Origin: Candidatus Omnitrophota bacterium
GTDB lineage: Bacteria; Omnitrophota; Gorgyraeia; Gygaellales; Profunditerraquicolaceae
NCBI GenBank assembly: GCA_025453445.1
Contig: JALOQJ010000002.1
Location: forward strand, 6,249-70,248
Direction of reading: 5' to 3'
Length of the DNA stretch: 64,000 nucleotides
Under the pieces are notes generated by a model. That model had not been told where the DNA came from. It was given only the letters and a program-made list of their open reading frames with translations, and did no database searches. Below are positions 1 to 64,000 of this stretch, piece after piece; positions within the stretch are counted from its first letter, which is position 1; each line of letters opens with the position of its first letter. The position numbers and the translations under genes were made by a program.

Positions 1-106
1 TAGCAGTCACTTGATTCTTATAAATATCCAGATTGATATTCTTCAGGGCGTGAGTTTTACCGTAGTAAAAATTAACATTTTGTGCTGATATTTTATTAAT
101 GTACAT
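1..106 (-). CDS. pstB: phosphate ABC transporter ATP-binding protein PstB, 5' end only (runs off window start)
   Basis: Minus-strand translation from ATG (plus cat ~104-106): [35 protein letters not shown], a typical PstB N-terminus. Overlaps the pstA stop by ~11 nt. Confidence 0.6.
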
Positions 107-950
107 AAATAATCCTTTGTCTTTGCCTGACAATTATTGCCAGTATTGAAATTACCAGGACCAGAAACACGAGAACCAAAGCACTGCCATAAGCAATCTC
201 CGTTTGCCTTATAGGATGCGTCCCTTCAGTCATTAACGCATATATGTGATAGGGGAGAGCCATGACTTCACTAAAGACAGAATCAGGATAACCTTTTTTA
301 TAGAAGGTTGCCGCAGTAAATAAAATCGGGGCGGTTTCTCCGGCGACACGGCCAATACTTAATATTACGCCGGTAAGGATTCCCGGTAATGCCGAAGGCA
401 AAACTATCTTTTTTATAGTCTGCCAGTGCGTGGCGCCGACCGCTAAAGACGCTTCCCTTAAAGATTGCGGGACAGCCAATAACGCCTCCTGAGTAGAAGA
501 GATTATTCCCGGCAATACAAGTATACCCAGCGTCAACGCGCCCGAAAGAATAGAAACCCCGAAACCGAAAAACTTAACAAAGACCGCCAAACCAAAAAGC
601 CCGAATACTACTGATGGTACACCTGCCAGGTTATTTATGCCGATCCTGATCAGATTTACGATAAAACTTTTGGGGCTGTATTCGCAGAGATAAATTGCAC
701 AAGCCAAACCTAAAGGAAGCGCGAAAATTATCGCTCCCATTGTCAAATAAATTGTCCCCACTATTGCCGGAGCAATTCCGCCTTGCGTCATAAACTGTCT
801 CGGCCCTTGAGTCAGAAATTCCCAACTTATTATCCTGATGCCTTTTGAGACAATAAAGAAAAGCAAGGCTAAGAGGAAAAATAAAGTAGTGATCATGCAT
901 ATCCAAAGCAGGAGGAATCCTAAATTTTGAGGCAAATTACTTCTTCTCAT
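96..950 (-). CDS. pstA: phosphate ABC transporter permease PstA
   Basis: Track ORF, 284 aa, multi-TM, with the ABC permease EAA-like region ([13 protein letters not shown]). Sits between pstC and pstB. Confidence 0.85.
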
Positions 951-1852
951 CTTGCCAACCCAAGTTTAATCCGGAATCTCCGACTGATAAGTTCTGCAGC
1001 AATATTAAAAATAAATGTAATAATAAAAAGAATTAAACCGATAGCAAACAACGCATGGTAATGGCTGCTTCCCATTACCGCCTCACCCATTTCTGCGGCA
1101 ATCGTTGCTGTCATCGGCCTTACCGGTTCGAAAAACGATTTTGGTATTACTGCTGCTCCGCCTGCTGCCATGAGCACAGTCATAGTCTCTCCGATTGCCC
1201 GGCTCATTCCTAAAATAACTGCAGTGGAAATACCTGAACCGGCTGCAGGAATAACAACCTGTGTCAATGTCTGCCACCTGTTAGCCCCTACAGCAAAAGA
1301 AGCTTCGCGGAATGAATTCGGCACAAATCCCAAGGCATCTTCAGCAAGGCTGCATACAGTAGGCACAGCCATGATGCCTAAAACCAAACTTGCGGTAAAA
1401 GCGCATAAACCCGTCGGTAAATTCAGTAACTTCTGCAAAAAAGGAGACATAATCGCCATAGCAAAAAATCCGTATATAATAGAAGGAATACCGGCTAAAA
1501 TTTCAATCAATGGCTTTAGAACCGCTCTTTGTTTACTGCCTGCTATTTCATGTATATACAAAGCACTCCCTATACCCAAGGGTACACAGACCAACAGGGC
1601 GCCGAAAGTAACCCAAACTGAAGCCAAAATAAGAGGCAAGATCCCGAATTCCGCAGGATCATAAGTCGGATACCAAGATTTACCAAAAATAAAATCAAAA
1701 AAATCAACCTTCTGAAAAATCGGCAAACCTTCCTTGAAGAGTATGATTGAAATGCCAACTAAAAAGAATAAAGAGGCAAAAGCAAGAATTGCAAAAATCC
1801 AATGGTATAATCTTTCTTTTTTTCGTGACATATTTTTTATTTTATATGACAA
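947..1852 (-). CDS. pstC: phosphate ABC transporter permease PstC
   Basis: Track ORF, 301 aa, multi-TM permease (AIGETMTVLMAAGG). Overlaps the pstA start by 4 nt, consistent with an operon. Confidence 0.85.
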   Translation of the reverse strand: MSYKIKNMSRKKERLYHWIFAILAFASLFFLVGISIILFKEGLPIFQKVDFFDFIFGKSWYPTYDPAEFGILPLILASVWVTFGALLVCVPLGIGSALYIHEIAGSKQRAVLKPLIEILAGIPSIIYGFFAMAIMSPFLQKLLNLPTGLCAFTASLVLGIMAVPTVCSLAEDALGFVPNSFREASFAVGANRWQTLTQVVIPAAGSGISTAVILGMSRAIGETMTVLMAAGGAAVIPKSFFEPVRPMTATIAAEMGEAVMGSSHYHALFAIGLILFIITFIFNIAAELISRRFRIKLGLAR

Positions 1853-1906
1853 GCGCGGCAGGAAAACCTGCCGCGCCTGCCTTTTGCATGAACAAACGCA
1901 CTATTG

Positions 1907-2743
1907 TTACTTTAACGCAACAAAGCCCTGCTCATTGGCAATCTTTTGCCCTTCATCGCTTTTGATAAAATCAATAAAATCCCTGACCACGCCGTCGGGT
2001 ACGCCGTTAGTATACATAAAAAGCGGCCGTCCTACAGGATATTGCCCGCTAAGCACAGTTTCTTTTGAAGGCTTTATCCCGTCTATGTCCAAAGCCTTAA
2101 CTTCCGGAGTTAAATAACCTAAACCTACATAACCAATAGCTCCCGGTGTACGGCTAACTGTAGAAGCAACTGCCTGATTTGACGCCTGCATCAAAGCATC
2201 AGGCCGGACTTTCTGGCCTTCAAGAACCAGAATTCCGAATGCTTCAAAAGTGCCGCTTGAGGTATCGCGGGAGATAGCCACAATTCTCTCAGTCTTTCCG
2301 CCTAAATCAGACCAATAAGAAATTTTTCCCGTAAATATATCACTGGCTTGCTTTCTGCTTAAAGCAGAAATAGGGTTAGACGAATTTACAATTAAACAAA
2401 TTCCATCCATTGCCACCACATGCGCCTTTGGACTAACTCCATTACCTACAGCTTTCTCAATTTCTGCCTCTTTAATTGACCTTGACGAATCCGCGATATC
2501 GCAATTTTTATCAATTAAAGATGCTATGCCAACACCTGAACCGCCCCCGCGCACAGTAACATCCGTTTCTTGATTTTGGCGCATAAAAGTCTCTGCTGCT
2601 GCTTGGGCAATCGGAAGCACAGTAGTAGAACCTTCGATAATAACTCTTCTTTTATCCACACCAAAAGGGCCGCCGGCATAAGCACTAGTTACCGCGCAAG
2701 ACACCAAAAAGCATGCCAATAATAATTTCCCGAATTTGCTCAT
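1907..2743 (-). CDS. pstS: phosphate-binding protein PstS (periplasmic, signal peptide)
   Basis: Track ORF 1907..2791. The likely true start is MSKFGKLLLACFLVSCAVTSAYAG (cat at 2741-2743) with an AGGAGG RBS upstream. PBP fold motifs are present (GSTTVLPIAQA, GAIGYVGLGY). Confidence 0.8.
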   Translation of the reverse strand: MSKFGKLLLACFLVSCAVTSAYAGGPFGVDKRRVIIEGSTTVLPIAQAAAETFMRQNQETDVTVRGGGSGVGIASLIDKNCDIADSSRSIKEAEIEKAVGNGVSPKAHVVAMDGICLIVNSSNPISALSRKQASDIFTGKISYWSDLGGKTERIVAISRDTSSGTFEAFGILVLEGQKVRPDALMQASNQAVASTVSRTPGAIGYVGLGYLTPEVKALDIDGIKPSKETVLSGQYPVGRPLFMYTNGVPDGVVRDFIDFIKSDEGQKIANEQGFVALK

Positions 2744-2772
2744 TCTCTTGCCTCCTTTAAAAATTTCAAATT

Positions 2773-4059
2773 TTACCATTTCAAATTCCAATCAACCTGA
2801 ACAACTTGCTGCGGTAAATAACTTCCTGATGCTGAGCCGCTTGTTTGCTGGGATAAAGACTTCGCCCAATAATAATCAAGACATAGGCTGGTATTTTTTC
2901 CCAAGCCATATTCAAGGATTGCTTCAACGCTCTTCATATTAGTTTTTCCGTTATAACGGTCTGAATCAGGAAAAATATCAAGGAAAGCATCCCTGCCTAA
3001 TTTGGAAAAAAGGATTCTTGACTGCCACTGCCCCCAATCTCCGACTTTCTCATGCCCGAATTTAATGCCGGCATCAAAACCGCTCTTACCGGTATCAGGA
3101 TCCGGATTATATACAAAATCACTGAACATGCCGGCATAGGGTATATATTTCGCCAAAACCGGAATGCTTGAGAAAGGATCCCTGATGCCAACTTCCAAGC
3201 TAGGGTTGACTACATTATAATGGTATTTATACTGATTGTTACGAGTAAGTGAATTAGTGGATTGTTTGGCAAATTTCCCCACTCCGGTAATATTAGAAAA
3301 ATAATAACCGGTAACTGCAGCTCTCAAGTCAACTTTATCACGCCAGTTATATTTGATACCGGGTTGGAAAGCCCACATCAATGAATTCAATCCTTTAGCA
3401 TCATCATAACCTAAAACAAACATTTCAGTATTTAGAAACAGCCCTAAAGATGGGTTTAACCGGTAATCCATCTGCATATTAAGGCCTTCAGGATTTAAAT
3501 CAGTATCCCAAAGCAAATCCGTAGGCTGCCAAATAGGATTTTTGAATTTACCGCCGGTTAAGGTCAACCAAGTAGTAGGAGAATACGAACCGTAAGCATA
3601 ATCCAATATTACGGTTTTGGAAGCGCCGGGAGTCGTAGGATCATTACCAAGGGTTACATTTGTTGAACGCGGGTCACTTGTGCTGCCGGTAGCAAGCCCC
3701 AAGCCAACTTTCATCTGGTCATTAACTTTAGCTTCCGCACCCAGCCTTACCCTGATCCTTGCCTGGTTAGTATCATCTTTAGCTCTTTGCCTTGTATACT
3801 GATAACGCATCCTGAAATCACCTTTAAACTTAAGCCTCTGCACCCACTCCGGCAATAATTCATATTTTGCCGATACGATTTCTTTCCTGATTTCTTCTTT
3901 GGTTTCGGTTTTTACCTGCTGCGCTTCTCCCGGTGTTAAAACACCTTTTTCTACAAGTTTCTGTAAAAGCAGGTCTATCTCGCCTGCATAAGCCTTATTA
4001 AAATTAAAACACATGAGACTAAACATAGAGATTAAAAATACCCCTAAAAACCTCCTCAT
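2773..4059 (-). CDS. outer-membrane porin, possibly phosphate-selective (OprO/OprP-like)
   Basis: Signal peptide MRRFLGVFLISMFSLMCFNFNKAYAG with an AGGAGG RBS. Coiled N-terminal segment followed by a long beta-rich, Y/F-rich barrel-like region. The ORF ends ...DWNLKW without the classical terminal aromatic residue. Placed directly upstream of pstS. The family assignment is inference. Confidence 0.5.
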   Translation of the reverse strand: MRRFLGVFLISMFSLMCFNFNKAYAGEIDLLLQKLVEKGVLTPGEAQQVKTETKEEIRKEIVSAKYELLPEWVQRLKFKGDFRMRYQYTRQRAKDDTNQARIRVRLGAEAKVNDQMKVGLGLATGSTSDPRSTNVTLGNDPTTPGASKTVILDYAYGSYSPTTWLTLTGGKFKNPIWQPTDLLWDTDLNPEGLNMQMDYRLNPSLGLFLNTEMFVLGYDDAKGLNSLMWAFQPGIKYNWRDKVDLRAAVTGYYFSNITGVGKFAKQSTNSLTRNNQYKYHYNVVNPSLEVGIRDPFSSIPVLAKYIPYAGMFSDFVYNPDPDTGKSGFDAGIKFGHEKVGDWGQWQSRILFSKLGRDAFLDIFPDSDRYNGKTNMKSVEAILEYGLGKNTSLCLDYYWAKSLSQQTSGSASGSYLPQQVVQVDWNLKW

Positions 4060-4126
4060 TTCTCTTCCCTCCTTTTTGTTTAATTGTTTGCAAAAAATTC
4101 CCAAATATCCTTCCCTCCTTTCAGTT

Positions 4127-4546
4127 TTACTTCATTGAACACTTCTCAACTAAAAATTCCTTATCCGACAATACAGCCATTTCCCTGATAATACCAATCA
4201 GTACTCCTATATTAAATGGTTTGCTAAGGTAATAATCCGCCCCTAAAATATGGGCATAGAGCTTATCCTGCATATCACACTTCGCACTTATAACAACTAC
4301 AAAAGTATTGAATGCCTTGGGATTATCTTTCAATGCTTTACAGATGTTAAAACCATCAAGACCGGGCAGCATGATATCCAAAACCACAATATCAAAATGC
4401 TCAAGATGCAATGTTTCCTTAGCTGCAATCCCATCGTAAGCAGAAGTCACTGCAAACCCCTCTTTAACAAGATTATAAGAAATGAGTTCATTTATATCCC
4501 TGTCATCTTCAACTACTAAAATCTTCTTCTTATTTTCCATATCCAT
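4127..4546 (-). CDS. single-domain response regulator (CheY-like receiver)
   Basis: ILVVEDDRDINELI...DIVVLDIMLPGLDGF...K receiver signature with no output domain. Confidence 0.75.
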   Translation of the reverse strand: MDMENKKKILVVEDDRDINELISYNLVKEGFAVTSAYDGIAAKETLHLEHFDIVVLDIMLPGLDGFNICKALKDNPKAFNTFVVVISAKCDMQDKLYAHILGADYYLSKPFNIGVLIGIIREMAVLSDKEFLVEKCSMK

Positions 4547-4770
4547 TTTCCTTTTAGATTATTACTTATTCTATTCAGGCGTATTGCCCGTAGAATCTAT
4601 CCATGCTCTCAATCTCTGATTCGATTAACGCATCGAAATACCGGACGATTCTTGTAATGATTTTTTTAGCTCTCTTGAACATGCCTCACCTTTATCCTTT
4701 CCTCAGGACAAAGTATAGAATATGGGCATTAAATTGATTTGAAGGAGGTGTAAAATGTAGGTAAACAAAA

Positions 4771-4850
4771 GTAGGGACGGTTCTCAAGCCAAAGCAGAAG
4801 TGTCCCCTTTAAAGGGGACACTTCTAGAACAAATTGAGAACCGTCCCTAC
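4771..4850. repeat. REP doublet: two inverted REP units (GTAGGGACGGTTCTCAA-N8-AGAAGTGTCCC) joined at TTTAAA, forming an ~80-bp near-perfect palindrome
   Basis: Seen directly in sequence. The element abuts the phoR stop codon. The same REP unit flanks the RAYT transposase at 11569 and 12158. Confidence 0.65.
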
Positions 4851-6632
4851 TTATATAGGAAGGTTAAACCAGAATTTTGATCCGAGGCCTTCAACGCTCT
4901 CGACGCCAACAGAGCCTTTGTGCAATTCAATAATATGTTTTACAATTGAAAGCCCAAGGCCAGTGCCGCCGAGTTCGCGCGAGCGCGCTTTATCAACACG
5001 ATAGAAACGTTCAAAGATCCGAGGAAGATCTTTTGTAGGGATACCAATTCCTGAGTCTTCTACAATAACCTTAGTTTTGCCTGTTAGATCCTGAGAATAG
5101 ATTTTAACAAAACCGTTATCTCTATTGAATTTAATGGCATTAGCCAGCAAATTTGTAATCACTTGTTCGATCTTATCCTTATCTGCCAGAATCATTAAGC
5201 CTGATTGCAAATTATTTTCAATCTTAATATTCTTCTTATTTAATTGTGATGTAAATCCTAAAATCACCTTATTGAATAAATCGCGCAGCTTGATTTCTTG
5301 GGAATCCAATTCTATCTCCCGCGATTCAATACGAGAAAGTTCAAGCAAATCATTAATCAGGTTATCCAAACGGTTTGTGTGCTCATGGACAATTTCTAAG
5401 AAATGAAGGCTATTTTCCTTATCATTAAGCGCCCCCTCTAAAAGAGTTTCAACAAACCCTTTTATCGAAGTAAGCGGAGTCTTCAGCTCATGCGAAACAT
5501 TTGCCACGAAATCCCGGCGCATAGTTTCCAATTTCCTTATCTCGGTAATATCATGTAAAACCAGCAGGCTGCCATTGATCATGCCTTGCTTTTCATAAAT
5601 AGGCGCGACATTGACCTGAAAAACCCCCTGCACAGGCCAAGATAGGATAAGCTCCCTGGAAACAGATTCTCCCTTTTTTAGCGCCCTGCTTATCTCTTCT
5701 GCAATATCGCTATTGCGTATAACTTCTAAAAATAATTTTCCTTGTGCTTCTTTCTTTTTAATAGCAAATATCTTTTCTATGGCAGAATTAATAGAAACAA
5801 TCCGGCTTTCTTTATCTAAAACAACTACGCCTTCTATCATGCTGTTGAAAACCGCTGTCAGCTGCTGGCTTTGAATTGTAATTTCCCTTACTTTCTCTTC
5901 TATATCTTCTGCCATCTTATTTAAAGTCCGGGCAAGTTCACCAATTTCATCTTGAGAATCATGCAGTATCTTTCGGCTGAAGTCGCCTAAGGAAAACCTG
6001 CGCGAAGCATGGATGATTTTATTCACCGGCTTAATTATAGTGCCGGCTAACATAGAACCGAAAACAAAAGCAAGGCCTAAAGCAAACAAGAAACCCAAAG
6101 TAACTGCTTTTCTAATAACTAATAAATTCCTCCTGACATTCTCAAGCGGAAGCGCTACTCTTATTGCTCCGATCACCGCCTTTTTATAGCGAAGCGGTAT
6201 AGCCACATAAAGCATGTCTATCCTGAGGGTAGAAGAATACCTGATGGATTCTCCCGTACTCCCGACTAAAGCTTGTTTAAATTCCGGGCGCGAGGCATGA
6301 TTTTCCATACCTTGCAGATCAGTTTGAGATTTTTCAGAATCCGCCAAAACCTTGCCTGAAAGCCCTATTATCGTTAAGCGAGCATTATTCTTTTGGCTAA
6401 AATTTTTTACCAGCTCAGACAAATAAAGTAAAGACTCGTTTTGGATAGCCTCTGTAGAAATCTGAGTTTCAATAAGATTAGCCTGATTAATAAGGGAAGA
6501 TTTTAAATCCTGAAGGGAATTTTCTTCCAGTTTTTTATCCAGAAAAAAAGCAACCAAACCAAAAGAAAATAAAACTACCAAAAAATACGAAAAAATCAGC
6601 TTAAATTTAAAACTTTGCTTCTTAAATATCAT
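4851..6632 (-). CDS. phoR: sensor histidine kinase, PhoR-like (2 TM, HAMP, PAS, HisKA, HATPase_c)
   Basis: H-box SHELKTPLTSIKGF, N/G boxes (NLLANAIKF, GGTGLGLSIV) and an N-terminal TM pair. Lies inside the Pho cluster next to a PhoB-like regulator. Confidence 0.75.
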   Translation of the reverse strand: MIFKKQSFKFKLIFSYFLVVLFSFGLVAFFLDKKLEENSLQDLKSSLINQANLIETQISTEAIQNESLLYLSELVKNFSQKNNARLTIIGLSGKVLADSEKSQTDLQGMENHASRPEFKQALVGSTGESIRYSSTLRIDMLYVAIPLRYKKAVIGAIRVALPLENVRRNLLVIRKAVTLGFLFALGLAFVFGSMLAGTIIKPVNKIIHASRRFSLGDFSRKILHDSQDEIGELARTLNKMAEDIEEKVREITIQSQQLTAVFNSMIEGVVVLDKESRIVSINSAIEKIFAIKKKEAQGKLFLEVIRNSDIAEEISRALKKGESVSRELILSWPVQGVFQVNVAPIYEKQGMINGSLLVLHDITEIRKLETMRRDFVANVSHELKTPLTSIKGFVETLLEGALNDKENSLHFLEIVHEHTNRLDNLINDLLELSRIESREIELDSQEIKLRDLFNKVILGFTSQLNKKNIKIENNLQSGLMILADKDKIEQVITNLLANAIKFNRDNGFVKIYSQDLTGKTKVIVEDSGIGIPTKDLPRIFERFYRVDKARSRELGGTGLGLSIVKHIIELHKGSVGVESVEGLGSKFWFNLPI

Positions 6633-7300
6633 TATTTTGATTTAATAGCTAATACCTTAATCAAATCTGCAGCATCCTCTATCTTATCAGTTACTCCTTC
6701 CAGATATTCAGCAAGCTGATAAGTCAAAAGTAAAATAGTCGGCTCCAGCTTCTCATGTATTATTGCCCCAATTAAAACTTTTTTCTGATCATCTGCTTCA
6801 TGCTCCAGCTTATCAATCTCTTCGCAGTCAGAAAGGGCTGTCTTTAAATCGCTCTTTGCCAATGCCTGAATTGCCTCTCTTAATTTGGAAACTGAAGCAG
6901 AAATCAGCTCTGTTGCGCTGGAAATGTTTTTCACAATGTTCTCCGGAGGCTTCGCTTCAATAAAACCCAGAAGCCGGGCTGCGCCGTTTGTCCAGTCTGC
7001 AATTTTATCCAAAGTCTTTACAAAATGCATTAAATCTTCTCTATCCGGAGGCATTAATAACCCTTCGGAAAGTTCCTTTACCATCTTTGAACGCAATAAA
7101 TCTGCCTGATGCTCACCCTCCCTGACTTTCTCGATGGCAATGCTTTTGCCATTAGTATCGCCCTGAGCAAATGCACGCACAGCTTCGGAAAACGAGATTA
7201 CTGTTTTATAAGTTTCCTCGACGTGCTTAAGCGCATCCTTTATGATTGAATGTTCTTCTTCCATCGCAAGCCAGCCTAAGATATTCCTGATTTCTTTCAT
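6632..7300 (-). CDS. PhoU-like / DUF47 (Pit accessory, COG1392-type) protein
   Basis: 222 aa, all-helical two-repeat architecture. Located immediately downstream of a PiT transporter gene, the classic Pit-DUF47 pairing. Confidence 0.6.
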   Translation of the reverse strand: MKEIRNILGWLAMEEEHSIIKDALKHVEETYKTVISFSEAVRAFAQGDTNGKSIAIEKVREGEHQADLLRSKMVKELSEGLLMPPDREDLMHFVKTLDKIADWTNGAARLLGFIEAKPPENIVKNISSATELISASVSKLREAIQALAKSDLKTALSDCEEIDKLEHEADDQKKVLIGAIIHEKLEPTILLLTYQLAEYLEGVTDKIEDAADLIKVLAIKSK

Positions 7301-7313
7301 TGCAATACCCTCC

Positions 7314-8291
7314 TTATACTTTTAGGAAAAACCTTATTCCTTTAAAAATTATAAAACTGATTACTCCTGAAATAAATGGCGTTGCTAACCAGCATAAGAC
7401 GATATCCTTCATAATCCGCAAATTCAGAACCCGCGTGCCTCTGACTAACCCAACCCCGCAGATTGCACCTACGATAGAATGGCTGGTTGAAACAGGAATG
7501 CCAAATATCGTATAGACATGGACGTTAATCGCACTTGCCAACTGAGCAGCAAGCGCCATAATCGGTAAGAGCTGGGTAATCTCTGTGCCGATAGTTTCAA
7601 TAACTTTATAACCCCAAGTCATAATGCCTAGAATAATTGCCAAGCCGCCGAAAACCACACTTACCTTAGGCGTTAGAACTCCTGCTCCGGCAATTACGCC
7701 AGTGGCATTAGCAACATCATTTGCGCCCCAAGTATAGGCAACGTAACAACCGCTGATAATAATCAAAGGAGTAATCACAAATTTCAGGTATTTACGCGGA
7801 ATAATCCTATAGAATAAATTTTTTAAAAGCCGATAAATTATATAACCTAATATTGCCGCACCCACAGGAGTAAAAATCCAACAGATAAATATATCCGACA
7901 GTGCTTTCCATCTCACCGGTGCACCAATACTTAAACCTGCACCGGCAACTGCGCCGACAATCGAATGGCTGGTTGAAATCGGCATTTTCCAGTAAGTTGC
8001 TAAAACTACCCAAGCGCAGGCTGAGAACATTGCAACTACTGCCAAATACAGGCCTAAGTCCTTGCTTAGCTGATCTATAGGTACGATCCCTTTACCGATG
8101 GTTTTGGTCACATATGCACCCTGCAAAAATGCGCCCAAAAAACCGAAGACCACAATTAAAATAATTGCCTGACGCAGAGTTAATGCTTTTGATCCAACAG
8201 CTGTGCCTAAGGAATTAGCTGCATCATTCGCACCAATTGACCAACCGATAGCAGCAGCCATTAATAATACTAAGAGAATTAAAAATACCAT
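7314..8291 (-). CDS. pit: inorganic phosphate transporter, PiT family
   Basis: Duplicated PiT signature GANDAANSLGTAVG ... GANDVANATGVIAG. About 10 TM segments. Confidence 0.85.
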   Translation of the reverse strand: MVFLILLVLLMAAAIGWSIGANDAANSLGTAVGSKALTLRQAIILIVVFGFLGAFLQGAYVTKTIGKGIVPIDQLSKDLGLYLAVVAMFSACAWVVLATYWKMPISTSHSIVGAVAGAGLSIGAPVRWKALSDIFICWIFTPVGAAILGYIIYRLLKNLFYRIIPRKYLKFVITPLIIISGCYVAYTWGANDVANATGVIAGAGVLTPKVSVVFGGLAIILGIMTWGYKVIETIGTEITQLLPIMALAAQLASAINVHVYTIFGIPVSTSHSIVGAICGVGLVRGTRVLNLRIMKDIVLCWLATPFISGVISFIIFKGIRFFLKV

Positions 8292-8980
8292 TATTCTAAC
8301 TCAAATCTGTAACCGTAATTCTTTACCGTAACGATATACTCTGCTGCCCTCTTTAATTTCTTGCGTAATGTCCTGATATGCACATCAACAGTCCGTGTTT
8401 GAATTTCAATGGCATGGTCAAAACCCCAGATAGTATCCAGAAGATAATCGCGTGAAAGCACTCTTCCCTTGGCTTTAATTAATGTTTTCAATAATTCAAA
8501 TTCTTTGCTGGTTAATTCTACTGGTTTTCCGCCTACGCTTACTTGAATTTTAGAAAAATCAATCGAGAGCATCCCTATTTTAAGAATTTCCGGCAAATCG
8601 CCTTTTTCTTTCACACGGCGCAAAACAGCTTTTATGCGGGCAATTAGTTCGCGTGGGCTAAAAGGCTTGGTAATATAATCATCTGCTCCTAATTCAAGCC
8701 CGACGATTTTATCTGCCTCCTGTGCCTTGGCAGTCAGCATGATAATCGGAATATTAGCAGTTTTATTTTCTTTTTTTATAGTTTTACAGACCTCTAATCC
8801 GTCAAGCCCGGGAAGCATCAAATCTAAAACAATCAAATCAGGACGTTCTTTCAGCGCTGAATCAATAGCATCTTCGCCGTCATATGCTGAAATTACCCTG
8901 AAACCTTCTTTCTTCAAGTTATAATCAAGCATTTTGATAATATCGCGCTCATCATCAACAATTAAAATTTTTTCTTTCAC
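8291..8980 (-). CDS. phoB: OmpR/PhoB-family response regulator (receiver + winged helix)
   Basis: ILIVDDERDI...LDLMLPGLDG receiver, and a C-terminal trans_reg_C domain ending YGYRFE. Confidence 0.8.
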   Translation of the reverse strand: MKEKILIVDDERDIIKMLDYNLKKEGFRVISAYDGEDAIDSALKERPDLIVLDLMLPGLDGLEVCKTIKKENKTANIPIIMLTAKAQEADKIVGLELGADDYITKPFSPRELIARIKAVLRRVKEKGDLPEILKIGMLSIDFSKIQVSVGGKPVELTSKEFELLKTLIKAKGRVLSRDYLLDTIWGFDHAIEIQTRTVDVHIRTLRKKLKRAAEYIVTVKNYGYRFELE

Positions 8981-9038
8981 CCCGCCCTTCTTTCTCTCTA
9001 ATTATCCCCACCCTAATGCTTAAGAAGGGCGTGGTTCA

Positions 9039-9710
9039 TTATTTTTTACCTTTACAAACATTCACGCAAACACCGCAAATATATTGATCCACAAAGCGCA
9101 GCTTCTGAAACTCTTTTAATTTTTCAAAACATTTAATATGATCAAAATCTTCCGGCCTATCTTTAATTGCTCCTGCCGGACATATTTTAACACAAATCGA
9201 ACAATTACCGCAATCTTCTTTTAGCGGCTTATCGATTTGAAGCGGCATATCAGTAAGAATAGTGCTCAGACGGAATTGGCTGCCGATTTTTTTATTAATT
9301 AATAAATTATTCCTGCCAATCCAGCCTAAACCAGCTAAGACGCCGATTTTTTTATGCGATAGATGCGCAGTTTGTTTCTGCCAGTCAACGATTTGCGAAG
9401 CAGGAATGGAAACAGTAAGAAAACCTTTTTGCTGAATATAATTGCTCACCCTGAAAGTTAACTGATCCAACAGGGCATTGGCTGTTTTGTAGTGATGGAA
9501 ATACAGCCGGGTGGGAGAATTCTCTATATCGCTTAAAATGCCGGGCGAAAGCCGCAGGCCTAAACTTACGGCTTTATCGATCTTATTTAAAATTTTTTCT
9601 GAAAGGTTAAAATCATTTTTAAGTGCCTTAATATCACCGACGCCGAATAATTCTATGCCTAAGCTTTGCGCAAGTTTTTTTAAGGCGAGATAATTCTTTT
9701 TTTTATCCAT
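9039..9710 (-). CDS. queG: epoxyqueuosine reductase QueG-like (4Fe-4S)
   Basis: GLGWIGRNNLLINKKIGSQFRLSTILTD plus a C-terminal CGNCSICVKICPAGAI ferredoxin motif. Adjacent to tRNA-modification gene mnmG. Confidence 0.5.
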   Translation of the reverse strand: MDKKKNYLALKKLAQSLGIELFGVGDIKALKNDFNLSEKILNKIDKAVSLGLRLSPGILSDIENSPTRLYFHHYKTANALLDQLTFRVSNYIQQKGFLTVSIPASQIVDWQKQTAHLSHKKIGVLAGLGWIGRNNLLINKKIGSQFRLSTILTDMPLQIDKPLKEDCGNCSICVKICPAGAIKDRPEDFDHIKCFEKLKEFQKLRFVDQYICGVCVNVCKGKK

Positions 9711-11562
9711 GAATTTTCTTTAAGTAAACCATTAATATCGAAATCGCAGCCGGCGTAACCCCTGAGATACGTGATGCCTGCCCTAAATTAAGCGGTTTAA
9801 ATTTATCTAACTTTTCCTTAATTTCCCGGGAAAGCCCGTTGACTTGTCTGTAATCTAAATTTAAAGGCAGGCGGATTTTTTCCAGATTCTTAAAGCGCTC
9901 CACCTCTTTTAGCTGCCTTTCTATAAACCCAGCATATTTTACCTCAATTTCCACCTGCTTCAAAGCAATTTCAGATAATGGAAAATTATTCTTGCTGATT
10001 TTTTTTAGCTCCTTGATGCTCACTTGCGGCCTTCTTAAGATTTCTTCCAGTGTAGCCGGTTTTTTTATTGCCGCAGTACCCAATGCCTCAAGGCCTTGAT
10101 TAATTTCTTCTGTTGGCTTCAAGCGCTGAATTTTAAGAAAATTTATTCCTTTTTTAATTGCTTCTTTTTTCGCCTCAACTTTTACAAAATCTCGTTTGTG
10201 CACCAGCCCCAGTTTAAAACCAAGCTCGCTTAAACGTAAATCAGCGTTATCTTCTCTAATAATCAGGCGGTATTCAACGCGGGAAGTAAACATCCGATAT
10301 GGCTCAGCAGTGCCTTTTGTGGTTAAATCATCAATTAAAACTCCAATATAGCTACTTGCACGATCAAGAATAAAAGGCTCTTTATTTTTTGCCCGTAAGC
10401 TGGCGTTAATACCGGCAATCAAGCCTTGCGCTGCAGCTTCTTCATAACCGGTTGTACCGTTAATTTGGCCGGCTAAATACAAATTTTTAATTAACTTTGT
10501 TTCCAGTGTCGGATAAATCTGCGTCGGCTCAATCACATCATGCTCAATACCATAGCCAAAACGAATTACCTTTGCTTTTTCAAGGCCTTCTATAGAATGA
10601 ATTATATCAAGCTGCACTTTTTCCGGAAGGCTGGTCGATAAACCATTAGGATAAATTGAATTTGTTTTTAAGCCCTCAGGCTCTAAAAATACCTGATGCC
10701 TCGCTCGATCGGAAAATTTCACTACTTTATCTTCTATAGAAGGGCAATAGCGCACGCCAGTGGCTTTAATAATCCCGGCATAAAGCGGAGATTGATCAAG
10801 GTTTTTGCGGATAATTTCATGCGTATTTGGATTTGTATAAGTGATAGCACAGGGAACTTGTTTTTGCCTGATGCGTTTAGTTAAAAAAGAAAATGGCTGA
10901 GCCGGAATGTCTCCACCTTGCAGGGATAATTTTGCAAAATCAATCGTATTTTTATCCAGGCGCGCACAAGTTCCGGTTTTAAAACGCAGGATATTAAATC
11001 CCAGCTGCTTCAGCTGCTCAGGCAAACCTTTTACTGCCGGCTCATCAATCCTGCCTGCCTCAAAATGTTTTAAGCCAAGATGTATTAAACCGTTAAAAAA
11101 AGTCCCGCAGGCAATAACTACGCAAGTAGAATGAATCTCTTCTTTTCTAGATGTAATAACGCCTTTAACGGTATTGCCTTTGATAATCAAACTATCAACA
11201 GTTGCTTCTTTTATGACAAGATTTTTCTGATCTTTCAAGGTACGTTGCATATATTTGGCATAGAACGCCATATCAATTTGCGCTCTGGATGATTGCACTG
11301 CCGCACCCTTAGAAGCATTTAAAATCCTAAATTGTATTCCGCAGGCATCTGCAGCCTGCGCCATTTCACCGCCCAAAGCATCAATTTCTTTTACTAACTG
11401 GCCTTTGCCTACGCCGCCGATAGCAGGATTACAACTCATCAGGCCTATAGTTTCTTTCTTGAGGGTCAAGATTAAAACCTTACAGCCCATGCGCGCCGAG
11501 GCTAATGCCGCCTCAATTCCTGCATGGCCAGCGCCAATAACTATAACATCGTAATTATTCAT
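9703..11562 (-). CDS. mnmG: tRNA uridine 5-carboxymethylaminomethyl modification enzyme MnmG (GidA)
   Basis: MNNYDVIVIGAGHAGIEAALASARMG FAD-binding N-terminus, 619 aa, full-length GidA architecture. Confidence 0.9.
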   Translation of the reverse strand: MNNYDVIVIGAGHAGIEAALASARMGCKVLILTLKKETIGLMSCNPAIGGVGKGQLVKEIDALGGEMAQAADACGIQFRILNASKGAAVQSSRAQIDMAFYAKYMQRTLKDQKNLVIKEATVDSLIIKGNTVKGVITSRKEEIHSTCVVIACGTFFNGLIHLGLKHFEAGRIDEPAVKGLPEQLKQLGFNILRFKTGTCARLDKNTIDFAKLSLQGGDIPAQPFSFLTKRIRQKQVPCAITYTNPNTHEIIRKNLDQSPLYAGIIKATGVRYCPSIEDKVVKFSDRARHQVFLEPEGLKTNSIYPNGLSTSLPEKVQLDIIHSIEGLEKAKVIRFGYGIEHDVIEPTQIYPTLETKLIKNLYLAGQINGTTGYEEAAAQGLIAGINASLRAKNKEPFILDRASSYIGVLIDDLTTKGTAEPYRMFTSRVEYRLIIREDNADLRLSELGFKLGLVHKRDFVKVEAKKEAIKKGINFLKIQRLKPTEEINQGLEALGTAAIKKPATLEEILRRPQVSIKELKKISKNNFPLSEIALKQVEIEVKYAGFIERQLKEVERFKNLEKIRLPLNLDYRQVNGLSREIKEKLDKFKPLNLGQASRISGVTPAAISILMVYLKKIHG

Positions 11563-11568
11563 ATTTAA

Positions 11569-11604
11569 TCAGGGACGGTTCTCAACTCAAGGCAGAAGTG
11601 TCCC
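11569..11604 (+). repeat. REP element (left flank of RAYT)
   Basis: tcaGGGACGGTTCTCAActcaaggcAGAAGTGTCCC matches the REP unit at 4771-4850. Confidence 0.6.
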
Positions 11605-11672
11605 TTAATCTCTTCAATTTTTCAAAATTCTTTGTTAGAAATTCAAGATTTAATCGTCTATTTATATAGGAG

Positions 11673-12158
11673 GTGATAGATATGCCTAGAGTAGCAAGGA
11701 TTACTATCGAGAATGCTTATTATCATGTTATCACAAGAGGCAATCAAAAACAATTGGTTTTCATGGAACAGAGTGATTACGACAAATATTTATTAATATT
11801 AAAAAAGTATAAGAAAAAATATAACTTTAAACTATACGCCTTTTGTTTAATGCCAAACCACGTTCATCTGATCCTAGAGATTAAGAATCCTAAGCATGTA
11901 AGCAAAATTATGAAATGCTTGAATTTAAGTTATACCTTATACTTTAATTTAAAATATAAAAAAGTTGGACATCTTTGGCAGGACAGGTTTAAAAGCAAGA
12001 TTATCGAAGATGGTACATATTTATTAGAATGCATAAACTATATCGAGACTAACCCCATAAGAGCCTCTTTGGTACCTCATTTAACAGCTTATCAATGGAG
12101 TAGTTATAATTATAGAGGTACCAATAATGAAATACTAGACCGATTGTTTGCTCTTTAG
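11673..12158 (+). mobile_element. tnpA: IS200/IS605-family Y1 transposase of the REP-associated (RAYT / TnpA_REP) type
   Basis: 161 aa with an HuH motif (MPNHVHLILE) and a catalytic Tyr region (YQWSSYNY). Flanked by inverted REP copies rather than IS ends. Confidence 0.8.
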
Positions 12159-12196
12159 GGGGACACTTCCCGAACGGATTGAGAACCGTCCCTGGT
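12158..12196 (-). repeat. REP element (right flank of RAYT, inverted)
   Basis: Reverse complement reads CCAGGGACGGTTCTCAAtccgttcgGGAAGTGTCCCCC. Confidence 0.6.
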
Positions 12197-13479
12197 TAAG
12201 ATTGGGCTGTCTTTACAAGCAAGGACATTATTTCCCGTCCGAGAATTGCTCCCAGCGATCCTTTGGCAGCGGCTTTTTCGGAAAAACTTAAACTGCCATC
12301 AGGCTTAACATTGCCGCCCGAAATTAAAAGCGGAACAGGATCTGCAGAATGGGCTTTAATTGCGCAAACTGTAGAATGATCAGCAGTAACTGCTATAAGC
12401 GTATTCTTTATATCAAGGTTCGCCAGAAGATTAGTGAAGAAATATTTGTCAATTGCCTCGATGCTTTCTTTTTTCTTCTGAAAATTCCCGTCGTGAGCCG
12501 GCTCATCCGGGCCTTTGATATGTATGTAAATACCATCGTAATTCTTAATTGAATCCAAAGCAATTTTTGCCCAAACAGGATAATCCACATCCACATGGCC
12601 CGTAGAAGAAGGCACATCAATAATCTCAATTCCGGTTAAAAGGGCAATGCCTTTTTCCACCGGCATCTCGACAAACGAGCCGAATTTCATATTTAATACA
12701 GCCTTAATCTGGGGGAATTTCGGAAGATGATCCCCGGCATCGCGCGACAAAATTACATTAGCAGGGAGTTTTCCTTCAGAAATTCTTTTTTTATTTATTG
12801 CTGACTCATTTAATATTTTATTGGACTTAACGGTAAATTCATTTAAGGCTACTGCAGCTGCCTTTGCCTCCAGCAAATTTTCATAACCCGCCATAGGCAC
12901 TGATTCAACAACGAATTTATCAAACTTTTCCAAAGCTACTCCAAAAACACCTTCTCTGCCGTATGCAGGATCAGTATTAGTAATCCATCCGGATAATTTA
13001 TTATGCATCCCCCGGATTACCAGCACACCGCGATGGCCAATGGTATTTTTAAATTCAAAAGTAGCATTAGTCAGGGTAACTTTAGAATTAATTTCTTTGG
13101 AAAGATTTGTTGCTTCTTCAGTCGTCAGATTCCGGCCTACCCTACGGTCTTTAATCGTGCGGCCGTCATCTTCAACAGTGGCAAAATTTACCCGAAAAGC
13201 AACATCGCCGTCATGGATATCCAAGCCTTCGGCAAAACTTTCCAAGGGGCCGCGGCCAGTATAATATTTATGCGCGTCATACCCTAAGAGGCTGATTACA
13301 GCAATATCTGATTCCGGAGCAATGCCAATTTCGACCGGATAAACAATGCCGGTTTTGCCCTGCTGTGCAAGGCGGTCCAAGTTAGGCGTTAAAGCAGCCT
13401 CCAGCGGCGTCTTATTGTTTAATTCTTTAAGCGGTAAATCTCCCAACCCGTCAAGAACGATATAAAGTATTTTTTTCAT
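12196..13479 (-). CDS. apgM: 2,3-bisphosphoglycerate-independent phosphoglycerate mutase, archaeal-type (ApgM family)
   Basis: MKKILYIVLDGLGDLP... metalloenzyme-domain N-terminus, 427 aa, typical of ApgM-type iPGM. Confidence 0.75.
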   Translation of the reverse strand: MKKILYIVLDGLGDLPLKELNNKTPLEAALTPNLDRLAQQGKTGIVYPVEIGIAPESDIAVISLLGYDAHKYYTGRGPLESFAEGLDIHDGDVAFRVNFATVEDDGRTIKDRRVGRNLTTEEATNLSKEINSKVTLTNATFEFKNTIGHRGVLVIRGMHNKLSGWITNTDPAYGREGVFGVALEKFDKFVVESVPMAGYENLLEAKAAAVALNEFTVKSNKILNESAINKKRISEGKLPANVILSRDAGDHLPKFPQIKAVLNMKFGSFVEMPVEKGIALLTGIEIIDVPSSTGHVDVDYPVWAKIALDSIKNYDGIYIHIKGPDEPAHDGNFQKKKESIEAIDKYFFTNLLANLDIKNTLIAVTADHSTVCAIKAHSADPVPLLISGGNVKPDGSLSFSEKAAAKGSLGAILGREIMSLLVKTAQS

Positions 13480-13493
13480 AATTTATCCTATCT

Positions 13494-15779
13494 TTAACAC
13501 TTTGAATAACCGCAATGGCACTTAACACAACCTTCTTCATGCCGGAGTGTACCGCCACAATCAGGGCAAACTCCCACGATATCTCCGCGCGTCGAGGCAT
13601 TAAGCGGTTCTTCATGTGAATGCTTCATCGCGCCTATTGATGCTTCGATTTCAGCCTCACTTAACTTAGCAGTATTTAGCAGGCGTTTCTCAATTACCCT
13701 GGCAATCGCATCAGCACAAGAAAATATGCGCTGGCCCTTTTCCCATGAGGGACTGGGGCAGCGGATATTACGCAGCTGCTCGATAATGGATTTTACTTCT
13801 ATTCCGGAACGAAAACCTAAAGACACCAACCTGCCGATAGCCTCAAGCTGCGATGCAGCACAGCCGCCAGCCTTACCCATCTGGGTAAAAAGTTCAAACG
13901 GCCTTTCCTGTTCATCTACATTTATTGTGACATATAAATTACCGCAGCCTGTAGCAACTTTAGTAGTAGTGCCTGTAATTACTTCCGGCCGCGGCCGAGG
14001 AATAATTTTTCCCGGCTCAGAATTATTCTGCTGCCCGGGTTTTGCATCTTTAGTCCCGACATTCAAAACCTGCTCCTCGCGGCTATTATCACGGTAAATC
14101 GTCAGGCCTTTACAGTCTAAATCATAAGCCAAAAGATACGCTTTTTTTACATCTTCTATCGTCGCATCATGAGGGAAATTAATCGTTTTTGAAGTAGCAT
14201 TATGGACATATTTCTGAAATGCCGCTTGCATTTTAACATGCCATTCAGGCGCGATATCATGCGCAGTGACAAAAGCTCTTTTCATCTCTTGCGGGATTTC
14301 TTCGATATCTTTTAAGGAGGTGCCTTCGGCGATTTTCTCCATCAACGCGCGGCTGTAAATTCCTTTTTCCTTGGCAGCTGCTTCAAATAACGGCTCAACC
14401 TCTACCAACTTATCATTATCCATGACATTACGGTAATATGAAATGGCAAACAAAGGCTCTATACCAGAAGAGCATGGCCCGGCGATAATGCTGATTGTGC
14501 CGGTGGGCGCGATAGTAGTCAATGTAGCATTGCGCAGCCTAAGCCCTCCCTCTTTTAAATCATATATACTTCCTGTAAATGCTGGGAATACTCCTTTTTC
14601 CTGCGCTAAGCTTTGTGACTCCTTGGTTGCTTCTTCTAAAATAAAAGACATTACTTTTTCCGCCAGGGCAACCGCTTCCTCTGAATTATAAGCTATGCCT
14701 AAACGAATCAGCATGCTCGCCCAGCCCATTACCCCAAGCCCGATTTTGCGCGTTGCCTTTGTAGCTTCCTCTATCTGCGGTAAGGGAAATTTATTTACAT
14801 CTATCAGGTTGTCAAGAAAACGCACTGCAAGGTGTGTAACTTTCTTTAATCTCTCCCAGTCTACTTCACAGCGTCGAGTTCCGGTTGTTTTACAAAGTTT
14901 ATCTAAATTAATCGAACCCAAATCACAGCTCTCATAAGGCAGGAGCGGCTGCTCACCGCAAGGATTAGTACTTTCAATCTCACCTAATTTCGGCGTAGGA
15001 TTATACTGATTAATCCGGTCGATAAAAATAACCCCCGGCTCGCCGTTCTTATGCGCCTGCTTGACGATTAAATCAAATACTTCTTTTGTATTAAGACGGT
15101 TTACTATTTTCCTTGAGCGCGGCTCGACAACATCATAATCCGTACTTTCTTTATATTTGCGCATGAACTCGTCGGTAATCGCCACGGAAATATTAAAATT
15201 ATTGATTTGCTTATTATCTTCTTTGCAGGTAATGAATTCCATAATATCCGGATGATCAACGCGCAAAATACCCATATTCGCCCCGCGGCGTGTCCCGCCC
15301 TGCTTGACTGCTTCGGTCGCCGAATCATAAACCTTCATAAAAGAAACAGGGCCTGAAGCAACCCCGCCGGTAGTCTTAACTACGGAATTTTTCGGGCGCA
15401 GCCTAGAAAATGAAAAACCCGTGCCTCCACCGCTCTTATGAATCATTGCTGTTGCCTTTAAAGTCTCAAAAATTGACTCCATAGAATCGCCGATAGGCAA
15501 AGTAAAACAGGCGCTTAATTGGCCAAGGTCGCGGCCGGCATTCATTAAACACGGCGAGTTCGGAATGAATTCCAGTGCCGTCATGATCTCGAAAAAAGAC
15601 TGCTCTATTGCAGCGATTTCTTTTTCGCTCTTGCCATAGGCTTTGTCTGCCGAAGCAATCGCATTAGCCACCCTGCGAAACATTTCTTCGGGCGTTTCTA
15701 CAATTTTCCCGGATTCATCTTTTTTGAGATACCGCCTTTCCAGCACTTTCATTGCGTTGTCCGATAGTTTCAGCGTCAT
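13494..15779 (-). CDS. nrdJ: class II (adenosylcobalamin-dependent) ribonucleotide reductase NrdJ with C-terminal Zn-ribbon
   Basis: 761 aa. RNR barrel motifs (NPCGEQPL, thiyl-radical Cys region) and a terminal CPDCGGT...CVKCHCG Zn-ribbon. Confidence 0.85.
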   Translation of the reverse strand: MTLKLSDNAMKVLERRYLKKDESGKIVETPEEMFRRVANAIASADKAYGKSEKEIAAIEQSFFEIMTALEFIPNSPCLMNAGRDLGQLSACFTLPIGDSMESIFETLKATAMIHKSGGGTGFSFSRLRPKNSVVKTTGGVASGPVSFMKVYDSATEAVKQGGTRRGANMGILRVDHPDIMEFITCKEDNKQINNFNISVAITDEFMRKYKESTDYDVVEPRSRKIVNRLNTKEVFDLIVKQAHKNGEPGVIFIDRINQYNPTPKLGEIESTNPCGEQPLLPYESCDLGSINLDKLCKTTGTRRCEVDWERLKKVTHLAVRFLDNLIDVNKFPLPQIEEATKATRKIGLGVMGWASMLIRLGIAYNSEEAVALAEKVMSFILEEATKESQSLAQEKGVFPAFTGSIYDLKEGGLRLRNATLTTIAPTGTISIIAGPCSSGIEPLFAISYYRNVMDNDKLVEVEPLFEAAAKEKGIYSRALMEKIAEGTSLKDIEEIPQEMKRAFVTAHDIAPEWHVKMQAAFQKYVHNATSKTINFPHDATIEDVKKAYLLAYDLDCKGLTIYRDNSREEQVLNVGTKDAKPGQQNNSEPGKIIPRPRPEVITGTTTKVATGCGNLYVTINVDEQERPFELFTQMGKAGGCAASQLEAIGRLVSLGFRSGIEVKSIIEQLRNIRCPSPSWEKGQRIFSCADAIARVIEKRLLNTAKLSEAEIEASIGAMKHSHEEPLNASTRGDIVGVCPDCGGTLRHEEGCVKCHCGYSKC

Positions 15780-15864
15780 CTTGGCACTCCGAGTTAAAAT
15801 GTTAGTAAGATTATTTTATAGTTATCAAAGTATAACACCGGCAAAATTTTCTGTCAACAAAAAA

Positions 15865-15911
15865 ATACAATATGTAGTATGCCGATTATTTTTATATACC
15901 ATAAATTGTAT
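15865..15911. promoter_or_regulatory. candidate tandem NrdR boxes upstream of nrdJ
   Basis: atacaatatgtagtat (15865-15880) and ataccataaattgtat (15896-15911) resemble the acaCwAtATaTwGtgt consensus. Their centres are 31 bp apart. They lie 85-130 bp upstream of the nrdJ start. Confidence 0.3.
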
Positions 15912-15927
15912 TAAAGCTAATTACCCT

Positions 15928-16956
15928 TTAAACAGCGGCGGGGGGTTTGGCAGACTCCCTGATAATTAATTCTGTCGGCAGAACAACTTTTTTTGCTGCC
16001 TCATTTTTTTTATCGTTCATCAAAGAATTTAATCTTTCTAAACCCATCTGTGCCATCTTCACCAGCGGCTGCCTTACCGTAGTGAGCGCTACCGGGCCGT
16101 AAAGCCCTGAAGGATTGTCATCAAAACCTACAATCGAAAGATCGCCGGGAATATTCCGGCCCATTTCTTTTGCTACTGCCATAACTTCCAGTGCCATCGA
16201 GTCTGATGCCACAAATACCGCAGTCGGCGCATCCTGTATTTTCAATAATGCCTCAGCTGCCTGCCGCGCCTGCCCTCTTGAGTAATCTGTTTTAATAATA
16301 TAATCTTCGCGCAACGGAATATTATTTTTCTTTAATGCCTGTTTATAACCTTCAAGGCGCTGCATTGCTGCCTGAGTAATAACATCTCCGGAAATGTGGC
16401 CGATTTTTTTATGGCCTAAATTTACCAGGTACTGCACTGCATCTTCTGCGCCCTTAGCATTATCTATAGCAATATAATTTACTTCCGGGCCCTCAATACA
16501 ATGATTAATCACAACCATGGGTATTCTATTTTTTAATGCTTCGTCGAATTGTTTGCGGTTGCCGATAATATCGGCAAAAATCACCCCGCTTGCGCCTCTT
16601 AAATTAAGTATGGCAGAACTATCCGTAAGATGCAGCAATAAATCTATTTTTAGCACTTCGCAGAGTGTCCCGATTCCCCGGATTAATTCCAGAAGATAAA
16701 AAGAATAGAACATCCCTTCGTAACGCGGCACGACCAAGGCTACTGTATTGCTCCTGCCGGTAGCCAAACGCTGAGCCAGTATTGAAGGCTGAAAATCAAG
16801 CTGCTTAACCGCATCAGCAACCTTCGAGCGGTTCTTGTCTTTTACTGAAGGTAATTTATTGATTACGCGGGAAACTGTAGCAACTGACACACCGGCAAGC
16901 CGGGCAACGTCTTCGATGGAAACAACGCGGGATGAGGCTTTTTTAGTACGCACCAT
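15928..16956 (-). CDS. LacI-family transcriptional regulator
   Basis: N-terminal HTH (VSIEDVARLAGVSVATVSRVIN) plus a periplasmic-binding-fold sugar domain. Confidence 0.8.
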   Translation of the reverse strand: MVRTKKASSRVVSIEDVARLAGVSVATVSRVINKLPSVKDKNRSKVADAVKQLDFQPSILAQRLATGRSNTVALVVPRYEGMFYSFYLLELIRGIGTLCEVLKIDLLLHLTDSSAILNLRGASGVIFADIIGNRKQFDEALKNRIPMVVINHCIEGPEVNYIAIDNAKGAEDAVQYLVNLGHKKIGHISGDVITQAAMQRLEGYKQALKKNNIPLREDYIIKTDYSRGQARQAAEALLKIQDAPTAVFVASDSMALEVMAVAKEMGRNIPGDLSIVGFDDNPSGLYGPVALTTVRQPLVKMAQMGLERLNSLMNDKKNEAAKKVVLPTELIIRESAKPPAAV

Positions 16957-16987
16957 GGAATAGAAAAACGGCTTTTATAAAGCTGCT

Positions 16988-18142
16988 TTAGCGGGATACG
17001 CTATCGCCTATCTGTATCGGGGAAATTTCTTTTTTAATATCGCAGGCAGAGATTGCTTTACGCACCTGAATAACCTCTACCGTAGCAATTACATTGCTGC
17101 CTCTGGTGATGTTAAAAGCATTGCCAATTTTGATGCCGGCATCCTGCCCGGCGTCAATAACCACAAAATTATTTTCTTTATTTATTGCCAGAACCCTGCC
17201 TGTGGCACTAACAGCTCCGGTGCCTGCTGATTCTTTCTGCGGCCGCACAACTATCGTGGGCAGCTCTACGGATGAATTTCTCAAGCCGTCATCAGCAGTT
17301 ACTACAGCAGACGTCTGTTTCTTTAAACTATCTATCTGCAGCAACCTATCCTTCAATAGCACATCCATTTCGCTGAATCTTTTTTCAAAACGTGCGTTGT
17401 CTTCCTGCAAACCCTGGATTTTTTTATCCAGGTTAACTTTACGGCTGGACAAATTCTTCAGCTGCCTTCTTAAAACCAGATTTTCATTCTTTAACGCCCG
17501 GAAAGTATCAGTTATCTGCGACTTATCGTTCTTTTCCCCTACTAACTCTAAAGTAACGTTATCAACTATCTTCTGATTATAAACCAGCTGTTTCTGACTG
17601 TATTCCAGCTGGCGCTTCAGATCCTGCCTTTCAAAGCCAAGATTATTGATTTCTACCTCTAAAGAACTCTTCTCCCGCTGCAGTTGCTCGTTATTTATTT
17701 GTAGTGTTTTTAATTCGGACTTTATATTATCTAACTGCAATTCCAGCGTAGTCTTGGTTTTTAAAATTCCCGCCCAATAGCTATCTTGCGGCTCAAAAGA
17801 AGCTGGTTCGCTTTTGGCCACAGACTTGAATTGCAGCGATTTCACGCGCTCTTCCAGTTCATCTTTAAGCTTAGTTAAAGCATCATATTTAACCTGAATA
17901 TCTTCCTTCTCTTTGCCGGCCTTTTCCAGGTCCTTAGTCAGCAGCCCGGCTTTTTCGTCGAGACGCTGATAATCCCGGGAAACCTTATCTAATTTTTCAT
18001 TTAAACCGGTGTTTTCCTTGCTCAACCGTTCTTTTTCCCGCTGAATCGCTGCTTTCGAATTAAGAGTTTGTAAATTTGTAAAAATACTTATTACCAGAAA
18101 AGCAATCAGGCCGATAATAATAAATTTTATTTTCTGCTCCAT
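16988..18142 (-). CDS. membrane-anchored coiled-coil protein with C-terminal SAF/FlgA-like beta domain (hypothetical)
   Basis: N-terminal TM, ~250 aa of heptad-rich coiled coil, then a C-terminal beta-rich domain. Function unknown. Confidence 0.45.
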   Translation of the reverse strand: MEQKIKFIIIGLIAFLVISIFTNLQTLNSKAAIQREKERLSKENTGLNEKLDKVSRDYQRLDEKAGLLTKDLEKAGKEKEDIQVKYDALTKLKDELEERVKSLQFKSVAKSEPASFEPQDSYWAGILKTKTTLELQLDNIKSELKTLQINNEQLQREKSSLEVEINNLGFERQDLKRQLEYSQKQLVYNQKIVDNVTLELVGEKNDKSQITDTFRALKNENLVLRRQLKNLSSRKVNLDKKIQGLQEDNARFEKRFSEMDVLLKDRLLQIDSLKKQTSAVVTADDGLRNSSVELPTIVVRPQKESAGTGAVSATGRVLAINKENNFVVIDAGQDAGIKIGNAFNITRGSNVIATVEVIQVRKAISACDIKKEISPIQIGDSVSR

Positions 18143-18151
18143 TACCCCTCC

Positions 18152-19393
18152 TTACAATAACCGGGCGAAGACCTTCTGCATTACCAGGCTTGCCGCGCCC
18201 TGCGCCACTGCGTTCTCACGTAATTGAGAATAAATAATCTCCAGGTCCTGAGTTGTTTCCCTGAAAGCCCAGTCCCTGACAGTGGAATTTACTTTATTCA
18301 AAAACTCATCTCCCGCCTCTTCCATGCCGCCGCCGATAATCACTATCTGCGGGTTAAGTAAATTCGCCAGGGATGCGATTTTTATCCCCAGCCTTTTAGC
18401 CGCCATTTCCAGCGCTGCGCCGGCAATCGGATCCTGGGCGCGGTTAGCAATAAAAACGCTCTTTAAATCTACGTTGTTAATATTACTTGCGGTTAATTTG
18501 AAAAAATTGGCTGCAGCAGTTTTATCCTTGGCCAATAAAGATTTAACGTCACCGGTAATACCCAAATCCAATTCCCAGCGCTTTAAGAAACAATCTTTGC
18601 CTGCCTCGCAGTTAAAAGCATCCTGCTCTTTAAAATTATAAACCGCTACTTCTCCGGCATAACCTTGAGTTCCGGTATAGACCTCGCCGTTAATCATAAT
18701 CCCGCAGCCTACACCGGAAAACATATAAATCACATTTTTATATTCGCGTTTTAAATCCAGCCAATGTTCGCCGAAACAGGCAGCTGTAGCGTCATTCTCA
18801 ATTAATGTAGGAAGATTAAATTCATTTTCGATAAGGTTCTTTAATGGGAGGTCAACCGAGGCATAGGCATAATAATGATCCATCTTCTGCGGCCAATGAA
18901 TAGAGCCGTCTTTTTTGTTCACCAGGCCTGCAATCCCTACTCCTATACCTTTTATGTTATTGGTGTATTCTTTCGAACGCCGCAATATCTCCCGGACAAT
19001 TTCCAGCACGCATTCAGTGATATCTTTTACCGATGCCTTAGGCCGGGCGATCTGGGTCTTGGTAATAATATTGCCCTTAAGATCAACCAAAAGCCCAACC
19101 ATATTCATCAGGTTAAGGCCTACGCCGATTACATAGCCGGCGCGCTGGTTTAAATCCAATAACGTCGGCCGCCTGCCGCCTTCGGAAATATCCAATTCCT
19201 TCTCGTAAACCAACTTATGCTTTATAAAGTCATCGATATAATTGGAAATAGTCACCACATTTATGCCTATTTCCTTGGCGATTTCCGGCCTGCTCACCGG
19301 CCCGCGCCTCCTTAATATATCAAGGATATTAACATTGCGCTTCTCTTTCTCGTTCAATTCTTCTTTTTTAAAATCTGCTGTATGCATGCTCAA
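18152..19393 (-). CDS. ROK-family transcriptional regulator (NagC/XylR-like)
   Basis: N-terminal winged HTH followed by an ROK sugar-kinase fold with glycine-rich ATPase-like motifs (GIGVGIAGLV). Confidence 0.75.
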   Translation of the reverse strand: MSMHTADFKKEELNEKEKRNVNILDILRRRGPVSRPEIAKEIGINVVTISNYIDDFIKHKLVYEKELDISEGGRRPTLLDLNQRAGYVIGVGLNLMNMVGLLVDLKGNIITKTQIARPKASVKDITECVLEIVREILRRSKEYTNNIKGIGVGIAGLVNKKDGSIHWPQKMDHYYAYASVDLPLKNLIENEFNLPTLIENDATAACFGEHWLDLKREYKNVIYMFSGVGCGIMINGEVYTGTQGYAGEVAVYNFKEQDAFNCEAGKDCFLKRWELDLGITGDVKSLLAKDKTAAANFFKLTASNINNVDLKSVFIANRAQDPIAGAALEMAAKRLGIKIASLANLLNPQIVIIGGGMEEAGDEFLNKVNSTVRDWAFRETTQDLEIIYSQLRENAVAQGAASLVMQKVFARLL

Positions 19394-19489
19394 TTATCCC
19401 GCTTAATAAAACTATTTTTATTGTTTTATTTATACTACCAAAGCAGCCACAAGTCAAGTATTTTTAATTATTAAGCGGCAAAAAAAATG

Positions 19490-19690
19490 GCTTGACAAAA
19501 TTATTCACTATATTAATATATACTCAGCTATATTAAGCTATATCATTATATAGTGCGTTATATTAAGGTATATTAAAGTATAGTAATAATTTTTTACTTG
19601 ACAAATATAATTAATATAGTACCATATACCTAAATACATCAGATTATAGTGCTCTATATTAAGGTATAGTAAGGTATATTAAAGTATATT
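19490..19690 (+). promoter_or_regulatory. AT-rich control region with two TTGACA -35 elements and two copies of a ~25-bp direct repeat (TATATTAAGGTATA-N-TAARGTAT)
   Basis: TTGACA at 19492 and 19598. Repeats at ~19557-19585 and ~19650-19690. Lies upstream of the HTH gene and the pilN-pilM operon. Confidence 0.35.
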
Positions 19691-19692
19691 AA

Positions 19693-19881
19693 ATGGACGA
19701 AAAGTTTATTACAACTAAAGATGTCATAAAAAGGGTGGGAATTTCGCGCTCTACCCTTTTCTTATGGATTTGGAACAATAAAGTGCCTGAAGTAAAAAAA
19801 GACCGCAATGGCCACAGGATATTTACTAAAGAAGACGTAGATAGAATCTTAAGTTATAAAAATAAATTAATATTACCTTAA
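19693..19881 (+). CDS. small helix-turn-helix DNA-binding protein (MerR/AlpA-excisionase-like)
   Basis: 62 aa. TTKDVIKRVGISRSTLFLWI HTH followed by a basic tail. Confidence 0.5.
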   Translation: MDEKFITTKDVIKRVGISRSTLFLWIWNNKVPEVKKDRNGHRIFTKEDVDRILSYKNKLILP

Positions 19882-19888
19882 AAAGACT

Positions 19889-20584
19889 ATGTCCCTGATA
19901 AATTTATTGCCTACTATCGTGAAAAAAACCAAACCAACTGCTAAAGAGAGGAAAATTGCTACCCCCTCCTCCCCTGGCGCCTCAATGAAAATTCCCGGCA
20001 TCTGGCCGGTTTTCGTGGCTGGAGCGGCATTTGCGGCAATTTTAGTAATACAGTTAAGCCAGTTAGCAGTAAATGCCAAGTCCTTATCTTCTTTAGAGAA
20101 AAAAATGCTGGCGTTTAAATCCGTCTATAAACAAATCGATGATATGAGTAAGAAAAAAATCAGCTTAGGCGAAACACTCTCATTCCTCCAGAGGGCTTCT
20201 GCTGAGCAGACGTCATGGTCAGAAAAGTTTTATATAATTAATAAATCCCTGCCCCCGCAAATTTGGCTGACGAATATTACTATTGAATCAAAAACCAGTG
20301 CTAGGGCATTACCAGCTGCTGCTCAGGCTAAACAAAAGAATAACGCCCTAGCCACACAGACAGAAATAAGCAAAACTTTAATCTTGTCCATAAGAGGCGC
20401 GGCTACTTCGCTCATTGAAGCAGATATTATCGGTTCGATAACGCAATACGTGGATACGCTGAAAAAGAATTCAACCTTTAACCAGGAATTCAGCGATATC
20501 AAGCTCGGGCCATTACAGTCAGATAAAAAAGGCAACCTTACGGTAATGAAATTTGTTATTTATTGTAAGGCGGTTAAACTATGA
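19889..20584 (+). CDS. pilN: type IV pilus assembly protein PilN-like
   Basis: Starts MSLINLLP (the PilN INLLP motif). Single TM plus periplasmic domain. First gene of the pilNOPQM block. Confidence 0.6.
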   Translation: MSLINLLPTIVKKTKPTAKERKIATPSSPGASMKIPGIWPVFVAGAAFAAILVIQLSQLAVNAKSLSSLEKKMLAFKSVYKQIDDMSKKKISLGETLSFLQRASAEQTSWSEKFYIINKSLPPQIWLTNITIESKTSARALPAAAQAKQKNNALATQTEISKTLILSIRGAATSLIEADIIGSITQYVDTLKKNSTFNQEFSDIKLGPLQSDKKGNLTVMKFVIYCKAVKL

Positions 20585-21162
20585 CAAAAATTAATGAATT
20601 AATTAAAAATCCCCGGGTAAAAATTGCAGGAATCGCGCTTTTGATAATCCTCTTAAGCCTGATTTTCCTGAAATTTTCCGGAGCGCTCTGGGCAAAAAAT
20701 AACAGCCTCAAAGAGCAGATAAAAAAGGCCGGAGAGGAAATTAACCGCGCAGCAAAAATATCCTCCACGCAAGAAACGTTAGATTCAGAGGTGCAAAAAC
20801 TGAACGAACAAATCGCTCTTGCTCAGGATAATTTCTTTCAAAACGTAGAAGATATCTTCAGCAGCCTGAATCACTTTGCGCAGGAAACTAAACTGAGCAT
20901 GCAAAGCATTAATCCCGAGGAAAGAACGCGCACAGAAGTACCTAATCGTAATGATATGTATTTAGAAATATTGCCACTGACATTAAAATTAAACTGTGAT
21001 TTCCGGCAGCTATTGGCATTCCTTGGATTGATTGAAAAATCTAAAAAAAATATCTCAGTAACCAGTATTAACATACAAAATAACCCACAGGATATCTGGA
21101 ACCACAGAATTGATATAGAACTAAAAACGCCATTGTTAATTTATGCCAAAACTAATGAATAA
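20581..21162 (+). CDS. pilO: type IV pilus assembly protein PilO-like
   Basis: N-terminal TM, coiled coil, then a periplasmic domain. 4-nt overlap with pilN. Confidence 0.5.
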   Translation: MTKINELIKNPRVKIAGIALLIILLSLIFLKFSGALWAKNNSLKEQIKKAGEEINRAAKISSTQETLDSEVQKLNEQIALAQDNFFQNVEDIFSSLNHFAQETKLSMQSINPEERTRTEVPNRNDMYLEILPLTLKLNCDFRQLLAFLGLIEKSKKNISVTSINIQNNPQDIWNHRIDIELKTPLLIYAKTNE

Positions 21163-21520
21163 ATATGGGGTATATATTATTATGATTTTAGCTGTACTCA
21201 ACTTACATGCAAATTCAAAAGTATTCGGGCAAGAGGCAGATATAACACCTGACCGTGACCCCTTCATTCCTCTGCTTGACGACAAAGGAAACTTAAGAAA
21301 ACAATTTACCAAGCCATCACTGCAAACAAGCGCGCCGCAGGTTATTCTTATGGGAATCAGCAAGGTGGGAAATACCTTCTACGCCATGATTGACACAGAA
21401 TTGGTAAAAGAAGGCCAGGTATTTAAAGATATGACGATAGAAAAAATTTACGCTGACCGGGTGATTGTGTTGTATGGGGATAAAACTTTCGAATTAAAAT
21501 GGGAAACAGAGCAAAAATAA
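21143..21520 (+). CDS. pilP: PilP-like pilot lipoprotein
   Basis: Small protein with a signal/anchor and an RDPFIPL motif. Located between pilO and the secretin. Confidence 0.45.
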   Translation: MPKLMNKYGVYIIMILAVLNLHANSKVFGQEADITPDRDPFIPLLDDKGNLRKQFTKPSLQTSAPQVILMGISKVGNTFYAMIDTELVKEGQVFKDMTIEKIYADRVIVLYGDKTFELKWETEQK

Positions 21521-22899
21521 TGAAATTGAATAGATTAACCAGGTTGATTATTATTTTACTGCTGACACTGCATATGCCGTTTTCTTTGTATTCAGAGGAA
21601 AAATACGCCTCTAACTTGATCAGTTTGAACTTAAAAGACGTCAACATTGAAGATGCCTTAAAGATCATTTCCGAAGCAAGCGGCCTGAATGTAATTTTAG
21701 ATAAAGACGTCAAAGCAAAAATCAGTATCAGCCTCAAAGACGTTACCTGGCAGACGGCGTTGAATAATATCCTTAAAACCAATGAACTGACTTATAAAAT
21801 CGACAGCAATATTATCCGCGTAATGAGCCTGACTACTCTGAAAAAAGAAGATGAAACTCTTCCTTTGACTACTAAAATAATTACTTTAAGTTTTGCCAAG
21901 GCAGAAGATATCCAAAAATCATTGACTAAGATAATTTCCGCCCGCGGGAGCATAGAAATTAATATTCCAACCAACTCCCTGATTATTACCGATTCACCCG
22001 AAATACTGACGAAGATCGAAGAAGTAGTGGGAAGGCTGGATACCCGCACACCGCAGGTATTAATTGAAGCATTAATTGTCAGTGTAAAACTCACAGATGC
22101 ATTCCATTCCGGGATGAATTATACTATCACCGACAAGAAAAAAGGCGCCACGCATTTCAACCAGGTTCTCTATGCAACAGATGCAATTTTTGATTTTTAT
22201 TACGGCAAAACTATCCTCCCCGGATGGAATTTCGATGCGCGCATAAACTTCCTTGCTTCAGATGAACGGGTAACTATTTTAGCCAGCCCAAAGGTCCTGA
22301 CTCTGGATAACCTGGCTGCCCAGATAGAAATTACCGAACAAGTCCCCTATACTTATATCTCCACTAGCACACAAAGCAGCACTTCAGTTACCTCTACCCA
22401 GTTTAAAGATGTAGGTATAAAATTATACGTCACCCCGCATATTACCAAAGACAAAATTATTTCACTTAGCGTCAGAGGCGAACAAAGCTTTAAAGCCGGG
22501 CTTGTAGGGACCAGCAACGAACCGTCTATAGACTCGCGTAAAGTAGAAACTAATTTCATGCTTAAAGACGGCGATACTGCGGTAATCGGCGGGTTAAAGA
22601 CAAAGAATGTCACTAACACCATAACTAAAGTTCCGATATTGGGAGATATACCTTATATAGGGAAACTTCTCTTCAGCCAGGTGAAAAAAGATACGGTGGA
22701 AAATGAATTGATTATTTTTATTACCCCGCGCGTGATAGATGACGATTTCCTCCTCACTAAAAAAGAACAACGTAACCTGCAGGATGCTCAGGAAGAATTG
22801 GCAGGGCTTGATAAAAACAAAAAGAAAGTATTAAAAAGCATGCGGGATGCGGCTATTTACCGCGCCCTGAATCAGCCAAAACAACCCCGCTCTAAATAA
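21499..22899 (+). CDS. pilQ: secretin PilQ / GspD family
   Basis: Secretin C-domain motifs (VLTLDNLAAQIEITEQVPY, AVIGGL, VPILGDIPYIGKLF) with N0/N1-like N-terminal domains. Confidence 0.85.
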   Translation: MGNRAKIMKLNRLTRLIIILLLTLHMPFSLYSEEKYASNLISLNLKDVNIEDALKIISEASGLNVILDKDVKAKISISLKDVTWQTALNNILKTNELTYKIDSNIIRVMSLTTLKKEDETLPLTTKIITLSFAKAEDIQKSLTKIISARGSIEINIPTNSLIITDSPEILTKIEEVVGRLDTRTPQVLIEALIVSVKLTDAFHSGMNYTITDKKKGATHFNQVLYATDAIFDFYYGKTILPGWNFDARINFLASDERVTILASPKVLTLDNLAAQIEITEQVPYTYISTSTQSSTSVTSTQFKDVGIKLYVTPHITKDKIISLSVRGEQSFKAGLVGTSNEPSIDSRKVETNFMLKDGDTAVIGGLKTKNVTNTITKVPILGDIPYIGKLLFSQVKKDTVENELIIFITPRVIDDDFLLTKKEQRNLQDAQEELAGLDKNKKKVLKSMRDAAIYRALNQPKQPRSK

Positions 22900-22901
22900 T
22901 T

Positions 22902-23927
22902 ATGAAATTTAATCTGCCTGTTTTCAAAATAAAACCTAAGAAAAAAATAATTGGGCTGGACATCGGCAGCAATAACCTGAGAGTGGTTGAGCTGGAAGCA
23001 AAAAGCGATTGCCTTGAAATTACTAATTTCGGGATCAAGGATATCCGCACTGCCAAGGATATGCCGGAAGCAATCATGCAGCTAATGGCAGAAGCACAGA
23101 TCACCACCAAAGAAATAAACATTGGCCTCTCCGGAGAAAGCGTTGTAGCACGGCATCTATCCATGCCAAAGATGAATGAGGAAGAACTCCGTAAGGCAAT
23201 TGTCTATGAATTAGAAGATCATATTCCATTCAAGCCTGAAGAGGTCTACCTTGATTTCCATATTGTCGGGGATGACCCTAATTCTCCGAATAAGATGCGC
23301 GTATTTTTAGTAGCAACTAAAAAAGACGTTCTGGACAGCCGGGTAGAACTCCTGCAAAAGGCAGGGCTGGAGCCAAAAATCATCACCATGGATGCGCTGG
23401 CTTTAATGAACGCCCTTTATTTTAATTACTCTGCGAAAGAAAAAACCAATATCACCCTGCTTAATGTAGGCGACAAAATAACCAACCTTTTAATCTGCCG
23501 GGAAAAAATCCCTTATTTTGTCCGCGATACGCGTTTCGGCGGCGAAGCAATTACAACACTCCTGGAAACAAAATTAGAGCTGGATAAGAAAGCGGCAGAA
23601 GAATTGAAATATAAACTTAAAGATGCACCGGAAGAAACTTCCAAATTAATTAAAACTACCCTGGCAACCTTATTAAACGAAATTTTTGTTTCGATTGATT
23701 TTTTTGAAAACCTGACTGAGCAAAAAATTGACGAGATTTATATCACCGGGGGCTCATCCCAGCTCTGGGGGTTAAGAGAGTTCCTTGGAGGGTACCTGGG
23801 CCTTGAAATTATCTACCTTGATCCGCTGAAAAACTTTTCTTTCTCCCCAAATATCCCGCGGGAAGAAATCGCAAAATTCTCACCGTATCTGTCCGTAGCT
23901 ATCGGCCTTGCCTTAGAAGAAGTTTAA
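22902..23927 (+). CDS. pilM: type IV pilus assembly ATPase-fold protein PilM
   Basis: Actin-like fold. IGLDIGSNNLRVVELE N-terminus. 341 aa. Confidence 0.8.
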   Translation: MKFNLPVFKIKPKKKIIGLDIGSNNLRVVELEAKSDCLEITNFGIKDIRTAKDMPEAIMQLMAEAQITTKEINIGLSGESVVARHLSMPKMNEEELRKAIVYELEDHIPFKPEEVYLDFHIVGDDPNSPNKMRVFLVATKKDVLDSRVELLQKAGLEPKIITMDALALMNALYFNYSAKEKTNITLLNVGDKITNLLICREKIPYFVRDTRFGGEAITTLLETKLELDKKAAEELKYKLKDAPEETSKLIKTTLATLLNEIFVSIDFFENLTEQKIDEIYITGGSSQLWGLREFLGGYLGLEIIYLDPLKNFSFSPNIPREEIAKFSPYLSVAIGLALEEV

Positions 23928-23939
23928 ATTCAGTTTTTT

Positions 23940-25154
23940 CTATTTGCTGATTATCTGGCTCAACTTGAATATCGGCAGGAACATTGCCACAACGATAAAG
24001 CCGATAGTAACGCCTAAGAAAGAAATAATAATCGGCTCAATAAGGGAAGTAAGTTCATTCAGGGAATCGTTTACCTGTGCTTCGTAATAATCGGAAATTT
24101 TAGTAAGCATCCTCTCCAGTTCTCCGGTTTGCTCTCCGACAGCAATCATCTTCACGACAAAAGGAGGGAACTTTCCGGTTTCTTCCATCGGCCCGGAAAT
24201 ATTCTCTCCGGCGCGCAGATTGGTCCTGATTTGGTCCGTAGCTATCTCTATTACCTTATTACCGGCAACCTTACCGGCTATTTCAAAGGCATCCAGGATA
24301 CTGACTCCGCTCTTTACCAGTGTTGCCAGAGTCCGGGCAAACCGGCTGATACAAATTTTGTTTATAATCGGGCCAAAAATCGCTAGTTTAAGCTTAAATT
24401 TATCAAAATTTAACTTGCCTTGTTCGGTACTGAGGTACTTTTTAAAAGATACAATTATAATTACCACCGCCAATACCAAGAAAGGGAAAAATTTCACGCT
24501 CATATCGCTGACAAAAATTAATATCTGCGTCGGCGCGGGGAGCTGGCCTCCCAAGCTGGCAAAAATATTCTTAAAAGTAGGGATGACTTTTAAAATTAAA
24601 AAAGCAATTATCAGCGCCGCCATGCCGACGATTAAAATCGGGTAAGTCAGGCTTGATTTTATCTTGCGGCTTAAGTTTTCCGTCTTTTCCAGATAATCGG
24701 CAACCCTGTCCAAGATTTCATTAAGGCTGCCGCTGGATTCGCCGGCCCGGATCATATTGGAAAAAATGGACGGAAATGCCTCAGGATACTTGGCAAAAGA
24801 AGCAGAAAGGCTGTTGCCGGCTTCTATATCATTTTTAATACTTAAAATTATTTTTTTCAGGTATTGATTTTCTACCTGATCATGCAGAATATTCAGCCCG
24901 GTAATCAGGGATACACCGGAATCAATCAGGGTTGCCAGCTGCCGGGAAAAAACCACCAGATCCATCGGTTTGACTTTACCGCGGTTCCTATGCTGGACAA
25001 CCTTTTTTTCCTTAATATCCTCCTGAATAATATCAATGATGGTTAAATTTCTTTTTTTTAGTTCTTTGATAATAAAAGATTTATCCTGCGCCTCCAGCGT
25101 GCCACTGATTAAGCGCGAATCCCTGTCTCTGGCAGTATAATTAAATTTGGCCAT
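23940..25154 (-). CDS. pilC: type IV pilus / T2SS platform protein PilC/GspF
   Basis: Two T2SSF domains, 3 TM, 404 aa. Confidence 0.85.
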   Translation of the reverse strand: MAKFNYTARDRDSRLISGTLEAQDKSFIIKELKKRNLTIIDIIQEDIKEKKVVQHRNRGKVKPMDLVVFSRQLATLIDSGVSLITGLNILHDQVENQYLKKIILSIKNDIEAGNSLSASFAKYPEAFPSIFSNMIRAGESSGSLNEILDRVADYLEKTENLSRKIKSSLTYPILIVGMAALIIAFLILKVIPTFKNIFASLGGQLPAPTQILIFVSDMSVKFFPFLVLAVVIIIVSFKKYLSTEQGKLNFDKFKLKLAIFGPIINKICISRFARTLATLVKSGVSILDAFEIAGKVAGNKVIEIATDQIRTNLRAGENISGPMEETGKFPPFVVKMIAVGEQTGELERMLTKISDYYEAQVNDSLNELTSLIEPIIISFLGVTIGFIVVAMFLPIFKLSQIISK

Positions 25155-25171
25155 TGTTTCCTCTTTTAAAC

Positions 25172-25627
25172 CTAATAATTTTCCTTAAGTGCGCTTTCTA
25201 TCTGAATCTTTGTGCCGATCATACAAACAAGCTTATGCTGAGTTAATCTCTCTATTTCATCTATCGCATCCTGATCAAGCGGATTAACCATTACCACTGC
25301 CAAAATACCGCCCAATTTTTCTAAAGGCAGGCATTGATATTTAAGAGCCAGCTCTTTAGGGATTGCATTTAACGCATCTTTGGAAACCTTGTATTTTTCT
25401 ATCGGCAGATAAACAGCTTCCATCTGGCTGGCGAGAGTCATGCTTAATGCTTCCTGAGAAATAAAACCCAGCTGGGTAAGCACATCGCCAAGCATGCCGC
25501 CCTTGGTTTTCTGAATATTCAAAGCCTTATCTAATTGTTCCTGATTAATCAGGCCGTTTTTGATTAAAATCTGGCCGAGTAAATTTGCCTTTCCTACCAG
25601 CCTCTGGCTGCTACGATCTTTTTCCAT
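25172..25627 (-). CDS. standalone T2SSE_N / MshEN-like domain protein
   Basis: 151 aa with two LG..L...G.I...QL..AL..Q-type repeats, as found at the N-termini of GspE/MshE ATPases. No ATPase domain. Confidence 0.5.
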   Translation of the reverse strand: MEKDRSSQRLVGKANLLGQILIKNGLINQEQLDKALNIQKTKGGMLGDVLTQLGFISQEALSMTLASQMEAVYLPIEKYKVSKDALNAIPKELALKYQCLPLEKLGGILAVVMVNPLDQDAIDEIERLTQHKLVCMIGTKIQIESALKENY

Positions 25628-25669
25628 GCCCTGCCCTCATTCAAACTCCTAAGTTAGCTAATTATAATA

Positions 25670-28600
25670 TCATATTTCTCTGCGGATATCATCAGTTAAA
25701 TTTTTATCTTCTTTAGCAGCTTTAAGCGCATCTGCGGCAAAATGATCCTTCCTTGCTTTTAACGCGGATAGAGACTCTCTGGCAATTTTTGTATCTGTAT
25801 CCTTCAGGGTTTCCGTTAGAAGCAAAGCACTCTCCTGTCCTTTCATTTTACTGAGCGCAAAAACAGCCTTCCTACGGATGATAATATTAGGGCTATGCAG
25901 GGGAATCCTTAAAATCCCCACTATCTCTTCATGCTCCATCGCTCCGACGATTTCAATTAAATTTTTTAGCATATAATCCGGTGAATCAGCGGGTATCTCC
26001 TTTATCATTATACTTAAAATGCTTTCTTTGGAAATATGCGCAAGGATCCTGCCGATAGTCCGCCTTCTTAAATATGCTTCGAAATATTTCCCTTCAGAGA
26101 TGCCTTTTTCAAATAACGCCTTATCAATCAGAAGTTTCACTGCCTGATCCTTAAGCAAAATAAAGCTTTCCGATAATTCAGTCCAATCAAGGTTTAAATC
26201 AATCCTCCTGATTAATTCTTCCACCAGATGCGAAGCAATCGGGTTCAGGGCATCGGAGAGAATCAAGGTATTTTGCGCATCTCCCTCATATGCCCGCATG
26301 ATTCCCTGCATTAGTGAAAATTTTCTGGAATTAATCATGATTTGCGCTATTTTTTCCAGAAAAGGATTGAAGCAGGAAAAAAATATTGGCACAAATCCCT
26401 TATCTTCAGCAAAAAATTTTAATAATTTAATAATAAATTCCGGCAGTAATTTATCCGGGGAAACTTGAATAAAACTACTTAACATCTCCCTCAAATGGAT
26501 ACCTAGATTTTCCCCGGTAATGCTCTTTTCCTGCCAGGCCCTGATAAACTTCTCACCAAGAGCCTCTATCTCTTTCTCTTTGCCTGAAGAAAAAAATTCT
26601 TTTATCAGCGTAGAAACCTTCATCATCGGCAATACTTTCAGGAAACTTTGAGTGTTGGCCTGAGAAATGCTTTTAGCCTTATCTTCTAAAGAAAGCTGTT
26701 CCCAATTTTTCTCCTCAAATATCAAATCGCATTCATCATCACTGGCGCCTAATTGTTTAAATTGTTCCCTTAATATAGGCGTAAGTCTCGCCTTTTTCTC
26801 AGGAGTAGCCAGAAACCGCGCAACCATGGCCTTCATTTTTGCCCAATCCGTATCTTTCTGTGTATATTGTTTGACCAAAACATCGCTAATCACTTCATCA
26901 GGAAGCTCAAGGCCTATCTCTTTTATAATGTCTGTTTTTCCTTTGCCCCCGGGCCCTCCTTTATCTTCTTTATCTCTTGCTTCTCTGGGCAGCTCCTGAG
27001 AAAATACGCTCGCACGCAATTGCGGTTCCATTGATAGAATAGTTTTAGCCAGGCCTTCCCTGTATTTTGACCAATCTTCGCCTTTATCCAAAAACTGCCT
27101 TCCTATTTTCTGGATGCTTTTTGCCATAATTTCCGCCTTGACTGCTTCTTTATCTTTACCGGTCTTCGCGCTTACTTGTTCGCCAAGTTTTTCCAGCTTC
27201 TCGGCAATTTCCTGCGCATGTGTGACAATGTTTCCGGATAAATCTGCCTTATTATCAGCGGATGGCAATTTGCCCAGAAGATAATCCATCAGCATAATCT
27301 CTTCCAGGCTTTCTTTCTCTTTAAATTTTCTTTTGGAAACATCATAGGTTATTTCATTTAGCTGGATATGCACAGAATTTTGTTTCTGCCATAATTCAGC
27401 AATGGCCATGTCTTTTAATTCCGGCATGCTGATTACGCCGATTAATTTATTTAATTCATCTATATCTGTTCCCTTTTGAATGGTGATACTTTCAATGTTT
27501 AAATTTTTTAAAGCAGAAATAAACGACCCGACATAGAAACTCGGGAGTTCTTTGCCGACTTTTTTATTATTTACGATAATGCCTGACTCAATCACCGCGA
27601 TATTCAATATTTCCGCCTCGGTAAGAATATCGGACAATTTTTTATACGCATCTTCCACAGACTGAATCCTCATTTTGTTTTGCGCCGGGTAAAGCGTATA
27701 ATTTACGGCGGCTAATGATATGCTCCTGATTAAAGCGGGAATCGCCGCCCAGTTTTTTTTGCTTAAAGGCAGGAGTATTTTATCCTGCACTACCTCCTCA
27801 AGCAAAGACTGGGCGTATTGTATGGTGCGGTCATAAAGCGCCCCCTTGCCTTCCCTGACAATCTTTGCATATTGCTCGGCGCGAACCTGATCTTCAGCTT
27901 TTTTAAAATTATAATACAGCTCTCCGGCGATACTGTTTAAATTTTCAGGATGCAGCTTCTCTTGGATTTCCCCTACGCGGCCGTAGAGATGCCTGGTGCG
28001 CTCTCCGCCCATTGCCTCAAAAAGAATGTTTCTGATTTCATTAGTGGCAAAACCAAATTCGCCTTTCTCAGCAGACCCCTTTTCATAAATTAAGCCGATT
28101 TTTTTCCCGGCTTCGATCAGATCGAGAACATAGCCCCTGTCCTCGCTGTCAATTTTCTGCAACAGGTCGACCTGAAAATTTTCCCCGATAACCGCGGCCT
28201 TGGCAATCATCTCTTTTGTCTCTTCGTCCAATCCTTCAAGGCGCATCTTTATCGTACCTTCCAGCGAAGAAGGAAGCTTTGTTTCATCGATCTCCTGCTG
28301 CAGCCACCTGCCATTACGAAAAGAGATATAATCCTTTTCAATCATATATTTCAGCAGTTCTTCCACAAAAAGCGGATTGCCCCTGGCTTTGTTATAAACC
28401 GCATCAAAGAAAACAGAAGTGAGGGGAATATTTAAAAGGATGTTTGAAATTAATTCCACCACAGCATCCTTTGGCAAAGGGGATAAAGCTAAAGGCTGTA
28501 TATATTTCGGCGGCTCTTTAAGGAACACTGCCAGAGGAGATTCTTCCATATCAGGCACAACTAGTTCATCCTGCGAAAATGCAGCAGCAACCATGACGCG

Positions 28601-29698
28601 GGCATCGCGGTTTTCCTGAATCAACCGGGTAATTATTTTTAAGCTCTTCTCATCTATATAATGCAGCTCATCGAGGATAAAACAAAGCGGGGAGTGACGG
28701 GAAATATTCAGCAGCAGTTTAATCAGGCCGGGAGTTAAAAAATCATCCGAGATTGCTTCCTCTTGCAGGGTGCCGGATGAAGCGATATCTTTTAACACGG
28801 GCATAAAAGCAGCAAGTGAGCCTATTTCATTTTCAGGAATACCTGCTAAAAAATCAGCAGGGATATTATCCAATCCAATCAAGTGCCTGTTTAACGGCTC
28901 ACCCACAGCATAAAACGGCTGATTAAGAAATTTATCTTCGCATCGTAACGAGAGTATAACCGCGTGTTCTTCTGAAGCCGCGTGTTCGAATTCAATTAAG
29001 AGTCGGCTCTTGCCGATTCCCAATTCTCCGCTTGCCAGTATAAAGGAAGATGCGTTGCCAAACACCTGCTTAAGCGTTTCATTCAACTTACGCAGCTCAT
29101 TATTCCTGCCCACCAGCACCGGGCAGGGAAATCTTTCCAAAAGGCCTTTTTTCCAGAAGAGTTCCGGAGTAATTTCAGAAACAACCGAAAAGCAATTTTT
29201 TCCTTTTTGTTTTGAAATATACAGCGCCTTATCAGCAAGATTGATTAATTCAATAGGATCTGATGTATCCTGAGGATAACCGGCAATGCCTACGCTGACA
29301 GTAACATGCATTTCTTTTCCCGAATGTTTCTCTTTAAAGTGCCGCTCGTTTATTCTTGTGACTAATCTATTGGCTATGCTGATAACGTCTTTACTCTCAA
29401 TACCGGGCAGGATAACAGTAAATTCGTCCCCGGCATACCTGATCCTTTTATCATTGCTCTTGGTATTTTCTTTTATGGCAACCGCCACTTCTTTAATCAG
29501 GTCGTCACCGCTTAAATGGCCAAAGGTATCATTAATCATTTTAAAATTATCAATATCCAGCATGAATAACCAAAGTTTGCTCTTATTGGCCTGCGCCTCT
29601 TCCAGCTCCCTGGGCAGCTGGCTATAAAGATACCGACGGTTATAAAGGCCGGTCAAATCATCGCTAAAAATTAAATTTTCTTGTCCTTCGATGGGCAT
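25670..29698 (-). CDS. multidomain signalling protein: GGDEF-like (AGDEF) + STAND/AAA NTPase + TPR-like + C-terminal PBS-lyase HEAT repeats
   Basis: N-terminal LTGLYNRRYL...RYAGDEF (degenerate GGDEF). Walker A GELGIGKSRLL. C-terminal HEAT repeats (IIRRKAVFALSKM...). The likely start is MPIEGQ (cat at 29696-29698), 5 nt after the pilB stop. Confidence 0.7.
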   Translation of the reverse strand: MPIEGQENLIFSDDLTGLYNRRYLYSQLPRELEEAQANKSKLWLFMLDIDNFKMINDTFGHLSGDDLIKEVAVAIKENTKSNDKRIRYAGDEFTVILPGIESKDVISIANRLVTRINERHFKEKHSGKEMHVTVSVGIAGYPQDTSDPIELINLADKALYISKQKGKNCFSVVSEITPELFWKKGLLERFPCPVLVGRNNELRKLNETLKQVFGNASSFILASGELGIGKSRLLIEFEHAASEEHAVILSLRCEDKFLNQPFYAVGEPLNRHLIGLDNIPADFLAGIPENEIGSLAAFMPVLKDIASSGTLQEEAISDDFLTPGLIKLLLNISRHSPLCFILDELHYIDEKSLKIITRLIQENRDARVMVAAAFSQDELVVPDMEESPLAVFLKEPPKYIQPLALSPLPKDAVVELISNILLNIPLTSVFFDAVYNKARGNPLFVEELLKYMIEKDYISFRNGRWLQQEIDETKLPSSLEGTIKMRLEGLDEETKEMIAKAAVIGENFQVDLLQKIDSEDRGYVLDLIEAGKKIGLIYEKGSAEKGEFGFATNEIRNILFEAMGGERTRHLYGRVGEIQEKLHPENLNSIAGELYYNFKKAEDQVRAEQYAKIVREGKGALYDRTIQYAQSLLEEVVQDKILLPLSKKNWAAIPALIRSISLAAVNYTLYPAQNKMRIQSVEDAYKKLSDILTEAEILNIAVIESGIIVNNKKVGKELPSFYVGSFISALKNLNIESITIQKGTDIDELNKLIGVISMPELKDMAIAELWQKQNSVHIQLNEITYDVSKRKFKEKESLEEIMLMDYLLGKLPSADNKADLSGNIVTHAQEIAEKLEKLGEQVSAKTGKDKEAVKAEIMAKSIQKIGRQFLDKGEDWSKYREGLAKTILSMEPQLRASVFSQELPREARDKEDKGGPGGKGKTDIIKEIGLELPDEVISDVLVKQYTQKDTDWAKMKAMVARFLATPEKKARLTPILREQFKQLGASDDECDLIFEEKNWEQLSLEDKAKSISQANTQSFLKVLPMMKVSTLIKEFFSSGKEKEIEALGEKFIRAWQEKSITGENLGIHLREMLSSFIQVSPDKLLPEFIIKLLKFFAEDKGFVPIFFSCFNPFLEKIAQIMINSRKFSLMQGIMRAYEGDAQNTLILSDALNPIASHLVEELIRRIDLNLDWTELSESFILLKDQAVKLLIDKALFEKGISEGKYFEAYLRRRTIGRILAHISKESILSIMIKEIPADSPDYMLKNLIEIVGAMEHEEIVGILRIPLHSPNIIIRRKAVFALSKMKGQESALLLTETLKDTDTKIARESLSALKARKDHFAADALKAAKEDKNLTDDIRREI

Positions 29699-29702
29699 AT
29701 TT

Positions 29703-31421
29703 TTAATCGTTGGCAGTAACGCGATAAATCTCTTCGATAGTAGTGATCCCGGCTGCAGCCTTAATAATACCGTCACTTCTTAAAGTAATTAACCTTCCTT
29801 CTTTAATCGCCATTTCCCTGATTTCCTCCAGAGGCTTCTCCTGAATTACCATACTTCTGATAATATCATCAACCAGAAATGCCTCCAGAAGCGCTATCCT
29901 GCCTTTATAGCCAGTATTGTAACAAACCGAACAGCCCCGGCCGGCATAAAATTTCATTTCTTGGCTTTGGGCGATTCCCAATTCTTTCAATATATTTGCC
30001 GGGGGTGTTTCCACAGGTTCTTTACAATTAGAGCAGATTTTACGGCAGAGCCTCTGGGCGCAAATCAGGATTAATGATGAAGCGACGAGGTAACGCTCAA
30101 CGCCCATATCAATCAGGCGGGCAAAGGCACTTACTGAATCATTGGTATGCAGGGTACTTAAGATTAACTGGCCGATCAGCGATGCCTTAATGGCGATGTC
30201 GGCAGTTTCCGCGTCACGGATTTCGCCGACCATGATAATATCCGGGCTCTGCCTTAAAATACCGCGCAAAGCAGTGGCAAAAGTAAAATCTATATCCGAC
30301 CTGATCTGTGTTTGTCCTATACCATCGAGCTGATATTCTACCGGATCTTCGACAGTCACGATGTGGCGATGAATTTTATTCAGCTCGTTCAGGACAGCAT
30401 AAAGAGTGGTAGATTTTCCGCTGCCCGTAGGCCCGGTAACCAGGATCATTCCATGATCTTTAGAAATACCCTCTTTCAATAAATTAAAGGAATGCTCGGA
30501 AAACCCTAAATCCTGCAATTTAACCGTAATGCTGGATTTATCAAGGATTCTTAAAACAAATTTTTCCCCATAGATGGTTGGCAGGGATGAAACCCGGAAG
30601 TCTAACTGCTTTCCTTTGGTATTCAGCGAAAACCTTCCGTCCTGCGGTATATAGAATCTGGTGATATCAAGGTTGGAGAGGATTTTAATACGCGCGGCAA
30701 TACCCCTCTGGGTTTTTTTTGGCAAAGAATAAATTTTATGCAGGATGCCGTCAATGCGGTAACGGATAGTTAAATCCTCGTCCCCCGGCTCAAGGTGTAT
30801 ATCGGAAGCGCGTTTGGCAATCGCTTCACCAACAATCCGGTTTACCGCTTCAATAATCGGCTCTTTCTGGCTTTCCTGAATAAGATCTGCCGATTCTTCA
30901 TCTTCAGTTTTCTTTACACGGATGATTTCCAGGGCCTCCTCCTGATCGCCTTCGTATTTTAATATCCCAGGCAGGCTCTGAGTTCCCGTATCCGAATAAA
31001 ATGTATTGATACAGTCTGAAATTATTTGCTCTTTAGCTAAAACCTGCTTGACTTCGCATCCCAGCGAAAGGCGCAAGTTATCGATAGTCAAGATATCCAA
31101 TGGCTCGGCCACGGCAATCAAAAGGGTTTTGCCTATTTTATATAAAGGGAAAAATACATGCTTACGCGCCAAGTCCTCGGGGATAGTGGCAATAATTTTA
31201 GGGTCGATTTCATACCTGGAAGGATCAACAAACGGAATATTCAGATGGTAGGAAATTACAGAAAGCAGTTCATCTTCAGACAAAATGCCTTCATTAATAA
31301 GGATTTCTTTTAACTCGCGGCCGGCCTTTCTCTGAATAAACAAAGCCTTTTCCAGCTGTTCAGCCGTGATTTTACCGGAATCAATTAAAACCTTGCTTAA
31401 GTTTAGCTTACTCCTCGGCAT
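29703..31421 (-). CDS. pilB: GspE/PilB-family secretion ATPase (with T2SSE_N domain and C-terminal tetra-Cys Zn site)
   Basis: Walker A GPTGSGKST, Asp and His boxes, CSNCKEP...CSVCYNTGYKGR, 572 aa. Confidence 0.85.
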   Translation of the reverse strand: MPRSKLNLSKVLIDSGKITAEQLEKALFIQRKAGRELKEILINEGILSEDELLSVISYHLNIPFVDPSRYEIDPKIIATIPEDLARKHVFFPLYKIGKTLLIAVAEPLDILTIDNLRLSLGCEVKQVLAKEQIISDCINTFYSDTGTQSLPGILKYEGDQEEALEIIRVKKTEDEESADLIQESQKEPIIEAVNRIVGEAIAKRASDIHLEPGDEDLTIRYRIDGILHKIYSLPKKTQRGIAARIKILSNLDITRFYIPQDGRFSLNTKGKQLDFRVSSLPTIYGEKFVLRILDKSSITVKLQDLGFSEHSFNLLKEGISKDHGMILVTGPTGSGKSTTLYAVLNELNKIHRHIVTVEDPVEYQLDGIGQTQIRSDIDFTFATALRGILRQSPDIIMVGEIRDAETADIAIKASLIGQLILSTLHTNDSVSAFARLIDMGVERYLVASSLILICAQRLCRKICSNCKEPVETPPANILKELGIAQSQEMKFYAGRGCSVCYNTGYKGRIALLEAFLVDDIIRSMVIQEKPLEEIREMAIKEGRLITLRSDGIIKAAAGITTIEEIYRVTAND

Positions 31422-31424
31422 AAA

Positions 31425-33095
31425 TTAATCCGCAGGCGTAACCCGCAGCACCTCTTCTATGGTCGTGATACCAGCGCGGGCCAAAGCCTCTCCTTCTTCC
31501 CTGAGCGTCTTCATTCCCTCGGAACGGGAAATTTCCTTGATTTTTTTCTCTTCCATTTTTAGAGATGCAATAGAAGTTTTAATTTTCGGGGAGATATATA
31601 AAATTTCGGCAAGCAGCACCCTGCCTTTATAGCCTGAGTCCATGCATTCGTTGCACCCGTGCCCGCGAAAATAAGGCTGGTTGGGAATTTTTTCCTTACA
31701 ATGGATACAGATCCTGCGCACTAATCTTTGCGAAATAATACAGAGCACTGAAGCATTAATTAAAAACGGCTCCACCCCCATATCAAGGAGCCGCACTACA
31801 GAGCCTGCGGCAGTAGTAGTATGCAAAGTGCTCAAAACCAAGTGGCCGGTTAAAGCAGCTTTAATCGCAATATCCACGGTCTCAAAATCACGGATTTCTC
31901 CGACCATGATAATATCCGGATCCTGCCTTAAAATAGAACGCAGGCAGCGGCTGAAAGTAAGCCCGGTTTTTAGATTCACCGCGACCTGATTAATACCTTT
32001 AATCTGATATTCGACGGGATCTTCTACGGTAATGATATTTTGTTCCGGGGTGTGGATATATTTTAAGACCGAATAAAGCGTTGAGGTTTTTCCTGACCCT
32101 GCAGGCCCGCAAACCAAAATCATCCCGTGCGGCATATGGGAAACTTTTTTTAAACCTGCCACTGCTTCTTCTTTTAAGCCTAATTTATCAACATCCAAAA
32201 GCCCGGTAGTCTTATCAAGAATCCTGATTGCCGCTTTCTCGCCGGTAATCAGCGGGAAAATCGAAACACGGAAATCTACTTCCCGGTCCCTTAATTTTAT
32301 TTTAAACTGCCCGTCCTGAGGGAAGCGGTGTTCGGCAATATCAAGGTCAGAGATAACCTTAATACGTGAAATGATAAATGGATGAAACGAACGCGGCAGG
32401 CTCTCTATCTGGCGGTACAGCCCGTCGATGCGGAAACGGATACGCGTTGATTCTTCCAGCGGCTCGATAAGTATATCGCTTGCTTTTGATTCAATGGCTT
32501 TATCGAGAATAAAATTGGTGGCTTTAACAATCGGCATCTCCTGCGTAATCTGAGCAAGCTCAGTTAGCTCTACTTCTCCGCGGGTCTTCACCGAAATATC
32601 GGCAAATGCGCTGCCTAAAATATCCTCCATATTCTGCTCTTCGCGGCCGCCGCCACTTTCATTGACAGCATAATAGGTCCTGATTAAAGCCAGCAATTCT
32701 GCTTCCGGTGCAAGCACCGGGTTAATCTGCTGCCCGTGCAATTCTTTGATATCGTCTAAATCAAGGATGGTTACCGGATCAGCCAGCCCAAGAGTAATAC
32801 CAGCTTCGCTTTTCATTAAGGGAAAAATGTTATGCTTACGCGCAACTTCCGTAGGGATGAGTGCCGTGACATCCGAACTGATCTTCAGCTGAGAGGTATC
32901 GACATGCGGGATATTAAGATGGACGTTGATAAATTCAAGCAGGGCTTCCTTAGGGATAAAATTCTTCCCGATTAACAGGCTGCTGAGTTTGCCGCCTTCT
33001 TTTTTCTGGGTGCTGAGGATCTCCTCGGTATGCTGCAAAGTCAAAAAACCCTTTTGCACCAACAGCTGGATTATCTGCCGCTTAGAATAATACAT
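31425..33095 (-). CDS. second GspE/PilB-family secretion ATPase (paralogue)
   Basis: Walker A GPAGSGKTST, CIHCKEK...CNECMDSGYKGR, N-terminal T2SSE_N domain, 556 aa. Confidence 0.85.
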   Translation of the reverse strand: MYYSKRQIIQLLVQKGFLTLQHTEEILSTQKKEGGKLSSLLIGKNFIPKEALLEFINVHLNIPHVDTSQLKISSDVTALIPTEVARKHNIFPLMKSEAGITLGLADPVTILDLDDIKELHGQQINPVLAPEAELLALIRTYYAVNESGGGREEQNMEDILGSAFADISVKTRGEVELTELAQITQEMPIVKATNFILDKAIESKASDILIEPLEESTRIRFRIDGLYRQIESLPRSFHPFIISRIKVISDLDIAEHRFPQDGQFKIKLRDREVDFRVSIFPLITGEKAAIRILDKTTGLLDVDKLGLKEEAVAGLKKVSHMPHGMILVCGPAGSGKTSTLYSVLKYIHTPEQNIITVEDPVEYQIKGINQVAVNLKTGLTFSRCLRSILRQDPDIIMVGEIRDFETVDIAIKAALTGHLVLSTLHTTTAAGSVVRLLDMGVEPFLINASVLCIISQRLVRRICIHCKEKIPNQPYFRGHGCNECMDSGYKGRVLLAEILYISPKIKTSIASLKMEEKKIKEISRSEGMKTLREEGEALARAGITTIEEVLRVTPAD

Positions 33096-33164
33096 TTATA
33101 TGCCTTTGGAAAAAATTATAGCTAAGACCTGAGGATAAGTCAAGGAGTGTTTTGAAAAGGCGGA

Positions 33165-34880
33165 TTATTTAATATCTATGAGGCTGAGGTCTTTGCCAAT
33201 CACCCCGGAAGAAGACATCACTACGAGGCCGATAACTTTCGTCCCCGGGTCTGCATATTGAGCAGTAAAAGACGCCTGTTGGCCTGAAGGCATATCTTTG
33301 CCTGTATCTCCGGACCAAAGATATTGCATCTCAACCGACATACACCCGCTTGCTCCGGAGAAACCAGAAGCAATAATCTGCACCGGAGAGCCTGCCCCTG
33401 CTCCGGAAGGATTCACATTTAAATCCACCCTAGATGTCTCGGGGCTTAAGGGGCCCGGCTTTAAAGCAGCGTCCAAAAATGATTTTAAATTATATTCCAT
33501 CGGCTTAGCTGCGTTAATTTCTTTTATCCTCTCGTTGGCAAAAAATACAGACTCTCCAAAATTGGCTCCTGCTAAATCGATTAATTTATTAAAATATGTT
33601 TTCGCTGCTTCATAATTATTAACCCATTCTGCCAGAATTCCAAGCTGATAAAGCCCGGAAATTACCTGCGGGCTTACTGAATCTTTTTTTGCTAATTTTT
33701 CAAAATAACTTTTCGCTTCATCAAGATCAGTTAATATATAAGCTGCGATAATCCCTGCCTTAAAACAGGCTTCATCAGCATGAGGGCCTTGCGGAAAACG
33801 AGTAGCTAAATCATCATAGAATCTTTTAGCTAAACCATATTCTTTTATTTTTTCAGAATTTATCGCGCGCAGGTACAAGAGGTCTTCGCTAAAAGCATCC
33901 TTACCGCCTATTTCTTCAATTTTTTCAAATATTTTTTCCGCGTATACCGGACTAGACGGGCCTTTAACCTTTCCGCCGTAGGCGGATCCGCCTTCGGCGG
34001 AGTAAGCAAATGCTTTGGCGATTTCAATCAAAAGCGGCAGGGATTTATCCTTTGGGTATTGGATAATTTTTGCCGTATAAATATCATAAATGCTTTGTGC
34101 TAAATCCATACTGCCCTGTTGATAAAATCCCGCGGCAATTTCCTTTAGCCTATCGTCGCTGGTTTCCGAAGAAACCGTTCGGTCCAGATAAATTTTATAG
34201 AATTGTTTTGCCTTAGCTTTTTCTCCCGCAGCGGATAATTCATCGGCAAGGCTCTTCAGCGGCTCTGCATCATTAGTTTCCTTTGCATAGGAAGAAGCAA
34301 AATCCATCAGGTCAACCAACGCAGCCTCGGCCTGAGAACCCTGCTGTTCATAATGGAATTTCCATAAAAGAATACGCGCATAAATTCCCAAGGGATCAGA
34401 GGCATCAATTTGGCTGATTGATTTCTTAAGAGACCCGGTTAACTCATCACGATAAACATTGCCCTGATTAAAATATTCTTCCCAAAGCTGAGCTTCTTCC
34501 AAATGCTCCAGTTGATAATAGCGGCTCAGAGCAATGTAATAGCCTGCTGCCGCAGCAAGCTCTTTTTTTTGCTCCGCCAAAGATTTTAGAAATTCAATAT
34601 ATTCATTATATTTATTTTCCTTGAAATATAAATCGGTTAAATTTTCCAAAGCCGGATAAAGCTCTTTATTGGACTTGGCCTCCATAACCTGCTTAGTCAA
34701 GTCGGCTAACTTTGCATTATCCTGAGCATACGCTAAATGACAAATACCAAAGCACAAAATCCAAAATAAGCACAAATGGCAAATGATAAATGACAAAACG
34801 TTTTGTTTTGAAATTTGAAATTTGAAATTTTGATTTATTTTGTCATTTGAATTTTGATATTTGTCATTAATTTTTCTCAT
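33165..34880 (-). CDS. exported TPR-repeat protein with C-terminal beta domain (hypothetical)
   Basis: Signal peptide ...ICHLCLFWILCFGICHLAYA|QD, TPR-like helices, then a C-terminal beta-rich domain. Confidence 0.55.
   Translation of the reverse strand: MRKINDKYQNSNDKINQNFKFQISKQNVLSFIICHLCLFWILCFGICHLAYAQDNAKLADLTKQVMEAKSNKELYPALENLTDLYFKENKYNEYIEFLKSLAEQKKELAAAAGYYIALSRYYQLEHLEEAQLWEEYFNQGNVYRDELTGSLKKSISQIDASDPLGIYARILLWKFHYEQQGSQAEAALVDLMDFASSYAKETNDAEPLKSLADELSAAGEKAKAKQFYKIYLDRTVSSETSDDRLKEIAAGFYQQGSMDLAQSIYDIYTAKIIQYPKDKSLPLLIEIAKAFAYSAEGGSAYGGKVKGPSSPVYAEKIFEKIEEIGGKDAFSEDLLYLRAINSEKIKEYGLAKRFYDDLATRFPQGPHADEACFKAGIIAAYILTDLDEAKSYFEKLAKKDSVSPQVISGLYQLGILAEWVNNYEAAKTYFNKLIDLAGANFGESVFFANERIKEINAAKPMEYNLKSFLDAALKPGPLSPETSRVDLNVNPSGAGAGSPVQIIASGFSGASGCMSVEMQYLWSGDTGKDMPSGQQASFTAQYADPGTKVIGLVVMSSSGVIGKDLSLIDIK
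34736..34880. repeat. ~140-bp palindromic element overlapping the start codon and signal-peptide coding region (copy A)
   Basis: ATGACAAATA...TATTTGTCAT-type inverted arms. Paralogous to 39711-39845. Confidence 0.6.
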
Positions 34881-36133
34881 TTGGATTTTACCTTTCCTTT
34901 TTTATCGAATTGACTTATGCTCGGGTTTTTCCAAAACTCTCTGATTATATAATAACTTTTTTTAGGAATACGTTTATGCAGGCCGTTTTCCAAATCTTGT
35001 GAAAGAGAAACAATCCCAAACCACTCCTCATTCATATTTTTATTGCCCGGCACTTGTATATCAGAATAATAACTGCCATTGGACCAGTTTGATTCGGTAT
35101 CGTGCACAAGCCAACCTTCAGCATAAGCATCATTATGCTTCCACCATTCATCAGTCCACTCGAACATAAACCCGCCGAGGCAATTACCTTCGCCTTCCTT
35201 GCCATTGGCAAGATTATCAAAAATCTGCCGCCACTGAGACTCCAGGAAAAATGCCTGGATATTCTGGTCTTCTTTATTTAAATAAGCATCGTAGCTGTCC
35301 GCACCGAATTCCGCAATCACTATCGGCCGGTTAAAAGTTGCTTTCAAGGATTTAAACAACGGCCCGAACGTTTTGCCTCGATAAATAATGCAAGCGACTA
35401 AATCTATGTCCGGGCAAAATTGCCCGGCAGTATCCAAGCCTACTAATTCACCGTTTCCCAAAGCAACCGGATGATTCCTATCAAGCATATGGATTTCTTT
35501 GGCAATATTATTTACATAAGAATAATAAATTTTTGCGCGCATAAATTGCTGGGTGCGCGGGTTTATCTCTTTATCTATTTCGTCGGTTGACCAGGGATTT
35601 ACCCGTCCAAGGCAGGAATAATTATTTTCATTGCCTAATATCCAGAAAATGACCCCCGGTTCGTCTTTGTACAGGCGGACCATTTCCAGAATTTCTTTTT
35701 TAATCCGCTCTTCAAACTGTTTATTGCCGTAGAGCGGGCAAGGGTATTCCCAAAAGCCCAGCCAATGCCCTAAAGCAGTGCGGATACCATAAAGATTATA
35801 TAAATCACGGATGGCTTGTTTTACCTTTTCCGGATCCTGCCCTGCCTGATAGATCCTGACGGTGTTGATCCCCATTTCCTGCATTAATTTTCCGTCTACT
35901 AACCACGGCTTGGCAGAATCTGACCACCAGTCGTATTCATGGTTTGCTCCGATAGGTGCGGGGTTATAACAAACGCCCTTGATAATATAAGGTTTATTAT
36001 TAATGATTAATTGATAATGGCCGGTTTTTAATTTATTTATATAAACGCAAGGTTTCTTAGGCTTAACAAGAGAAAAAATTAGGATAAAAACTATTATTGC
36101 GGCAAGTACAGAAAAAAATATTTTCTTGAGCAT
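34877..36133 (-). CDS. clan GH-A-like TIM-barrel glycoside hydrolase (family not assignable)
   Basis: N-terminal anchor. GINTVRIY, ILGNENN (acid/base region) and VIAEFG (nucleophile region). Paralogous to the C-terminal half of 37489..39843. Confidence 0.5.
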   Translation of the reverse strand: MLKKIFFSVLAAIIVFILIFSLVKPKKPCVYINKLKTGHYQLIINNKPYIIKGVCYNPAPIGANHEYDWWSDSAKPWLVDGKLMQEMGINTVRIYQAGQDPEKVKQAIRDLYNLYGIRTALGHWLGFWEYPCPLYGNKQFEERIKKEILEMVRLYKDEPGVIFWILGNENNYSCLGRVNPWSTDEIDKEINPRTQQFMRAKIYYSYVNNIAKEIHMLDRNHPVALGNGELVGLDTAGQFCPDIDLVACIIYRGKTFGPLFKSLKATFNRPIVIAEFGADSYDAYLNKEDQNIQAFFLESQWRQIFDNLANGKEGEGNCLGGFMFEWTDEWWKHNDAYAEGWLVHDTESNWSNGSYYSDIQVPGNKNMNEEWFGIVSLSQDLENGLHKRIPKKSYYIIREFWKNPSISQFDKKGKVKSK

Positions 36134-36146
36134 ATCTCTAGTTTGA

Positions 36147-36180
36147 GCAGGTAGGCGAGGTTTAAACCTCGCCTACCTGC
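36147..36180. repeat. 34-bp perfect palindrome GCAGGTAGGCGAGGTTTAAACCTCGCCTACCTGC
   Basis: Seen directly in sequence. Intergenic, 14 nt upstream of the 34877..36133 start. Its core GAGGTTTAAACCTC is shared with the four palindromes inside the giant ORF. Confidence 0.8.
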
Positions 36181-36210
36181 AAGACTTCCCCCTACCTACT
36201 ACCTACTAGT

Positions 36211-37431
36211 TTATTCGTACCTTATTTCATCCAGATAGAACGTGGCACCTTCCGGATTAGCGTCTAAATTCGATGACCAGCAAAAACCACCGATAATATA
36301 GGAAGCATCTTTACCTTTTAAATCGATAGTATATTGCGTCCACTCTTTGTTTAAAATCACAGGGCCGATAGTGGCAGTATCTGAATCAGAATACTCCCCC
36401 ATAATCCCGCCGATTTTAAACTCTTCGATTCTCTCGCCGCCATTTGCGCCTTTAGCCCAAAAGGTAAGCTTAGTAGCCTTGGAAAGATCGAAGCCGCCGT
36501 CAACTGTTCCCCAGTTATTTGCCGGGTTCAGCCAATAAATACCCGCCCAGCGGGAACCTTGCGTAGCTTTATTATTATAAATAAGCTTTATGCAAGTATC
36601 GCCTAAATAGGGATCTTCTTTATTGACGCCCTCATATTTAATATCGCTGTAATCACCCATGAATCCCGATGCGATAAAATGATTCTTCGGAGAGGAACTG
36701 TCGGAATAAACATAGAAAGGCATGCTTTCCTGTTTGCGGGTTTCCGGTTTCAGCCCTGTATCAACTTCGTATTTTACATCGTCGATGTAAAAAACAGCTC
36801 CGTTTGGATTCTGATCTGCCGAAGCAACCCAGCCAAAACCGCCGCTGATAAAGGAAAGATCCTTGCCTGCAAGATTAATTGTATATTCTTTCCATGTATC
36901 AGTTAATTCAACCGGCCCCATTTCTACCAAAGTCGAATCAGGATAAGCGCCCTTGATTCCGCCAACGACAAACTTCTGAATTACCTCGCCGCCTTTAGCG
37001 CCTCTGGCCCAAAAGGTAAGCTTGGTCATACCGGTTAAATCAAATCCGCCTTTTTTAGAACCCCAGTTATTCGCCGGATTTTGCCAATACATACCTGCCC
37101 AACCTTGGCCTTGGGATTTTTTCGCACTGTAGCTAAATTGCAGGCAGGTTGTGCCGCCATGCGGATTTTCCATAAATTGATCGTTTAATTTGAGATCTCC
37201 GGAATCACCCATCCAACCTGAAGGTATAAAATGATTATCCGCAGAACGCTTATCCGTATAAACATTAAACGCCTTCTGTCCGGCAGGTTGTGCCGCTACC
37301 GCTGCTTCTTCGGCAAAAGCAAAACCTGCAAACGATATAACGCAGGCAAGCGCTAATGCCATGATACCTATTTTTTTCATTTGTTTCCCTCCTTTTATTT
37401 TAGCTGCTTCTAACAAGTAAAAAAATTTCAT
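36211..37431 (-). CDS. secreted protein with two tandem ~170-aa beta-sandwich (CBM-like) domains
   Basis: Signal peptide and an internal duplication (FNVYTDKRSADNHFIPSGWMGD... / FYVYSDSSSPKNHFIASGFMGD...). W- and G-rich. Confidence 0.5.
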   Translation of the reverse strand: MKFFYLLEAAKIKGGKQMKKIGIMALALACVISFAGFAFAEEAAVAAQPAGQKAFNVYTDKRSADNHFIPSGWMGDSGDLKLNDQFMENPHGGTTCLQFSYSAKKSQGQGWAGMYWQNPANNWGSKKGGFDLTGMTKLTFWARGAKGGEVIQKFVVGGIKGAYPDSTLVEMGPVELTDTWKEYTINLAGKDLSFISGGFGWVASADQNPNGAVFYIDDVKYEVDTGLKPETRKQESMPFYVYSDSSSPKNHFIASGFMGDYSDIKYEGVNKEDPYLGDTCIKLIYNNKATQGSRWAGIYWLNPANNWGTVDGGFDLSKATKLTFWAKGANGGERIEEFKIGGIMGEYSDSDTATIGPVILNKEWTQYTIDLKGKDASYIIGGFCWSSNLDANPEGATFYLDEIRYE

Positions 37432-37488
37432 ATCTGTTTTTATTGTACTGCCTCCTTTCTACCTCCTCATTGAGCCCGCTATTACAAA

Positions 37489-39843
37489 TTATTTCCACAT
37501 CTTTTTATATGTATAATAACTTTGCCGTAATTGCCTTAAGAAAGGGCTCAATTTACCGTCGCCCTGTGAATTTAAACCAAACCATTCCTCATGATAGTAT
37601 CCATCAGGAAACGGCCCCATGGCCACACCCCGCGTATCATGAATAAACGGCTCATACTGTTTCCACCATTCATCAAGCCATTCAAAAACAACGCCGCCTA
37701 AAGAATTGCCTGCGCCTGTTTTAAAAGCCATGTTATCTTCGATATCTTCCCATGAGCCTCTATAATATTCTGCTTGCAAAGATTCTGATTCTTCTGTATT
37801 TTTGCCTTGGGCATAAGCAGGGCAGCCAAATTCAGTAACCACCACCGGAATATCTGCTGCTTCTTTTGCCTGCCGCCATAAAAATCCGAATCCGTAATTA
37901 CCGCGGTAGGCATTAACTCCCACAATATCTATATTGGGTGCATCTTTGCCTAATTTATCGAGGAATAAAATATCTCCGTTACCGATAGCTACAGGATGAT
38001 CCGTGTCAATTGCCTTAATTGCCAGCGCTACTTCATCGGCAAATTTGAAAAAAGCATCCGGTTCTTTGTCGGCATTGCAGGCATAGCCATAGACATTTTC
38101 ATTGCCTAAAAGCCAGAATAAAACATACGGCTCGCCTTTAAATTCCTCAACCATCCCCAGCACTGATTTTTTCATCTTCTTTTTCTGCTCGTCATCGGTA
38201 TAATCCGTGCCGGGATTCCATTGGGCGCCTGAGCCAATAGCATACTTGCCGAAAAAATCGCCCATGATTACCATTATACCATATTTTTCGTACATGTCCC
38301 TGAGGAGTTCTTTGTCCACTTTAAAGGGCTGATGATAAAGCCGAATAGTATTGACGCCCATTTCTTTCATTAATTTAAAATCACCTACTGCCGGCTCATC
38401 TTTATCCTGCAGATTATTCATATTTCTGTCCACAAAAGCCTCGTAAGGCCCGTCGATTATGCCGTTCTGATTAAAATCGTCTTCCATCCAGTTGGTTTGC
38501 GTGCCATTATCCGGAGACTGGCCTACTTTGGTAGGAGTATATGTCACTCCTTTGACTACATAAGGCTTACCATGGACAATCAACTCCCAATCACCGGTTT
38601 CATATTGAAGCAGATGTACTTTGCCTTTGCCGCGGCGTTTTTTCACACTTAATAGATTCCTGTCCGGCTTGGATTTTAATTTCTCAAGCGGTTTAATTTT
38701 AATAAATGCCCCCGGATTAACTACTGCAATATCATTGGAAACATCATTATCAAAACCATTGATAATTTTAATATCCGCATCAGCTAATTTATAGCCTATC
38801 TGCGGATTGTTTTTCAGCAAATAATTTATTTTGGCAACTGCTGCTTGGCCTAGGTACCAAGGGGTATGCCAATAAGTCCAGCCATAACTGCCGGGGAAAT
38901 GCACGACAATAGCATAGTAACATTTAATCGCATGCTTGATCAGGCCGGATTTTTCAAGCATTTGCGCAGTATAAAAAAGCCGCACACCCTGTGGCTCAGA
39001 GGAAGTTGCCCATTTTAAGAATGCTGCTTCCAAGTCAGGTGAATGCAGAAAATCCCAGTGTGTACCTTCAAGCCTTTTTTCTTTTAATGCCTTTTTGAAT
39101 TCCGGATCCCAGCGTATCGAGGTAGTGTTAGGAAAAATCCCTTCCCCAACAGCAGCGCTTAAACCCTCCTGATCATTAATTGCGTATTTATAATCTTTGG
39201 TCCCCACATTCTGAAATTCACCGTATTTTTCATAATTCACAATGTCTTCTTTGCCCGGGTCATATAAAACTATTTTTGTGGAAAGCTGGCTTACTTTTGG
39301 CAGAACCTGTTTAGGCGGCGTTTGGCTGGTGCGGCCCTCTAGCTTATCAATACTTTCTTGGGCAGTCTTGGAAATTTGCCAAAACCAGCCGCGCTGATCC
39401 CAAGCTTGCGCATAATTATATTTATCAATGATAATTTTAAAAGTTTTAACTGCTTCTTCTTTCATCTGGCGCTGCATGTAAGACTCAGCCTGAATAAAAT
39501 AAGCAGTGGCAACGTCATTTAAAACTTCCACCGCTTCAATTTCCCGCTTACCTTTAGGCAGCTCTTTTAACGAAGCTTGTTCCTTATCAGCCTCTAAGCT
39601 ATATAGATTAATGCACTCTTGGGTATATTTAAAGGTAGCCTCAATATCACCCTGACCATGTACCGCCCAGGCCTTAGTGATTAACTCACCGGAAGATGGC
39701 TTAGCATCTTCAGCGTATAAATGACAAATACCAAAGCACAAATGACAAAATAACACCAAAACACAAATACCAAATAACAAAACTTTAGTTTTGATATTTG
39801 GTATTTGAAATTTGGATTTATTTTGTGCTTTGAATTTTGTCAT
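37489..39843 (-). CDS. exported TPR-like + clan GH-A-like hydrolase fusion protein
   Basis: Signal peptide ...FCHLCFGICHLYA|ED. C-terminal half carries GVNTIRLY, LLGNEN and VVTEFG motifs paralogous to 34877..36133. Confidence 0.55.
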   Translation of the reverse strand: MTKFKAQNKSKFQIPNIKTKVLLFGICVLVLFCHLCFGICHLYAEDAKPSSGELITKAWAVHGQGDIEATFKYTQECINLYSLEADKEQASLKELPKGKREIEAVEVLNDVATAYFIQAESYMQRQMKEEAVKTFKIIIDKYNYAQAWDQRGWFWQISKTAQESIDKLEGRTSQTPPKQVLPKVSQLSTKIVLYDPGKEDIVNYEKYGEFQNVGTKDYKYAINDQEGLSAAVGEGIFPNTTSIRWDPEFKKALKEKRLEGTHWDFLHSPDLEAAFLKWATSSEPQGVRLFYTAQMLEKSGLIKHAIKCYYAIVVHFPGSYGWTYWHTPWYLGQAAVAKINYLLKNNPQIGYKLADADIKIINGFDNDVSNDIAVVNPGAFIKIKPLEKLKSKPDRNLLSVKKRRGKGKVHLLQYETGDWELIVHGKPYVVKGVTYTPTKVGQSPDNGTQTNWMEDDFNQNGIIDGPYEAFVDRNMNNLQDKDEPAVGDFKLMKEMGVNTIRLYHQPFKVDKELLRDMYEKYGIMVIMGDFFGKYAIGSGAQWNPGTDYTDDEQKKKMKKSVLGMVEEFKGEPYVLFWLLGNENVYGYACNADKEPDAFFKFADEVALAIKAIDTDHPVAIGNGDILFLDKLGKDAPNIDIVGVNAYRGNYGFGFLWRQAKEAADIPVVVTEFGCPAYAQGKNTEESESLQAEYYRGSWEDIEDNMAFKTGAGNSLGGVVFEWLDEWWKQYEPFIHDTRGVAMGPFPDGYYHEEWFGLNSQGDGKLSPFLRQLRQSYYTYKKMWK

Positions 39844-39845
39844 TT
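39711..39845. repeat. ~135-bp palindromic element overlapping the start codon and signal-peptide coding region (copy B)
   Basis: ATGACAAATACCAAAGCACAAATGACAAAA ... TTTTGTGCTTTGAATTTTGTCATTTGTCAT. The arms are reverse complements of each other. Confidence 0.6.
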
Positions 39846-39857
39846 GTCATTAACCTG

Positions 39858-41357
39858 CTATTGACCTTCCCGTCTTTCTCCTTTTCGCCTTTCTTCTTCT
39901 ACCCGTATTTCTTCATTGCGTCTTTCTGTTCTTCTGCGCTCTACCTGCGCACGGATGTCATAGGCTTTAGCTTCTGAAATATCGAAAGTCATAATAATAA
40001 AAATAGCAATTATAGAAGTCACAATCGGGATGCCGATATCGCACAGGCGCATATACAGTAAAGCTTGCGGTGTCTGGCTGGCGCCTAATGCAATATTGAA
40101 GCCGGTTACATTCAGAAGGATGCCGGAGAGAATCGATGCACCTGCTTGTCCGAGTTTTTGTATCCACCAGTAAATACCGCTAAACATACCTTCTCTGCGG
40201 GTACCGCAGCATAACTCATCTAAATCGCAGACATCAGCGACCATAGAAGGAACCATAGTGAAGAGCGCTCCCAGATGAAATGCCAAAAACGGAACAGCGA
40301 TCATCAATAAATAGGGATGTTGAGGATTATACCCTATCCATTTCAAGGCATAACCGACAATAGCAAGGCACATGGCAATTAAAAAAGTTTTCCGCTTTCC
40401 AATCTTTGTGGAGACCCAGGTGGTTAAGGAAATTGCAATTAAAGTACAAACAGAACTTGCCGTTCCGAACCAACCAAGCAATGTGCCACCCTTCCCCCAA
40501 TCGCCACCATAAACATAGTAGACAATAACATAAAGTGTAAAGGCAGAAGCAAGCATGAACCCGTTAAAAATTAAAAATGTTACTGCGATAAGCTTAACAA
40601 AAGGGAGGCATTTTAAAGAGGTTGCGCAATTGCTCAAGAGGTTTTTTATAACATTCCAATAGCCCTTTTCTCTTTTAGCCCTCGGCAAGTTAGCAAAGAG
40701 CTCTTTGCTAAAGATAGCGGGAAGTATGCCGCCGACTACGATAAAGACTCCGACCATGATAGCAATGGAGCGTGCTCCATGAACAATATCGGTAAACATA
40801 GTCTTATTGTTCATTATTTTAAAGAACCATGGCGCGACAAGCCAGGCAATCTGAGCGAAAAAGTTGCTGAATCCCTGCAACCGGGTCCGCTCATGGTAGT
40901 CAGGAGTCATTTCATAGCCGAGCGCGATCCAGGGGATCGAATAACAGGCAAAGGAAACAACAAAGAAACATTGGATGATTAAAAAATACCAAAAATAGAA
41001 ACTTTCCACTTGCCCTTTGTGGAGATTAAACATTAATGCAAATAAAATTCCGGAAGAAAGAGCTCCAAAGAATATCCAAGGTTTACGCCGTCCCCAACGG
41101 GTCCGGGTATTATCTGAACTGTGGCCGATTAATGGGTCTGAAAAAGCATCAATAAGACGGGGGATGGCACCGATTAAACCGACTAAAGCCGGATTCATGC
41201 CTAATCCTAAGTTTAAAACAATGACAAGCGATCCAATCGCAGCAGCCTGAAATTGATTAACAAGCCCTCCTATACTATATGCGATTTTTTGAAAAATAGG
41301 GATACGATCTGCGCGGGCTGTAATATGGTGTCCTGACTGGCCTTTTGATTGTTCCAT
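39858..41357 (-). CDS. MFS transporter, glycoside-pentoside-hexuronide (GPH/MelB-like) symporter family, with charged C-terminal tail
   Basis: 12 TM segments, MFS_2-like organisation, and an RR/EE-rich C-terminus. Confidence 0.7.
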   Translation of the reverse strand: MEQSKGQSGHHITARADRIPIFQKIAYSIGGLVNQFQAAAIGSLVIVLNLGLGMNPALVGLIGAIPRLIDAFSDPLIGHSSDNTRTRWGRRKPWIFFGALSSGILFALMFNLHKGQVESFYFWYFLIIQCFFVVSFACYSIPWIALGYEMTPDYHERTRLQGFSNFFAQIAWLVAPWFFKIMNNKTMFTDIVHGARSIAIMVGVFIVVGGILPAIFSKELFANLPRAKREKGYWNVIKNLLSNCATSLKCLPFVKLIAVTFLIFNGFMLASAFTLYVIVYYVYGGDWGKGGTLLGWFGTASSVCTLIAISLTTWVSTKIGKRKTFLIAMCLAIVGYALKWIGYNPQHPYLLMIAVPFLAFHLGALFTMVPSMVADVCDLDELCCGTRREGMFSGIYWWIQKLGQAGASILSGILLNVTGFNIALGASQTPQALLYMRLCDIGIPIVTSIIAIFIIMTFDISEAKAYDIRAQVERRRTERRNEEIRVEEERRKGERREGQ

Positions 41358-41393
41358 TAATGAACCTTTCTCCTTTATTAGGCTTTATCTAAT

Positions 41394-41509
41394 TGACGGG
41401 TGTGCATAATTGCACACCCGTCATTGCGAGGAGCAAAGCGACGAAGCAATCACAAAAAAAGATTGCTTAACTCCTGCTTCGACTGCGTCTCGCAGTCGCT
41501 CGCAATGAC
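41394..41509. promoter_or_regulatory. highly structured intergenic region (nested hairpins)
   Basis: A 13-bp stem hairpin TGACGGGTGTGCA-taat-TGCACACCCGTCA. GTCATTGCGAG / CTCGCAATGAC inverted pair 70 bp apart. An internal CGACTGCG-tct-CGCAGTCG hairpin. Confidence 0.4.
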
Positions 41510-41572
41510 AATAGAGGTTGCATTATAACAAATATATCTAGTGTAAGCAATATTATTGTCTGCCGTTTCGCC

Positions 41573-42442
41573 TTACACATTAAACAATTTTTTCATCCGA
41601 ATACCGCTTCCGGAAGTCACCCCATTAACAATATACTTCTGCATAAACAAATAGACTAATATTATAGGCAAGGCAGTAATCGTAAGGCCTGCCATCAATA
41701 ACGGATAATTGGTGACAAATTCTCCCTGAAATGTCTTTAACGCCACCTGCAGCGGCATAAACTTGCGGGAATCAAAAATAATCAAAGCCAGAATATATTC
41801 ATTCCAGACACTTAACGCATTAAATACTACCACAACTGCCAAAACCGGCTTTGCCAAAGGAAGCGCTACATGCCACCAGATTCCCAGTTTTGAACATCCG
41901 TCAATACGCGCAGCGTCTTCCAGCTCCTTAGGCAACTTATCAAAAAATGTTTTCAATAAAAATATGCTGGTCGATAAGCCTACATTAATCATACAGAGAA
42001 TATAGCCGATTGGCGTGTTCCTTAAATGCAATTTATTCAAAAGCACATACAGCGCAACAAAACTTCCCGGAATAGGAATCATCATCGCTGCCATAAACAT
42101 AATAAAGAGCAAATTACGGCCCGGAAAACGCAAACGCGCAAAAGCATAAGCTGCTAAAGATGAAATTATCACAATTCCGAAAACTACGGAAGCGGTATAA
42201 ATTATGCTGTTTAAAAAATTGCGGCCAAACCCGCCTTCGCGCCAGGCATTGATATAATTCTCAAAATGAAAGTGGCGCGGGATAAGTGAAATATCGCTAA
42301 AAATTATATCCTGTGTCTTAAAGCTGGAGGAAATCATCCATAATAAAGGGTACAAACAGGTAATCGCGACGCTGATTAAAAATAAATGAATCAGTATATT
42401 CAGGGTAATTTTTTTGCTTTTATAATAGAGTTCGCTTTTCAC
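41573..42442 (-). CDS. carbohydrate ABC transporter permease (MalG-like)
   Basis: 6 TM, with an EAA loop (LEDAARIDGCSKLGIWWHVALPLAKP). Confidence 0.8.
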   Translation of the reverse strand: MKSELYYKSKKITLNILIHLFLISVAITCLYPLLWMISSSFKTQDIIFSDISLIPRHFHFENYINAWREGGFGRNFLNSIIYTASVVFGIVIISSLAAYAFARLRFPGRNLLFIMFMAAMMIPIPGSFVALYVLLNKLHLRNTPIGYILCMINVGLSTSIFLLKTFFDKLPKELEDAARIDGCSKLGIWWHVALPLAKPVLAVVVVFNALSVWNEYILALIIFDSRKFMPLQVALKTFQGEFVTNYPLLMAGLTITALPIILVYLFMQKYIVNGVTSGSGIRMKKLFNV

Positions 42443-42512
42443 CCCGCACCTTCTCCTTATTTAATTTTAAACGTCATCCCCACGTCTTCTGAATTTTTTG
42501 AAGGTGCGGGGT

Positions 42513-43400
42513 TCATTCTTTAGCTTTCTTAGAAAATCTGTATTGGATAAAAGAAATTACGACCAGCACCATGCCAAAAGTAATCCCCTGCGCGCAAGCA
42601 TAACCAAATCTCGATGAACCGCGCATAGAAGCAAGAATGCGCAAGACCGGCACAGAAGTATGCCCGGCAAATTCTCCGCCGACAAGCCCGATAATCAGGG
42701 CAAACGCCTGCATTGTCCCCAATATCGTCAGAATTGCCACCAGCACAATTACCGGAATCATCAATGGTATGGTAATTTTACGAAAAGAATCCCATGCGCT
42801 TGCACCATCTACGCGCGCTGCTTCATACAGTTCACGCGGGATAGTCTGCAGGCCTGCCAGAAAAATTAAAAATCCCCAACCAAAACCCTTCCAACAATGC
42901 ACCAGCGCCACCGTAGTCAGGGCGGTATTCGGATCAGAAAGCCAATTATGCATTAAATTAGGAAAACCAATACCGGCAAGCATACGGTTAATTATATTAG
43001 CTCCGTCAATATCATTAATAATAAATCTCCAGCTCATCCCCACGACAATTTCTGATAATACCGGCGGGATAAAAAAGATTACCCGGTAAAAATTCTTCAT
43101 GCGGATTTCGCGGTCGCATGCCCAAGCCAATAAAAACGCCAGAATATTCTGAAAAGTAAGGGCGATAAGCGTAATATAGCCGGCATTACGCATTGCCTGC
43201 CACCAGCTGGGGTCCTGAAAAAGTATTTCTTTAAAATTTCCCCAGCCCAAAGGAATAGCATCCTTAAAAGGAATGATGCCGTCCCAATCAAAAAAACTTA
43301 AATGGAAAATCTGAATAAAAGGATAGATATAGAATACAGAAAAAATCAAAACTGCCGGTAAGACAAATATGTAATTTTCTAAGGTAGATTTAAATCTCAT
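42513..43400 (-). CDS. carbohydrate ABC transporter permease (MalF/UgpA-like)
   Basis: 6 TM, with an EAA loop (YEAARVDGASAWDSFRKITIPLMIP). Confidence 0.8.
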   Translation of the reverse strand: MRFKSTLENYIFVLPAVLIFSVFYIYPFIQIFHLSFFDWDGIIPFKDAIPLGWGNFKEILFQDPSWWQAMRNAGYITLIALTFQNILAFLLAWACDREIRMKNFYRVIFFIPPVLSEIVVGMSWRFIINDIDGANIINRMLAGIGFPNLMHNWLSDPNTALTTVALVHCWKGFGWGFLIFLAGLQTIPRELYEAARVDGASAWDSFRKITIPLMIPVIVLVAILTILGTMQAFALIIGLVGGEFAGHTSVPVLRILASMRGSSRFGYACAQGITFGMVLVVISFIQYRFSKKAKE

Positions 43401-44698
43401 GAACGCTTCTTAGCTTGCTCCCGCTCTTTAACCTTCTGGACATCAGCTGCCACTTGCTCGGGAGTTTTCTCGCCGATAACGATTGACTGGATCCCTCTGT
43501 CCAATGTTTCAGTTACCAAAGGAAATTCAGAAACCCCCCAGATATTCGGGTGAGTGGCCAGTTCCATATCATCAGCGAACTGCGCCAAAATCGGAGAAAT
43601 TTTTTCCAAACAATCTTTATTCGCCGGTAAATTTGAAGTTACTTCAGCCAAATACACCTGCTGTTCACCATCAGTAAGCCATTTAAGAAATTTTACTGCT
43701 TCTTCTTTATTTTTTGAACGGGCATTAACCATAAAAGAACTGCCTGCGCCTTCCCAAATGCTCATCGGATGTTTGTCTGAGGCCTTAGGAGGAAGCATTA
43801 CTGCATAATTCAAAACAGGGTTCATGCCTTTATAAACGTTTACGCACCAGGAGCCGTTAAAAGCAAAAACCGCTTTATTTGTTGCAAAAAGCTGCTCTGC
43901 GGTTTTATTCACCATTGTAACTGTGCCATTGGCTAAAACGCCTGATTCCCGCATTTCTTTAAAAAGGCCTAAAACTGTAATCCAATCAGGATCAGTATAT
44001 GGGACTTCGCCTCTGATTGTTGCTAAAACTTTATCTTCGCCCATAATATTAAAGGCGTAATTATTGGCAAGGCAATCAATCATCCAGACCTCGCTCCATC
44101 CGGAAACCAAACCCTGCATATTTTTGGCTTTGAGCAGCTTTCCGATTTCAATAAATTCTTTAAAGGTTGCCGGGGGACGGTTAGGATCCAATCCCAACTT
44201 TTTGAATAAATCTTTATTATAAAGCATCTCGATAGTCATGATATCTATGGGCACGCCATAAATACCCGGGACAACCTTATAAATATTACCATCGGGGAAT
44301 TCATTGACAGCAAGAGCCTTGGCAAAAAACCTGTTTTTCCAGGAACCAAGCAAATCATTCATGTAGGGGGTTAAATTTAAAACATGGCCTGCTTTGACGA
44401 AAGAAGCAAAATCTCTTTTCTCGCCTAAGATACCATAGACATCAGGAAGAGTCGCGCCTTGCGCAGCAGCGTGCACTTTTTGCGCATAAGCATCCGAGGG
44501 AGCGTAAAGCTCAAAATTCACTTTTATTCCGGTTTTGGCAACGTATCTCTTGGCTAATTCCTGAAAAGCCGGCTCGCGGTCAGTCATCCAATGCCAGATA
44601 GTAATAGTAGATTTGTCTGTCTCTTGATTACCTTGGCCGCATCCAGCCAACAGAATCCCCAATACCAAACACCAGGCTACCTTACGCATTTTTCTCAT
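43397..44698 (-). CDS. extracellular solute-binding lipoprotein (sugar ABC, SBP family 1)
   Basis: Lipobox LLAGCGQG and an SBP_bac_1-like fold, 433 aa. 4-nt overlap with the permease. Confidence 0.75.
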   Translation of the reverse strand: MRKMRKVAWCLVLGILLAGCGQGNQETDKSTITIWHWMTDREPAFQELAKRYVAKTGIKVNFELYAPSDAYAQKVHAAAQGATLPDVYGILGEKRDFASFVKAGHVLNLTPYMNDLLGSWKNRFFAKALAVNEFPDGNIYKVVPGIYGVPIDIMTIEMLYNKDLFKKLGLDPNRPPATFKEFIEIGKLLKAKNMQGLVSGWSEVWMIDCLANNYAFNIMGEDKVLATIRGEVPYTDPDWITVLGLFKEMRESGVLANGTVTMVNKTAEQLFATNKAVFAFNGSWCVNVYKGMNPVLNYAVMLPPKASDKHPMSIWEGAGSSFMVNARSKNKEEAVKFLKWLTDGEQQVYLAEVTSNLPANKDCLEKISPILAQFADDMELATHPNIWGVSEFPLVTETLDRGIQSIVIGEKTPEQVAADVQKVKEREQAKKRS

Positions 44699-44796
44699 AA
44701 AATTATCTAAAAATAGGACGTTTCAAACTGCTGAAGACATAGTATTAAAATTTAACATATCTTTACCTATAATTCAAGGCTTTTTCTCTTCTAAAC

Positions 44797-45512
44797 TTAA
44801 ACCCTTAAAACCCGTGCCAGGCCCATTAAATCCGCTCTTTCCAGATTGATGCCGCAGCGAAATGCATTACCAGCTGCAGCTTGCGACCAAGCCACTTCTC
44901 CGCGGGTATAAAGCGGCTCGCCCTGATCCGGGATATCCAGCCAAAGCTCTACTGGGGTATGTGCAGGTAATTCCGCGCCTAAAACCAAACCCACGCCTTT
45001 GGCGCTGACATCACAGGCCGTAGCGCGGCCTTCTTTGTTGGAACTGGCATCAAGGAACCTTGCAGGAAAATGAGCAGGGAAACGTGCAAAAATCCTTCTG
45101 TCCTTAAGCCTATCTTTTTCCATTGCTTCTCCTCCTTTCTCCAGATTTTTTATCTCTTTATCCGGCCACCACGTGCTTTGCACCTGCCGGGAAAAATCAT
45201 TGTGAATAAATTGATACATTTTTTCTTTGTCTTTATCGGTAATTTTAATGAAATAAACTCCATATATAGAATAGCCGTTGATTACCTGCTGCCAGGCGAC
45301 CTTTCCCTCGATATCCAGAACAATATCGCTGGTCAAGCTGAGGCTAAAATGGAATGGCAGGCCCTGCGCAGGAAATTTGATCTTGGTAATAACCTGCATC
45401 CCGCGGAAACCGAGGTTTTTTAAATTGCAATCGGCAAAAGCATACGCGCCAGCAAGTTTTATCTTTGCCTGCCGATTCACTTCCCATCTTCCTGCTCGAC
45501 GGTGATTGGGCA
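44797..45512 (-). CDS. tandem PilZ-domain (c-di-GMP-binding) protein
   Basis: Two RxxxR ... D-x-S-x-x-G sets (RRAGRWEV / RRIFARF ... DVSAKGVG). The likely start is MPNHRR with a GGAGGAG RBS. Confidence 0.5.
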
Positions 45513-45523
45513 TATTTACTCCT

Positions 45524-45934
45524 CTAAACCATAATAAGAATAAGTACAATAATATCCATAACCATAAGAAATAATCTCAATAATAAAGAGACTGCTATAT
45601 CTGTGATCCCCATTCCATTGGGAGCAAATAATAACGGTCCTGCCAAAAACCCCATTTGCAGGAAGAATGAAATTATAGCTGCTGCCTGAAACATTGTTTT
45701 TAAAATAATCCCTATGGCTACAATCGAATCTACCCATCTAACTGGCGGAACGCCTTTTAACATATATAGGCCTGAGATAACCATAAAGAAATAAATTATG
45801 AACCAAAAGAAAATATAGCTGAGCAGATCAACCGGCGTATTAATAAGCTCGGTGAGATTAAAAATTATCCCATGTAAACCGATTAATAAGAAAATTACGC
45901 CATAAATAATAACTAAAATTGCGCGTTGTTTCAT
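45524..45934 (-). CDS. small 4-TM membrane protein (hypothetical)
   Basis: Track ORF, strongly hydrophobic, no recognisable motifs. Confidence 0.4.
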   Translation of the reverse strand: MKQRAILVIIYGVIFLLIGLHGIIFNLTELINTPVDLLSYIFFWFIIYFFMVISGLYMLKGVPPVRWVDSIVAIGIILKTMFQAAAIISFFLQMGFLAGPLLFAPNGMGITDIAVSLLLRLFLMVMDIIVLILIMV

Positions 45935-45937
45935 TTT

Positions 45938-46909
45938 TTACTCCGCCCAAGACATACCGAAAATTGCCTGATTATCGGTGCCGATTCTAATTTGCTGTTT
46001 TGGATTATTTATTGGAGTTACATAAATACCTGCTATGCCATACCAAAGTTCTTTAGCATAAACTAAGTACTTTCCGTCGGGTGACCATCTAACAGGAAAA
46101 GACCCTCCAATACCAATAAGAGCTTTTTTGACAGGAATAATTAACTGGACTGTTTGCCTTGTTTTATCAAAAACATCCATAATATGATACCCGCCTATTC
46201 CTTCAAAAGCTAATTTAGCTCCATCCGGAGACCAAGCTGGCTGCATAGCTAAATCAATGTAATTCTCTATATTACCGGTAGCTATATCAACAACACAAAC
46301 ACCACTCATATTTCTTTCTTCCCTAAGGCCATTGCTTAGATACCTGCTAACTTTATTTTCATAGGTAAAAGCTATTTTTTTACTATCCGGAGACCAACTT
46401 GGCTGATCTTGTTCTGGTCTCATGCTGCTGACACGAGTAATTGCACGAGTATGACGATCGATAACATACAGCCCCTCTTTATTAGTATTTTGCATTATGA
46501 AAGCGATTTTTTTACCATCCGGAGACCAGGAAGGACATACCACGTTTGTTTCTTCACCTAAATCCAAAAACAATTTTACATTTGCGCCGTTTGAGTCCAT
46601 AATAAATAATCTGTTGGCCGAACTTTCATCTCGACTAAAAACTACCATACTGCCGTCAGGTGAAAAATAAGGATCCATTAAACCAAAATTATCTCCTGCA
46701 TTTTTTGAATATACTGTAATGTCTCTTTGTGAAGGTAATTCTATAACTTTAATAGTATGACCACCTAAACCATAAACAATCTCTCCCCGGAGGTCTTTTT
46801 TCATAAAAAAAGAGGTTACTACATCTTTATAAACTAAGAAATAGAAAATAAAATTACCTCCGATAATAAGAACTAAAAAAACAGCTAATATAATTTTTAA
46901 TATTTTCAT
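45938..46909 (-). CDS. TolB-like WD40/PD40 beta-propeller protein with N-terminal TM anchor
   Basis: Repeated [FW]SPDG[SK]x[IL][AV][FY] PD40 motifs (five copies). The start overlaps the end of the giant ORF, with a GGAGG RBS inside its last codons. Confidence 0.7.
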   Translation of the reverse strand: MKILKIILAVFLVLIIGGNFIFYFLVYKDVVTSFFMKKDLRGEIVYGLGGHTIKVIELPSQRDITVYSKNAGDNFGLMDPYFSPDGSMVVFSRDESSANRLFIMDSNGANVKLFLDLGEETNVVCPSWSPDGKKIAFIMQNTNKEGLYVIDRHTRAITRVSSMRPEQDQPSWSPDSKKIAFTYENKVSRYLSNGLREERNMSGVCVVDIATGNIENYIDLAMQPAWSPDGAKLAFEGIGGYHIMDVFDKTRQTVQLIIPVKKALIGIGGSFPVRWSPDGKYLVYAKELWYGIAGIYVTPINNPKQQIRIGTDNQAIFGMSWAE

Positions 46910-46912
46910 CTT

Positions 46913-49900
46913 TTACCTCCCAAAATTTGGCGGCGGCTGATACTTAGGTAGCTGTATCTGTGGCATTGGCTGATATTTTGGCATTGTCATCGGCTGAAAT
47001 TTTGGTAAATCAAATTTCATTGGCGGCGAATAAAAATTCGGCGTCTGAAATACCGGCTGTTGGAATCTCAACTGTTGAAAATCAACACGTGGCATTGAAA
47101 TATACATCGGCTGAGAAAATGGGTGCGTCTCATAATGAGTCCAGATTTGTGTTTCTCTGGTGCGCGTAGATAAATCAGGGTAGCTTATTTTTTGCTGCAT
47201 TTTAAATGAATAATTAAAATACGGATCTGATATAGCCCCGGACATGGAACGAGAAAATGCCATATTCGGCACTAATGGCTGCCATGGTAAATCAGTAATT
47301 GGAGTATTAATACCTATATCTTTAAGAAAACTATTGCGTCCACTATAACAATTTTTCCCTAAGCCGGGGATATTGAACATATTATATGATTCGATCTTAC
47401 CACGATAATTAGCTATATTATCAAAAACTTGCTTTGTGGCTATAGGATCAACTGTCAAGGTCCTATATATAACCAATCCATCCAAGATCTTTTTGTCTAC
47501 TGAATTATATATCCCCTCAGTTGCAATAAGTTTAGAAATATTTTTATCTTTAGGATTAAAATCTATTGTTTTTGTGAAATTATTGTAAGTAACGCTTATA
47601 AAGGTATGATCTTGGCCTGCTATTATAGGGCTATATCCTATTTCTACCCCCATATTTGGCCTAGACAACTCCTTCATCGACCAACCACTAATACGCGTAT
47701 TAGGTATTAATGAATTCTGGATCAAATCCTCTCCAATAAAACCAGCCCGATCAGGAAGATTTCTTAAAGCTGAAGCAAAAACATGTTTAGTAAAAGGATC
47801 CTGTTCCTGCTTCAAAGATTGGGCAAAAGTTTTTGTTAAATCAGGATTACCTGGTAATCTTCCGCCCAAAGACAAAGCTGAGCTTTGACGGATGCCAACA
47901 AAGTTGTCATGAAGGCCGGCAGAAAGTATCGGCATCATTTTAGGTGAATCAATTTTGCCTGCAACATCAATAGCACTCTGGCGCAACAAAGAATTATTGC
48001 TACGAAAATTATTCTCCACAATATTGATTATTTCCGGCGACTTAATTTTATCCAAATAGATAGTAGCGGTTGCCTGAACCATAGGAGTAGGGCCCTGACG
48101 AGCTAACCTTAGAAAAGAATCGCTTATAGCCGGATCTATGCCTACCCTACTATTTGTTACCCGCATTGCTGCTATCTGTAATTCCGGAGCAGAGCTAGAT
48201 AAAAAAGGCCTGCCCATCTCAATCGCCTTCGGGCAACTTGATTGGCTTAATCCTGACAAAATCCCCAACTGAGTATTCAACTCCCTTTCTTTTAACATCC
48301 GGCTAATCGGCTCTTCTAACCTAGGATAATCCCCGATATGTCCTGATAAAATACCTGCCGCTGTAGAAGACACATCCGGAGATGGATCGCTTAATTTCTG
48401 AAATGCTTTATCAAATACGACTGGATTCTCCTTAAACCAACCCGGCACAGGCAATAATGCTGCCTGCCGCACAGCAGGCTCTGGATCATCTAAAGCCCCG
48501 ATAATGATTTCTTTAGCCTGCGGTTCATTAAAATCTGCCAAACCATAAATTACCACAGAACGAACCTCTACATCAGGATCTTTAGCCATCCCTACTAACA
48601 CATCCAATACCTCTTTACCGCCGATTTGCGCCAATGCTACCGCTATCCTTGTCTTAGTTTCTTTTTCTATGCCCGGCTGTTGCAACACATCTTTTAGATG
48701 AGACACTGCCCGCACATCACCTAATTTACCCAAAGCTGTGATTGCCTCGTTGACGATATTTTGATTTTTACTATTCAAAAACGAAACAAACAACTCAAAG
48801 GTACGTGAATCATCCATATTCCCCAGTGCCCAAATAGATACACAACTCAATTTCTCGTCGCTGTCATAGGCTGATTTCATCAGCGCATCTGTTACTTTTA
48901 CTTCGGAGAATTGTCCCAAACGAGACGCCACATAAACTCGCATCTCTGAATTGTAGTTCTTCGCATCAGAAAGAATAGTAATAAGCTGATCTATGCATTC
49001 CGGCTCACCCAGCTCTGCCAAAGCCAATGCGGCATATATAGAGACATATTTTTGTATTTTGTCCTTACTATCCCGCGAATAGTTATTGGCGTATATTGGT
49101 AGTTTATACTGAACTTTTTGCTTCACAATTTCTTCTTGCGATAAAGCAAAGGAAAGAAATCCGGGATTAGATATTTTATATTGGCCCCTAAGGCCAGTAA
49201 TCAGAATATCTCTACCTGCAGGATTACCTGCTAATCCCAGATTCATTGCTGCGTAGAATGAAATTTTAAAATCATCATTCTTTAAGGCCCTTAAGTACCC
49301 TTGAATTAAATCATCTTTTGTAATACCGATTTTTTCATAAAAACTACCCTGAGGATCTAGAAATACCGGGTTGTATGTATTAAATCCTAAAGACGTCTGA
49401 TAATCCACTAACCCTTGTTTAGCTCTTTCATCAAAGGCATTTGATGATGGAAAAATCTCTGGATAGTACTGATAGATAAGACAATATTTAGAGAATGCAG
49501 CCATATAATTTCCTTTACTAATATTTACTTCTGCCAGCCTGCGGCTTTCCAAAGCATCTTCTAACGAGAAACCAATAAAACGGATATACTCATTACTATA
49601 AGTCTGTGTCTTGCTGTTTTTAGCTTTAGCGATAGGCAAATTCTCATAATCGATATCATGCATACACCCACCGGTTGTACTTATAAACCCTATTATCAAT
49701 GCTATTATAACTCCTTTTTGCGTAAATCGGAATAACTTAATTACTTTATTGGCAACGAGTTGCAGAGCTGGCCAAACTTGGCTGATTCCGGAAAATAACC
49801 AAGGGCATATTGAAAATATGATGAGAATTATTGGTGGGGCAAGGCTAAAAATACATTCCCCCACTTGCCCCAAGGCGCCGAAGTTATCCACATTGTAGCG

Positions 49901-52900
49901 GAGGTTTAAACCTCCGCTACATGCGGCAGAGGCGAATGAAGGCAGTAGCGTTGCGCCGATTACCAAACCAAAGCAAGCTACGCCCAGCATTGTGCAAACT
50001 TCGCTGATGCCTTTTTTGCCGCCGCCCCTGTCCGGGCCAGCGCCGGGATTTTGTTGTGTGAATTGTAAAGGCTCAAAAGATTCGGAACGCGGGTCATATT
50101 TTGTTATTTTATTATCGCAGTAATGAAAAAAGGTGGGGAAGTTCCCAAGCGGGAAAGATATCTCCGTTCTTTGCTTTGAGGTAAATTGAGCTAAGTCGTA
50201 TTCTTCAGAAGCAAATACCATAATAAACGACTTATCTCCTCTGGCTCCAGACGTCTGGTAAGTCCCCCTCAATAAACCCAAAGCGCCTAAAGCTTTTTCC
50301 TGCGTGTATGAATCTTTTATAAACGGATAATAGCCAAATACAAAAATTTGCTTATATTTTTCTGTTAATAATTCTGAAAAGTAATAAGGGCGTTGTTTTA
50401 TTAAATCGGCAAAGTTAATAACAAGGGTTTCTTGAGCATCATACCCTTCCTTTATTTTCTCTATATAAAGTTTGGCTACCTCATCAGGGACTCCAGAAAT
50501 GAAAACTGGCATTACATCTGAAATGGCCTTTTGGAAATCAGCGCATTTATGTAAGGCTAATTCTAATTTTTCAGCACTGCTTGACGAAGCGCCCCCGCCC
50601 GCGCCTCCGTCAATATTGTTATTTTGGGACACTTCTGGCATAACAAGGCTTTTAGCATTAGATTTAGTCTTAGGCCAAACTAATCCTATTTCATAGAATA
50701 GTTTTTTCAACTGAGAAGGCATATTCCTTAGAAGATATTTATATCCATTTATTGCGTTCGTAATTTCCAAACTCTCTGTTCCGATTATTTCAAAAGCTAA
50801 TTCTCCAGAGAAAAACTTTGAAATAAATTCTTTAAGTGCATTTTGTGGAGTATCAACTACAGACGATCCGAAAGTAACGCTGAAATATGCCAAAGAAAAT
50901 TTCTGATTTTTATTATTAAGCGCTTGTGTTTGATCTACTAATTGCCTAAATAAATCTTCATGATCTTGAGATGCTAATTCAATATAATCATGCAAAAGCT
51001 CATGACGGATATTTGGTTCTGTAGTTTCTTTCGGAACAACTACTACCCGCTCAAGATGTTTATTGAACTTACCATCAAAATATTCAAATACTCGTAAATA
51101 AAATTCTCTAATCTTTGGTTTATTAGAATTCTCTACACAATGCCTATTCAAATATACGCCCTTAGCCCAGAAAGCGTCCGGAGTATATTTTGATGCTATC
51201 TCCATAATATCCCTGAAGGATTCATCATCCGAAATCACCTCAACGCCCGGGATTATAAATCCATCCCTAATAATTCCCTTGGGGAGAATTGGGGACGTTT
51301 CTATTTTTCCGCCTTGTCGCATTTCCCTATCTTCCGGAATATGCTGAAATAACCGCCTGCCCCCGAACAAATCAAGTAACTTCTGCGACGGATAGACATC
51401 GCCCATTCCCCGCGGCTGGATAGGATTCTTATCTGGCCAACGCATATCAACATAATGCGGATTGCCCTTTTGAAACCCTTTCCCGCCCGCGCCGCCGCCG
51501 CGCGGAAATAGGCCTTCCGCCATTATCGCTGCGAATAATTTTGAGGTTTCAATTGCTGTCTCCAAAATAGAATCTCTGATATACTCTGCGTCCCTGCGGT
51601 ATGTATACACTGACAGGCCGAGTTTCTGCATAATTTCCCTTAACTCTTTCTTAAATTTCGGCCTTTCGCTTAATGACTGGAAACGCCAAAGGTATGCCCG
51701 AAGCAGATAATGGTACGGCGTCTCTGCGTAAGCATTATATATATTCGGACCACGCGTGGCCTTATCGCATACTTGAATTATATGCTCCGCATCCGAGTGG
51801 AAAGCCGATTTTCTTACTGCCGCTATTTTTTGATAAACACGCATCCAGCTCAATACTGCAATTTCGTCCTCTGTAATTTTAGGGATAACAACTTGGCCAA
51901 ATAGGACTTTCGTATCATGCGGTTTCATATACGCGCTTAAACTACCCTTAATATATTCGGGCGCAATATCCACAGGCACAAGATGTATATGAATAGGAAG
52001 ACCCTTGTATTCAAGAGGCACTCGCCATAAGGTTAAACTTCCGTAGGCCTTTCTCATATCTTCTACAACAACATAAGTGTCGTAATCATTAAAAGTATCA
52101 TTTTCCCCAGCGTAAACAGCTGAACCGTATGCGATTATTGCCTGTAAATTTGTTGCGCCAAATAAATCTATAATAGATTGTGTATAACCAAATTTTTTCT
52201 GCTCTTCTGTACTCAATTCTGCCCGGCGGGCTAAAGCAGCTACTCTTGCGCTTCCCGGAAATAACGCCTTCAAATAATCTATTAATTTAAGTTTTATTTC
52301 CATAAGCGCTTCTCTGGGAGAGAAAGAAGAGATATCCAGAAGCTCATCTTTCTCTATTTTTCCTTCAGTTATCAGTAAATTTCTTATTTTTAGATATTTC
52401 TCATATTTCTCCTGCGCCCGGGCTTTGTTAATTTCTTTTTCGTGTATTATCTCATCATCTAGTGGCCCAATTATCCTGTTTATCCCATTTTGTAAATCAA
52501 GTAACTCAAAATCAACCAAAGGTATTCCCGCAACCTCTGCTCCCATCAAACCTGTGGTTGTCCCACTACCTAAGATTTCTTCTGCTTCTCTATAATGAGA
52601 CCGGTCAAAATACCTTAACCACTTTAGCTCATCCACGGACCAAACTGTAAGTTCTATGTCCTTGGGCAACTGCTGCAATTGCGCATCTACAAAAGCCCAC
52701 GTCAAAGGCCCATTGACGATTATGCATTTATGCGTTACATTCTCTATTTTCTTTTTACCTTGCGCTAGTATAGAAACATCTGTATCAACTGGTATTTTAA
52801 GATTAATTGGAAGACTGTCTTTGTGCCGAGCCGAGCTAGTGACCCCACCCCCGCCCGCGGCGCGGACACCATCTTGAGCGTGCGCCGGGCTGCCGGCGGT

Positions 52901-55900
52901 TTCGCCCCTGCCTCTTTTCTTGCCTAACGCCCCCATATTCCTATGATGCGCTAACCGAAAATCAAGGATATTCCCCCCTAAAGGAAATTCCCTGCCCATT
53001 AGCTCAGGCCAAGTTATTCCATCAAATCCGCCTAGCGATGGAATATCCTTATAATGCATATCCTGATTTATCCTGTCCCTATTGCCACCAGCACCGCCGC
53101 CAGATACCAGATATTCTAGCGTTAAAGAATATACTGCGTGATTTTCGATACTTATACAGCCACCGACAAACTTAATAATAAAAGGAGCGGACTCTTGAAT
53201 CGTTTCTTCGGTATACCCCCTGGCCTCAACTGGATTAAAGCTAACCCCATCTTCTCCTTTTAATATATCCCTAACAAATAATTTCTCTTCATGTCCGTCA
53301 AAATCTAAAATCTCAACATCTACTTCTTGCTTACCAGCGCAACTATGGAACCAAAATTCAAAATGCCTATTTTCACCTGAAAGCTGCTTCTCCACTGGGC
53401 CTTCTTCTACGATAATGCGCGATATAAGTCGATACGGAACTATTGCTACATCAAGCGTTTTATTAACATAAGGCCGGATTTCTCGCTTCTGAAAGAAATG
53501 AGAACAATCTTCTATCGCTTCATAATCCTGTCTTATTTTACCAAGGCCAATTTTTTGTTCTTTATATGAACGCTTAAATTTTAAGACGTTTATAATATAG
53601 TAAATAGCCGCGACCGCCCAAAACAATACAAGCGTAGAAGCTACGCCAAGCCCAGAAGCAGCTTTCCTATCATCTAAAACAAAATAAAATAATATACCCG
53701 GGCAACTTAAAGTCGCGATACTGACTAAGTAAACTACCCAGCGAAAGGATACCCTGCGTTCTTTTTCAGCTTTATATATTGAAGCTATCTTGTCTTGGCA
53801 TAAACGCAGCTTATTCCCAACGCGAATTTTCTGAAAGTGCCGCTCTATTTTTCCGCTAGGATATGGTTGTTTGTTCTCTAGTGCGCCAGAACTATGATGT
53901 TTTATATTGAAAGCTCGAATACTACTTTGAGGATATTCATTGGGATTGTAACCTGGCATATCACAAGAGACTGCGGATAATTTATTTTTAGCATCAAGAA
54001 AATATAAAATCGCTATGACGAGTAAAATAATTACGATGACCTCCGGTGGAGCAAAACTGAAGATACATTCTTTAATCTGCGCCAAGGCGCCGGAGTTATC
54101 CACATCGTAGCGGAGGTTTAAACCTCCGCTACATGCGGCAGAGGCAAATGAAGGCAGGATTGTTGCGCCGATTACAAGAGCAAAACAAATTAAACCCAAC
54201 ATTGTGCAAACTTCGCCGATGCCTTTTTTGGCGCCCCCGCCCGCGCCGCCCCTTTTATTTTTGGTCCCAGTTGATTTCTGCAAAATATCGTATTTGTTCA
54301 ACATGGCTACCATACAATTTAGGATTTCGTTCGCAAAAACCTTGGATTGCTGATAAACCATATAAGAAGAGGACCTGCATATAAAGACGGCACTGAACCT
54401 AAAGGAAAGACCTTGTAATATTTGCATGAAATTCTGGATTTCTTCTTCAAACCGATAGGCCGGCATCTCATTGAAAGCATCCAAATCAAGGCTTAATACG
54501 TATTGCCCATTATCCTGAGGCCATATCAGCGCGTTTAACCCATTCTCAGGAACAATATTAAATGTCATGTTTGCTGTTTTTCGTATTCTTTTCACAGGGC
54601 TGTCGTAGGAAACTAAATAATATCCTTTTGCCGTTTTTGCATCGAAGGGAATTCCAACCCCGGGTCCTCTCGGCCCTCTATGTGTACTGACGTGTTCTTC
54701 ATAAGCAACTTTCAAAACCGGTGAGGATTTATTAAAATAAACAAATCTACCAAACAGCGATCTTAGGCTTGGTATCCAGAATAATTCGCTCAAGTCGTTT
54801 TCTCTGACCAGTGCGGTAAAAATACCGCCTTCATGCATTGTCTTTTCGGCATAGCGCATGACTGTCTCAAGCGACGGACGCAACGGTATTCCCGTTTTAT
54901 AATCCGGCATCACTGTTGCCCCGGTATCATCATGAAAATCATTGTTTAAAACGATCAACCTGTTCCCGAGTTTATTTTGCCGCTGCAGTATTTTCACAAC
55001 CGGAAGCAAAAGCTGATGATCTTCCGCGACATACAGAGGAACATTTTGTGCGCCTGAAACTGTTATTTGGAATAACCCGCCTCCCGGATAATCGAACCGA
55101 CCATCTTGTTGCGCGGCAATGAGTTTAACCGTGTCACCTTCTATCTTAATTTCAGCGGCTTTTTGGCATCGCATAACGGCATATTTTTTCTTCCAAACAA
55201 GAAGCCGTTGCCATTTTTCAAGAAGATATTGTCGATACCATCTTCGATCATTATCATTTTTGATAGTGATGGCGTATTGTAATTTTTTAACCAATACTTC
55301 CTTCGAAAGTCCTGTCTCGTTAAAAACACTTACCATCTGCTTAATAGCAGCATCCTGATCGTTTTTATGACACAAAATCTCATTAAGCAATTCCTGCATC
55401 CTTTTTTCCTGCTCGCCCTTGTTGGATGTCCATCTTTGATCTTCATTAATTGAAGTTATGCGTTCCAGATAATGTTTTTTTCCTTCTTTAAGCAAATGCT
55501 TCTCGCGCCGAACTGCCTCCGGTGAATGAAAGCGGCTGCTGTTCTTTATTTCCTGTTCAACAATCTGTAAAATTTGCCTGTGCCATTCAGGATGATATTT
55601 TTCTGATACCGGTATTTCGTCATGGTGTCGGGCAGTGTTCCGATCTCCGGCGTGATATCCTTCTTCTTCCAGGATAACAGCTAACGTCTCTACGCTTAAC
55701 ACTTCAAACAACTGGCGTGTCATATATATATTTTCTTCCAAACGCCCTGCGGTTCCGGCATGGGCCAAAACATATTCATCGCCATCCTTGATGATATAAT
55801 ACGGATGCATTTCATCTCCCTCCAAAAGCACAAGATTGTGCCTCTCCATAAAGGGCGGGTATGTTCTTGTCATTAAATTCTCAATAGCTGCCAATTTTAA

Positions 55901-58900
55901 CAAAATCGATTCAGGCGTTCCTTTTGGTAAGAAGACTAGATGCAGGTCCGTTATTTTGATAGTGTTCTTAAGTCCAATTTGGTCTGCAATAAATTTATTA
56001 ATACGGTCATGGAAGGCAGGGGTGTACGTCCCTTGAGTTCCTAAATTATTGGGCGAACTTTGTATAATAATGGGGACGGTTCTATTTTTTGCCCGCCAGA
56101 GGAATGTGGCAACTCCCACAAGGGAAAATAATGCGAGGATAGGCAATAGGTATGAAGAGAAAGCGGCTGTCTGCATTTCCTGTCCCGGCGGGGCGAGTGA
56201 GAAAATACATTCCCTAACCTGCCCCAAGAAGGCGCCAAAGTTATCCACATCGTAGCGGAGGTTTAAACCTCCGCTACATACGGCAGAGGCAATCGAAGGC
56301 AGGATTGTTGCGCCGATCGACGCGCCAAGGCAAGCTACGCCCAGCATTGTGCAAACTTCGCCGAGGCCTTTTTCTTTCCCGCCCGCGTTGCCGGCTTGAG
56401 CAACCTCTCTGATATCTTCATCGGTTCTTCTCCTAAAGGAAAAATATTCGAAACTATCCCGAATTACTAATAATTTTTTACTCAGTATTACAAAATCATT
56501 CATTACAGAATTAGTGAAAAAACTCTTTGGTACTTGGTTCCTTATCGTATTCAGTTTTGCTATCGAGCCTTCGCCTTTTGTTTCGACTTTAGGCTTAGCG
56601 TAAAATGTCTCAATATTTTCTTTGCTAGAGAAAATAGCCATTAATTCAGGTTGCCCTGTCAATAGTCGCACAAGTTCCTCAGATTCTGCTTTTAATGCAA
56701 TTAGTTGTTTCCTCTGAGATTTTCCTTTACGATATCCACTAAAAATGTCTTGAAGCGAACATTCAAGAGAAAGTAACTTATTCTCTAAATCGTGCAAGTA
56801 AATATATTCTCTAATAACTTTTTGGGCTTCGTAAGATAGCAATTGGCCTTCTATCTTCTTATTAAAATAAGTTTCAAAAAGCCGATTTTCCATTACAGAA
56901 ATACAGTTATTACAATACGACTGATAGGCATCAAAAGCCTGAAGTAAATCAATCCGTAATAATATATATTCGAGGGCTGCGGGTTCCTTATCTTGAAAAT
57001 ATTTTCTGATTTGATTATAAGCCTGTAGCCTATTCGCTAAATCAAATGGCTGTTCTGTGTTTTGCCTGACTTCGTTCATTACAAGATTCTTTAGTTTCTG
57101 CGGCAGACCGCATTTCCATGCAACCGGCACTTGTTCGGGGATATTTTTAATTTCTATTATTTTCATAATTGCTTGTTTAAAAACTTTTAACCTGCTTCCG
57201 CTCCCTCGCGGCCCTAGGTTACTTTTATAAAACCTCCAGCCCATAAAGCCGCTTCTCCCAAAAGGAAACGCCAACTCCATCGGGTCAAAACTCCTTAGCA
57301 GGTCGCCTTTCGCTGAGAATAACGAACTGTCATTATAACGAACACCGGGGCCTATTTTGCCACCCCCGCCCGCGCCGTTGGCCCGCGAACCGATCAAAGA
57401 GTCATCAGAATAGCCCACCCCATAGAGCGTACAGCCCTTCCAGGGTGCGAAGTCACCCTCTTCTTTCCGATCATCCAGCTCCACGTAATACCGGCGGGAA
57501 CCCTTAGGATCCTCTACCAGATAAACACTTTCCTCAAAACGTTTTGTCTCTGTTGCATCCATCACGGCGAAAAGGGCCTCCCGGATGATGGATGCGGGCA
57601 AAAATGGTGCCGCGTATCCTTTCACAACCACGGCCATGGCTGTGTCGAGATGGCGCAAAAATACTATAGCCCGTTCAGAAGACATTCTCCGGATAATCTC
57701 CAAAATCGCGTCATTCCTTTCTACCTCCGGAGCCAACTCGGCAATCAGTTTCTGCGCAGCCGCGTTACGAAGAACTTCATCCGGACGCGTAATCATCCGC
57801 GTCATGCTCATGATTTGCCTGTTATCAATACTATCGACCTTCATACATTTTTCGATATTCGGCATCTGCTCTTCGAGCCAATCCCGGGGCCAATAAAATC
57901 TCGGAGGAACTGCCAGCCCTTCCCGGAGAAAATCGCGCTGCAGTATCCTTAACTTTTTACCCGCCTCTTCCCGAGCATAACCCATTGCCTGAAGGCGGGC
58001 ATGGATCAATGGCAAATAATACCAAAACATGTTGAAAGCAGTCGTCTCACTTTCGTAAAGATACTTTCCCGCTTCCAAAGCTTCGACGGGATTAATACCT
58101 TCCAAGAAAGAAAGCATAGCCTCGCGGCTCTTTCGTCCGGCCAAAAGCGCGGCAACCGGTGAGGCAATGCAGTGATGCATTAACAAATCCCGCCCCTTTT
58201 CCTTTATAATCAAACCTTTAATTCCAACTAAAACATCGTCAGAGAGAAGAAGAGCCAGACGCAAGTCTCGATCATCAAGGTCAGCGCGATGAACGTCCGC
58301 CAATAAAGACGCGATCTTAGCTTCAGAGAGAATCTTCCGGGCCCGCTCTTCCATCCCGGACAACGACAGCCGCGAGAGAAATGCCGGACGTAAGACGCCC
58401 CAAGGATAGGAACTCTCAGGGAACCCTACCAATTCCACTAATGCAGGATACTGCTGCGCGTAATTAACAACTCCAATCTTTCCGTTTTGTACGGCCCTTC
58501 CAATAATATTATCCACTTCCACTGTAGTCAGATGGCTTGGAACTACCTGCAAGAGATCCCTAGTCAGCTTCTCCAGAGAATCCGCTCGCCCGACGGCGTC
58601 CTCTAACAGTACCAATCCTAAAGAACTCCATCCCGCGCATGTAAGAATCTCCTTAACACTAAAATTATGGTCGCAGAGAAATACATCATTAGGATAAATA
58701 TGATGCGCCTCATGATTGATAATCTGCCACATTAACTCTCCAATGTCATAGAGATGCTCCGTATTAAGGAAGGACGCCCGATAAAGAGGAAGGAATGACG
58801 CGCGATAAAGAAGCTTGAAAAGATGCGCCGGTAGAAGGGCTTCACCCTGAGCGGGCAGGGCAGCGGCCACGATGAATTTATTAGGGCCTTCGTAAGCCAG

Positions 58901-61900
58901 ATACATGTCGCGGGCATCCGGCTCTCTGCCCGAAGGATAATAAAACCGGTATCGTGTCCGGTGCATACTTTCAATTTCTTTCTTCGCATACTCCGGGTTA
59001 GAATAATGATGCTTACGGACATACTGTTCGACCATAGAAAAAATATTCGCAAGCTCGGGATCGCTGGACGCTTCGACAAAACGGCCCGTCTTTAAAAGAC
59101 CTTCGATTGTCCAATTCAATTCCTCTCTGCCATACCCGCGTGAAATGCCTTCGGCGCCCTGATCGCCGCCCCCGCCCGCGCCGCCGTCATCTATAGGCTG
59201 CATCAGGCTGCCTAAATTGACATCTGAATCATTCTTTCCTACTCCTATTGGCTGTAATAATATCGAGCGAGGCTGTCTAAATACGCAGGCATAAGCAAAC
59301 TGAACAGGATTAAAATGGTTTAAATAATAACCGACGAGCAACAATATGATGATACCAATTTCTACTTGACTTAGGGGCAAGCATAGTATATTCTTAAATG
59401 AAGGGAGGAAATATATGCATAAGAAACAATATATGGTGATTATTGAAAGGGACGAGGACGGTATGCTGGTAGGTACTGTTCCCAGCCTGAAAGGGTGCCA
59501 TAGCCAAGCTAAGAATATGCCAACTTTACTTGAACGAATTAAAGAGGCGATCCAGCTCTGCTTAGAGGTAGAAAATCCTAAAATTCCGTCTTTAGAATTT
59601 GTCGGGCTGCAAGAAGTTGAAGTTAATTGATGTCGAGGCTCACTCCCCTTAGGCCAACCGAAGCCATCCGCATTTTGACCCACTTGGGTTTTGAACGTAT
59701 CCGCCAAAAAGGCAGCCACATTTATTTTCGCCATCCTGACGGCCGCTCTACGGTAGTACCTTTTCACAAAGGCGAAGACTTGAGCAAAGGCCTTTTGAGC
59801 GCAATCCTTAGGGATATTGAGTTGCCGTGGGACGAATTTATTGCCGCTAAGTGAGTTCCTACAAACCCTGCAAGCCACCCAAATAAAAATCGTAACAGGT
59901 AAAATTAAAATCGCCGGATAAGCGAGCCTGTAAATATACTCTCCAACTTGCCCCAAGGCGCCGAAGTTATCCACATTGTAGCGGAGGTTTAAACCTCCGC
60001 TACATGCGGCAGAGGCAAATAAAGGCAGGATTGTTACGCCGATTACAAGAGCAAAACAAATTAAACCCAACATTGTGCAAACTTCGCCGATGCCTTTTTT
60101 GGCGCCCCCGCCCGAATTCTTTAACATTGGTCCCACGGCGCTATCTTTGACGAATCTTTCAAAATATCTAGTGAAATCAAAAATTCCTGATTTTGAAAGC
60201 GCTTCGGTAATACTGGTTTTAAAAATATTCCCTACTACCGCATATTTATTTCCCTTGGGAATCATAATATCTCCGCGAAAATCTACAAGAACACAGGTAC
60301 TTCTTTCGTCTGATTTTAGGCATGCTATTTTTAATCTACCAACGTATGGCAAATTAAAAAGACTCTGGGTAACTTCCTGAAAATCCTGGTCGCTGACAAA
60401 ATAGTCATTTGCAATAGCAGAAGTCGCTACTCTCCCAGCAGTAACATATTGCCTTATGCCCCACTCGGCGACACCCGCATCGGCAAGCTGTCGACCCAAC
60501 AAAGGCAAATCAGCTATATTCTTTTTTGTAGCCACAGTAGATACAGCTAATACAAATTTACGCCTGATTAATCTTGAGAATAGTTTCCAAACATTTCTGT
60601 ATTGCGCCCTAGATCTCTCTCCTCTTACAGCAACGTGGACATCTTCAGTAGAGCCTTCTATTGGGATAGACAATGTATCAAGATAAAGTTCAAGTTTATC
60701 AATTATATTTTCATCTAACAGATCACCAGAAATCTGCAGACAAACTAAAATTCTCTGCTCATAAATATATTTTATTATTTCAATAATATCGGGGATCAAC
60801 AAAGCGTCTCCTCCGGTGATAACCATAGACCTGATCCCTTGTTCCTTTAATTTATCTATAATGCGCTTTGCTTCTTCAAAAGTAATTTCTCTTTTGGAGC
60901 ACGAAGCTTTTCTCCGGAAACAAATCGGACAGTTCACTTCACAGGAATCAGTGGCATAAAATGCTATATGAATAATTTTCGGATTCTGTTGGTGCAGTTT
61001 TCCTATCTGCCCCCCGCCCGCGCCGCGGAGGTTTTTGTCAAACACTGGTCTGCTGTAGCCGGAAAGCAACTTGACATTTATCGTTGGAGGTGGTATGGTT
61101 ATATTGTGAGGTGAAAAACTATGAATAAAAATGCCCGGGAAGCCAAAAAACATTTGCAAAGACTGCGCAAACTTACTGCCAACACTCCATCCCCTTTCAA
61201 AGGGATGACTCTTGAAGAGGCAATCACGAAGATGCGAAAAGTTAGGGAACAGTTGTGGGAGGAAAAGCTTGCATTTCGTCCTTGATACAAATGAATTTGT
61301 GGGCGCGATAGGGTTAGTCAGGAACCCACCTTCGGAAATCCTTTTTAATATTCTCATAGAATCATCACCGCGGCATACCATCCATGTCCCCCGGCTGATA
61401 ATTAACGAAGTAAAACGCAATATTCCTCCTAATATTTTCACGGAATTCATAAAGATTGTCATACCGATTGTTATTATTGACGAAGATATCTTTGTGCCTT
61501 TTGAGATAGGCATAAAATATGAATCTGCCGGCCTAAAACCCGCGGACGCATTTATCGCCGCATACGCCGAATGGACGGGCGCTGAAGTATTAGCGACTGA
61601 AAACAGGCATTTTCTCTCCCGGCAAACCAATCTTCCTTTTAAGGTCATGAATGCCGAACACTGTCTTAAAATTTTAGGCAAATAATACCAAACCTTACCA
61701 ATCTTTCTTGACATCCACCATATTCCCTTTATTAGCTTATACACCGGCCCGGTAGGAAAATTGTAGAGAACAGACCCGCCCCCGCCCGCGCCGCCGCGTG
61801 GAGTTTTACTCTGCAATGCTTCATAAACATCAATCGCCTTTATGCCTAATTCTTTCCCTGCCTGAAAATCAGTAAACCTTCCGTTTATAACACTCATCCC

Positions 61901-63970
61901 TTCTGCGAATCCTGCGTCCCTATAAACAGCTCCTTCTGTTCCATACAACATCAAAAGCTCCAAATAAGGAAGCATCGCTATTTCAAGCATGGTTGAAGCC
62001 AAATGAGCAATTTTACCCGGTTGAGCAGGCATATTTGGTATCAAGTAGAAAATCGACTCTCCATAACCGACTCTTACCGGTTTATCATAAGAAGTTACTT
62101 TTTCATCTAACCCAACAACCACAGTTTTATCCGGCCTGACAAATTCAAAATTTCCACCGGCGTTAATCGCTACATCCACAAATACGCGGCGCTTGGGAGA
62201 TCTATCACTTATTTCTATAATTAATTCTTTATTGATGGTAACGGGCGCTTTCCTGCCGGGAAGTGATGCCGCTCCGACAACTGCGTCAGCCTTTATCAGG
62301 GCATCTTTTATCTTCCGCTGCTGGGAATCCGAGAGAACCTCTAATCTGCCGCTAGCTATTTCTTCCCTAAATATCTCCCGGATATCATCCAAGTTTTCGG
62401 ATAGATCAGTAAGCGTAACCGTAGCGCCCAAGAAAAACGCTGCTCCACAGGCAGCCAAACCAACGGTGCCTGCTCCGGTAATCAACAGGTGTTTTCCTTT
62501 AAGGTTTTCATCATCCAGAGAATAACTATAATGCATAATGTTAATGTGTAAAATCCCTTCCCTGCGCTTAACATCCCCTATAACATCACTGCCGGAAACT
62601 CTCTCTTCGTTCTCATTCAGATAAATCAACGCCTGAAAAACTGCCTCAATACCGGAAACAATATTCATTGCGTCTAAACAGACGCGGGTTTTCCCCTTGC
62701 GCACTTTTATTCGGCTGATCCAGTGAGGAATAATATTAAGCCCCCAAGAATCCATAAAATTTGGATTAAATAATAAGCAGGTATGCGCGTCTGCCTCAAT
62801 TTCCTCTAAGGCAAGGCAGCTTACTTTTGACTTGAGGATCTTTTCAGTCATCTCTTTATCAGAAGCAAAATTAAAATAACTAGCCAGGATTTTACCTGCC
62901 CCAAGATAGGCTAATTCATTATCCATAGGTGCATTGACTTTTAAAATTATAACTTCTTTGCCCTCTTCAACTGCTCCTTCTCCTATCTTATCCAACTGTT
63001 CCCTGTCTGCTGCTATTTTCGCTCCGAGCCTTTCATAATAATCATCATTTATCCCGCTTAAGGATCCGGCCTTAGACTCAACATAAATTTCCAATTTGAT
63101 ATTTTTTTCTTTAGCAAATTTCAGAAGTTTATCCACAGCAAGAGACAGCCCGACCCTTCCTTCATTAGGCCTAATTTCCCGCGGCACAAGAATTACTGTG
63201 CCGGTTTTTTTAACAGTTTCAAAAGTGGGTACGAGTAATTTACGGCTACCGGAAGAAATCAATCTTTCTAACTGGCTGGGGGTGCCGTCTTTCTTTTTTG
63301 TCACTATTGCGCCAAGTGTCCTGCATTCCTCAATTATTCTAAGAAGAGTTCGAAGGCAAGCCTCAGGCAAATCTTTCCGCGAAACATCCTGTGCAGTAAC
63401 AAAAGATTCTCGCCGCCATAAATGCGCACCATACGTCCCAGCTACTTTAAAAAGCCCCTGCAAATTTTCTCCTAGTATAGAGATAACTTCTCGGTTAAGA
63501 TGGTTGCCGGCAATACAAAAAAGAATATCCCACTGAATCTTGCCAACAGGAGCGGGTAATCTTAATACATGAAAGCCCCATCCCGTCTCATTATTAAATG
63601 GCGCTAAGGCTTCTAAAATCGGCCTTAAGAATTCCGCTTCTTCTAATGAAGGCGCTTTGCCAATTGAAAGCAAGTGCGGACGGCCGGTAGAATCAAGCCC
63701 GGTTACTACCGGGTCATCAGCTGCTATACAAATAGATATACCGGATATATTTGAAGGCCCTTCCTTTGCCACCAACTGGCCCGGAGCATCTACTTTCACT
63801 ATAGCTTTACCCGGTGGGCCTGCCGGCTTGCCCGCGCCCGCGCTGGCGGGATTTTCCCGCGCCGAGCTGTTTGAGGTTTCGGAATTAGCCGGCTCCGGTA
63901 GTAAACACTGTTGTGTATCTCCTAATAGATCTTCATCCTTTATAATATCGATATGGTCAAAATCTATCAT
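46913..63970 (-). CDS. giant 5,685-codon open reading frame. A modular polyprotein-like fusion of ~13 unrelated cassettes joined by GGAGGG-encoding GC-rich motifs. The N-terminus is still open at the window edge.
   Basis: No stop codon for 17,058 nt on the minus strand, and the frame remains open to nt 64000. Module order N-to-C (higher to lower coordinates): unknown N-terminal region + AlaDH/PNT-like Rossmann domain (LLITGAGTVGLAACG); antisense of the PIN toxin-antitoxin cassette; radical SAM domain (CEVNCPIC, GGDALL); TM-anchor repeat; antisense of the hicBA cassette; unknown; unknown; TM repeat; unknown; TM repeat + extra TMs; mini-module; NTase-like (GS...DYD); HExxH (HELLH); unknown; TM repeat + HEAT repeats + Pro/Gln-rich tail. 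Whether it is translated as one product is not established. Confidence 0.5.
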   Translation of the reverse strand: MIDFDHIDIIKDEDLLGDTQQCLLPEPANSETSNSSARENPASAGAGKPAGPPGKAIVKVDAPGQLVAKEGPSNISGISICIAADDPVVTGLDSTGRPHLLSIGKAPSLEEAEFLRPILEALAPFNNETGWGFHVLRLPAPVGKIQWDILFCIAGNHLNREVISILGENLQGLFKVAGTYGAHLWRRESFVTAQDVSRKDLPEACLRTLLRIIEECRTLGAIVTKKKDGTPSQLERLISSGSRKLLVPTFETVKKTGTVILVPREIRPNEGRVGLSLAVDKLLKFAKEKNIKLEIYVESKAGSLSGINDDYYERLGAKIAADREQLDKIGEGAVEEGKEVIILKVNAPMDNELAYLGAGKILASYFNFASDKEMTEKILKSKVSCLALEEIEADAHTCLLFNPNFMDSWGLNIIPHWISRIKVRKGKTRVCLDAMNIVSGIEAVFQALIYLNENEERVSGSDVIGDVKRREGILHINIMHYSYSLDDENLKGKHLLITGAGTVGLAACGAAFFLGATVTLTDLSENLDDIREIFREEIASGRLEVLSDSQQRKIKDALIKADAVVGAASLPGRKAPVTINKELIIEISDRSPKRRVFVDVAINAGGNFEFVRPDKTVVVGLDEKVTSYDKPVRVGYGESIFYLIPNMPAQPGKIAHLASTMLEIAMLPYLELLMLYGTEGAVYRDAGFAEGMSVINGRFTDFQAGKELGIKAIDVYEALQSKTPRGGAGGGGSVLYNFPTGPVYKLIKGIWWMSRKIGKVWYYLPKILRQCSAFMTLKGRLVCRERKCLFSVANTSAPVHSAYAAINASAGFRPADSYFMPISKGTKISSSIITIGMTIFMNSVKILGGILRFTSLIISRGTWMVCRGDDSMRILKRISEGGFLTNPIAPTNSFVSRTKCKLFLPQLFPNFSHLRDCLFKSHPFERGWSVGSKFAQSLQMFFGFPGIFIHSFSPHNITIPPPTINVKLLSGYSRPVFDKNLRGAGGGQIGKLHQQNPKIIHIAFYATDSCEVNCPICFRRKASCSKREITFEEAKRIIDKLKEQGIRSMVITGGDALLIPDIIEIIKYIYEQRILVCLQISGDLLDENIIDKLELYLDTLSIPIEGSTEDVHVAVRGERSRAQYRNVWKLFSRLIRRKFVLAVSTVATKKNIADLPLLGRQLADAGVAEWGIRQYVTAGRVATSAIANDYFVSDQDFQEVTQSLFNLPYVGRLKIACLKSDERSTCVLVDFRGDIMIPKGNKYAVVGNIFKTSITEALSKSGIFDFTRYFERFVKDSAVGPMLKNSGGGAKKGIGEVCTMLGLICFALVIGVTILPLFASAACSGGLNLRYNVDNFGALGQVGEYIYRLAYPAILILPVTIFIWVACRVCRNSLSGNKFVPRQLNIPKDCAQKAFAQVFAFVKRYYRRAAVRMAKINVAAFLADTFKTQVGQNADGFGWPKGSEPRHQLTSTSCSPTNSKDGILGFSTSKQSWIASLIRSSKVGIFLAWLWHPFRLGTVPTSIPSSSLSIITIYCFLCIYFLPSFKNILCLPLSQVEIGIIILLLVGYYLNHFNPVQFAYACVFRQPRSILLQPIGVGKNDSDVNLGSLMQPIDDGGAGGGGDQGAEGISRGYGREELNWTIEGLLKTGRFVEASSDPELANIFSMVEQYVRKHHYSNPEYAKKEIESMHRTRYRFYYPSGREPDARDMYLAYEGPNKFIVAAALPAQGEALLPAHLFKLLYRASFLPLYRASFLNTEHLYDIGELMWQIINHEAHHIYPNDVFLCDHNFSVKEILTCAGWSSLGLVLLEDAVGRADSLEKLTRDLLQVVPSHLTTVEVDNIIGRAVQNGKIGVVNYAQQYPALVELVGFPESSYPWGVLRPAFLSRLSLSGMEERARKILSEAKIASLLADVHRADLDDRDLRLALLLSDDVLVGIKGLIIKEKGRDLLMHHCIASPVAALLAGRKSREAMLSFLEGINPVEALEAGKYLYESETTAFNMFWYYLPLIHARLQAMGYAREEAGKKLRILQRDFLREGLAVPPRFYWPRDWLEEQMPNIEKCMKVDSIDNRQIMSMTRMITRPDEVLRNAAAQKLIAELAPEVERNDAILEIIRRMSSERAIVFLRHLDTAMAVVVKGYAAPFLPASIIREALFAVMDATETKRFEESVYLVEDPKGSRRYYVELDDRKEEGDFAPWKGCTLYGVGYSDDSLIGSRANGAGGGGKIGPGVRYNDSSLFSAKGDLLRSFDPMELAFPFGRSGFMGWRFYKSNLGPRGSGSRLKVFKQAIMKIIEIKNIPEQVPVAWKCGLPQKLKNLVMNEVRQNTEQPFDLANRLQAYNQIRKYFQDKEPAALEYILLRIDLLQAFDAYQSYCNNCISVMENRLFETYFNKKIEGQLLSYEAQKVIREYIYLHDLENKLLSLECSLQDIFSGYRKGKSQRKQLIALKAESEELVRLLTGQPELMAIFSSKENIETFYAKPKVETKGEGSIAKLNTIRNQVPKSFFTNSVMNDFVILSKKLLVIRDSFEYFSFRRRTDEDIREVAQAGNAGGKEKGLGEVCTMLGVACLGASIGATILPSIASAVCSGGLNLRYDVDNFGAFLGQVRECIFSLAPPGQEMQTAAFSSYLLPILALFSLVGVATFLWRAKNRTVPIIIQSSPNNLGTQGTYTPAFHDRINKFIADQIGLKNTIKITDLHLVFLPKGTPESILLKLAAIENLMTRTYPPFMERHNLVLLEGDEMHPYYIIKDGDEYVLAHAGTAGRLEENIYMTRQLFEVLSVETLAVILEEEGYHAGDRNTARHHDEIPVSEKYHPEWHRQILQIVEQEIKNSSRFHSPEAVRREKHLLKEGKKHYLERITSINEDQRWTSNKGEQEKRMQELLNEILCHKNDQDAAIKQMVSVFNETGLSKEVLVKKLQYAITIKNDNDRRWYRQYLLEKWQRLLVWKKKYAVMRCQKAAEIKIEGDTVKLIAAQQDGRFDYPGGGLFQITVSGAQNVPLYVAEDHQLLLPVVKILQRQNKLGNRLIVLNNDFHDDTGATVMPDYKTGIPLRPSLETVMRYAEKTMHEGGIFTALVRENDLSELFWIPSLRSLFGRFVYFNKSSPVLKVAYEEHVSTHRGPRGPGVGIPFDAKTAKGYYLVSYDSPVKRIRKTANMTFNIVPENGLNALIWPQDNGQYVLSLDLDAFNEMPAYRFEEEIQNFMQILQGLSFRFSAVFICRSSSYMVYQQSKVFANEILNCMVAMLNKYDILQKSTGTKNKRGGAGGGAKKGIGEVCTMLGLICFALVIGATILPSFASAACSGGLNLRYDVDNSGALAQIKECIFSFAPPEVIVIILLVIAILYFLDAKNKLSAVSCDMPGYNPNEYPQSSIRAFNIKHHSSGALENKQPYPSGKIERHFQKIRVGNKLRLCQDKIASIYKAEKERRVSFRWVVYLVSIATLSCPGILFYFVLDDRKAASGLGVASTLVLFWAVAAIYYIINVLKFKRSYKEQKIGLGKIRQDYEAIEDCSHFFQKREIRPYVNKTLDVAIVPYRLISRIIVEEGPVEKQLSGENRHFEFWFHSCAGKQEVDVEILDFDGHEEKLFVRDILKGEDGVSFNPVEARGYTEETIQESAPFIIKFVGGCISIENHAVYSLTLEYLVSGGGAGGNRDRINQDMHYKDIPSLGGFDGITWPELMGREFPLGGNILDFRLAHHRNMGALGKKRGRGETAGSPAHAQDGVRAAGGGGVTSSARHKDSLPINLKIPVDTDVSILAQGKKKIENVTHKCIIVNGPLTWAFVDAQLQQLPKDIELTVWSVDELKWLRYFDRSHYREAEEILGSGTTTGLMGAEVAGIPLVDFELLDLQNGINRIIGPLDDEIIHEKEINKARAQEKYEKYLKIRNLLITEGKIEKDELLDISSFSPREALMEIKLKLIDYLKALFPGSARVAALARRAELSTEEQKKFGYTQSIIDLFGATNLQAIIAYGSAVYAGENDTFNDYDTYVVVEDMRKAYGSLTLWRVPLEYKGLPIHIHLVPVDIAPEYIKGSLSAYMKPHDTKVLFGQVVIPKITEDEIAVLSWMRVYQKIAAVRKSAFHSDAEHIIQVCDKATRGPNIYNAYAETPYHYLLRAYLWRFQSLSERPKFKKELREIMQKLGLSVYTYRRDAEYIRDSILETAIETSKLFAAIMAEGLFPRGGGAGGKGFQKGNPHYVDMRWPDKNPIQPRGMGDVYPSQKLLDLFGGRRLFQHIPEDREMRQGGKIETSPILPKGIIRDGFIIPGVEVISDDESFRDIMEIASKYTPDAFWAKGVYLNRHCVENSNKPKIREFYLRVFEYFDGKFNKHLERVVVVPKETTEPNIRHELLHDYIELASQDHEDLFRQLVDQTQALNNKNQKFSLAYFSVTFGSSVVDTPQNALKEFISKFFSGELAFEIIGTESLEITNAINGYKYLLRNMPSQLKKLFYEIGLVWPKTKSNAKSLVMPEVSQNNNIDGGAGGGASSSSAEKLELALHKCADFQKAISDVMPVFISGVPDEVAKLYIEKIKEGYDAQETLVINFADLIKQRPYYFSELLTEKYKQIFVFGYYPFIKDSYTQEKALGALGLLRGTYQTSGARGDKSFIMVFASEEYDLAQFTSKQRTEISFPLGNFPTFFHYCDNKITKYDPRSESFEPLQFTQQNPGAGPDRGGGKKGISEVCTMLGVACFGLVIGATLLPSFASAACSGGLNLRYNVDNFGALGQVGECIFSLAPPIILIIFSICPWLFSGISQVWPALQLVANKVIKLFRFTQKGVIIALIIGFISTTGGCMHDIDYENLPIAKAKNSKTQTYSNEYIRFIGFSLEDALESRRLAEVNISKGNYMAAFSKYCLIYQYYPEIFPSSNAFDERAKQGLVDYQTSLGFNTYNPVFLDPQGSFYEKIGITKDDLIQGYLRALKNDDFKISFYAAMNLGLAGNPAGRDILITGLRGQYKISNPGFLSFALSQEEIVKQKVQYKLPIYANNYSRDSKDKIQKYVSIYAALALAELGEPECIDQLITILSDAKNYNSEMRVYVASRLGQFSEVKVTDALMKSAYDSDEKLSCVSIWALGNMDDSRTFELFVSFLNSKNQNIVNEAITALGKLGDVRAVSHLKDVLQQPGIEKETKTRIAVALAQIGGKEVLDVLVGMAKDPDVEVRSVVIYGLADFNEPQAKEIIIGALDDPEPAVRQAALLPVPGWFKENPVVFDKAFQKLSDPSPDVSSTAAGILSGHIGDYPRLEEPISRMLKERELNTQLGILSGLSQSSCPKAIEMGRPFLSSSAPELQIAAMRVTNSRVGIDPAISDSFLRLARQGPTPMVQATATIYLDKIKSPEIINIVENNFRSNNSLLRQSAIDVAGKIDSPKMMPILSAGLHDNFVGIRQSSALSLGGRLPGNPDLTKTFAQSLKQEQDPFTKHVFASALRNLPDRAGFIGEDLIQNSLIPNTRISGWSMKELSRPNMGVEIGYSPIIAGQDHTFISVTYNNFTKTIDFNPKDKNISKLIATEGIYNSVDKKILDGLVIYRTLTVDPIATKQVFDNIANYRGKIESYNMFNIPGLGKNCYSGRNSFLKDIGINTPITDLPWQPLVPNMAFSRSMSGAISDPYFNYSFKMQQKISYPDLSTRTRETQIWTHYETHPFSQPMYISMPRVDFQQLRFQQPVFQTPNFYSPPMKFDLPKFQPMTMPKYQPMPQIQLPKYQPPPNFGR
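49850..50046 (-). repeat. TM-anchor/linker repeat copy 4 (~190 bp), containing a 26-bp perfect palindrome at 49895-49920 and a degenerate linker motif at 50018-50046
   Basis: Encodes GAGPDRGGGKKGISEVCTMLGVACFGLVIGATLLPSFASAACSGGLNLRYNVDNFGALGQVGECIFSLAPP. More than 85% nucleotide identity to copies 1-3. Confidence 0.85.
50591..50607 (-). repeat. linker motif copy (CCCCCGCCCGCGCCTCC), encodes DGGAGGGAS
   Basis: GC island in AT-rich DNA. Same orientation and frame as the other copies. Confidence 0.8.
51482..51505 (-). repeat. linker motif copy (CCCGCCCGCGCCGCCGCCGCGCGG), encodes PRGGGAGGKG
   Basis: As above. Confidence 0.8.
52848..52865 (-). repeat. linker motif copy (CCCCCGCCCGCGGCGCGG), encodes RAAGGGGV
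   Basis: As above. Confidence 0.8.
53086..53104 (-). repeat. degenerate linker motif copy (CCACCAGCACCGCCGCCAG), encodes SGGGAGGN
   Basis: The protein-level linker is conserved while the DNA is more diverged. It bounds a ~70-aa mini-module between this copy and the one at 52848. Confidence 0.6.
54063..54252 (-). repeat. TM-anchor/linker repeat copy 3, containing a palindrome at 54106-54131 and a full linker motif at 54234-54252
   Basis: Encodes KRGGAGGGAKKGIGEVCTMLGLICFALVIGATILPSFASAACSGGLNLRYDVDNSGALAQIKECIFSFAPP. Confidence 0.85.
56205..56386 (-). repeat. TM-anchor/linker repeat copy 2, containing a palindrome at 56252-56277 and a partial motif at 56377-56386
   Basis: Encodes AGNAGGKEKGLGEVCTMLGVACLGASIGATILPSIASAVCSGGLNLRYDVDNFGAFLGQVRECIFSLAPP. 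Confidence 0.85.
57363..57377 (-). repeat. linker motif copy (CCCCCGCCCGCGCCG), encodes ANGAGGGGK
   Basis: As above. Confidence 0.8.
59169..59185 (-). repeat. linker motif copy (CCCCCGCCCGCGCCGCC), encodes DDGGAGGGGDQ
   Basis: As above. Forms the boundary of the inverted hicBA cassette. Confidence 0.8.
59415..59630 (+). CDS. hicB: HicB-family antitoxin (UPF0150)
   Basis: MHKKQYMVIIERDEDGMLVGTVPSLKGCHSQAKNMPTLLERIKEAIQLCLE is the canonical HicB N-domain. GAAGGGAGG RBS and a TTGACT-type promoter upstream. Encoded antisense within the giant ORF. Confidence 0.8.
   Translation: MHKKQYMVIIERDEDGMLVGTVPSLKGCHSQAKNMPTLLERIKEAIQLCLEVENPKIPSLEFVGLQEVEVN
59627..59854 (+). CDS. hicA: HicA-family mRNA interferase toxin
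   Basis: LTHLGFERIRQKGSHIYFRHPDGRSTVVPFHKGEDLSKGLLSAILRDIEL is the YcfA/HicA fold signature. 4-nt overlap with hicB. Confidence 0.8.
   Translation: MMSRLTPLRPTEAIRILTHLGFERIRQKGSHIYFRHPDGRSTVVPFHKGEDLSKGLLSAILRDIELPWDEFIAAK
59932..60114 (-). repeat. TM-anchor/linker repeat copy 1, containing a palindrome at 59978-60003. The linker motif is truncated after CCCCCGCCCG, followed by GAATTC, at 60105-60114.
   Basis: Encodes NSGGGAKKGIGEVCTMLGLICFALVIGVTILPLFASAACSGGLNLRYNVDNFGALGQVGE, then runs into the antisense of hicA. Confidence 0.85.
61021..61036 (-). repeat. linker motif copy (CCCCCGCCCGCGCCGC), encodes LRGAGGGQIG. The radical SAM module begins immediately after it.
   Basis: As above. Confidence 0.8.
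61120..61286 (+). CDS. small putative antitoxin partner of the PIN toxin
   Basis: ATG preceded by GAGGTG RBS. A TTGACA-17-TATGGT promoter lies ~40 nt upstream. 54 aa, basic and helical (MNKNAREAKKHLQRLRKL...). The stop overlaps the PIN ORF. Antitoxin role inferred from gene order only. Confidence 0.45.
61267..61685 (+). CDS. vapC: PIN-domain toxin (VapC-like)
   Basis: HFVLDTNEFV ... IDEDIF ... ADAFIAAYAEWTGAEVLATENRHF are the PIN acidic-residue motifs. The track ORF starts at 61212 (TTG), but a start near LHFVLD is more likely. Antisense within the giant ORF. Confidence 0.75.
61779..61796 (-). repeat. linker motif copy (CCCCCGCCCGCGCCGCCG), encodes PRGGAGGGGSV
   Basis: As above. Forms the boundary between the AlaDH-like module and the inverted PIN cassette. 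Confidence 0.8.
63831..63850 (-). repeat. degenerate linker motif copy (CCCGCGCCCGCGCTGGCGGG), encodes SAGAGKPAGP
   Basis: The N-most copy, ~40 codons into the track ORF. Confidence 0.5.
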
Positions 63971-64000
63971 AGAAAAACCATCAAGGTCCTTCCTGTTTAT

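Follow-up and report, generated by a model that had tools for sequence, protein, structure and literature searches.

The window analysed here, a 64,000-nucleotide stretch of DNA from a Candidatus Omnitrophota bacterium, carries two minus-strand genes, A and B, whose N-terminal leaders are encoded by copies of one palindromic element (Table 1). Upstream of gene B, the stop codon of an MFS sugar transporter gene lies 4 nt before the element and 15 nt before the gene B ATG (39843), which is itself inside the element at position +11. Upstream of gene A, the stop codon of a GH2-like gene overlaps the gene A start codon (ATGA), and this ATG (34880) is the host's own, 10 nt upstream of the element.

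Table 1. Features of the locus, with positions numbered along the window; arrows mark predicted cleavage sites.
Feature	Position	Strand	Description
Gene A	33165..34880	minus	predicted exported TPR-like ('TolA-binding') protein, 571 aa, MUC39_00765
Second, smaller repeat within gene A	33972..34001	plus	two tandem 15-nt GC-rich hairpins (TCCGCCGTAGGCGGA TCCGCCTTCGGCGGA)
Predicted signal peptide, gene A	34725..34880	minus	52 codons, cleavage predicted at AYA↓QD
Element copy A	34734..34870	minus	imperfect palindrome, 137 bp, same family as copy B
GH2-like gene, upstream of gene A	34877..36133	minus	
Gene B	37489..39843	minus	predicted exported protein with TPR repeats and GH2-like TIM barrel, 784 aa, MUC39_00780, Candidatus Omnitrophica
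Predicted signal peptide, gene B	39712..39843	minus	44 codons, cleavage predicted at LYA↓ED
Element copy B	39718..39853	minus	imperfect palindrome, 136 bp, ~9+9 degenerate heptads, TTAATGACAAATG...ATTTGTCATTTA
MFS sugar transporter gene, upstream of gene B	39858..41357	minus	

An earlier note on this DNA had described palindromes of about 135 bp encoding both leaders, and these are indeed present. In copy B, the 5' arm (~39853-39787) and the 3' arm (~39784-39718) contain a 65-nt inverted repeat (39720-39784 / 39787-39851) that is 80% complementary around a 2-nt loop, and copy A has a 64-nt inverted repeat (34736-34799 / 34805-34868) that is 72% complementary around a 5-nt loop. The DNA similarity between the copies stops exactly at TTAATGAC... 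and ...GTCATTTA. Within these limits the 5' arms are read in different frames in the two genes, and a 1-nt indel at the loop, where copy A has one base more than copy B, brings the 3' arms into the same frame. On the minus strand the nhmmer scores are 118.5 bits for copy B (88.8 on the plus strand) and 106.2 bits for copy A. Allowing 3 mismatches at most, the heptad word TTTGTCATTTGTCAT occurs 15 times against 3.6 expected, and 12 of the 15 occurrences fall inside the two copies; no other long hairpins of this kind lie within the 64-kb window. The smaller repeat in gene A is an in-frame insertion of 10 aa, and elsewhere its 30-mer also lies within many copies of the large element.

The element is far from private to this locus. 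Further copies were found well beyond the window, the exact 22-base pattern of the 5' arm recurring in at least 120 metagenome contigs of Candidatus Omnitrophota, and nhmmer recovered 148 distinct copies in the loci examined, from 12 of 80 species neighbourhoods; no member was found in viral contigs. The anatomy, dispersal, contexts and reading frames of the family can be read directly from these copies. The element is built 'A-first' from degenerate heptads (CAAANNN / NNNTTTG) over ~136 bp, with an A-rich CAAANNN arm followed by a short loop and a complementary T-rich arm, and is bounded by terminal inverted repeats (TTAATGACAAATG...CATTTGTCATTAA), so that the entire unit forms an imperfect inverted repeat. 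Its usual site is the spacer between same-strand genes, where it starts at or just past the upstream stop codon and ends 10-40 nt ahead of the next start codon. Among 100 copies classified by context, 46 are intergenic and immediately upstream of a same-strand gene, 23 are apparent N-terminal fusions (about 19 of them real), and 70 have a same-strand upstream stop codon at -14 to +145 nt from the element start, mostly at -4 to +9. Copies are oriented with rather than against the flanking genes in a ratio of 69:15, an unexplained bias that weighs against the reading favoured below.

The two contexts differ in their partners and in their reading frames. Intergenic copies often precede genes for cytoplasmic proteins and have varied flanking genes, and the fusion partners are envelope proteins, including LptC/LptA-like, SurA, SPOR-TPR and BamD-like TPR proteins. 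The frame that starts at ATG (+10) is open in 17 of 23 fused copies as opposed to 15 of 46 intergenic ones, where it is mostly closed by TTATTT-TGA or by the terminal TAA; in place of these stops, fused copies read TGT/TGG and TTA/TCA/TAT. We also considered a conserved small hydrophobic peptide encoded by the intergenic copies and rejected it, as their frame usually closes after 12-55 codons at variable points. A single family is found in intergenic spacers as well as in frame inside ORFs, as in RPE-like repeats. These observations bear out the suggestion in the earlier note of a MITE-like palindrome co-opted as a leader: the family is intergenic by default, and some copies, rid of their stops, form in-frame fusions with diverse envelope proteins.

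In translation, the leaders end in ...CHLCFGICHLYA↓ED (gene B) and ...CFGICHLAYA↓QD (gene A). The gene B leader combines an n-region of net charge +6 (MTKFKAQNKSKFQIPNIKTK) with an uncharged stretch of 24 aa (mean Kyte-Doolittle hydropathy 2.34) and a putative site L-Y-A↓E, and its last two codons (YA) alone fall outside the element. In the gene A leader, the element encodes codons 4-49; the net charge is +4, the uncharged stretch is 27 aa long and the putative site is A-Y-A↓Q. The basic n-region, the hydrophobic h-region and the small residues at -3/-1 (L/A in gene B, A/A in gene A) fit the prediction of a Sec-type (SPase I) signal peptide, and both proteins are probably exported through Sec and cleaved. 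The n-regions of 20-25 aa and h-regions of 24-27 aa are longer than is typical of Sec signal peptides, and with such atypical dimensions the leaders could be uncleaved anchors. The Cys- and His-rich signal sequence that had first drawn attention is present in both leaders, but it is not a distinct motif; it is a by-product of TTTGTCA / TTTGTGC heptads, because these are read as TGT CAT TTG TGC.

The architecture of the element suggests how a palindrome could come to specify such leaders. Complementary codons encode residues of opposite hydropathy, so that a translated element gives a basic stretch followed by a hydrophobic one: the A-rich arm yields a basic run of Lys/Asn/Gln/Thr and the T-rich arm 20-27 hydrophobic residues (Phe/Leu/Ile/Val/Cys), which would serve a Sec signal peptide as n-region and h-region, respectively. 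An ATG is part of the element as well. Copy B provides the GH2/TPR protein with a start codon and with predicted n- and h-regions, and copy A, lying behind the host ATG and three codons, provides the TPR protein with predicted n- and h-regions. The earlier proposal that the palindrome contains the start codon, and was co-opted as start codon plus signal peptide, thus holds for gene B, whose ATG lies in the stem, but for gene A only as regards the n- and h-regions. In both genes, the host has retained no more than the c-region with the predicted cleavage site (YA↓ED, AYA↓QD) and the mature protein, and an earlier, ordinary signal-peptide sequence has been overwritten.

Comparison with orthologs shows such a replacement of predicted ordinary signal peptides by the element. 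Among gene B orthologs, signal peptides of the ordinary kind end at the same site, e.g. MKKFLILSFILALCVLGLAFA↓QDKPSS (...LAFA↓QDKPSS), and that of a gene A ortholog likewise ends at the same position (...SIFA↓QDNTKL). The closest gene A ortholog, L203 (75% at the amino acid level), carries a plain signal peptide in the same slot, and its DNA aligns with that of gene A up to ATGAxAAAAAT and then again from TGCyCArGATAAT; a second pair of filled and plain loci, L020 and L038, has the same boundaries. The old h-region is gone from the replaced leaders, an exchange more exact than simple insertion predicts. Close orthologs of both window genes hold either ordinary signal peptides or other palindromes in the slot. 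Hairpin leaders occur in gene B of 17 of 59 species and come from at least 6 unrelated families, and three closely related (sister) genomes carry three unrelated palindromes in the same leader slot. Leaders of the present family are scattered on a neighbour-joining tree of gene B orthologs, which does not support monophyly of the element-bearing genes; this is weak evidence, because the tree is poorly resolved. Something besides random insertion is at work here, be it targeting, gene conversion or in situ turnover.

We therefore consider it probable, at roughly three chances in four, that both leaders represent copies of one non-autonomous, MITE/RPE-like family of palindromes in Candidatus Omnitrophota, which here came to serve two unrelated envelope proteins as their export signal. 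At 136-137 bp, the copies have the size of a MITE and contain no transposase gene, their sole internal ORF being a leader-like frame of 24-55 aa that is often closed by a stop. They also show the dispersal of a MITE, at unrelated sites in the many contigs counted above, which suggests that the element is mobile. No target-site duplication could be proved, the flanking TTA/TAA belonging to the palindrome, and a BLAST search of joined flanks against all loci found neither an empty site nor a target duplication for intergenic copies; the sole unfilled counterparts are genes with plain signal peptides. No transposase, and no autonomous parent with the same ends, was found in ~2 Mb, which is weak evidence because just ~2 Mb were covered. 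Candidate parents defined by paired ends 0.4-4 kb apart were rejected as separate copies flanking ordinary genes.

It is also conceivable, though improbable, that the hairpin is primarily a cis-regulatory mRNA structure, which would hide the start region, couple translation to the upstream gene, stabilise the intercistronic RNA or offer an RNase III site, and that its coding for signal peptides is secondary. The predicted hairpins are very stable: both copies fold better than shuffled sequences, copy B at -65.7 kcal/mol (z -7.8, matched by 0 of 200 shuffles) and copy A at -43.4 kcal/mol (z -3.4, matched by 1 of 200). Copies lie inside operons right behind upstream stops and are oriented with the genes (69:15), and effects on mRNA fate are known for ERIC, Correia and REP elements (PMC10969869; PMC2229807). 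The gene B ATG falls within the stem, and of the 35 genes in the window gene B has the fifth least accessible initiation region (0.29). In contrast, the gene A start lies outside the stem and has the second highest accessibility of the 35 (0.68), and on this ground we rejected start-codon sequestration as a general mechanism. In addition, the arms do not covary: across 18 aligned copies, 78.3% of cells are paired versus 79.3% in shuffles, the covariation score is 0.055 versus 0.063, and no pair exceeded the shuffles, the arm pairing coming from the invariant CAAA/TTTG scaffold. Selection at the RNA level should make the sense strand the more stable one; in fact the antisense strand is the more stable, by 2.4 kcal/mol on average, and such selection is unsupported.

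Searches for known RNA features point the same way. Rfam gave no match at the gathering score in the whole window and, in the element region, sub-threshold microRNA-precursor look-alikes only (33.9 bits against a gathering score of 65); no terminator-like site was found at the elements. Promoter-like matches at the elements are uninformative in AT-rich DNA, and a search for tRNAs found none. Moreover, about 70% of gene B orthologs function with unstructured leaders. The start-sequestering hairpin that the earlier note had offered as an alternative is thus unsupported as a general function of the element, and any role of the mRNA hairpin is conjectural.

A second alternative, which we regard as quite unlikely, is that the palindromes arise in situ by slippage expansion of heptads in the leader region followed by inverted duplication, the dispersed copies being secondary and the heptads possibly serving as slippage-based on/off switches. 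In its favour, 7-nt periodicity persists in hairpin-free leaders of gene B orthologs, with an autocorrelation of 0.352 at lag 7 and 0.350 at lag 14 compared with 0.251 at lag 7 in mature-region controls (leaders higher, Mann-Whitney p 1e-6). The periodicity is strong in 18 of 40 'plain' leaders, and perfect heptad runs (GCGATAT x4, TATGCCA x3) are found in leaders. In L038, the plain signal peptide looks like a lone 3' arm of the L205 palindrome, and the near-identical loci L103 and L153 differ by 21 nt, or three heptads. A precedent exists in the Neisseria opa genes, in which perfect, slippage-prone CTCTT tracts in the leader-coding region cause phase variation, with demonstrated on/off switching; there, too, the repeat unit is not a multiple of 3 and lies in a signal-peptide coding region tolerant of repetitive hydrophobic sequence. 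Unlike the opa tracts, the Omnitrophota heptads are arranged as a palindrome and give no sign of frame switching, and in the window copies they are degenerate and therefore poor slippage substrates. Against an origin in situ also stand the membership of the window copies in a family whose 5' arm is conserved and which occupies over 100 unrelated sites, most of them between genes and often before genes for cytoplasmic proteins, and the lack of out-of-frame ('off') variants among the orthologs examined. Candidates for phase variation through out-of-frame leaders were rejected as an assembly gap and an alternative TTG start.

The frequency of hairpin leaders among species, the three unrelated palindromes in sister genomes and the periodic plain leaders do lead us to entertain, as a tentative extension, that the slot from start codon to cleavage site of some Omnitrophota envelope genes has been overwritten repeatedly by heptad palindromic elements. 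Such turnover might be functional, through translational coupling or through heptad slippage that switches export on and off.

It is very unlikely that the fusions are an annotation artefact, in which the elements would be wholly intergenic and the ORFs seemingly extended over them from true starts downstream. Four of the 23 apparent fusions, all elsewhere, are artefacts of this sort (L086, L120, L173 and L179), being extensions from a TTG where the element is directly followed by an obvious ATG with its Shine-Dalgarno sequence, and the gene B ATG has no obvious Shine-Dalgarno sequence before it. Nevertheless, gene B offers no in-frame ATG, GTG or TTG from the end of the element up to the conserved mature N-terminus KPSSGELITKAW, and translation must therefore begin within the element or ahead of it. 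Every ortholog carries a signal peptide with the same end point, L203 conserves the start codon of gene A together with the ATGA that it forms with the preceding stop, and the two window copies lack the frame-closing stops of intergenic copies. Finally, although genes A and B share one glycosidase locus and both have TPR-like repeats, we reject the paralogy proposed in the earlier note, by which the common leader would be inherited through duplication of an ancestral gene: the mature parts are unrelated (best BLASTP E 0.15), the similarity is confined to the element with its differently framed 5' arms, and the closest orthologs of each gene lack such a leader.

Having favoured recruitment of a dispersed palindromic family, we compared the element with known repeats; a literature search on palindromic repeats in Omnitrophota returned nothing. 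The nearest precedent is YPAL / RU-2 fused to YPO1552 in Yersinia, a MITE-like intergenic palindrome of ~168 bp with a hydrophobic reading frame that contributes to a signal peptide (Delihas 2007, PMC2759123; PMC2229807). YPAL belongs to a different phylum. It is found at one or a few loci and forms part of the signal of a small species-specific ORF. The Omnitrophota element differs in supplying the entire n- and h-region, in gene B with the start codon, in overwriting the ordinary signal peptide of conserved envelope proteins, and in recurring at about 19 loci, in a slot that, across species, also takes palindromes of at least 6 other families.

Rickettsia RPEs (Ogata et al. 2000, as reviewed in PMC10969869) are palindromes of ~100-150 bp found between genes and in frame within them. 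Inside genes they keep the host reading frame, as does the 30-bp GC-rich hairpin insertion in gene A. RPEs come from a different phylum, have a different sequence without a heptad build, and are internal insertions adding surface segments that are not reported to act as signal peptides. ERIC / RU-1, Correia (NEMIS) and REP/BIME elements are imperfect palindromes of transcribed intergenic operon regions, co-transcribed and able to form long mRNA hairpins (PMC2229807; PMC10969869). REP units, which often go with a RAYT transposase, measure 20-40 nt, in contrast to the 136-bp Omnitrophota unit, and Correia elements are marked by terminal inverted repeats of a defined 26 bp, by a TA duplication and by IHF or promoter motifs. 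No element of these three groups is built from heptads or known to provide complete signal peptides. The mycobacterial MIRU elements resemble ours in being intercistronic and operon-oriented, with small ORFs that adjoin or overlap the stop and start codons on either side, but they are tandem direct repeats of 40-100 bp with no palindrome and no leader fusion.

Taken as the recruitment of a dispersed repeat, the leaders of genes A and B would illustrate a route from selfish DNA to protein function, in which a repeat is reused as an export signal. Through the complementary hydropathy of the genetic code, an 'A-first' palindrome would encode a basic-then-hydrophobic export signal in either orientation, and a single insertion before a gene could give rise to a signal peptide or replace an existing one. 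In Omnitrophota this appears to have recurred many times, on conserved envelope proteins such as Lpt components, SurA and glycosidases, and would account for odd repetitive N-termini in Omnitrophota genomes and for assembly breaks at such hairpins (an N-gap in L053). It also calls for caution with gene callers and signal-peptide predictors, given hairpin-encoded leaders and spurious small ORFs. If the repeated overwriting of the leader slot is true, a substantial fraction of signal peptides would be selfish repeats, exapted or decayed, and not coding sequence of conventional origin. In any case, these genes offer a testable system for the origin and turnover of signal peptides.

We find that genes A and B (33165..34880 and 37489..39843, both on the minus strand; 571 and 784 aa; proteins MUC39_00765 and MUC39_00780 of a Candidatus Omnitrophica MAG) each carry at the 5' end a copy of an imperfect palindromic element of about 136 bp (copy A, 34734..34870; copy B, 39718..39853), which appears to have been taken into use as a signal peptide. 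The near-palindromic gene starts described in an earlier note on this DNA are borne out by arms that are 72-80% complementary and by RNA folds more stable than dinucleotide shuffles (copy B region, -65.7 kcal/mol, z -7.8; copy A region, -43.4 kcal/mol, z -3.4). The copies can be aligned from TTAATGACAAAT through ATTTGTCATTTA, with unrelated flanks, and each is a string of degenerate 7-nt units (CAAANNN for the first arm, NNNTTTG for the second). The heptad word has 15 matches in the window against 3.6 expected, 12 of them inside the two elements. Repeat and profile searches found no third copy within the 64-kb window.

Features of the window and of related loci (L-numbers denote loci of relatives or metagenome copies)
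Feature	Position	Strand	Description
Copy B palindrome arms	39720-39784 / 39787-39851	-	65 nt, 80% complementary (repeat search)
Copy A palindrome arms	34736-34799 / 34805-34868	-	64 nt, 72% complementary (repeat search)
Tandem GC-rich hairpins in gene A	33972-34001		two of 15 nt, TCCGCCGTAGGCGGA TCCGCCTTCGGCGGA
Solitary gene A 30-mer	L002 2768
Solitary gene A 30-mer	L119 11471
Solitary gene A 30-mer	L146 5656
GAGGTTTAAACCTC-core palindrome	36147-36180		spacer between genes 34877..36133 and 36211..37431
GAGGTTTAAACCTC-core palindrome	49894-49921		in giant ORF
GAGGTTTAAACCTC-core palindrome	54107-54132		in giant ORF
GAGGTTTAAACCTC-core palindrome	56252-56277		in giant ORF
GAGGTTTAAACCTC-core palindrome	59977-60004		in giant ORF
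Giant ORF	46913-63970	-	5,685 aa
Perfect inverted repeat	4769-4852		19 nt, AAGTAGGGACGGTTCTCAA / TTGAGAACCGTCCCTACTT, 46-nt spacer
T2SS-E/PilB-type ATPase genes	29703-33095	-	two in tandem (MshEN + T2SSE)
CCTGCCTGYCGGCAGGCAGG insert	L013 ~10030
CCTGCCTGYCGGCAGGCAGG insert	L102 ~5700
CCTGCCTGYCGGCAGGCAGG insert	L116 ~11380
CCTGCCTGYCGGCAGGCAGG insert	L162 ~11800
CCTGCCTGYCGGCAGGCAGG insert	L200 ~830-980

The two genes had been taken for paralogs, a relationship that did not hold up: the best BLASTP E value between the mature proteins is 0.15, and gene B encodes TPRs and a GH2-like TIM barrel, while the gene A product is TPR-like and has no Pfam matches. A start codon within the palindrome, also proposed for both, is found in gene B (ATG 39843) but not in gene A, which uses its own ATG (34880), overlapping the upstream stop codon, 10 nt ahead of the element. 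Genes A and B translate the 5' arm in different frames and, through a 1-nt indel at the loop, the 3' arm in a common one, so the leaders resemble each other at the DNA rather than the protein level. Similarly, the Cys and His residues pointed out in both leaders are present but form no separate motif, being TTTGTCA / TTTGTGC read as TGT-CAT-TTG-TGC.

In most copies an ATG stands at +10/+11, from which the A-rich arm encodes M-T-K-(S/F)-K-x-Q-N-K-S-K..., and the T-rich arm translates into a run of Phe/Leu/Ile/Val/Cys. Because complementary codons specify residues of opposite hydropathy, the A-rich arm is polar and the T-rich arm hydrophobic, and both strands of an "A-first" palindrome encode the polar part before the hydrophobic one. 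Intergenic copies mostly encode peptides of 12-55 aa, their frame being closed by TTA-TTT-TGA or the terminal CAT-TAA; the frame is open through the element end in 17 of 23 fused as against 15 of 46 intergenic copies, and TGT/TGG and TTA/TCA/TAT replace those stops in fused copies, including both in the window. Most fusion partners examined are envelope proteins (three LptC/LptA-like, SurA, two SPOR-TPR and a BamD-like TPR protein); a further one is a Memo-AMMECR1 protein. Some fusions, such as window copy A and L092, use the host ATG and other frames, and their leaders are still hydrophobic. Simple signal-peptide features fit both predicted leaders (gene B: net charge +6, uncharged stretch of 24 aa, L/A at -3/-1; gene A: +4, 27 aa, A/A), and from these features, the orthologs and the nature of the fused proteins we infer export. 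Both leaders have n- and h-regions of unusual length and may alternatively act as uncleaved anchors.

Comparison with relatives provides evidence that element leaders took the place of ordinary signal peptides. Homologs of gene B number more than 1,400; among the best 120 of these (67-76% identical), conservation begins at ...KPSSGELI and the N-termini are hypervariable. Many homologs have an ordinary signal peptide with the same end site, for example MKKFLILSFILALCVLGLAFA directly before QDKPSS. In the closest gene A ortholog, P0124 of L203 (75% identity), an unstructured leader (z -0.1), MIKNKILNFIFLLIFSAFTFLQFSVSIFA, precedes QDN. Window and L203 DNA align through ATGAxAAAAAT and again from TGCyCArGATAAT, and between these flanks L203 has 69 nt of plain signal-peptide sequence, whereas the window has 141 nt that include the element; the L020/L038 pair has the same boundaries with another palindrome family. 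Between element B and the conserved mature N-terminus there is no in-frame start codon, so at least the 3' arm of copy B must be translated.

The element belongs to a dispersed family. The leader peptide alone, used as a query, retrieved two small "ORFs" that are intergenic-spacer copies, one between two glycosyltransferase genes and one after hisG. At least 120 contigs in JGI metagenomes carry the exact 5'-arm pattern (22 specified bases); among 2.9 million viral contigs none has it. A profile built from 18 copies recovered 148 distinct copies in the sequences searched, with matches in 12 of the 80 species-level gene B neighbourhoods from Omnitrophota. A canonical copy reads TTAATGACAAATGACAAAATTCAAAGCACAAAATAAATCC...CAAAAC-loop-GTTTTG...GATTTATTTTGAATTTTGTGCTTTGTCATTTGTCATTAA. 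The loci compared included no empty intergenic site, and we found neither a separable target duplication at element copies nor, in about 2 Mb of sequence, an autonomous parent element; the dispersal itself points to mobility. The earlier proposal of a MITE-like insertion co-opted as a signal peptide fits the spacer copies, the fusions and the plain leader of the gene A ortholog in L203. Several large-element copies contain a GC-rich hairpin, CCTGCCTGYCGGCAGGCAGG, as a second nested insert, which in L013 is translated within the signal peptide (...KSLPVRQAGKCQ...).

Context was counted for 100 unique copies having a recognisable 3' end. A same-strand gene lies directly downstream of 46, typically after a Shine-Dalgarno sequence and with its ATG 10-40 nt on, and 23 continue into the downstream ORF, about 19 of them genuine fusions (four apparent ones are artefacts of TTG extension). 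An upstream same-strand ORF is present in 70, its stop lying -14 to +145 nt, mostly -4 to +9, from the element start and sometimes within the terminal TTAATGA. With orientation defined by the order of the two heptads in the arms, copies run with rather than against flanking genes by 69:15 (binomial p 2e-9; loci L083-L202 and the window), a bias seen despite symmetric termini and a sense RNA that is no more stable.

The slot between start codon and cleavage site also varies among gene B orthologs. Leader regions with z < -3 occur in 17 of 59 species-level orthologs and comprise at least six unrelated palindrome families, told apart by peptide signatures that include KSVKRKVKAQSLK/LSFSFALFALHF, NHKSQITNHK/GIWRLLIVCNLV and KSEYRNSKQ/SDLFRISNLGFRI. 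The window, L204 and L205 have closely similar flanks, yet three different palindromes in this slot (z -5.4 in L204, -4.3 in L205). Leaders of the window family are scattered across a poorly resolved neighbour-joining tree of the orthologs, and the window protein's nearest relatives (75-78% identity) have other leaders. Autocorrelation in 40 "plain" leaders is 0.352 at lag 7, against 0.251 in mature-region controls (p 1e-6), and 0.350 at lag 14, with an excess above 0.1 in 18 of the 40; the window's other signal peptides have no 7-nt periodicity. In the L205 palindrome, only the 3' arm is similar to the plain leader of L038. Collectively, these patterns suggest that the slot has been overwritten repeatedly, with decay. 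Hairpin-less leaders (L003-L082, e.g. L012, L015, L028, L009, L081) consist of tandem heptanucleotides (GCGATAT x4, TATGCCA x3, GCCATTT x3), yielding 7-residue periodic peptides such as AICHMPYAICQ. In L053 (~8700-8890) a run of N lies inside a palindromic leader (CAGTCAA x4 ... TGGACTG repeats), a sign that such hairpins may interrupt assembly.

Another possibility raised earlier was that an mRNA hairpin sequesters the start for translational control. Of the initiation regions of 35 genes, that of gene B has the 5th lowest mean unpaired probability (0.29, fairly closed) and that of gene A the 2nd highest (0.68, open). In an alignment of 18 copies, 78.3% of cells in the full-length helix are paired, no better than the 79.3% reached after shuffling 3' letters between copies. 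Variable triplets are mostly mismatched, the pairing stemming from the invariant CAAA/TTTG scaffold; sense RNA is less stable than antisense by a mean of 2.4 kcal/mol, and the elements show no Rfam family match or terminator-like site. These comparisons of pairing, strand stability, Rfam and terminators lend no support to a specific RNA function. Translational coupling to upstream genes is a reasonable idea; the upstream stop lies 15 nt before the gene B start, and stop and start overlap (ATGA) at gene A.

Other repeats accompany these elements. The tandem hairpins in gene A encode an in-frame 10-aa insertion, SAEGGSAYGG, missing in 42 of 45 orthologs, the closest included; a half-length version of 5 aa occupies this site in two orthologs. 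This 30-mer is also nested in many large-element copies, directly past AAATAAATCC, and occurs alone elsewhere; it appears to form a second repeat family, smaller in size and tolerant of coding regions. Perfect palindromes with the core GAGGTTTAAACCTC number five in the window against none expected, four of them 2.1-4.2 kb apart within the giant ORF, where they may be either in-frame insertions or part of a repeated protein domain; very long proteins are a known trait of Omnitrophota. The 19-nt inverted repeat sits in a gap of about 750 nt between ORFs 2773..4104 and 4851..6632. The ATPase pair lies directly 3' of gene A, a synteny also found in L203. The window has no Rfam or tRNA matches.

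In-frame fusions of palindromic repeats to genes are known from Rickettsia RPEs and enterobacterial RU/ERIC elements (PMC10969869), and an in silico study by Delihas predicted a Yersinia YPAL/RU-2 repeat to be part of the YPO1552 signal peptide (PMC2759123; PMC2229807). We found no literature on such repeats in Omnitrophota. Beyond the known fusions, the Omnitrophota element provides the whole of a predicted n- and h-region, and gene B takes its start codon from it too. Also new are the Omnitrophota palindrome family itself, with its heptad architecture, and the apparent, recurrent replacement of the signals of conserved envelope proteins.

What the first reader, a model, noticed from the sequence alone, without database searches (positions are those of the whole stretch)
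49850..60114. Four copies of a ~185-bp repeat encoding a conserved two-TM anchor, each carrying a 26-bp perfect GTAG...CTAC palindrome around GTTTAAAC
**Seen in sequence.**
- Copies sit at 59932-60114, 56205-56386, 54063-54252 and 49850-50046 and are more than 85% identical.
- Each begins (protein N-side) with the GC linker motif.
- Each encodes GGGAKKGIGEVCTMLG-[TM]-SAACSGGLNLRYDVDNFGALGQV. In copies 2-4 this is followed by ECIFSLAPP and a second, non-conserved hydrophobic helix.
- Inside the TM-coding part is the perfect palindrome GTAGCGGAGGTTTAAACCTCCGCTAC.
- The 5'-GTAG head plus a palindrome is the architecture of REP elements cleaved by RAYT transposases. A RAYT gene is present at 11673.

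**Possible interpretations.**
- Each copy marks the conserved 5' end of a membrane-anchored cassette gene captured into the array.
- Or a REP- or MITE-like element has propagated in-frame.
- Either way, a coding repeat with an internal perfect palindrome recurring four times within one ORF is highly unusual.
Basis: partly seen in the sequence, partly recalled or inferred. Interest (0 to 1): 0.8.

Follow-up and report, generated by a model that had tools for sequence, protein, structure and literature searches.

The report
REP-like palindrome inside repeated membrane joint
Four copies of a short membrane-spanning "joint" in a giant Omnitrophota gene each carry, read in frame, a 26-base perfect palindrome that belongs to a repeat family normally found between genes across this phylum, so this is mobile-type DNA absorbed into a coding linker rather than a new kind of gene-capture signal.

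Summary
Four about 185-nt repeats (83-93% identical) lie in one minus-strand ORF that is open to the window end and is called as 9533 aa in a JGI contig. Each repeat carries the perfect palindrome GTAGCGGAGGTTTAAACCTCCGCTAC.

- **The repeat:** it encodes a Gly linker, a KK motif, TM1, a roughly 30-aa loop and TM2. This is a membrane hairpin joining modules of an Omnitrophota giant multi-enzyme protein. It is under purifying selection (pN/pS 0.35-0.5).
- **Relatives:** the joint recurs in one other Omnitrophota MAG, attached to unrelated modules, both with and without the palindrome peptide.
- **The palindrome:** it codes CSGGLNLRY in the loop, not in the TM helix. It belongs to a family GTAG-N6-TTTAAA-N6'-CTAC. 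All 67 instances examined are perfectly complementary, with nine arm variants. The family occurs in at least 23 Omnitrophota genomes, and 47 of 50 copies are intergenic.
- **RAYT:** the window's RAYT is flanked by a different GTAG REP.

My best reading is a GTAG-REP-like element carried in frame, as with known intragenic REPs and Rickettsia RPEs, and multiplied together with the joint. Its surroundings show no synonymous change, either from hairpin constraint or from gene conversion.

Separately, two intact toxin-antitoxin pairs lie antisense inside the still-open giant ORF.

The parts
46913..64000 (-). 3' 17 kb of a giant ORF (5695 codons in the window, open to the window end; called as 9533 aa in the JGI contig). 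It consists of modules separated by Gly/Ala linkers.
   Evidence: Pfam finds AlaDH/PNT, radical SAM and HEAT domains in this frame. The codon-usage score favours this frame almost throughout.
59870..60115 (-). Joint copy A: NSGGGA linker, KKG, TM1, ASAAC-SGGLNLRY-NVDNFGALGQV loop, TM2
56099..56395 (-). Joint copy B: linker, TM1, loop, a longer spacer, then TM2
54008..54253 (-). Joint copy C, preceded by the full GC linker RGGAGGGA
49796..50038 (-). Joint copy D. A third hydrophobic segment follows at 49658-49714, ahead of the HEAT-repeat C-terminal module.
59978..60003 (.). Perfect 26-nt palindrome GTAG-CGGAGG-TTTAAA-CCTCCG-CTAC (copy A). In the mRNA the stem extends to CCGCAUGUAG../..CUACAAUGUGG.
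   Evidence: The 44-nt RNA fold is -29.3 kcal/mol with z = -8.
56252..56277 (.). Perfect 26-nt palindrome (copy B)
54107..54132 (.). Perfect 26-nt palindrome (copy C)
49895..49920 (.). Perfect 26-nt palindrome (copy D)
59967..59975 (-). TGTGGATAA tail (identical to the DnaA-box 9-mer) 2 nt 3' of the palindrome. The same tail sits at 56241-56249, 54096-54104 and 49884-49892.
   Evidence: 6 in the window against 0.54 expected. The same tail follows the palindrome in L004, L007, L045 and L050.
36147..36180 (.). Intergenic member of the same palindrome family with compensated arms (GCAG-GTAG-GCGAGG-TTTAAA-CCTCGC-CTAC-CTGC), between two co-directional minus-strand genes
4771..4850 (.). REP doublet (REPIN-like) of the other family: GTAG-GGACGGTTCT..AGAAGTGTCCCC-TTTAAA-GGGGACACTTCT..AGAACCGTCC-CTAC. 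It has the same GTAG...TTTAAA...CTAC layout with longer arms.
11571..12195 (+). RAYT-like Y1 transposase gene (11673-12158) flanked by inverted REPs of the GGGACGGTTCT family (11571-11605 and 12157-12195)

Best explanation
**What the repeat is**
- The four repeats are paralogous copies of a linker plus membrane-hairpin joint: Gly-rich linker, KK, TM1, a roughly 30-residue outside loop, TM2, then basic residues.
- The joint staples successive modules of an Omnitrophota giant multi-enzyme protein to the cytoplasmic membrane. Both neighbouring modules stay on the same (cytoplasmic) side.

**What the palindrome is**
- It is not part of the joint's protein design.
- It is a copy of a phylum-wide, GTAG-headed, REP/REPIN-like palindromic repeat, GTAG-N6-TTTAAA-N6'-CTAC, here with a 3' tail TGTGGATAACTT.
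- The family normally sits in intergenic spacers.
- It has one stop-free frame, which gives the same peptide in either orientation. It can therefore sit in a tolerant loop and be translated as CSGGLNLRY(N/D)VDN.

**How the four copies arose**
- The element was most likely acquired by an ancestral joint, because homologous joints exist without it.
- It was then copied together with the joint as the joint was reused between modules.

**Why the sequence around it is frozen**
- The absence of synonymous change over about 60 nt around the palindrome reflects DNA-level forces, not peptide function.
- One force could be the constraint that keeps every family member a perfect hairpin.
- The other could be gene conversion among the four copies, nucleated at the palindrome.

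**Status of each step**
- Shown: repeat anatomy, family membership of the palindrome, its mainly extragenic habit, joints lacking it, and nucleotide-level invariance.
- Inferred: direction of the event (capture rather than loss), membrane topology, and the cause of the invariance.
For: **The repeats and the palindrome**
- Four repeats, each with a perfect palindrome; 0 expected by chance.
- The host ORF is a giant Omnitrophota gene with AlaDH, radical SAM and HEAT modules. This matches the published class.

**The joint as a membrane element**
- Nearly all convincing hydrophobic segments in the 5695 aa belong to the four joints. They come in TM1/TM2 pairs with K/R on both cytoplasmic flanks.

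**Two layers of constraint**
- Between copies, pS is about 0.3 and pN/pS is 0.35-0.53, so the peptide is under purifying selection.
- Codons 27-47 (ASAACSGGLNLRY.VDN.GAL) show 0 of 18 synonymous-variable columns, against 9 of 19 elsewhere (Fisher p = 0.001).

**The palindrome family**
- The 20-nt core occurs in 50 loci from 23 Omnitrophota assemblies. In 47 of these the full GTAG..CTAC is present although it was not part of the search pattern.
- 47 of 50 copies lie outside ORFs of 100 aa or more, mostly 5-50 nt from co-directional genes.
- All 67 matches to GTAG-N6-TTTAAA-N6-CTAC in 403 kb have perfectly complementary arms. There are nine arm variants, one of them intergenic in this window.
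- Only one frame is open through the element.
- In-frame copies occur in a MiaB-like gene, an RRM protein and a 1297-aa ORF.

**Joints with and without the palindrome**
- An exhaustive profile search of 1.84 billion representative proteins finds the joint only in MCU0652444.1 and MCU0652608.1, both from one other Omnitrophota MAG. There it is fused to unrelated modules.
- One of those joints has CSGGLNLRYNVDNFGAL. Two have ASAA-N-RY, which is 6 residues shorter. One lacks the whole ASAAC..VDNF stretch.

**Mosaic relationships among copies**
- Informative sites switch from AC|BD (8 sites upstream of the palindrome) to AD|BC (3 sites just downstream) and back again. This pattern is expected from a conversion tract.

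**Precedent**
- Intragenic GTAG REPs and RPEs are documented (PMC3733652).
Against: **Missing data**
- No DNA was obtainable for the palindrome-less joints. Insertion versus loss, and the exact element boundaries, therefore rest on protein alignment alone.

**Weak RAYT link**
- The RAYT in the window is flanked by another REP family. No RAYT was seen flanked by the 26-mer.

**Departures from classical REPs**
- Here the GTAG is fully paired with CTAC, and the element is a perfect palindrome.
- Classical REPs are imperfect and species-specific. The identical 26-mer in 23 species-level genomes is more conservation than selfish REPs usually show, and it hints at a host function I have not identified.

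**Thin or uncertain support**
- The conversion signal rests on 3 informative sites.
- The genome scan returned exactly 50 loci, possibly a cap, so copy numbers per genome are unknown.
- Topology comes from a hydropathy scan, not from a dedicated predictor.
Confidence: 0.6

Rival explanations
1. The palindrome is kept in the joints because it works at the RNA level. In this reading it is a very stable hairpin in a transcript of 28 kb or more, and it does one of two things. It may act as a 3'-exonuclease barrier or processing site that sets the stability of transcript segments, as REPs do between cistrons. Or it may slow the ribosome just after TM1 has been synthesised, giving time for membrane targeting.
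For: - The hairpin is -29.3 kcal/mol with z = -8.
- It contains GGAGG paired with CCUCC.
- It lies directly after TM1 in all four copies.
- Intergenic family members sit inside operon spacers, where they would be transcribed.
- Nucleotide invariance goes beyond what the peptide needs.
- REPs are reported to stabilise mRNA (PMC3733652).
Against: - All 67 family members are perfect Watson-Crick palindromes, with a self-complementary centre TTTAAA and no G-U pairs in the arms. This symmetry is expected for DNA-level recognition, not for an RNA element.
- Homologous joints work without the palindrome.
- No Rfam family matches.
- No T-run follows the palindromes.
Confidence: 0.15
2. The joint with its palindrome is an active recombination joint. 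Identical palindromes and 185-bp homologies, all in the same reading frame, are the places where modules are added, deleted or exchanged. The agent would be RAYT-type single-strand cleavage at GTAG, hairpin breakage followed by homologous repair, or a dedicated recombinase. On this view the giant gene grows as an in-frame cassette array.
For: - The same joint is fused to unrelated modules in another MAG.
- Similarity between copies is mosaic around the palindrome.
- Two foreign toxin-antitoxin cassettes sit between linkers or joints.
- A RAYT and REPs with the same GTAG...TTTAAA...CTAC layout are present in the genome.
- Contigs of the other MAG end exactly in joints.
Against: - Most module boundaries (nine) carry only the Gly linker, with no joint or palindrome.
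- No structural difference exists between the two assemblies available.
- No recombinase was found next to the gene among the ten neighbouring ORFs scanned.
- The RAYT's own REPs are a different family.
- The mosaic signal is weak, at 3 sites.
Confidence: 0.12
3. The joint is an internal lipoprotein-type signal (KK, hydrophobic core, ASAA|C). The giant protein would be cut there by signal peptidase II, releasing lipid-anchored modules as from a bacterial polyprotein.
For: - In three of four copies the pattern K-K, a roughly 28-residue hydrophobic stretch, then A-S-A-A-C fits the lipobox rule (recalled from PROSITE PS51257, so this is knowledge-based, not tested). The Cys lies 33 residues after the first K.
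- A second lipobox-like segment (ISTTGGC) precedes the HEAT module.
- Signal-peptidase-II domains are reported inside some Omnitrophota giant proteins (10.64898/2026.06.07.730766).
Against: - Copy B has V at position -1.
- The Cys codon TGT is formed by T plus the first two bases of the palindrome. Palindrome-less homologous joints read ASAA-N, with no Cys. The lipobox look is therefore a by-product of the inserted element.
- TM2 follows immediately, which gives a hairpin rather than an exported domain.
Confidence: 0.06
4. The explanation lies entirely at the protein level. On this view CSGGLNLRY..VDN is a functional loop motif, the identical codons reflect recent duplication, and the resemblance to intergenic palindromes is irrelevant.
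For: The peptide is identical in all four copies and in one joint of another MAG.
Against: - The rest of the repeat has diverged at synonymous sites (pS about 0.3), while this block has none.
- The same 26-mer is overwhelmingly non-coding elsewhere.
- Joints lacking the motif exist.
Confidence: 0.04
5. The repeats are an assembly artefact, either a collapse or a chimeric duplication.
For: Contigs of a related MAG break at these joints, so the joints are hard for assemblers to resolve.
Against: - The four copies differ from each other by 7-17%.
- They lie in one continuous open frame between unique modules.
- A second assembly agrees over 21 kb, including two copies.
Confidence: 0.01

Closest known systems
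GTAG-tagged REP / REPIN elements mobilised by RAYT (TnpA-REP) transposases (PMC3733652; PMC3337134; PMC3479197; PMC8266576)
   Same: - A GTAG head on a short (20-40 nt) palindromic stem-loop.
- Several copies per genome.
- Mostly in spacers between co-directional genes.
- Occasional in-frame intragenic copies.
- Stem variants with compensating changes.
- A RAYT-like gene flanked by REPs, and a REP doublet with the same GTAG...TTTAAA...CTAC layout, in the same genome.
   Different: - This element is a perfect palindrome in which GTAG pairs with CTAC. Classical REPs are imperfect and leave GTAG single-stranded at the foot of the hairpin.
- The centre TTTAAA is invariant.
- The identical 26-mer is shared by at least 23 species-level genomes, whereas REP families are usually species- or genus-specific.
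- The RAYT in the window is flanked by another REP family.
- No cleavage data exist.
Rickettsia palindromic elements (RPE) and other intragenic REPs (e.g. in Opitutus terrae) that are read through in frame (PMC3733652; Ogata et al. 2000, from memory)
   Same: Palindromic repeat DNA sits inside an intact ORF. It adds a short peptide in a tolerant loop or linker without breaking the frame.
   Different: - RPE-1 is 100-150 bp, whereas this core is 26 nt (about 40-57 nt with its flanks).
- The host site here is itself a repeated TM-hairpin joint, so four copies arise by duplication of the host segment rather than by four separate insertions.
Omnitrophota giant proteins ('Archaeovorins' and multi-enzyme metabolic-cluster giants; 10.1101/2023.11.21.568195; 10.64898/2026.06.07.730766)
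   Same: - A single ORF of about 10,000 aa.
- It mixes cytoplasmic-type enzymes (radical SAM, dehydrogenase), HEAT repeats, many dark regions and many TM helices.
- The source phylum is Omnitrophota.
   Different: The papers do not describe a recurrent TM-hairpin joint, Gly/GC linkers, palindromes or antisense genes (0 text hits for linker, glycine and palindrom).
Bacterial lipoprotein signal peptides (lipobox, signal peptidase II)
   Same: The sequence KK + hydrophobic core + ASAA|C is present in three of four copies.
   Different: - It is internal rather than N-terminal.
- A second TM helix follows it.
- The Cys is supplied by the palindrome and is absent from palindrome-less joints.

Membership tests
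GTAG REP / REPIN | Short palindromic stem-loop tagged at one end by GTAG | tested here: met
   The element reads GTAG-CGGAGG-TTTAAA-CCTCCG-CTAC. GTAG/CTAC is present in 47 of 50 loci although it was not part of the search pattern.
GTAG REP / REPIN | Repeated within genomes, with sequence variants that keep the hairpin | tested here: met
   Up to 7 members occur in a single 8-kb locus (L009). All 67 matches have perfectly complementary arms, with nine arm variants. Whole-genome copy number was not obtainable.
GTAG REP / REPIN | Predominantly extragenic, between unidirectional or convergent genes | tested here: met
   47 of 50 copies lie outside ORFs of 100 aa or more, mostly in short spacers between co-directional ORFs (the ORF calling was crude).
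GTAG REP / REPIN | A cognate RAYT gene flanked by the same REPs | tested here: not met
   The window's RAYT-like gene is flanked by GGGACGGTTCT-type REPs, not by the 26-mer. The only other RAYT homologue found (L019) lies 2 kb from the palindromes.
GTAG REP / REPIN | Binding and cleavage of the single-stranded element by RAYT at or near GTAG | not testable with these tools
   This needs an in vitro assay.
In-frame intragenic palindromic element (RPE-like) | Member of a dispersed repeat family, located inside an intact ORF and read through without a stop or frameshift | tested here: met
   There are four copies in the giant ORF. Others occur in L046 (MiaB-like), L050 and L014. The element has a single open frame.
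In-frame intragenic palindromic element (RPE-like) | Homologous host sequences exist without the element | tested here: met
   Joints in MCU0652444.1 and MCU0652608.1 lack CSGGLN, or lack the whole ASAAC..VDNF stretch. This is protein-level evidence only.
Lipoprotein signal peptide | Lipobox [LVI..][AST..][GAS]-C after a basic n-region and a hydrophobic core, conserved among homologues | tested here: not met
   Copy B has V at position -1. Homologous joints have N in place of C. The Cys codon is created by the palindrome. The rule was recalled from memory, and no predictor was run.
Integron-type cassette array | Cassettes with their own ORFs, separated by imperfect attC hairpins, next to an integrase and attI | tested here: not met
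   The modules share one ORF without internal starts or stops. The palindrome is perfect and lies inside the joint rather than between cassettes. No integrase was found among the ten neighbouring ORFs scanned; the rest of the window was not scanned.
Omnitrophota giant multi-enzyme protein | Very long single ORF from Omnitrophota that mixes many unrelated domains with TM helices | tested here: met
   The JGI call is 9533 aa. AlaDH, radical SAM and HEAT domains are present together with 11 or more hydrophobic segments. The palindrome relatives are all in Omnitrophota MAGs.
Known RNA family (Rfam) | Match to a curated covariance model | tested here: not met
   No Rfam hit lies at the palindrome in eight loci, even at E up to 1.

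The most novel reading that the evidence does not exclude
Omnitrophota giant genes may be built and remodelled by in-frame capture of DNA at their Gly-linker and TM-joint boundaries. A GTAG...TTTAAA...CTAC palindrome gives the same stop-free peptide in either orientation. It would therefore be a frame-neutral break-and-join site, used by RAYT-type or hairpin-processing machinery. This would explain three observations: the same joint links unrelated modules in different genomes, the copies are homogenised around the palindrome, and foreign cassettes (two antisense toxin-antitoxin pairs) sit between joints while the ORF stays open.
Probability: 0.1. Interest if true: 0.85.

Novelty: new variant of a known kind. 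Interest (0 to 1): 0.5.

Why it matters
**The giant gene**
- This work gives a concrete anatomy for how one Omnitrophota giant gene is stitched together: Gly linkers coded by a fixed GC motif, and a reusable two-helix membrane joint.
- It shows that such genes absorb mobile-type DNA while keeping a single reading frame.

**The palindrome family**
- The work defines a previously undescribed, phylum-wide family of perfect palindromes (GTAG-N6-TTTAAA-N6'-CTAC).
- The extreme conservation of this family suggests a host or RAYT-linked function worth testing.

**Practical point**
- These joints break short-read assemblies of giant genes.

**Significance of the palindrome-in-ORF observation**
- Intragenic REPs and RPEs are already known, so the palindrome inside an ORF is not by itself a new principle.

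Tried and rejected
**Searches that found nothing**
- A word-indexed profile search of the joint against 5.8 billion proteins gave no hits. It evidently misses these long proteins, because the exhaustive search later found two.
- A back-translated scan of JGI metagenome contigs gave 71 pattern matches (probably palindrome + VDN copies), but none encoded the joint.
- A DNA scan for ASAA(C) + palindrome in metagenome contigs gave 0 matches. The source contig itself is not in that collection.
- A scan of viral contigs for the palindrome core gave 0 matches, so there is no sign of a phage origin.
- Rfam gave no match at the palindromes.
- Exact look-ups to obtain DNA for P0002 and P0003 returned 'not on record'.

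**Spurious hits**
- P0001, P0004 and P0005 are low-complexity or tandem-repeat matches, not joints.

**Ideas considered and dropped**
- Internal translation start at the conserved ATG (CTMLG): there is no Shine-Dalgarno sequence at the right distance.
- Intrinsic terminator: no T-run follows the palindrome.
- CRISPR repeat: there is no spacer array.
- Inversion (shufflon-type) between palindromes: the antisense cassettes are bounded by linkers, not by palindromes.
- attC site: no match to the core sites.

Full report
**1. The observation**

Four direct repeats are present at 49831-50031, 54043-54243, 56188-56388 and 59914-60114. They align over about 185-200 nt, with pairwise identities of 83-93%. 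The 26-mer GTAGCGGAGGTTTAAACCTCCGCTAC occurs exactly four times, once per repeat. No further copies appear even with three mismatches allowed, and none is expected by chance. A JGI metagenome contig (3300037461, Ga0392394_0000319) matches the window at 99.995% over 21.3 kb and contains two of the copies. The copies differ from one another, so collapse or artefactual duplication is excluded.

**2. The host gene**

All four repeats lie in one minus-strand ORF that runs from 46913 to the end of the window with no upstream stop. JGI calls it as a 9533-aa product. Pfam recognises AlaDH/PNT, radical SAM and HEAT-repeat modules in this frame. A codon-usage score favours this frame nearly everywhere.

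The modules are separated by nine Gly/Ala linkers. These are coded by a recurrent GC-rich DNA motif, GGCGCGGGCGGGGG, which occurs seven times in the giant ORF and nowhere else in the window. Its codon choice is strongly skewed relative to the rest of the genome.

Relatives of the palindrome are almost all in Omnitrophota MAGs. Giant multi-enzyme, TM-rich ORFs are a described feature of that phylum. Neither paper mentions linkers or palindromes.

**3. What the repeat encodes**

Each copy encodes, in order:
- a Gly linker;
- K-K/E-K-G;
- a hydrophobic helix (EVCTMLG...ILPSFASAA);
- the loop C-SGGLNLRY-(N/D)VDN(F/S)GAL.Q..EC.FS.APP;
- a second, poorly conserved hydrophobic helix;
- basic residues.

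A hydropathy scan shows that eight of about eleven convincing hydrophobic segments in the 5695 residues belong to these four units. With basic residues on both flanks, the simplest topology is an in-out-in hairpin. This keeps the flanking modules, which include cytoplasmic-type enzymes, on the same side. That topology is inferred.

**4. Two layers of constraint**

Nei-Gojobori counts give pS of about 0.3 and pN/pS of 0.35-0.53 for five of six pairs. A and C are close, at 93% identity. The peptide is therefore under purifying selection and the copies are not very recent.

Yet codons 27-47 (GCC TCT GCC GCA TGT AGC GGA GGT TTA AAC CTC CGC TAC .AT GTG GAT AAC ... GGC GCC TTG) show no synonymous difference in 18 amino-acid-conserved columns. 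Elsewhere the figure is 9 of 19 (Fisher p = 0.001). In the mRNA the stem extends beyond the 26-mer, pairing CCGCAU with AUGUGG, and the fold is -29.3 kcal/mol with z = -8.

Phylogenetically informative sites group AC|BD upstream of the palindrome (8 sites), AD|BC just downstream (3 sites), and AC|BD again further on. A gene-conversion tract around the palindrome would leave this pattern. The evidence is thin.

**5. The palindrome is a phylum-wide, mostly intergenic repeat**

- **Distribution.** A scan of one genome per GTDB species with the 20-nt core returned 50 loci, possibly a cap. They come from 23 Omnitrophota-type assemblies plus one unrelated hit.
- **Conserved ends.** In 47 loci the unsearched flanks complete the same 26-mer. 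Beyond it the stems are often extended by 3-12 further complementary bases that differ from locus to locus.
- **Reading frame.** Two of the three frames contain TAG or TAA. Only one frame is open, and it reads SGGLNLRY on either strand.
- **Location.** 47 of 50 copies lie outside ORFs of 100 aa or more, typically 5-50 nt from co-directional genes.
- **Arm variants.** Variants found by chance in the same loci keep GTAG, TTTAAA and CTAC but change the 6-nt arms in a compensated way: GGGAGG, CGGACG, CCGACG, TGGGGG, CTGACG, GGTGGG, GGCACC and GCGAGG. All 67 matches to GTAG-N6-TTTAAA-N6-CTAC in 403 kb are perfectly complementary. One variant lies intergenically in this window at 36147-36180.
- **Negative searches.** No Rfam family matches, and no viral contig carries the core.
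- **In-frame copies elsewhere.** The element is read in frame in a MiaB-like methylthiotransferase of a complete genome (L046), in an RRM protein (L014) and in a 1297-aa ORF (L050). It also supplies the last residues of an FAD oxidoreductase (L004).

**6. Relation to REP/RAYT**

The ORF at 11673-12158 is a Y1 transposase. It scores 77.7 bits on the NCBIfam REP-associated tyrosine transposase model (cut-off 80), against 29.7 bits for IS200.

It is flanked by inverted copies of a different REP, GGGACGGTTCT..AGAAGTGTCCC. The same REP, with a GTAG head, forms a doublet at 4771-4850 with TTTAAA at its centre. That is the same GTAG...TTTAAA...CTAC layout as the 26-mer, but with longer arms.

In six loci from other genomes these REP arms bracket the 26-mer at about 20 nt on each side. 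One arm is read in frame after TM2 of copy B, at 56073-56083.

The 26-mer therefore belongs to the same REP landscape. A cognate RAYT flanked by it was not found, so membership of the RAYT-mobilised class is not demonstrated.

**7. The joint exists without the palindrome**

A word-indexed search found nothing. An exhaustive profile search of 1.84 billion representative proteins found two true relatives, MCU0652444.1 (4348 aa, partial) and MCU0652608.1 (1396 aa, partial). Both come from one other Omnitrophota MAG. They share only the joints with the window protein, and the modules are unrelated.

Their four joints read as follows:
- one has ..SVACSGGLNLRYNVDNFGALAQV..;
- two have ..ASAANRYLATAQ.., six residues shorter and without the Cys;
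- one lacks the whole ASAAC..VDNF stretch.

The palindrome peptide is therefore dispensable for the joint. The Cys that makes the sequence look like a lipobox is coded by T plus the first GT of the palindrome, so it arrives with the element. This argues against an ancestral lipoprotein-signal function.

Both relatives end inside a joint at a contig end. This shows that the joints break short-read assemblies.

**8. Interpretation**

The best-supported account has four parts:
- **(a)** The 185-nt repeat is a reusable linker plus TM-hairpin joint of Omnitrophota giant proteins.
- **(b)** The 26-mer, with its 3' tail TGTGGATAACTT, is a GTAG-REP-like element carried in frame in the joint's loop. 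The same tail follows the palindrome in L004, L007, L045 and L050 and probably in 71 metagenome stretches. Documented intragenic GTAG REPs and Rickettsia RPEs behave the same way (PMC3733652).
- **(c)** The four copies arose by duplication of the joint, not by four separate insertions.
- **(d)** The frozen nucleotides reflect hairpin-level constraint, gene conversion, or both.

What the palindrome family does for the cell or for itself remains open. The identity of the 26-mer across 23 species-level genomes is more than typical REP families show.

**9. Rivals**

An RNA-level role, as a stability, processing or pause site, is possible. The strictly Watson-Crick, self-complementary design and the palindrome-less joints argue against it as the primary reason. 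An active recombination or cassette-capture role is the most interesting reading that is not excluded, but most module boundaries lack the joint. Cleavage at an internal lipobox, a protein-only motif and an assembly artefact are each contradicted by specific results.

**10. Seen in passing**

Two segments of the giant ORF with poor coding scores are antisense to intact toxin-antitoxin pairs:
- HicB (59415-59630) and HicA (59627-59854; 72 bits);
- a VapB-like ORF (61121-61285) and a PIN/VapC ORF (61212-61685).

Given the protein sequences and the genome's codon usage, the chance that the giant frame stays free of stops across all four genes is about 8e-6. The open frame is therefore maintained over roughly 500 codons of antisense overlap. 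This deserves its own study.

Noticed in passing
window 59186-59869 and 61025-61774 (+ strand genes inside the - strand giant ORF): Two intact toxin-antitoxin pairs lie antisense inside the giant ORF, and the ORF nevertheless stays open across them. The pairs are HicB 59415-59630 with HicA 59627-59854, and a VapB-like ORF 61121-61285 with a PIN/VapC ORF 61212-61685. A synonymous-codon shuffle gives a joint probability of about 8e-6 for no stop in the giant frame. The giant-frame peptide in these stretches looks like junk (rich in C, W, F, S and R) and has a poor codon score.
   Followed up: partly
window 50588-50608, 51482-51499, 52844-52861, 53084-53101, 54230-54250, 57359-57376, 59165-59185, 61010-61024, 61775-61795: Module boundaries of the giant ORF are Gly/Ala linkers coded by a nearly fixed DNA motif, GGCGCGGGCGGGGG. 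The core GCGCGGGCGG occurs seven times in the giant gene and nowhere else in the window. GGC/GGG/GCG codons are strongly over-used there. The VapBC cassette is bracketed by two such motifs in direct orientation. GG-rich linkers could be cleavage sites for the C39 (double-glycine) peptidases reported in other Omnitrophota giant proteins. This was not tested.
   Followed up: partly
window 49884-49892, 54096-54104, 56241-56249, 59967-59975 (also 63129-63137 and 2652-2660): A perfect DnaA-box 9-mer (TGTGGATAA, reverse complement TTATCCACA) lies 2 nt 3' of every palindrome in the joints, as part of a 12-nt tail TGTGGATAACTT. The same tail accompanies the palindrome in L004, L007, L045 and L050. The window has six copies against 0.54 expected. 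Part of the tail pairs with CCGCAT to extend the stem. Whether DnaA binds it is unknown.
   Followed up: partly
window 4771-4850; 11571-11605; 12157-12195; 56073-56083: A second REP family (GTAG-GGACGGTTCT..AGAAGTGTCCC) forms a head-to-head doublet centred on TTTAAA downstream of the gene at 4851-6632. It also flanks the RAYT-like gene on both sides, and one arm is read in frame (AKNRTVP) just after TM2 of joint copy B. In L013, L014, L031, L036, L044 and L047 these arms bracket the 26-nt palindrome.
   Followed up: partly
window 36147-36180: This is an intergenic 34-nt perfect palindrome, GCAGGTAGGCGAGGTTTAAACCTCGCCTACCTGC. It lies between two co-directional minus-strand genes (36211-37431 and 34877-36133) and is a compensated-arm variant of the family found in the joints.
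   Followed up: yes
L046 (CP070780.1, complete Omnitrophota genome), palindrome at locus 3384-3409: The 26-mer is read in frame (..EKIVDSSGGLNLRYLEEAR..) between the N-terminal domain and the radical-SAM domain of an apparently intact MiaB/RimO-like methylthiotransferase. This is a clean example of intragenic carriage in a housekeeping gene.
   Followed up: partly
L043 2208-2310 and L009 (same contig JAUYBI010000069.1): There are tandem 33-nt repeats of the half-site AGTAGCGGAGGTTTAAAC.. next to a full palindrome. In L009, seven family members with three different arm sequences lie within 8 kb, forming a local cluster of the elements.
   Followed up: no
proteins P0002 (MCU0652444.1) and P0003 (MCU0652608.1): Both giant-protein fragments of the other MAG end at the same residue inside a joint (..VGVLIALVLII), at a contig end. 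P0002 fills its whole 13,044-nt contig. The joints are therefore assembly break points, and giant genes carrying them are likely under-reported. The word-indexed protein search missed these proteins, whereas the exhaustive search found them.
   Followed up: partly
window 49658-49714: A third hydrophobic segment after joint D ends in a lipobox-like ISTTGGC. It precedes the roughly 1000-aa HEAT-repeat C-terminal module, which would then be the only module in the window placed outside the membrane.
   Followed up: no

Follow-up and report, generated by a model that had tools for sequence, protein, structure and literature searches.

A giant Archaeovorin-type gene of Omnitrophota with a conserved glycine-coding junction between its modules and two stop-free antisense toxin-antitoxin operons

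Here we describe the 3' part of a giant gene from a Candidatus Omnitrophota bacterium. We consider it fairly probable that this is an Archaeovorin-type gene at least 9,533 codons long, whose junction-linked modules are translated continuously and whose product is probably processed. The gene class has already been described; what is new is a conserved 20-base junction and two antisense toxin-antitoxin (TA) operons that are free of stops in the giant frame. The window, i.e. the whole stretch of DNA analysed, was 64,000 nucleotides long (contig JALOQJ010000002.1, assembly GCA_025453445.1). The modules are numbered S1 to S13 from the N-terminal side, and the coordinates of all features are given in Table 1.

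Extent of the reading frame and the junctions between its modules

A minus-strand frame without stop, 5,685 codons long, runs through 46913..63970. The first-pass annotation had taken 63970 as the start of the ORF, and this proved wrong: ten more codons are open up to the window edge, giving 5,695 open codons, and the ORF continues past the window. The gene called on JGI contig Ga0392394_0000319 (IMG 3300037461), which is 99.995% identical, is 9,533 aa long; its called start lies ~35 nt from the end of that contig. The gene length is at least 9,533 codons. The window thus holds the C-terminal 60% of the gene, and the N-terminal ~3,850 aa fall outside it. The G+C content of the genome is 42%. 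Of the 13 pieces, 11 showed clear coding signal in the giant frame, whereas none was seen in S2 and in most of S4.

Twelve junctions share a nucleotide motif, CGGCGGCGCGGGCGGGGG, of ~20 nt, all G/C, which encodes (R)GGAGGG and joins at least 13 units in frame. The junction core gave 9 matches, all within the ORF and in one orientation, as compared to 0.14 expected. The codons GCG-GGC-GGG are identical in 10 of the 12 junctions, and glycine is encoded by GGC or GGG at 48 of 53 junction positions vs 57% genome-wide. The flanks of the junctions showed no conservation, and no conserved double-glycine leader pattern was found upstream of them. Such conservation of nucleotides, not of the peptide alone, between unrelated flanks argues that selection on the peptide alone would hardly maintain the motif. 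The junction may also be a DNA or RNA element, which would explain why it is kept at the nucleotide level; possible roles are gain and loss of modules by recombination, or translational pausing. Internal translation starts after the junctions were rejected, since ATG, GTG and TTG are absent from the first three codons after each junction; the 5-10-nt start window was checked at a few junctions.

Table 1. Coordinates of the giant ORF, its modules and junctions, and the antisense TA genes (positions within the window)
Feature	Position	Strand	Description
Giant ORF, 3' part	46913..64000	-	5,685 + 10 codons
S1	61796..63970	-	N-terminal domain without family, then complete two-domain AlaDH/PNT-like dehydrogenase
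Degenerate junction in S1, before its N-terminal domain	63818-63850	-	
S1 AlaDH/PNT N domain	62774-63187	-	Pfam AlaDh_PNT_N, aa 262-399, E 4.5e-20
S1 NAD-binding GxGxxG	62456-62482	-	
S1 AlaDH/PNT C domain	61871-62491	-	Pfam AlaDh_PNT_C, aa 494-700, E 1.6e-25
Junction 1	61775..61795	-	R-GGAGGGG; GGC GGC GCG GGC GGG GGC GGG
Junctions 2-6	61010-61024, 60101-60112, 59165-59185, 57359-57376, 56378-56389	-	
Junctions 7-12	54230-54250, 53084-53101, 52844-52861, 51482-51499, 50588-50608, 50018-50026	-	
S2	61025..61774	-	250-codon stop-free antisense read-through of PIN-type TA operon; no giant-frame coding signal
Promoter-like TTGACA-17-TG-TATGGT	61071-61099	+	upstream of candidate 54-aa antitoxin
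Candidate antitoxin	61121..61285	+	54 aa; no family match
PIN-domain toxin (VapC-like)	61269..61685	+	Pfam PIN, E 1.2e-5, 26.3 bits vs cut-off 23.6
S3	60116..61009	-	complete small radical SAM enzyme, viperin-like length
S3 CxxxCxxC	60920-60943	-	radical SAM motif
Repeat copy 1	59914..60114	-	~200 nt, near-identical element
Repeat copies 2-4	56188-56388, 54043-54243, 49831-50031	-	
Palindrome copy 1	59977..60004	.	perfect 28-nt TGTAGCGGAGGTTTAAACCTCCGCTACA, encodes CSGGLNLRY
Palindrome copies 2-4	56252-56278, 54107-54133, 49894-49921	.	one per repeat
Rest of S4	59186..59880	-	stop-free antisense read-through of HicBA operon and its promoter region
Promoter-like TTGACT-17-TATTCT	59366-59394	+	upstream of HicB-like antitoxin
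HicB-like antitoxin	59415..59630	+	71 aa; Pfam HicB_lk_antitox, 27.4 bits (cut-off 27)
HicA toxin	59627..59854	+	75 aa; Pfam HicA_toxin, E 3.9e-20, 72.2 bits; start overlaps HicB stop
S5	57377..59164	-	596-aa orphan; GC3 0.51, highest of modules
S5 second HExxH (NHEAHH)	58694-58717	-	
S6	56393..57358	-	322-aa orphan
S7	54251..56377	-	membrane hairpin, then ~640-aa orphan
S8	53102..54229	-	membrane hairpin, second pair of hydrophobic helices, orphan domain
S9	52862..53080	-	73-aa piece between two junctions; no matches
S10	51500..52843	-	Pol-beta-superfamily NTase-fold module; ANT/AadA-like two-domain core and N-terminal extension
S10 NTase motif	52064-52132	-	Y239, G240, D253, D255 invariant (16-sequence family alignment)
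S11	50609..51481	-	HExxHD family; first 56 residues predicted disordered
S11 HExxH	50984-51007	-	H160, E161, H164, D165 invariant (16 sequences)
S12	50033..50587	-	conserved 185-aa domain
S13	46916..50017	-	membrane hairpin and third helix, then HEAT/PBS-lyase array, further domain, P/Q-rich tail
S13 lipobox-like ISTTGGC	49658-49684	-	on third helix
S13 HEAT/PBS-lyase array	~47741-49258	-	Pfam HEAT_2 E 2.7e-44, HEAT_PBS E 1.1e-17
S13 P/Q-rich tail	from ~47080	-	

Enzyme-like, orphan and scaffold modules

Most of the enzyme-like modules named in the first-pass annotation were borne out. The AlaDH/PNT-like two-domain dehydrogenase was recovered in S1 (61871-63187), where both Pfam domains scored above their cut-offs. 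The match of S1 to the NCBIfam alaDH equivalog (E 5e-39) reached 134 bits, under the 392-bit cut-off, and therefore the AlaDH/PNT family was assigned but not the specific enzyme. S3, annotated earlier as a complete small radical SAM enzyme, carries a Pfam Radical_SAM domain and aligned end to end with viperin models, positions 3-279 of 281 being covered with 52.7 bits, under the cut-off of 180. The E value of 5.7e-19 for S3 belongs to the PADLOC pVip model, and the same figure is also assigned to Radical_SAM (60116-61009). S3 thus resembles viperin in its size and its fold class; with a score below the curated threshold it is not a confirmed viperin. The PBS-lyase-type HEAT-repeat array with a Pro/Gln-rich tail was likewise found in S13, where both HEAT_2 and HEAT_PBS matched.

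The Pol-beta-type nucleotidyltransferase (NTase)-like motif reported previously lies in S10. A Pfam search of this module gave no match; its GS...DxD residues are invariant in the family, and at the motif its profile matched ANT and NTase chains with E values of 0.09-0.3. When the AF2 model of S10 (pLDDT 84) was compared with the PDB, NTase-fold proteins made up 18 of the 20 top matches, with weak E-values, and the top Foldseek matches were Tam41, ANT(4'), AadA (probability 0.97), MNT and CCA-adding enzyme. Assignment of S10 to the Pol-beta NTase superfamily is thus supported by the YG(S)...DxD signature and the predicted fold. In S11, the reported HExxH was confirmed as an invariant HExxH(D) of its family, located on a predicted helix directly after a strand. 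As to the metalloprotease-like nature proposed along with it, structure and sequence searches gave no significant match to any peptidase, and a protease or zincin fold of S11 is unproven.

Modules other than S1, S3, S10, S11 and S13 had no sequence match in Pfam, NCBIfam or PDB, and a PDB sequence search with S5-S12 gave no match. Homologue searches with S5 and S6 found none, those with S7 and S8 found only MCU0652608.1, via a repeat element described below, and a search with S13 in GTDB genomes found none. The earlier description had to be corrected for S2 and most of S4, which are the antisense of TA operons and not protein modules. All proteins found to carry the S12 domain were multi-domain, with lengths of 624-3,917 aa; two of them were checked by source name, and both are Omnitrophota giants.

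The modules were mutually unrelated, four membrane repeats being the sole paralogy. Homologues or family models of S1, S3, S10, S11 and S12 stop 1 to 13 residues before the next junction, and the pieces set off by the junctions matched these homology boundaries. Complete free-standing homologue genes exist for S10 and S11, and both families are also embedded in other Omnitrophota giants. One free-standing S11 homologue adjoins an integrase and AbiE. An operon's worth of accessory cassettes fused in frame had been suggested earlier. The fusion of cassettes is favoured by the junctions coinciding with homology ends, by the free-standing S10 and S11 genes and by the conserved junction DNA; these sequence data support an in-frame fusion of independent units as against a single evolved enzyme. 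The operon part of the suggestion fell, because the free-standing S10 and S11 homologues lie in unrelated genomic contexts and are not neighbours; the giant ORF is thus not a fused operon, and such an origin was rejected. The sd of GC3 was 0.065 among modules as compared to 0.049 among ordinary genes. Since this excess heterogeneity is only modest, recent foreign origin of the modules is not shown, and composition was not used as evidence for it.

Antisense TA operons and the membrane-hairpin repeat

Codon usage favours the plus strand across both TA operons. In the operon opposite S2, the PIN toxin covers positions 2-114 of 120 of the PIN model; it probably starts with the TTG at 61269, which follows GGGAGGA and gives a 17-nt overlap with the antitoxin. 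The candidate 54-aa antitoxin has an SD-like GAGGTGA 6 nt upstream of its ATG. Opposite S4, the HicB-like antitoxin is preceded by the SD AGGGAGGA 5 nt upstream of its ATG, and the HicBA operon carries the features of the HicAB type, namely adjacent genes, stop/start overlap and a predicted common promoter-like site with SD. The totals of the promoter and terminator scan were not above those of shuffles, and only individual well-placed sites were taken as consistent evidence.

Under synonymous recoding, the probability that none of the four TA genes would have a stop in the giant frame was 6e-6, and 0 of ~6,200 control antisense windows of 250 codons per frame were open. Glu content was 1% in the junk frames vs 6.8% elsewhere. 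The avoidance of giant-frame stops by the TA codons argues for continuous translation of the ORF, without which there would be no reason for ~480 junk codons to stay free of stops. That two antisense TA operons have been recoded in this way amounts to a natural experiment and is an unusual case of dual-strand coding constraint. The TA operons would also penalise deletions between repeats. An intein or intron origin of S2 and S4 was rejected, as no intein end motifs and no Rfam family were found, and so was inversion of TA cassettes, since all junctions point the same way and the cassettes are not flanked by inverted repeats.

Four modules (S4, S7, S8 and S13) begin with the ~200-nt repeat. Its product consists of KK, a hydrophobic helix, P-x-x-A-S-A/A (slash, putative cleavage point) and, after a short loop, a second helix, resembling a signal-peptide-like hairpin. 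KK, the h-region, Pro at -6 and A-x-A are kept in all four copies and in MCU0652608.1. This Omnitrophota-annotated protein has the same junctions and repeat element with different modules, and is the only protein that shares the repeat element; a homologue search with the element alone found none. The palindrome within the repeat occurs in 4 exact copies, with 0 expected, and had no matches among viral contigs. By hydropathy scan only, 11 hydrophobic 19-mers exceeded the threshold in coding parts (the S4 hairpin, S7, S8 and S13); four further ones were set aside, three lying in the S2/S4 junk frames and one being the NAD-binding motif of S1.

The hairpins would tether cofactor-dependent modules (NAD, SAM/Fe-S, NTP) to the membrane on its cytoplasmic side, and the odd number of helices in the last segment would place the HEAT array outside it. 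The polyprotein is probably cut by signal peptidase I at A-S-A/A and/or by a C39-type peptidase at the Gly-Gly junctions. Both the continuous translation and the cleavage of the giant product are what we infer from the features of the DNA.

Place among Omnitrophota giant proteins and competing readings

Giant proteins of Omnitrophota have been described as 'Archaeovorins' (West-Roberts et al. 2023, bioRxiv 10.1101/2023.11.21.568195), with lengths >30,000 aa, and a 'multi-enzyme metabolic cluster' class has been defined among long proteins of at least 10,000 aa (Nielsen & Lui 2026, bioRxiv 10.64898/2026.06.07.730766). In the described class, a single huge polypeptide combines unrelated enzyme domains such as radical SAM, oxidoreductases, NUDIX, methyltransferases and glycolytic enzymes with HEAT scaffolds and numerous TM helices (10.1101/2023.11.21.568195; 10.64898/2026.06.07.730766). 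Published features are an N-terminal peptidase of type C39 or S8, a SecA_DEAD domain, anchoring in the inner membrane, and proximity to genes for type II secretion/type IV pili, GH2 and the uptake of sugars; the proteins are thought to serve a host-dependent or predatory lifestyle.

The present gene resembles this class in several respects. It comes from the same phylum, the best matches of MnmG from the window being Candidatus Omnitrophota MAGs with 64-70% identity, and it strings many unrelated enzyme families, HEAT repeats and recurrent TM helices together in one ORF, most of whose sequence is unannotated. Its neighbours within 25 kb include T2SSE (two), T2SSF, PilM, a secretin, GH2 (three), an ABC sugar transporter and MFS_2, in line with the T2SS/pilus, GH2 and carbohydrate-import neighbours of the class. 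Domains of the S11 and S12 types are also present in other giants of Omnitrophota. The earlier claim that the domain combination is not a known architecture was therefore wrong: the gene matches the published Archaeovorin/multi-enzyme class in domains and neighbourhood, and its pieces co-occur in a giant family already on record. With its called length of 9,533 aa, a lower bound, it is shorter than the published giants and under the length thresholds of both papers, and Pfam found no C39, S8 or SecA_DEAD domain in the 5,685 aa within the window, the N-terminal ~3,850 aa lying outside. In a term search, West-Roberts 2023 and Nielsen & Lui 2026 gave no description of the junction motif, the hairpin/palindrome repeat or the antisense TA operons. 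Two other Omnitrophota multi-module genes with S11/S12-type domains had no repeated junction, repeat element or obvious antisense TA genes, and thus these features are lineage-restricted.

A more specific form of the Archaeovorin-type reading, which we hold only tentatively, is that of a cassette-built polyprotein, in which modules are swapped at the junction, the product is cleaved, and the TA operons, under very strong selection for uninterrupted translation, are recoded to be stop-free while protecting the repeat-rich array from deletion. If modules were gained, lost or swapped at the 20-nt junction, the same junctions would be expected to flank different modules elsewhere, as in the second Omnitrophota protein. 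It is rather unlikely that the gene encodes instead a single unprocessed giant scaffold, with the junctions as flexible tethers, the hairpins as anchors and the TA operons as tolerated secondary insertions; the nucleotide identity of the junctions would then stem from repeated local duplication or from codon/GC preference, with no DNA or RNA role. Gly-rich interdomain linkers are indeed commonplace, predicted models are disordered at the ends adjoining junctions, no protease domain was found by Pfam in the window part, the junctions have no conserved leader upstream, and the published giants are modelled as single membrane-threaded chains. Against a scaffold speaks a 20-nt motif of 100% G+C using the same codons at 10/12 sites between unrelated flanks in a 42% GC genome, together with signal-peptidase features, A-x-A and Pro(-6), that are kept throughout the copies, one of which lies in another protein; also, ~480 junk residues with hydrophobic stretches would be costly unless removed.

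We regard as improbable an integron- or shufflon-like cassette array, in which a site-specific recombinase would act at the 20-nt junction or at the 28-nt palindrome, cassettes would move in and out as whole units, and only in-frame, stop-free orders would survive. MCU0652608.1, with the same junction and repeat around entirely different modules, would fit such an array, as would the perfect palindrome kept in 4/4 copies, the integrase and AbiE beside a free-standing S11 homologue, and the opposite orientation of the TA cassettes, which is typical of large chromosomal cassette arrays. Yet no integrase or recombinase was found among the window ORFs scanned (part of all ORFs), the junctions are not attC-like, lack an imperfect inverted repeat and all point one way, and the sole other assembly is 99.995% identical. 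That the long ORF is several separate genes plus TA operons, joined by an assembly or gene-calling artefact, or a decaying pseudogene, was already disfavoured and is very improbable. The missing giant-frame coding signal in S2 and most of S4 and the missing homologues of most modules would agree with it, but have to be set against 5,695 stop-free codons in 42% GC DNA, the clear same-frame coding signal of the other 11 pieces, the synonymous recoding of the TA genes that keeps the giant frame open (P 6e-6), the lack of in-frame starts immediately downstream of the junctions inspected, and the agreement between two assemblies. A related Omnitrophota giant gene is expressed as protein according to West-Roberts et al., who cite Kizina et al. 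2022 for it.

Several known modular systems offer parallels. MARTX toxins are very long polypeptides with a variable set of unrelated effector or enzyme modules; recombination exchanges these modules, and proteolysis between them sets them free. The present protein is similar in its length and its variable, unrelated modules, but has no RTX repeats or CPD in 5,685 aa (Pfam) and a different junction motif, and its modules look like cytoplasmic cofactor-dependent enzymes on TM hairpins. In flavivirus-type polyproteins, host signal peptidase cuts at internal signal sequences. Internal signal-peptide-like helices ending in A-x-A also lie between units here, whereas this is a bacterial chromosomal gene, most of its junctions are without a signal sequence, and cleavage is putative. 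In sedentary chromosomal integrons, TA cassettes are common in the large cassette arrays. Promoter-bearing type II TA operons in a repeat-bounded array are a shared feature, consistent with stabilisation of the array against deletion. In contrast to integrons, there is no IntI among the window ORFs scanned and no attC, the junction is a direct, non-palindromic 20-mer, and the TA operons are located within a continuous ORF, on its antisense strand, and are recoded not to interrupt it.

The 12 junctions and the 4 signal-peptidase-like sites are explicit boundaries that coincide with homology and can be checked in metaproteomes. If the cassette-polyprotein reading is true, they would be the first concrete module boundaries and candidate cleavage points for Omnitrophota giants, and the stop-free TA operons would be an internal genetic proof of end-to-end translation of such ORFs. 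Were the junction a recombination site, the assembly of such mosaics would be explained.

Extent, surroundings and junctions of the giant gene

The giant open reading frame (ORF) comprises 5,685 codons without interruption. The 10 codons between the ATG at 63970 and the window edge are likewise open, and therefore this ATG is not a demonstrated start. A PD40 beta-propeller gene lies directly downstream, and its product is identical to one on JGI contig Ga0392394_0000319, which showed 99.995% identity to the window across 20,972 nt. On that contig the upstream (giant) gene is called at 9,533 aa, with its start ~35 nt from the contig end; thus the window carries the 3' part, about 60%, of a larger gene. 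A degenerate junction (PASAGAGKPAG; GCGCGGGCGCGG) is present 40 codons into the visible ORF, and the first ~40 residues are therefore the end of a module that lies upstream, beyond the window.

The PD40/Tricorn-like gene starts 3 nt past the giant ORF stop codon, and the two probably share a transcript or are coupled in translation. Three diverged 39-nt direct repeats inside it are its beta-propeller repeats and are ordinary. The neighbourhood codes for two T2SSE ATPases, T2SSF, PilM, a secretin, three GH2-type proteins, an ABC sugar importer and an MFS transporter, and the MnmG of the window was most similar to that of Candidatus Omnitrophota MAGs (64-70%). The T2SS/type IV pilus cluster (secretin, PilM, T2SSF, an MshEN protein and the two T2SSE ATPases) surrounds a GGDEF + AAA_16 + HEAT protein of 1,368 aa; this and a PilZ protein suggest c-di-GMP control of the T2SS/pilus apparatus adjoining the giant gene.

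Runs of glycine and alanine delimit 13 pieces of the giant protein (S1 to S13, N to C). The core GCGCGGGCGGGG occurred nine times at ≤1 mismatch, always on the minus strand within the ORF, as compared to 0.14 expected occurrences, and GCG-GGC-GGG was identical at 10 of the 12 junctions. The junction consensus was CGGCGGCGCGGGCGGGGGNG, with flanks devoid of conservation. Junction glycine codons were GGC or GGG in 48 of 53 cases, as compared to 57% across the remaining genes of the window (42% GC). The junction is thus a nucleotide motif as well as a peptide. Conservation at the nucleotide level implies an extra DNA or RNA role, for which recombination-mediated module exchange or translational pausing would be candidates.

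A repeat element of ~200 nt, placed right after a junction, opens S4, S7, S8 and S13 (DNA 68-91% identical). Its product has KK, a ~20-residue hydrophobic helix, proline at -6 and A-S-A|A, which by the -3/-1 rule would be a classic signal-peptidase-I pattern; after it come a loop of ~30 residues and another hydrophobic helix. In S13 a third helix ends in lipobox-like ISTTGGC, and therefore the HEAT array of S13 would sit on the opposite membrane side to the enzyme modules, in agreement with the extracellular HEAT prediction reported for Omnitrophota giants. A perfect 28-nt palindrome inside the element was identical in 4/4 copies and absent elsewhere, and fold stability of the element was above shuffles (z -3.8). 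The palindrome may be a translational pause or protein-binding site. It lies in the coding region immediately past the signal-peptide helix, and in it a perfect Shine-Dalgarno GGAGGU is paired with ACCUCC, which mimics the 3' end of 16S rRNA. Small plus-strand ORFs (MRQRQ[M/I]KAGLLRRLQEQNKLNPTLCKLRRC...) begin at an ATG abutting each palindrome; their conservation is no more than that of the repeat DNA, and a scan of one copy gave no family match.

Modules and their free-standing homologues

The first-pass annotation had listed unrelated enzyme-like and scaffold modules, and most of its calls were borne out. S1 carries AlaDh_PNT_N and AlaDh_PNT_C above Pfam thresholds with GxGxxG intact, and falls far under the alanine dehydrogenase equivalog cut-off (NCBIfam). 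S3 is a complete small radical SAM enzyme, as called, and viperin models align along its full length (PADLOC pVip, E 5.7e-19); since its NCBIfam viperin score of 52.7 bits is below the cut-off of 180, it is viperin-like and not a confirmed viperin. HEAT_2 and HEAT_PBS repeats (Pfam) were found in S13, as proposed. The Pol-beta-type nucleotidyltransferase (NTase) motif of S10 gave no Pfam match. Exhaustive HMMER search recovered an S10 family with invariant YG and DxD, and the family profile weakly matched NTase and ANT chains at the YG...DxD motif. NTase-fold proteins made up 18 of the 20 best PDB matches to the S10 AlphaFold model (pLDDT 84, pTM 0.83) at E-values of only 0.017-0.05, and included Tam41, ANT(4'), AadA (probability 0.97), MNT and CCA-adding enzyme; we accept an NTase fold for S10. 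As for the HExxH module S11, HExxHD was invariant across 16 sequences (21-34% identity), but 'metalloprotease-like' remains a motif-level statement, because its predicted model (pLDDT 75.5) matched nothing informative in PDB or BFVD.

Domain searches on the individual pieces, which had been recommended, thus gave families for S1, S3 and S13, but none for S5 to S9 (family, PDB and homologue searches), and S2 and most of S4 turned out to be the antisense of toxin-antitoxin (TA) operons, the one in S2 putative. Orphan S5 has its own HExxH (INHEAHHIY), absent from the earlier list. Comparison of module with module revealed no resemblance except among the four repeat copies.

The modules had been interpreted as an operon's worth of cassettes fused in-frame, which is supported in part. 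Homology ends do coincide with junctions: the alaDH model ends at residue 719/725 of S1, the pVip match at 285/298 of S3, and homologues end at 444/448 in S10, about 290/291 in S11 and 180/185 in S12. Stand-alone homologues, a check proposed earlier, were found for S10 (complete, 420-443 aa; for one of them, on a 137-kb contig, both start and stop codons are annotated) and S11 (214-301 aa), but not for S5 to S9. However, the stand-alone S10 and S11 genes were not mutual neighbours, and a fused operon was rejected as these genes are unlinked. The S10, S11 and S12 families were also found inside other large proteins, and looked-up names identified S12-type carriers MGB2705810.1 and MFC1548488.1 and S11-type carrier MCX5710361.1 as Omnitrophota giants.

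One S10 homologue is on an archaeal-looking contig (SAMP2, ThiF) and another on a bacterial contig; one S11 homologue adjoins class-I LysRS and PCNA, and another AbiEi/AbiEii and an integrase. PvlArgDC is a further archaeal hallmark near free-standing S10/S11 homologues. Since Omnitrophota relatives prey on archaea, exchange of modules with archaea or with mobile elements would be worth considering.

The repeat element was found in only one other protein, MCU0652608.1, a partial 1,396-aa 'GNAT' protein of an Omnitrophota MAG with junctions GGAGG, GGAGS, GGAGR and GNAGK. Its signal-peptide element is 92% identical to the repeat element over 37 aa, and its modules are otherwise unrelated to those of the giant ORF; it could even belong to the stretch of the giant gene upstream of the window. 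Two other Omnitrophota multi-module genes had no repeated junction, repeat element or obvious antisense TA genes, and these features are therefore lineage-restricted.

Antisense toxin-antitoxin operons

A codon-usage scan trained on the window's 34 other genes detected coding signal in the giant frame throughout, except in S2 and the second part of S4, where the plus strand scored best. These stretches hold a putative PIN-type TA operon and a HicBA operon, respectively, both with well-placed sigma-70-like promoters and strong Shine-Dalgarno sequences as predicted from sequence. The HicB stop overlaps the HicA start, and the PIN-domain gene scored 26.3 bits (model positions 2-114/120).

Coordinates of features of the giant gene and its surroundings
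Feature	Position	Strand	Remarks
Giant ORF	46913-63970	minus	boundary with PD40 gene 46909-46913
HicB	59415-59630	plus	27.4 bits; TTGACT-17-TATTCT; AGGGAGGA ahead of HicB
HicA	59627-59854	plus	72 bits, E 3.9e-20
54-aa ORF	61121-61285	plus	overlaps PIN-domain gene; TTGACA-17-TG-TATGGT; GAGGTGA ahead of ORF
PIN-domain gene	TTG at 61269	plus	GGGAGGA ahead of TTG
Terminator-like site at junction 1	61786-61801	plus	
Degenerate junction	63818-63850	minus	
S5 HExxH	58694-58717		
Palindrome	49894-49921		and three other copies
Small ORFs	54133-54384; 60004-60150	plus	examples
Small ORF scanned	60075-60380	plus	
PD40 gene	45938-46909		
39-nt repeats	46205-46537		
PilZ protein	44797-45549		
T2SS/type IV pilus cluster	21499-33095		
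GGDEF + AAA_16 + HEAT protein	25670-29776		

The giant frame runs stop-free through the two operons together with their promoter regions (about 250 and 230 codons), whereas open 250-codon antisense windows in control genes numbered 0 of about 6,200 per frame. When the four TA protein sequences were fixed and synonymous codons redrawn from the genome's usage, the chance of all four genes being stop-free in the giant frame was 6e-6 (HicA alone, 0.0044). The read-through peptides look like non-selected sequence, with glutamate at about 1% as compared to 6.8% and cysteine, tryptophan, phenylalanine and serine in excess. Most simply, purifying selection would keep the giant frame free of stops across the TA operons, which would imply that ribosomes have to cross the S2 and S4 stretches to reach the downstream modules.

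Junction 1, read on the plus strand ~100 nt past the PIN stop, resembles a terminator (a GC hairpin, then a T-rich tail) and could double as terminator of the antisense TA transcript; terminator-like sites in the scan overall were not above shuffles.

Place among Omnitrophota giant proteins

The architecture had been regarded as not known, but it is already known, since published Omnitrophota giants match it. West-Roberts et al. (bioRxiv 10.1101/2023.11.21.568195) described 'Archaeovorins', in which HEAT is the most frequent domain and which combine many unrelated enzymes, radical SAM among them, with many TM helices; their genes lie near those for T2SS and carbohydrate import. Nielsen & Lui (bioRxiv 10.64898/2026.06.07.730766) defined a 'multi-enzyme metabolic cluster' class that includes oxidoreductase and HEAT modules and in which 90 long proteins carry radical SAM, and Burroughs et al. 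also noted gigantic multi-domain proteins of this sort. The module inventory is thus ordinary for the phylum. Term searches of West-Roberts et al. and Nielsen & Lui found no mention of a DNA-conserved junction, a signal-peptide/palindrome repeat or stop-free antisense-TA read-through.

We propose that the giant gene would encode a polyprotein that is translated continuously and held at the membrane by its hairpins, with cofactor-dependent enzyme modules on the cytoplasmic side and the terminal HEAT array outside. Processing at the predicted A-S-A|A sites and/or Gly-Gly junctions would be plausible; C39 double-glycine peptidase domains at N-termini of such giants have been proposed to cleave them (West-Roberts et al., bioRxiv 10.1101/2023.11.21.568195). 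By analogy with chromosomal cassette arrays, TA operons between direct repeats would penalise deletions. The junction, the repeat element and the TA read-through bear directly on the question raised by West-Roberts et al. of whether translation runs through the whole of such giant ORFs and at which points the products are cut.
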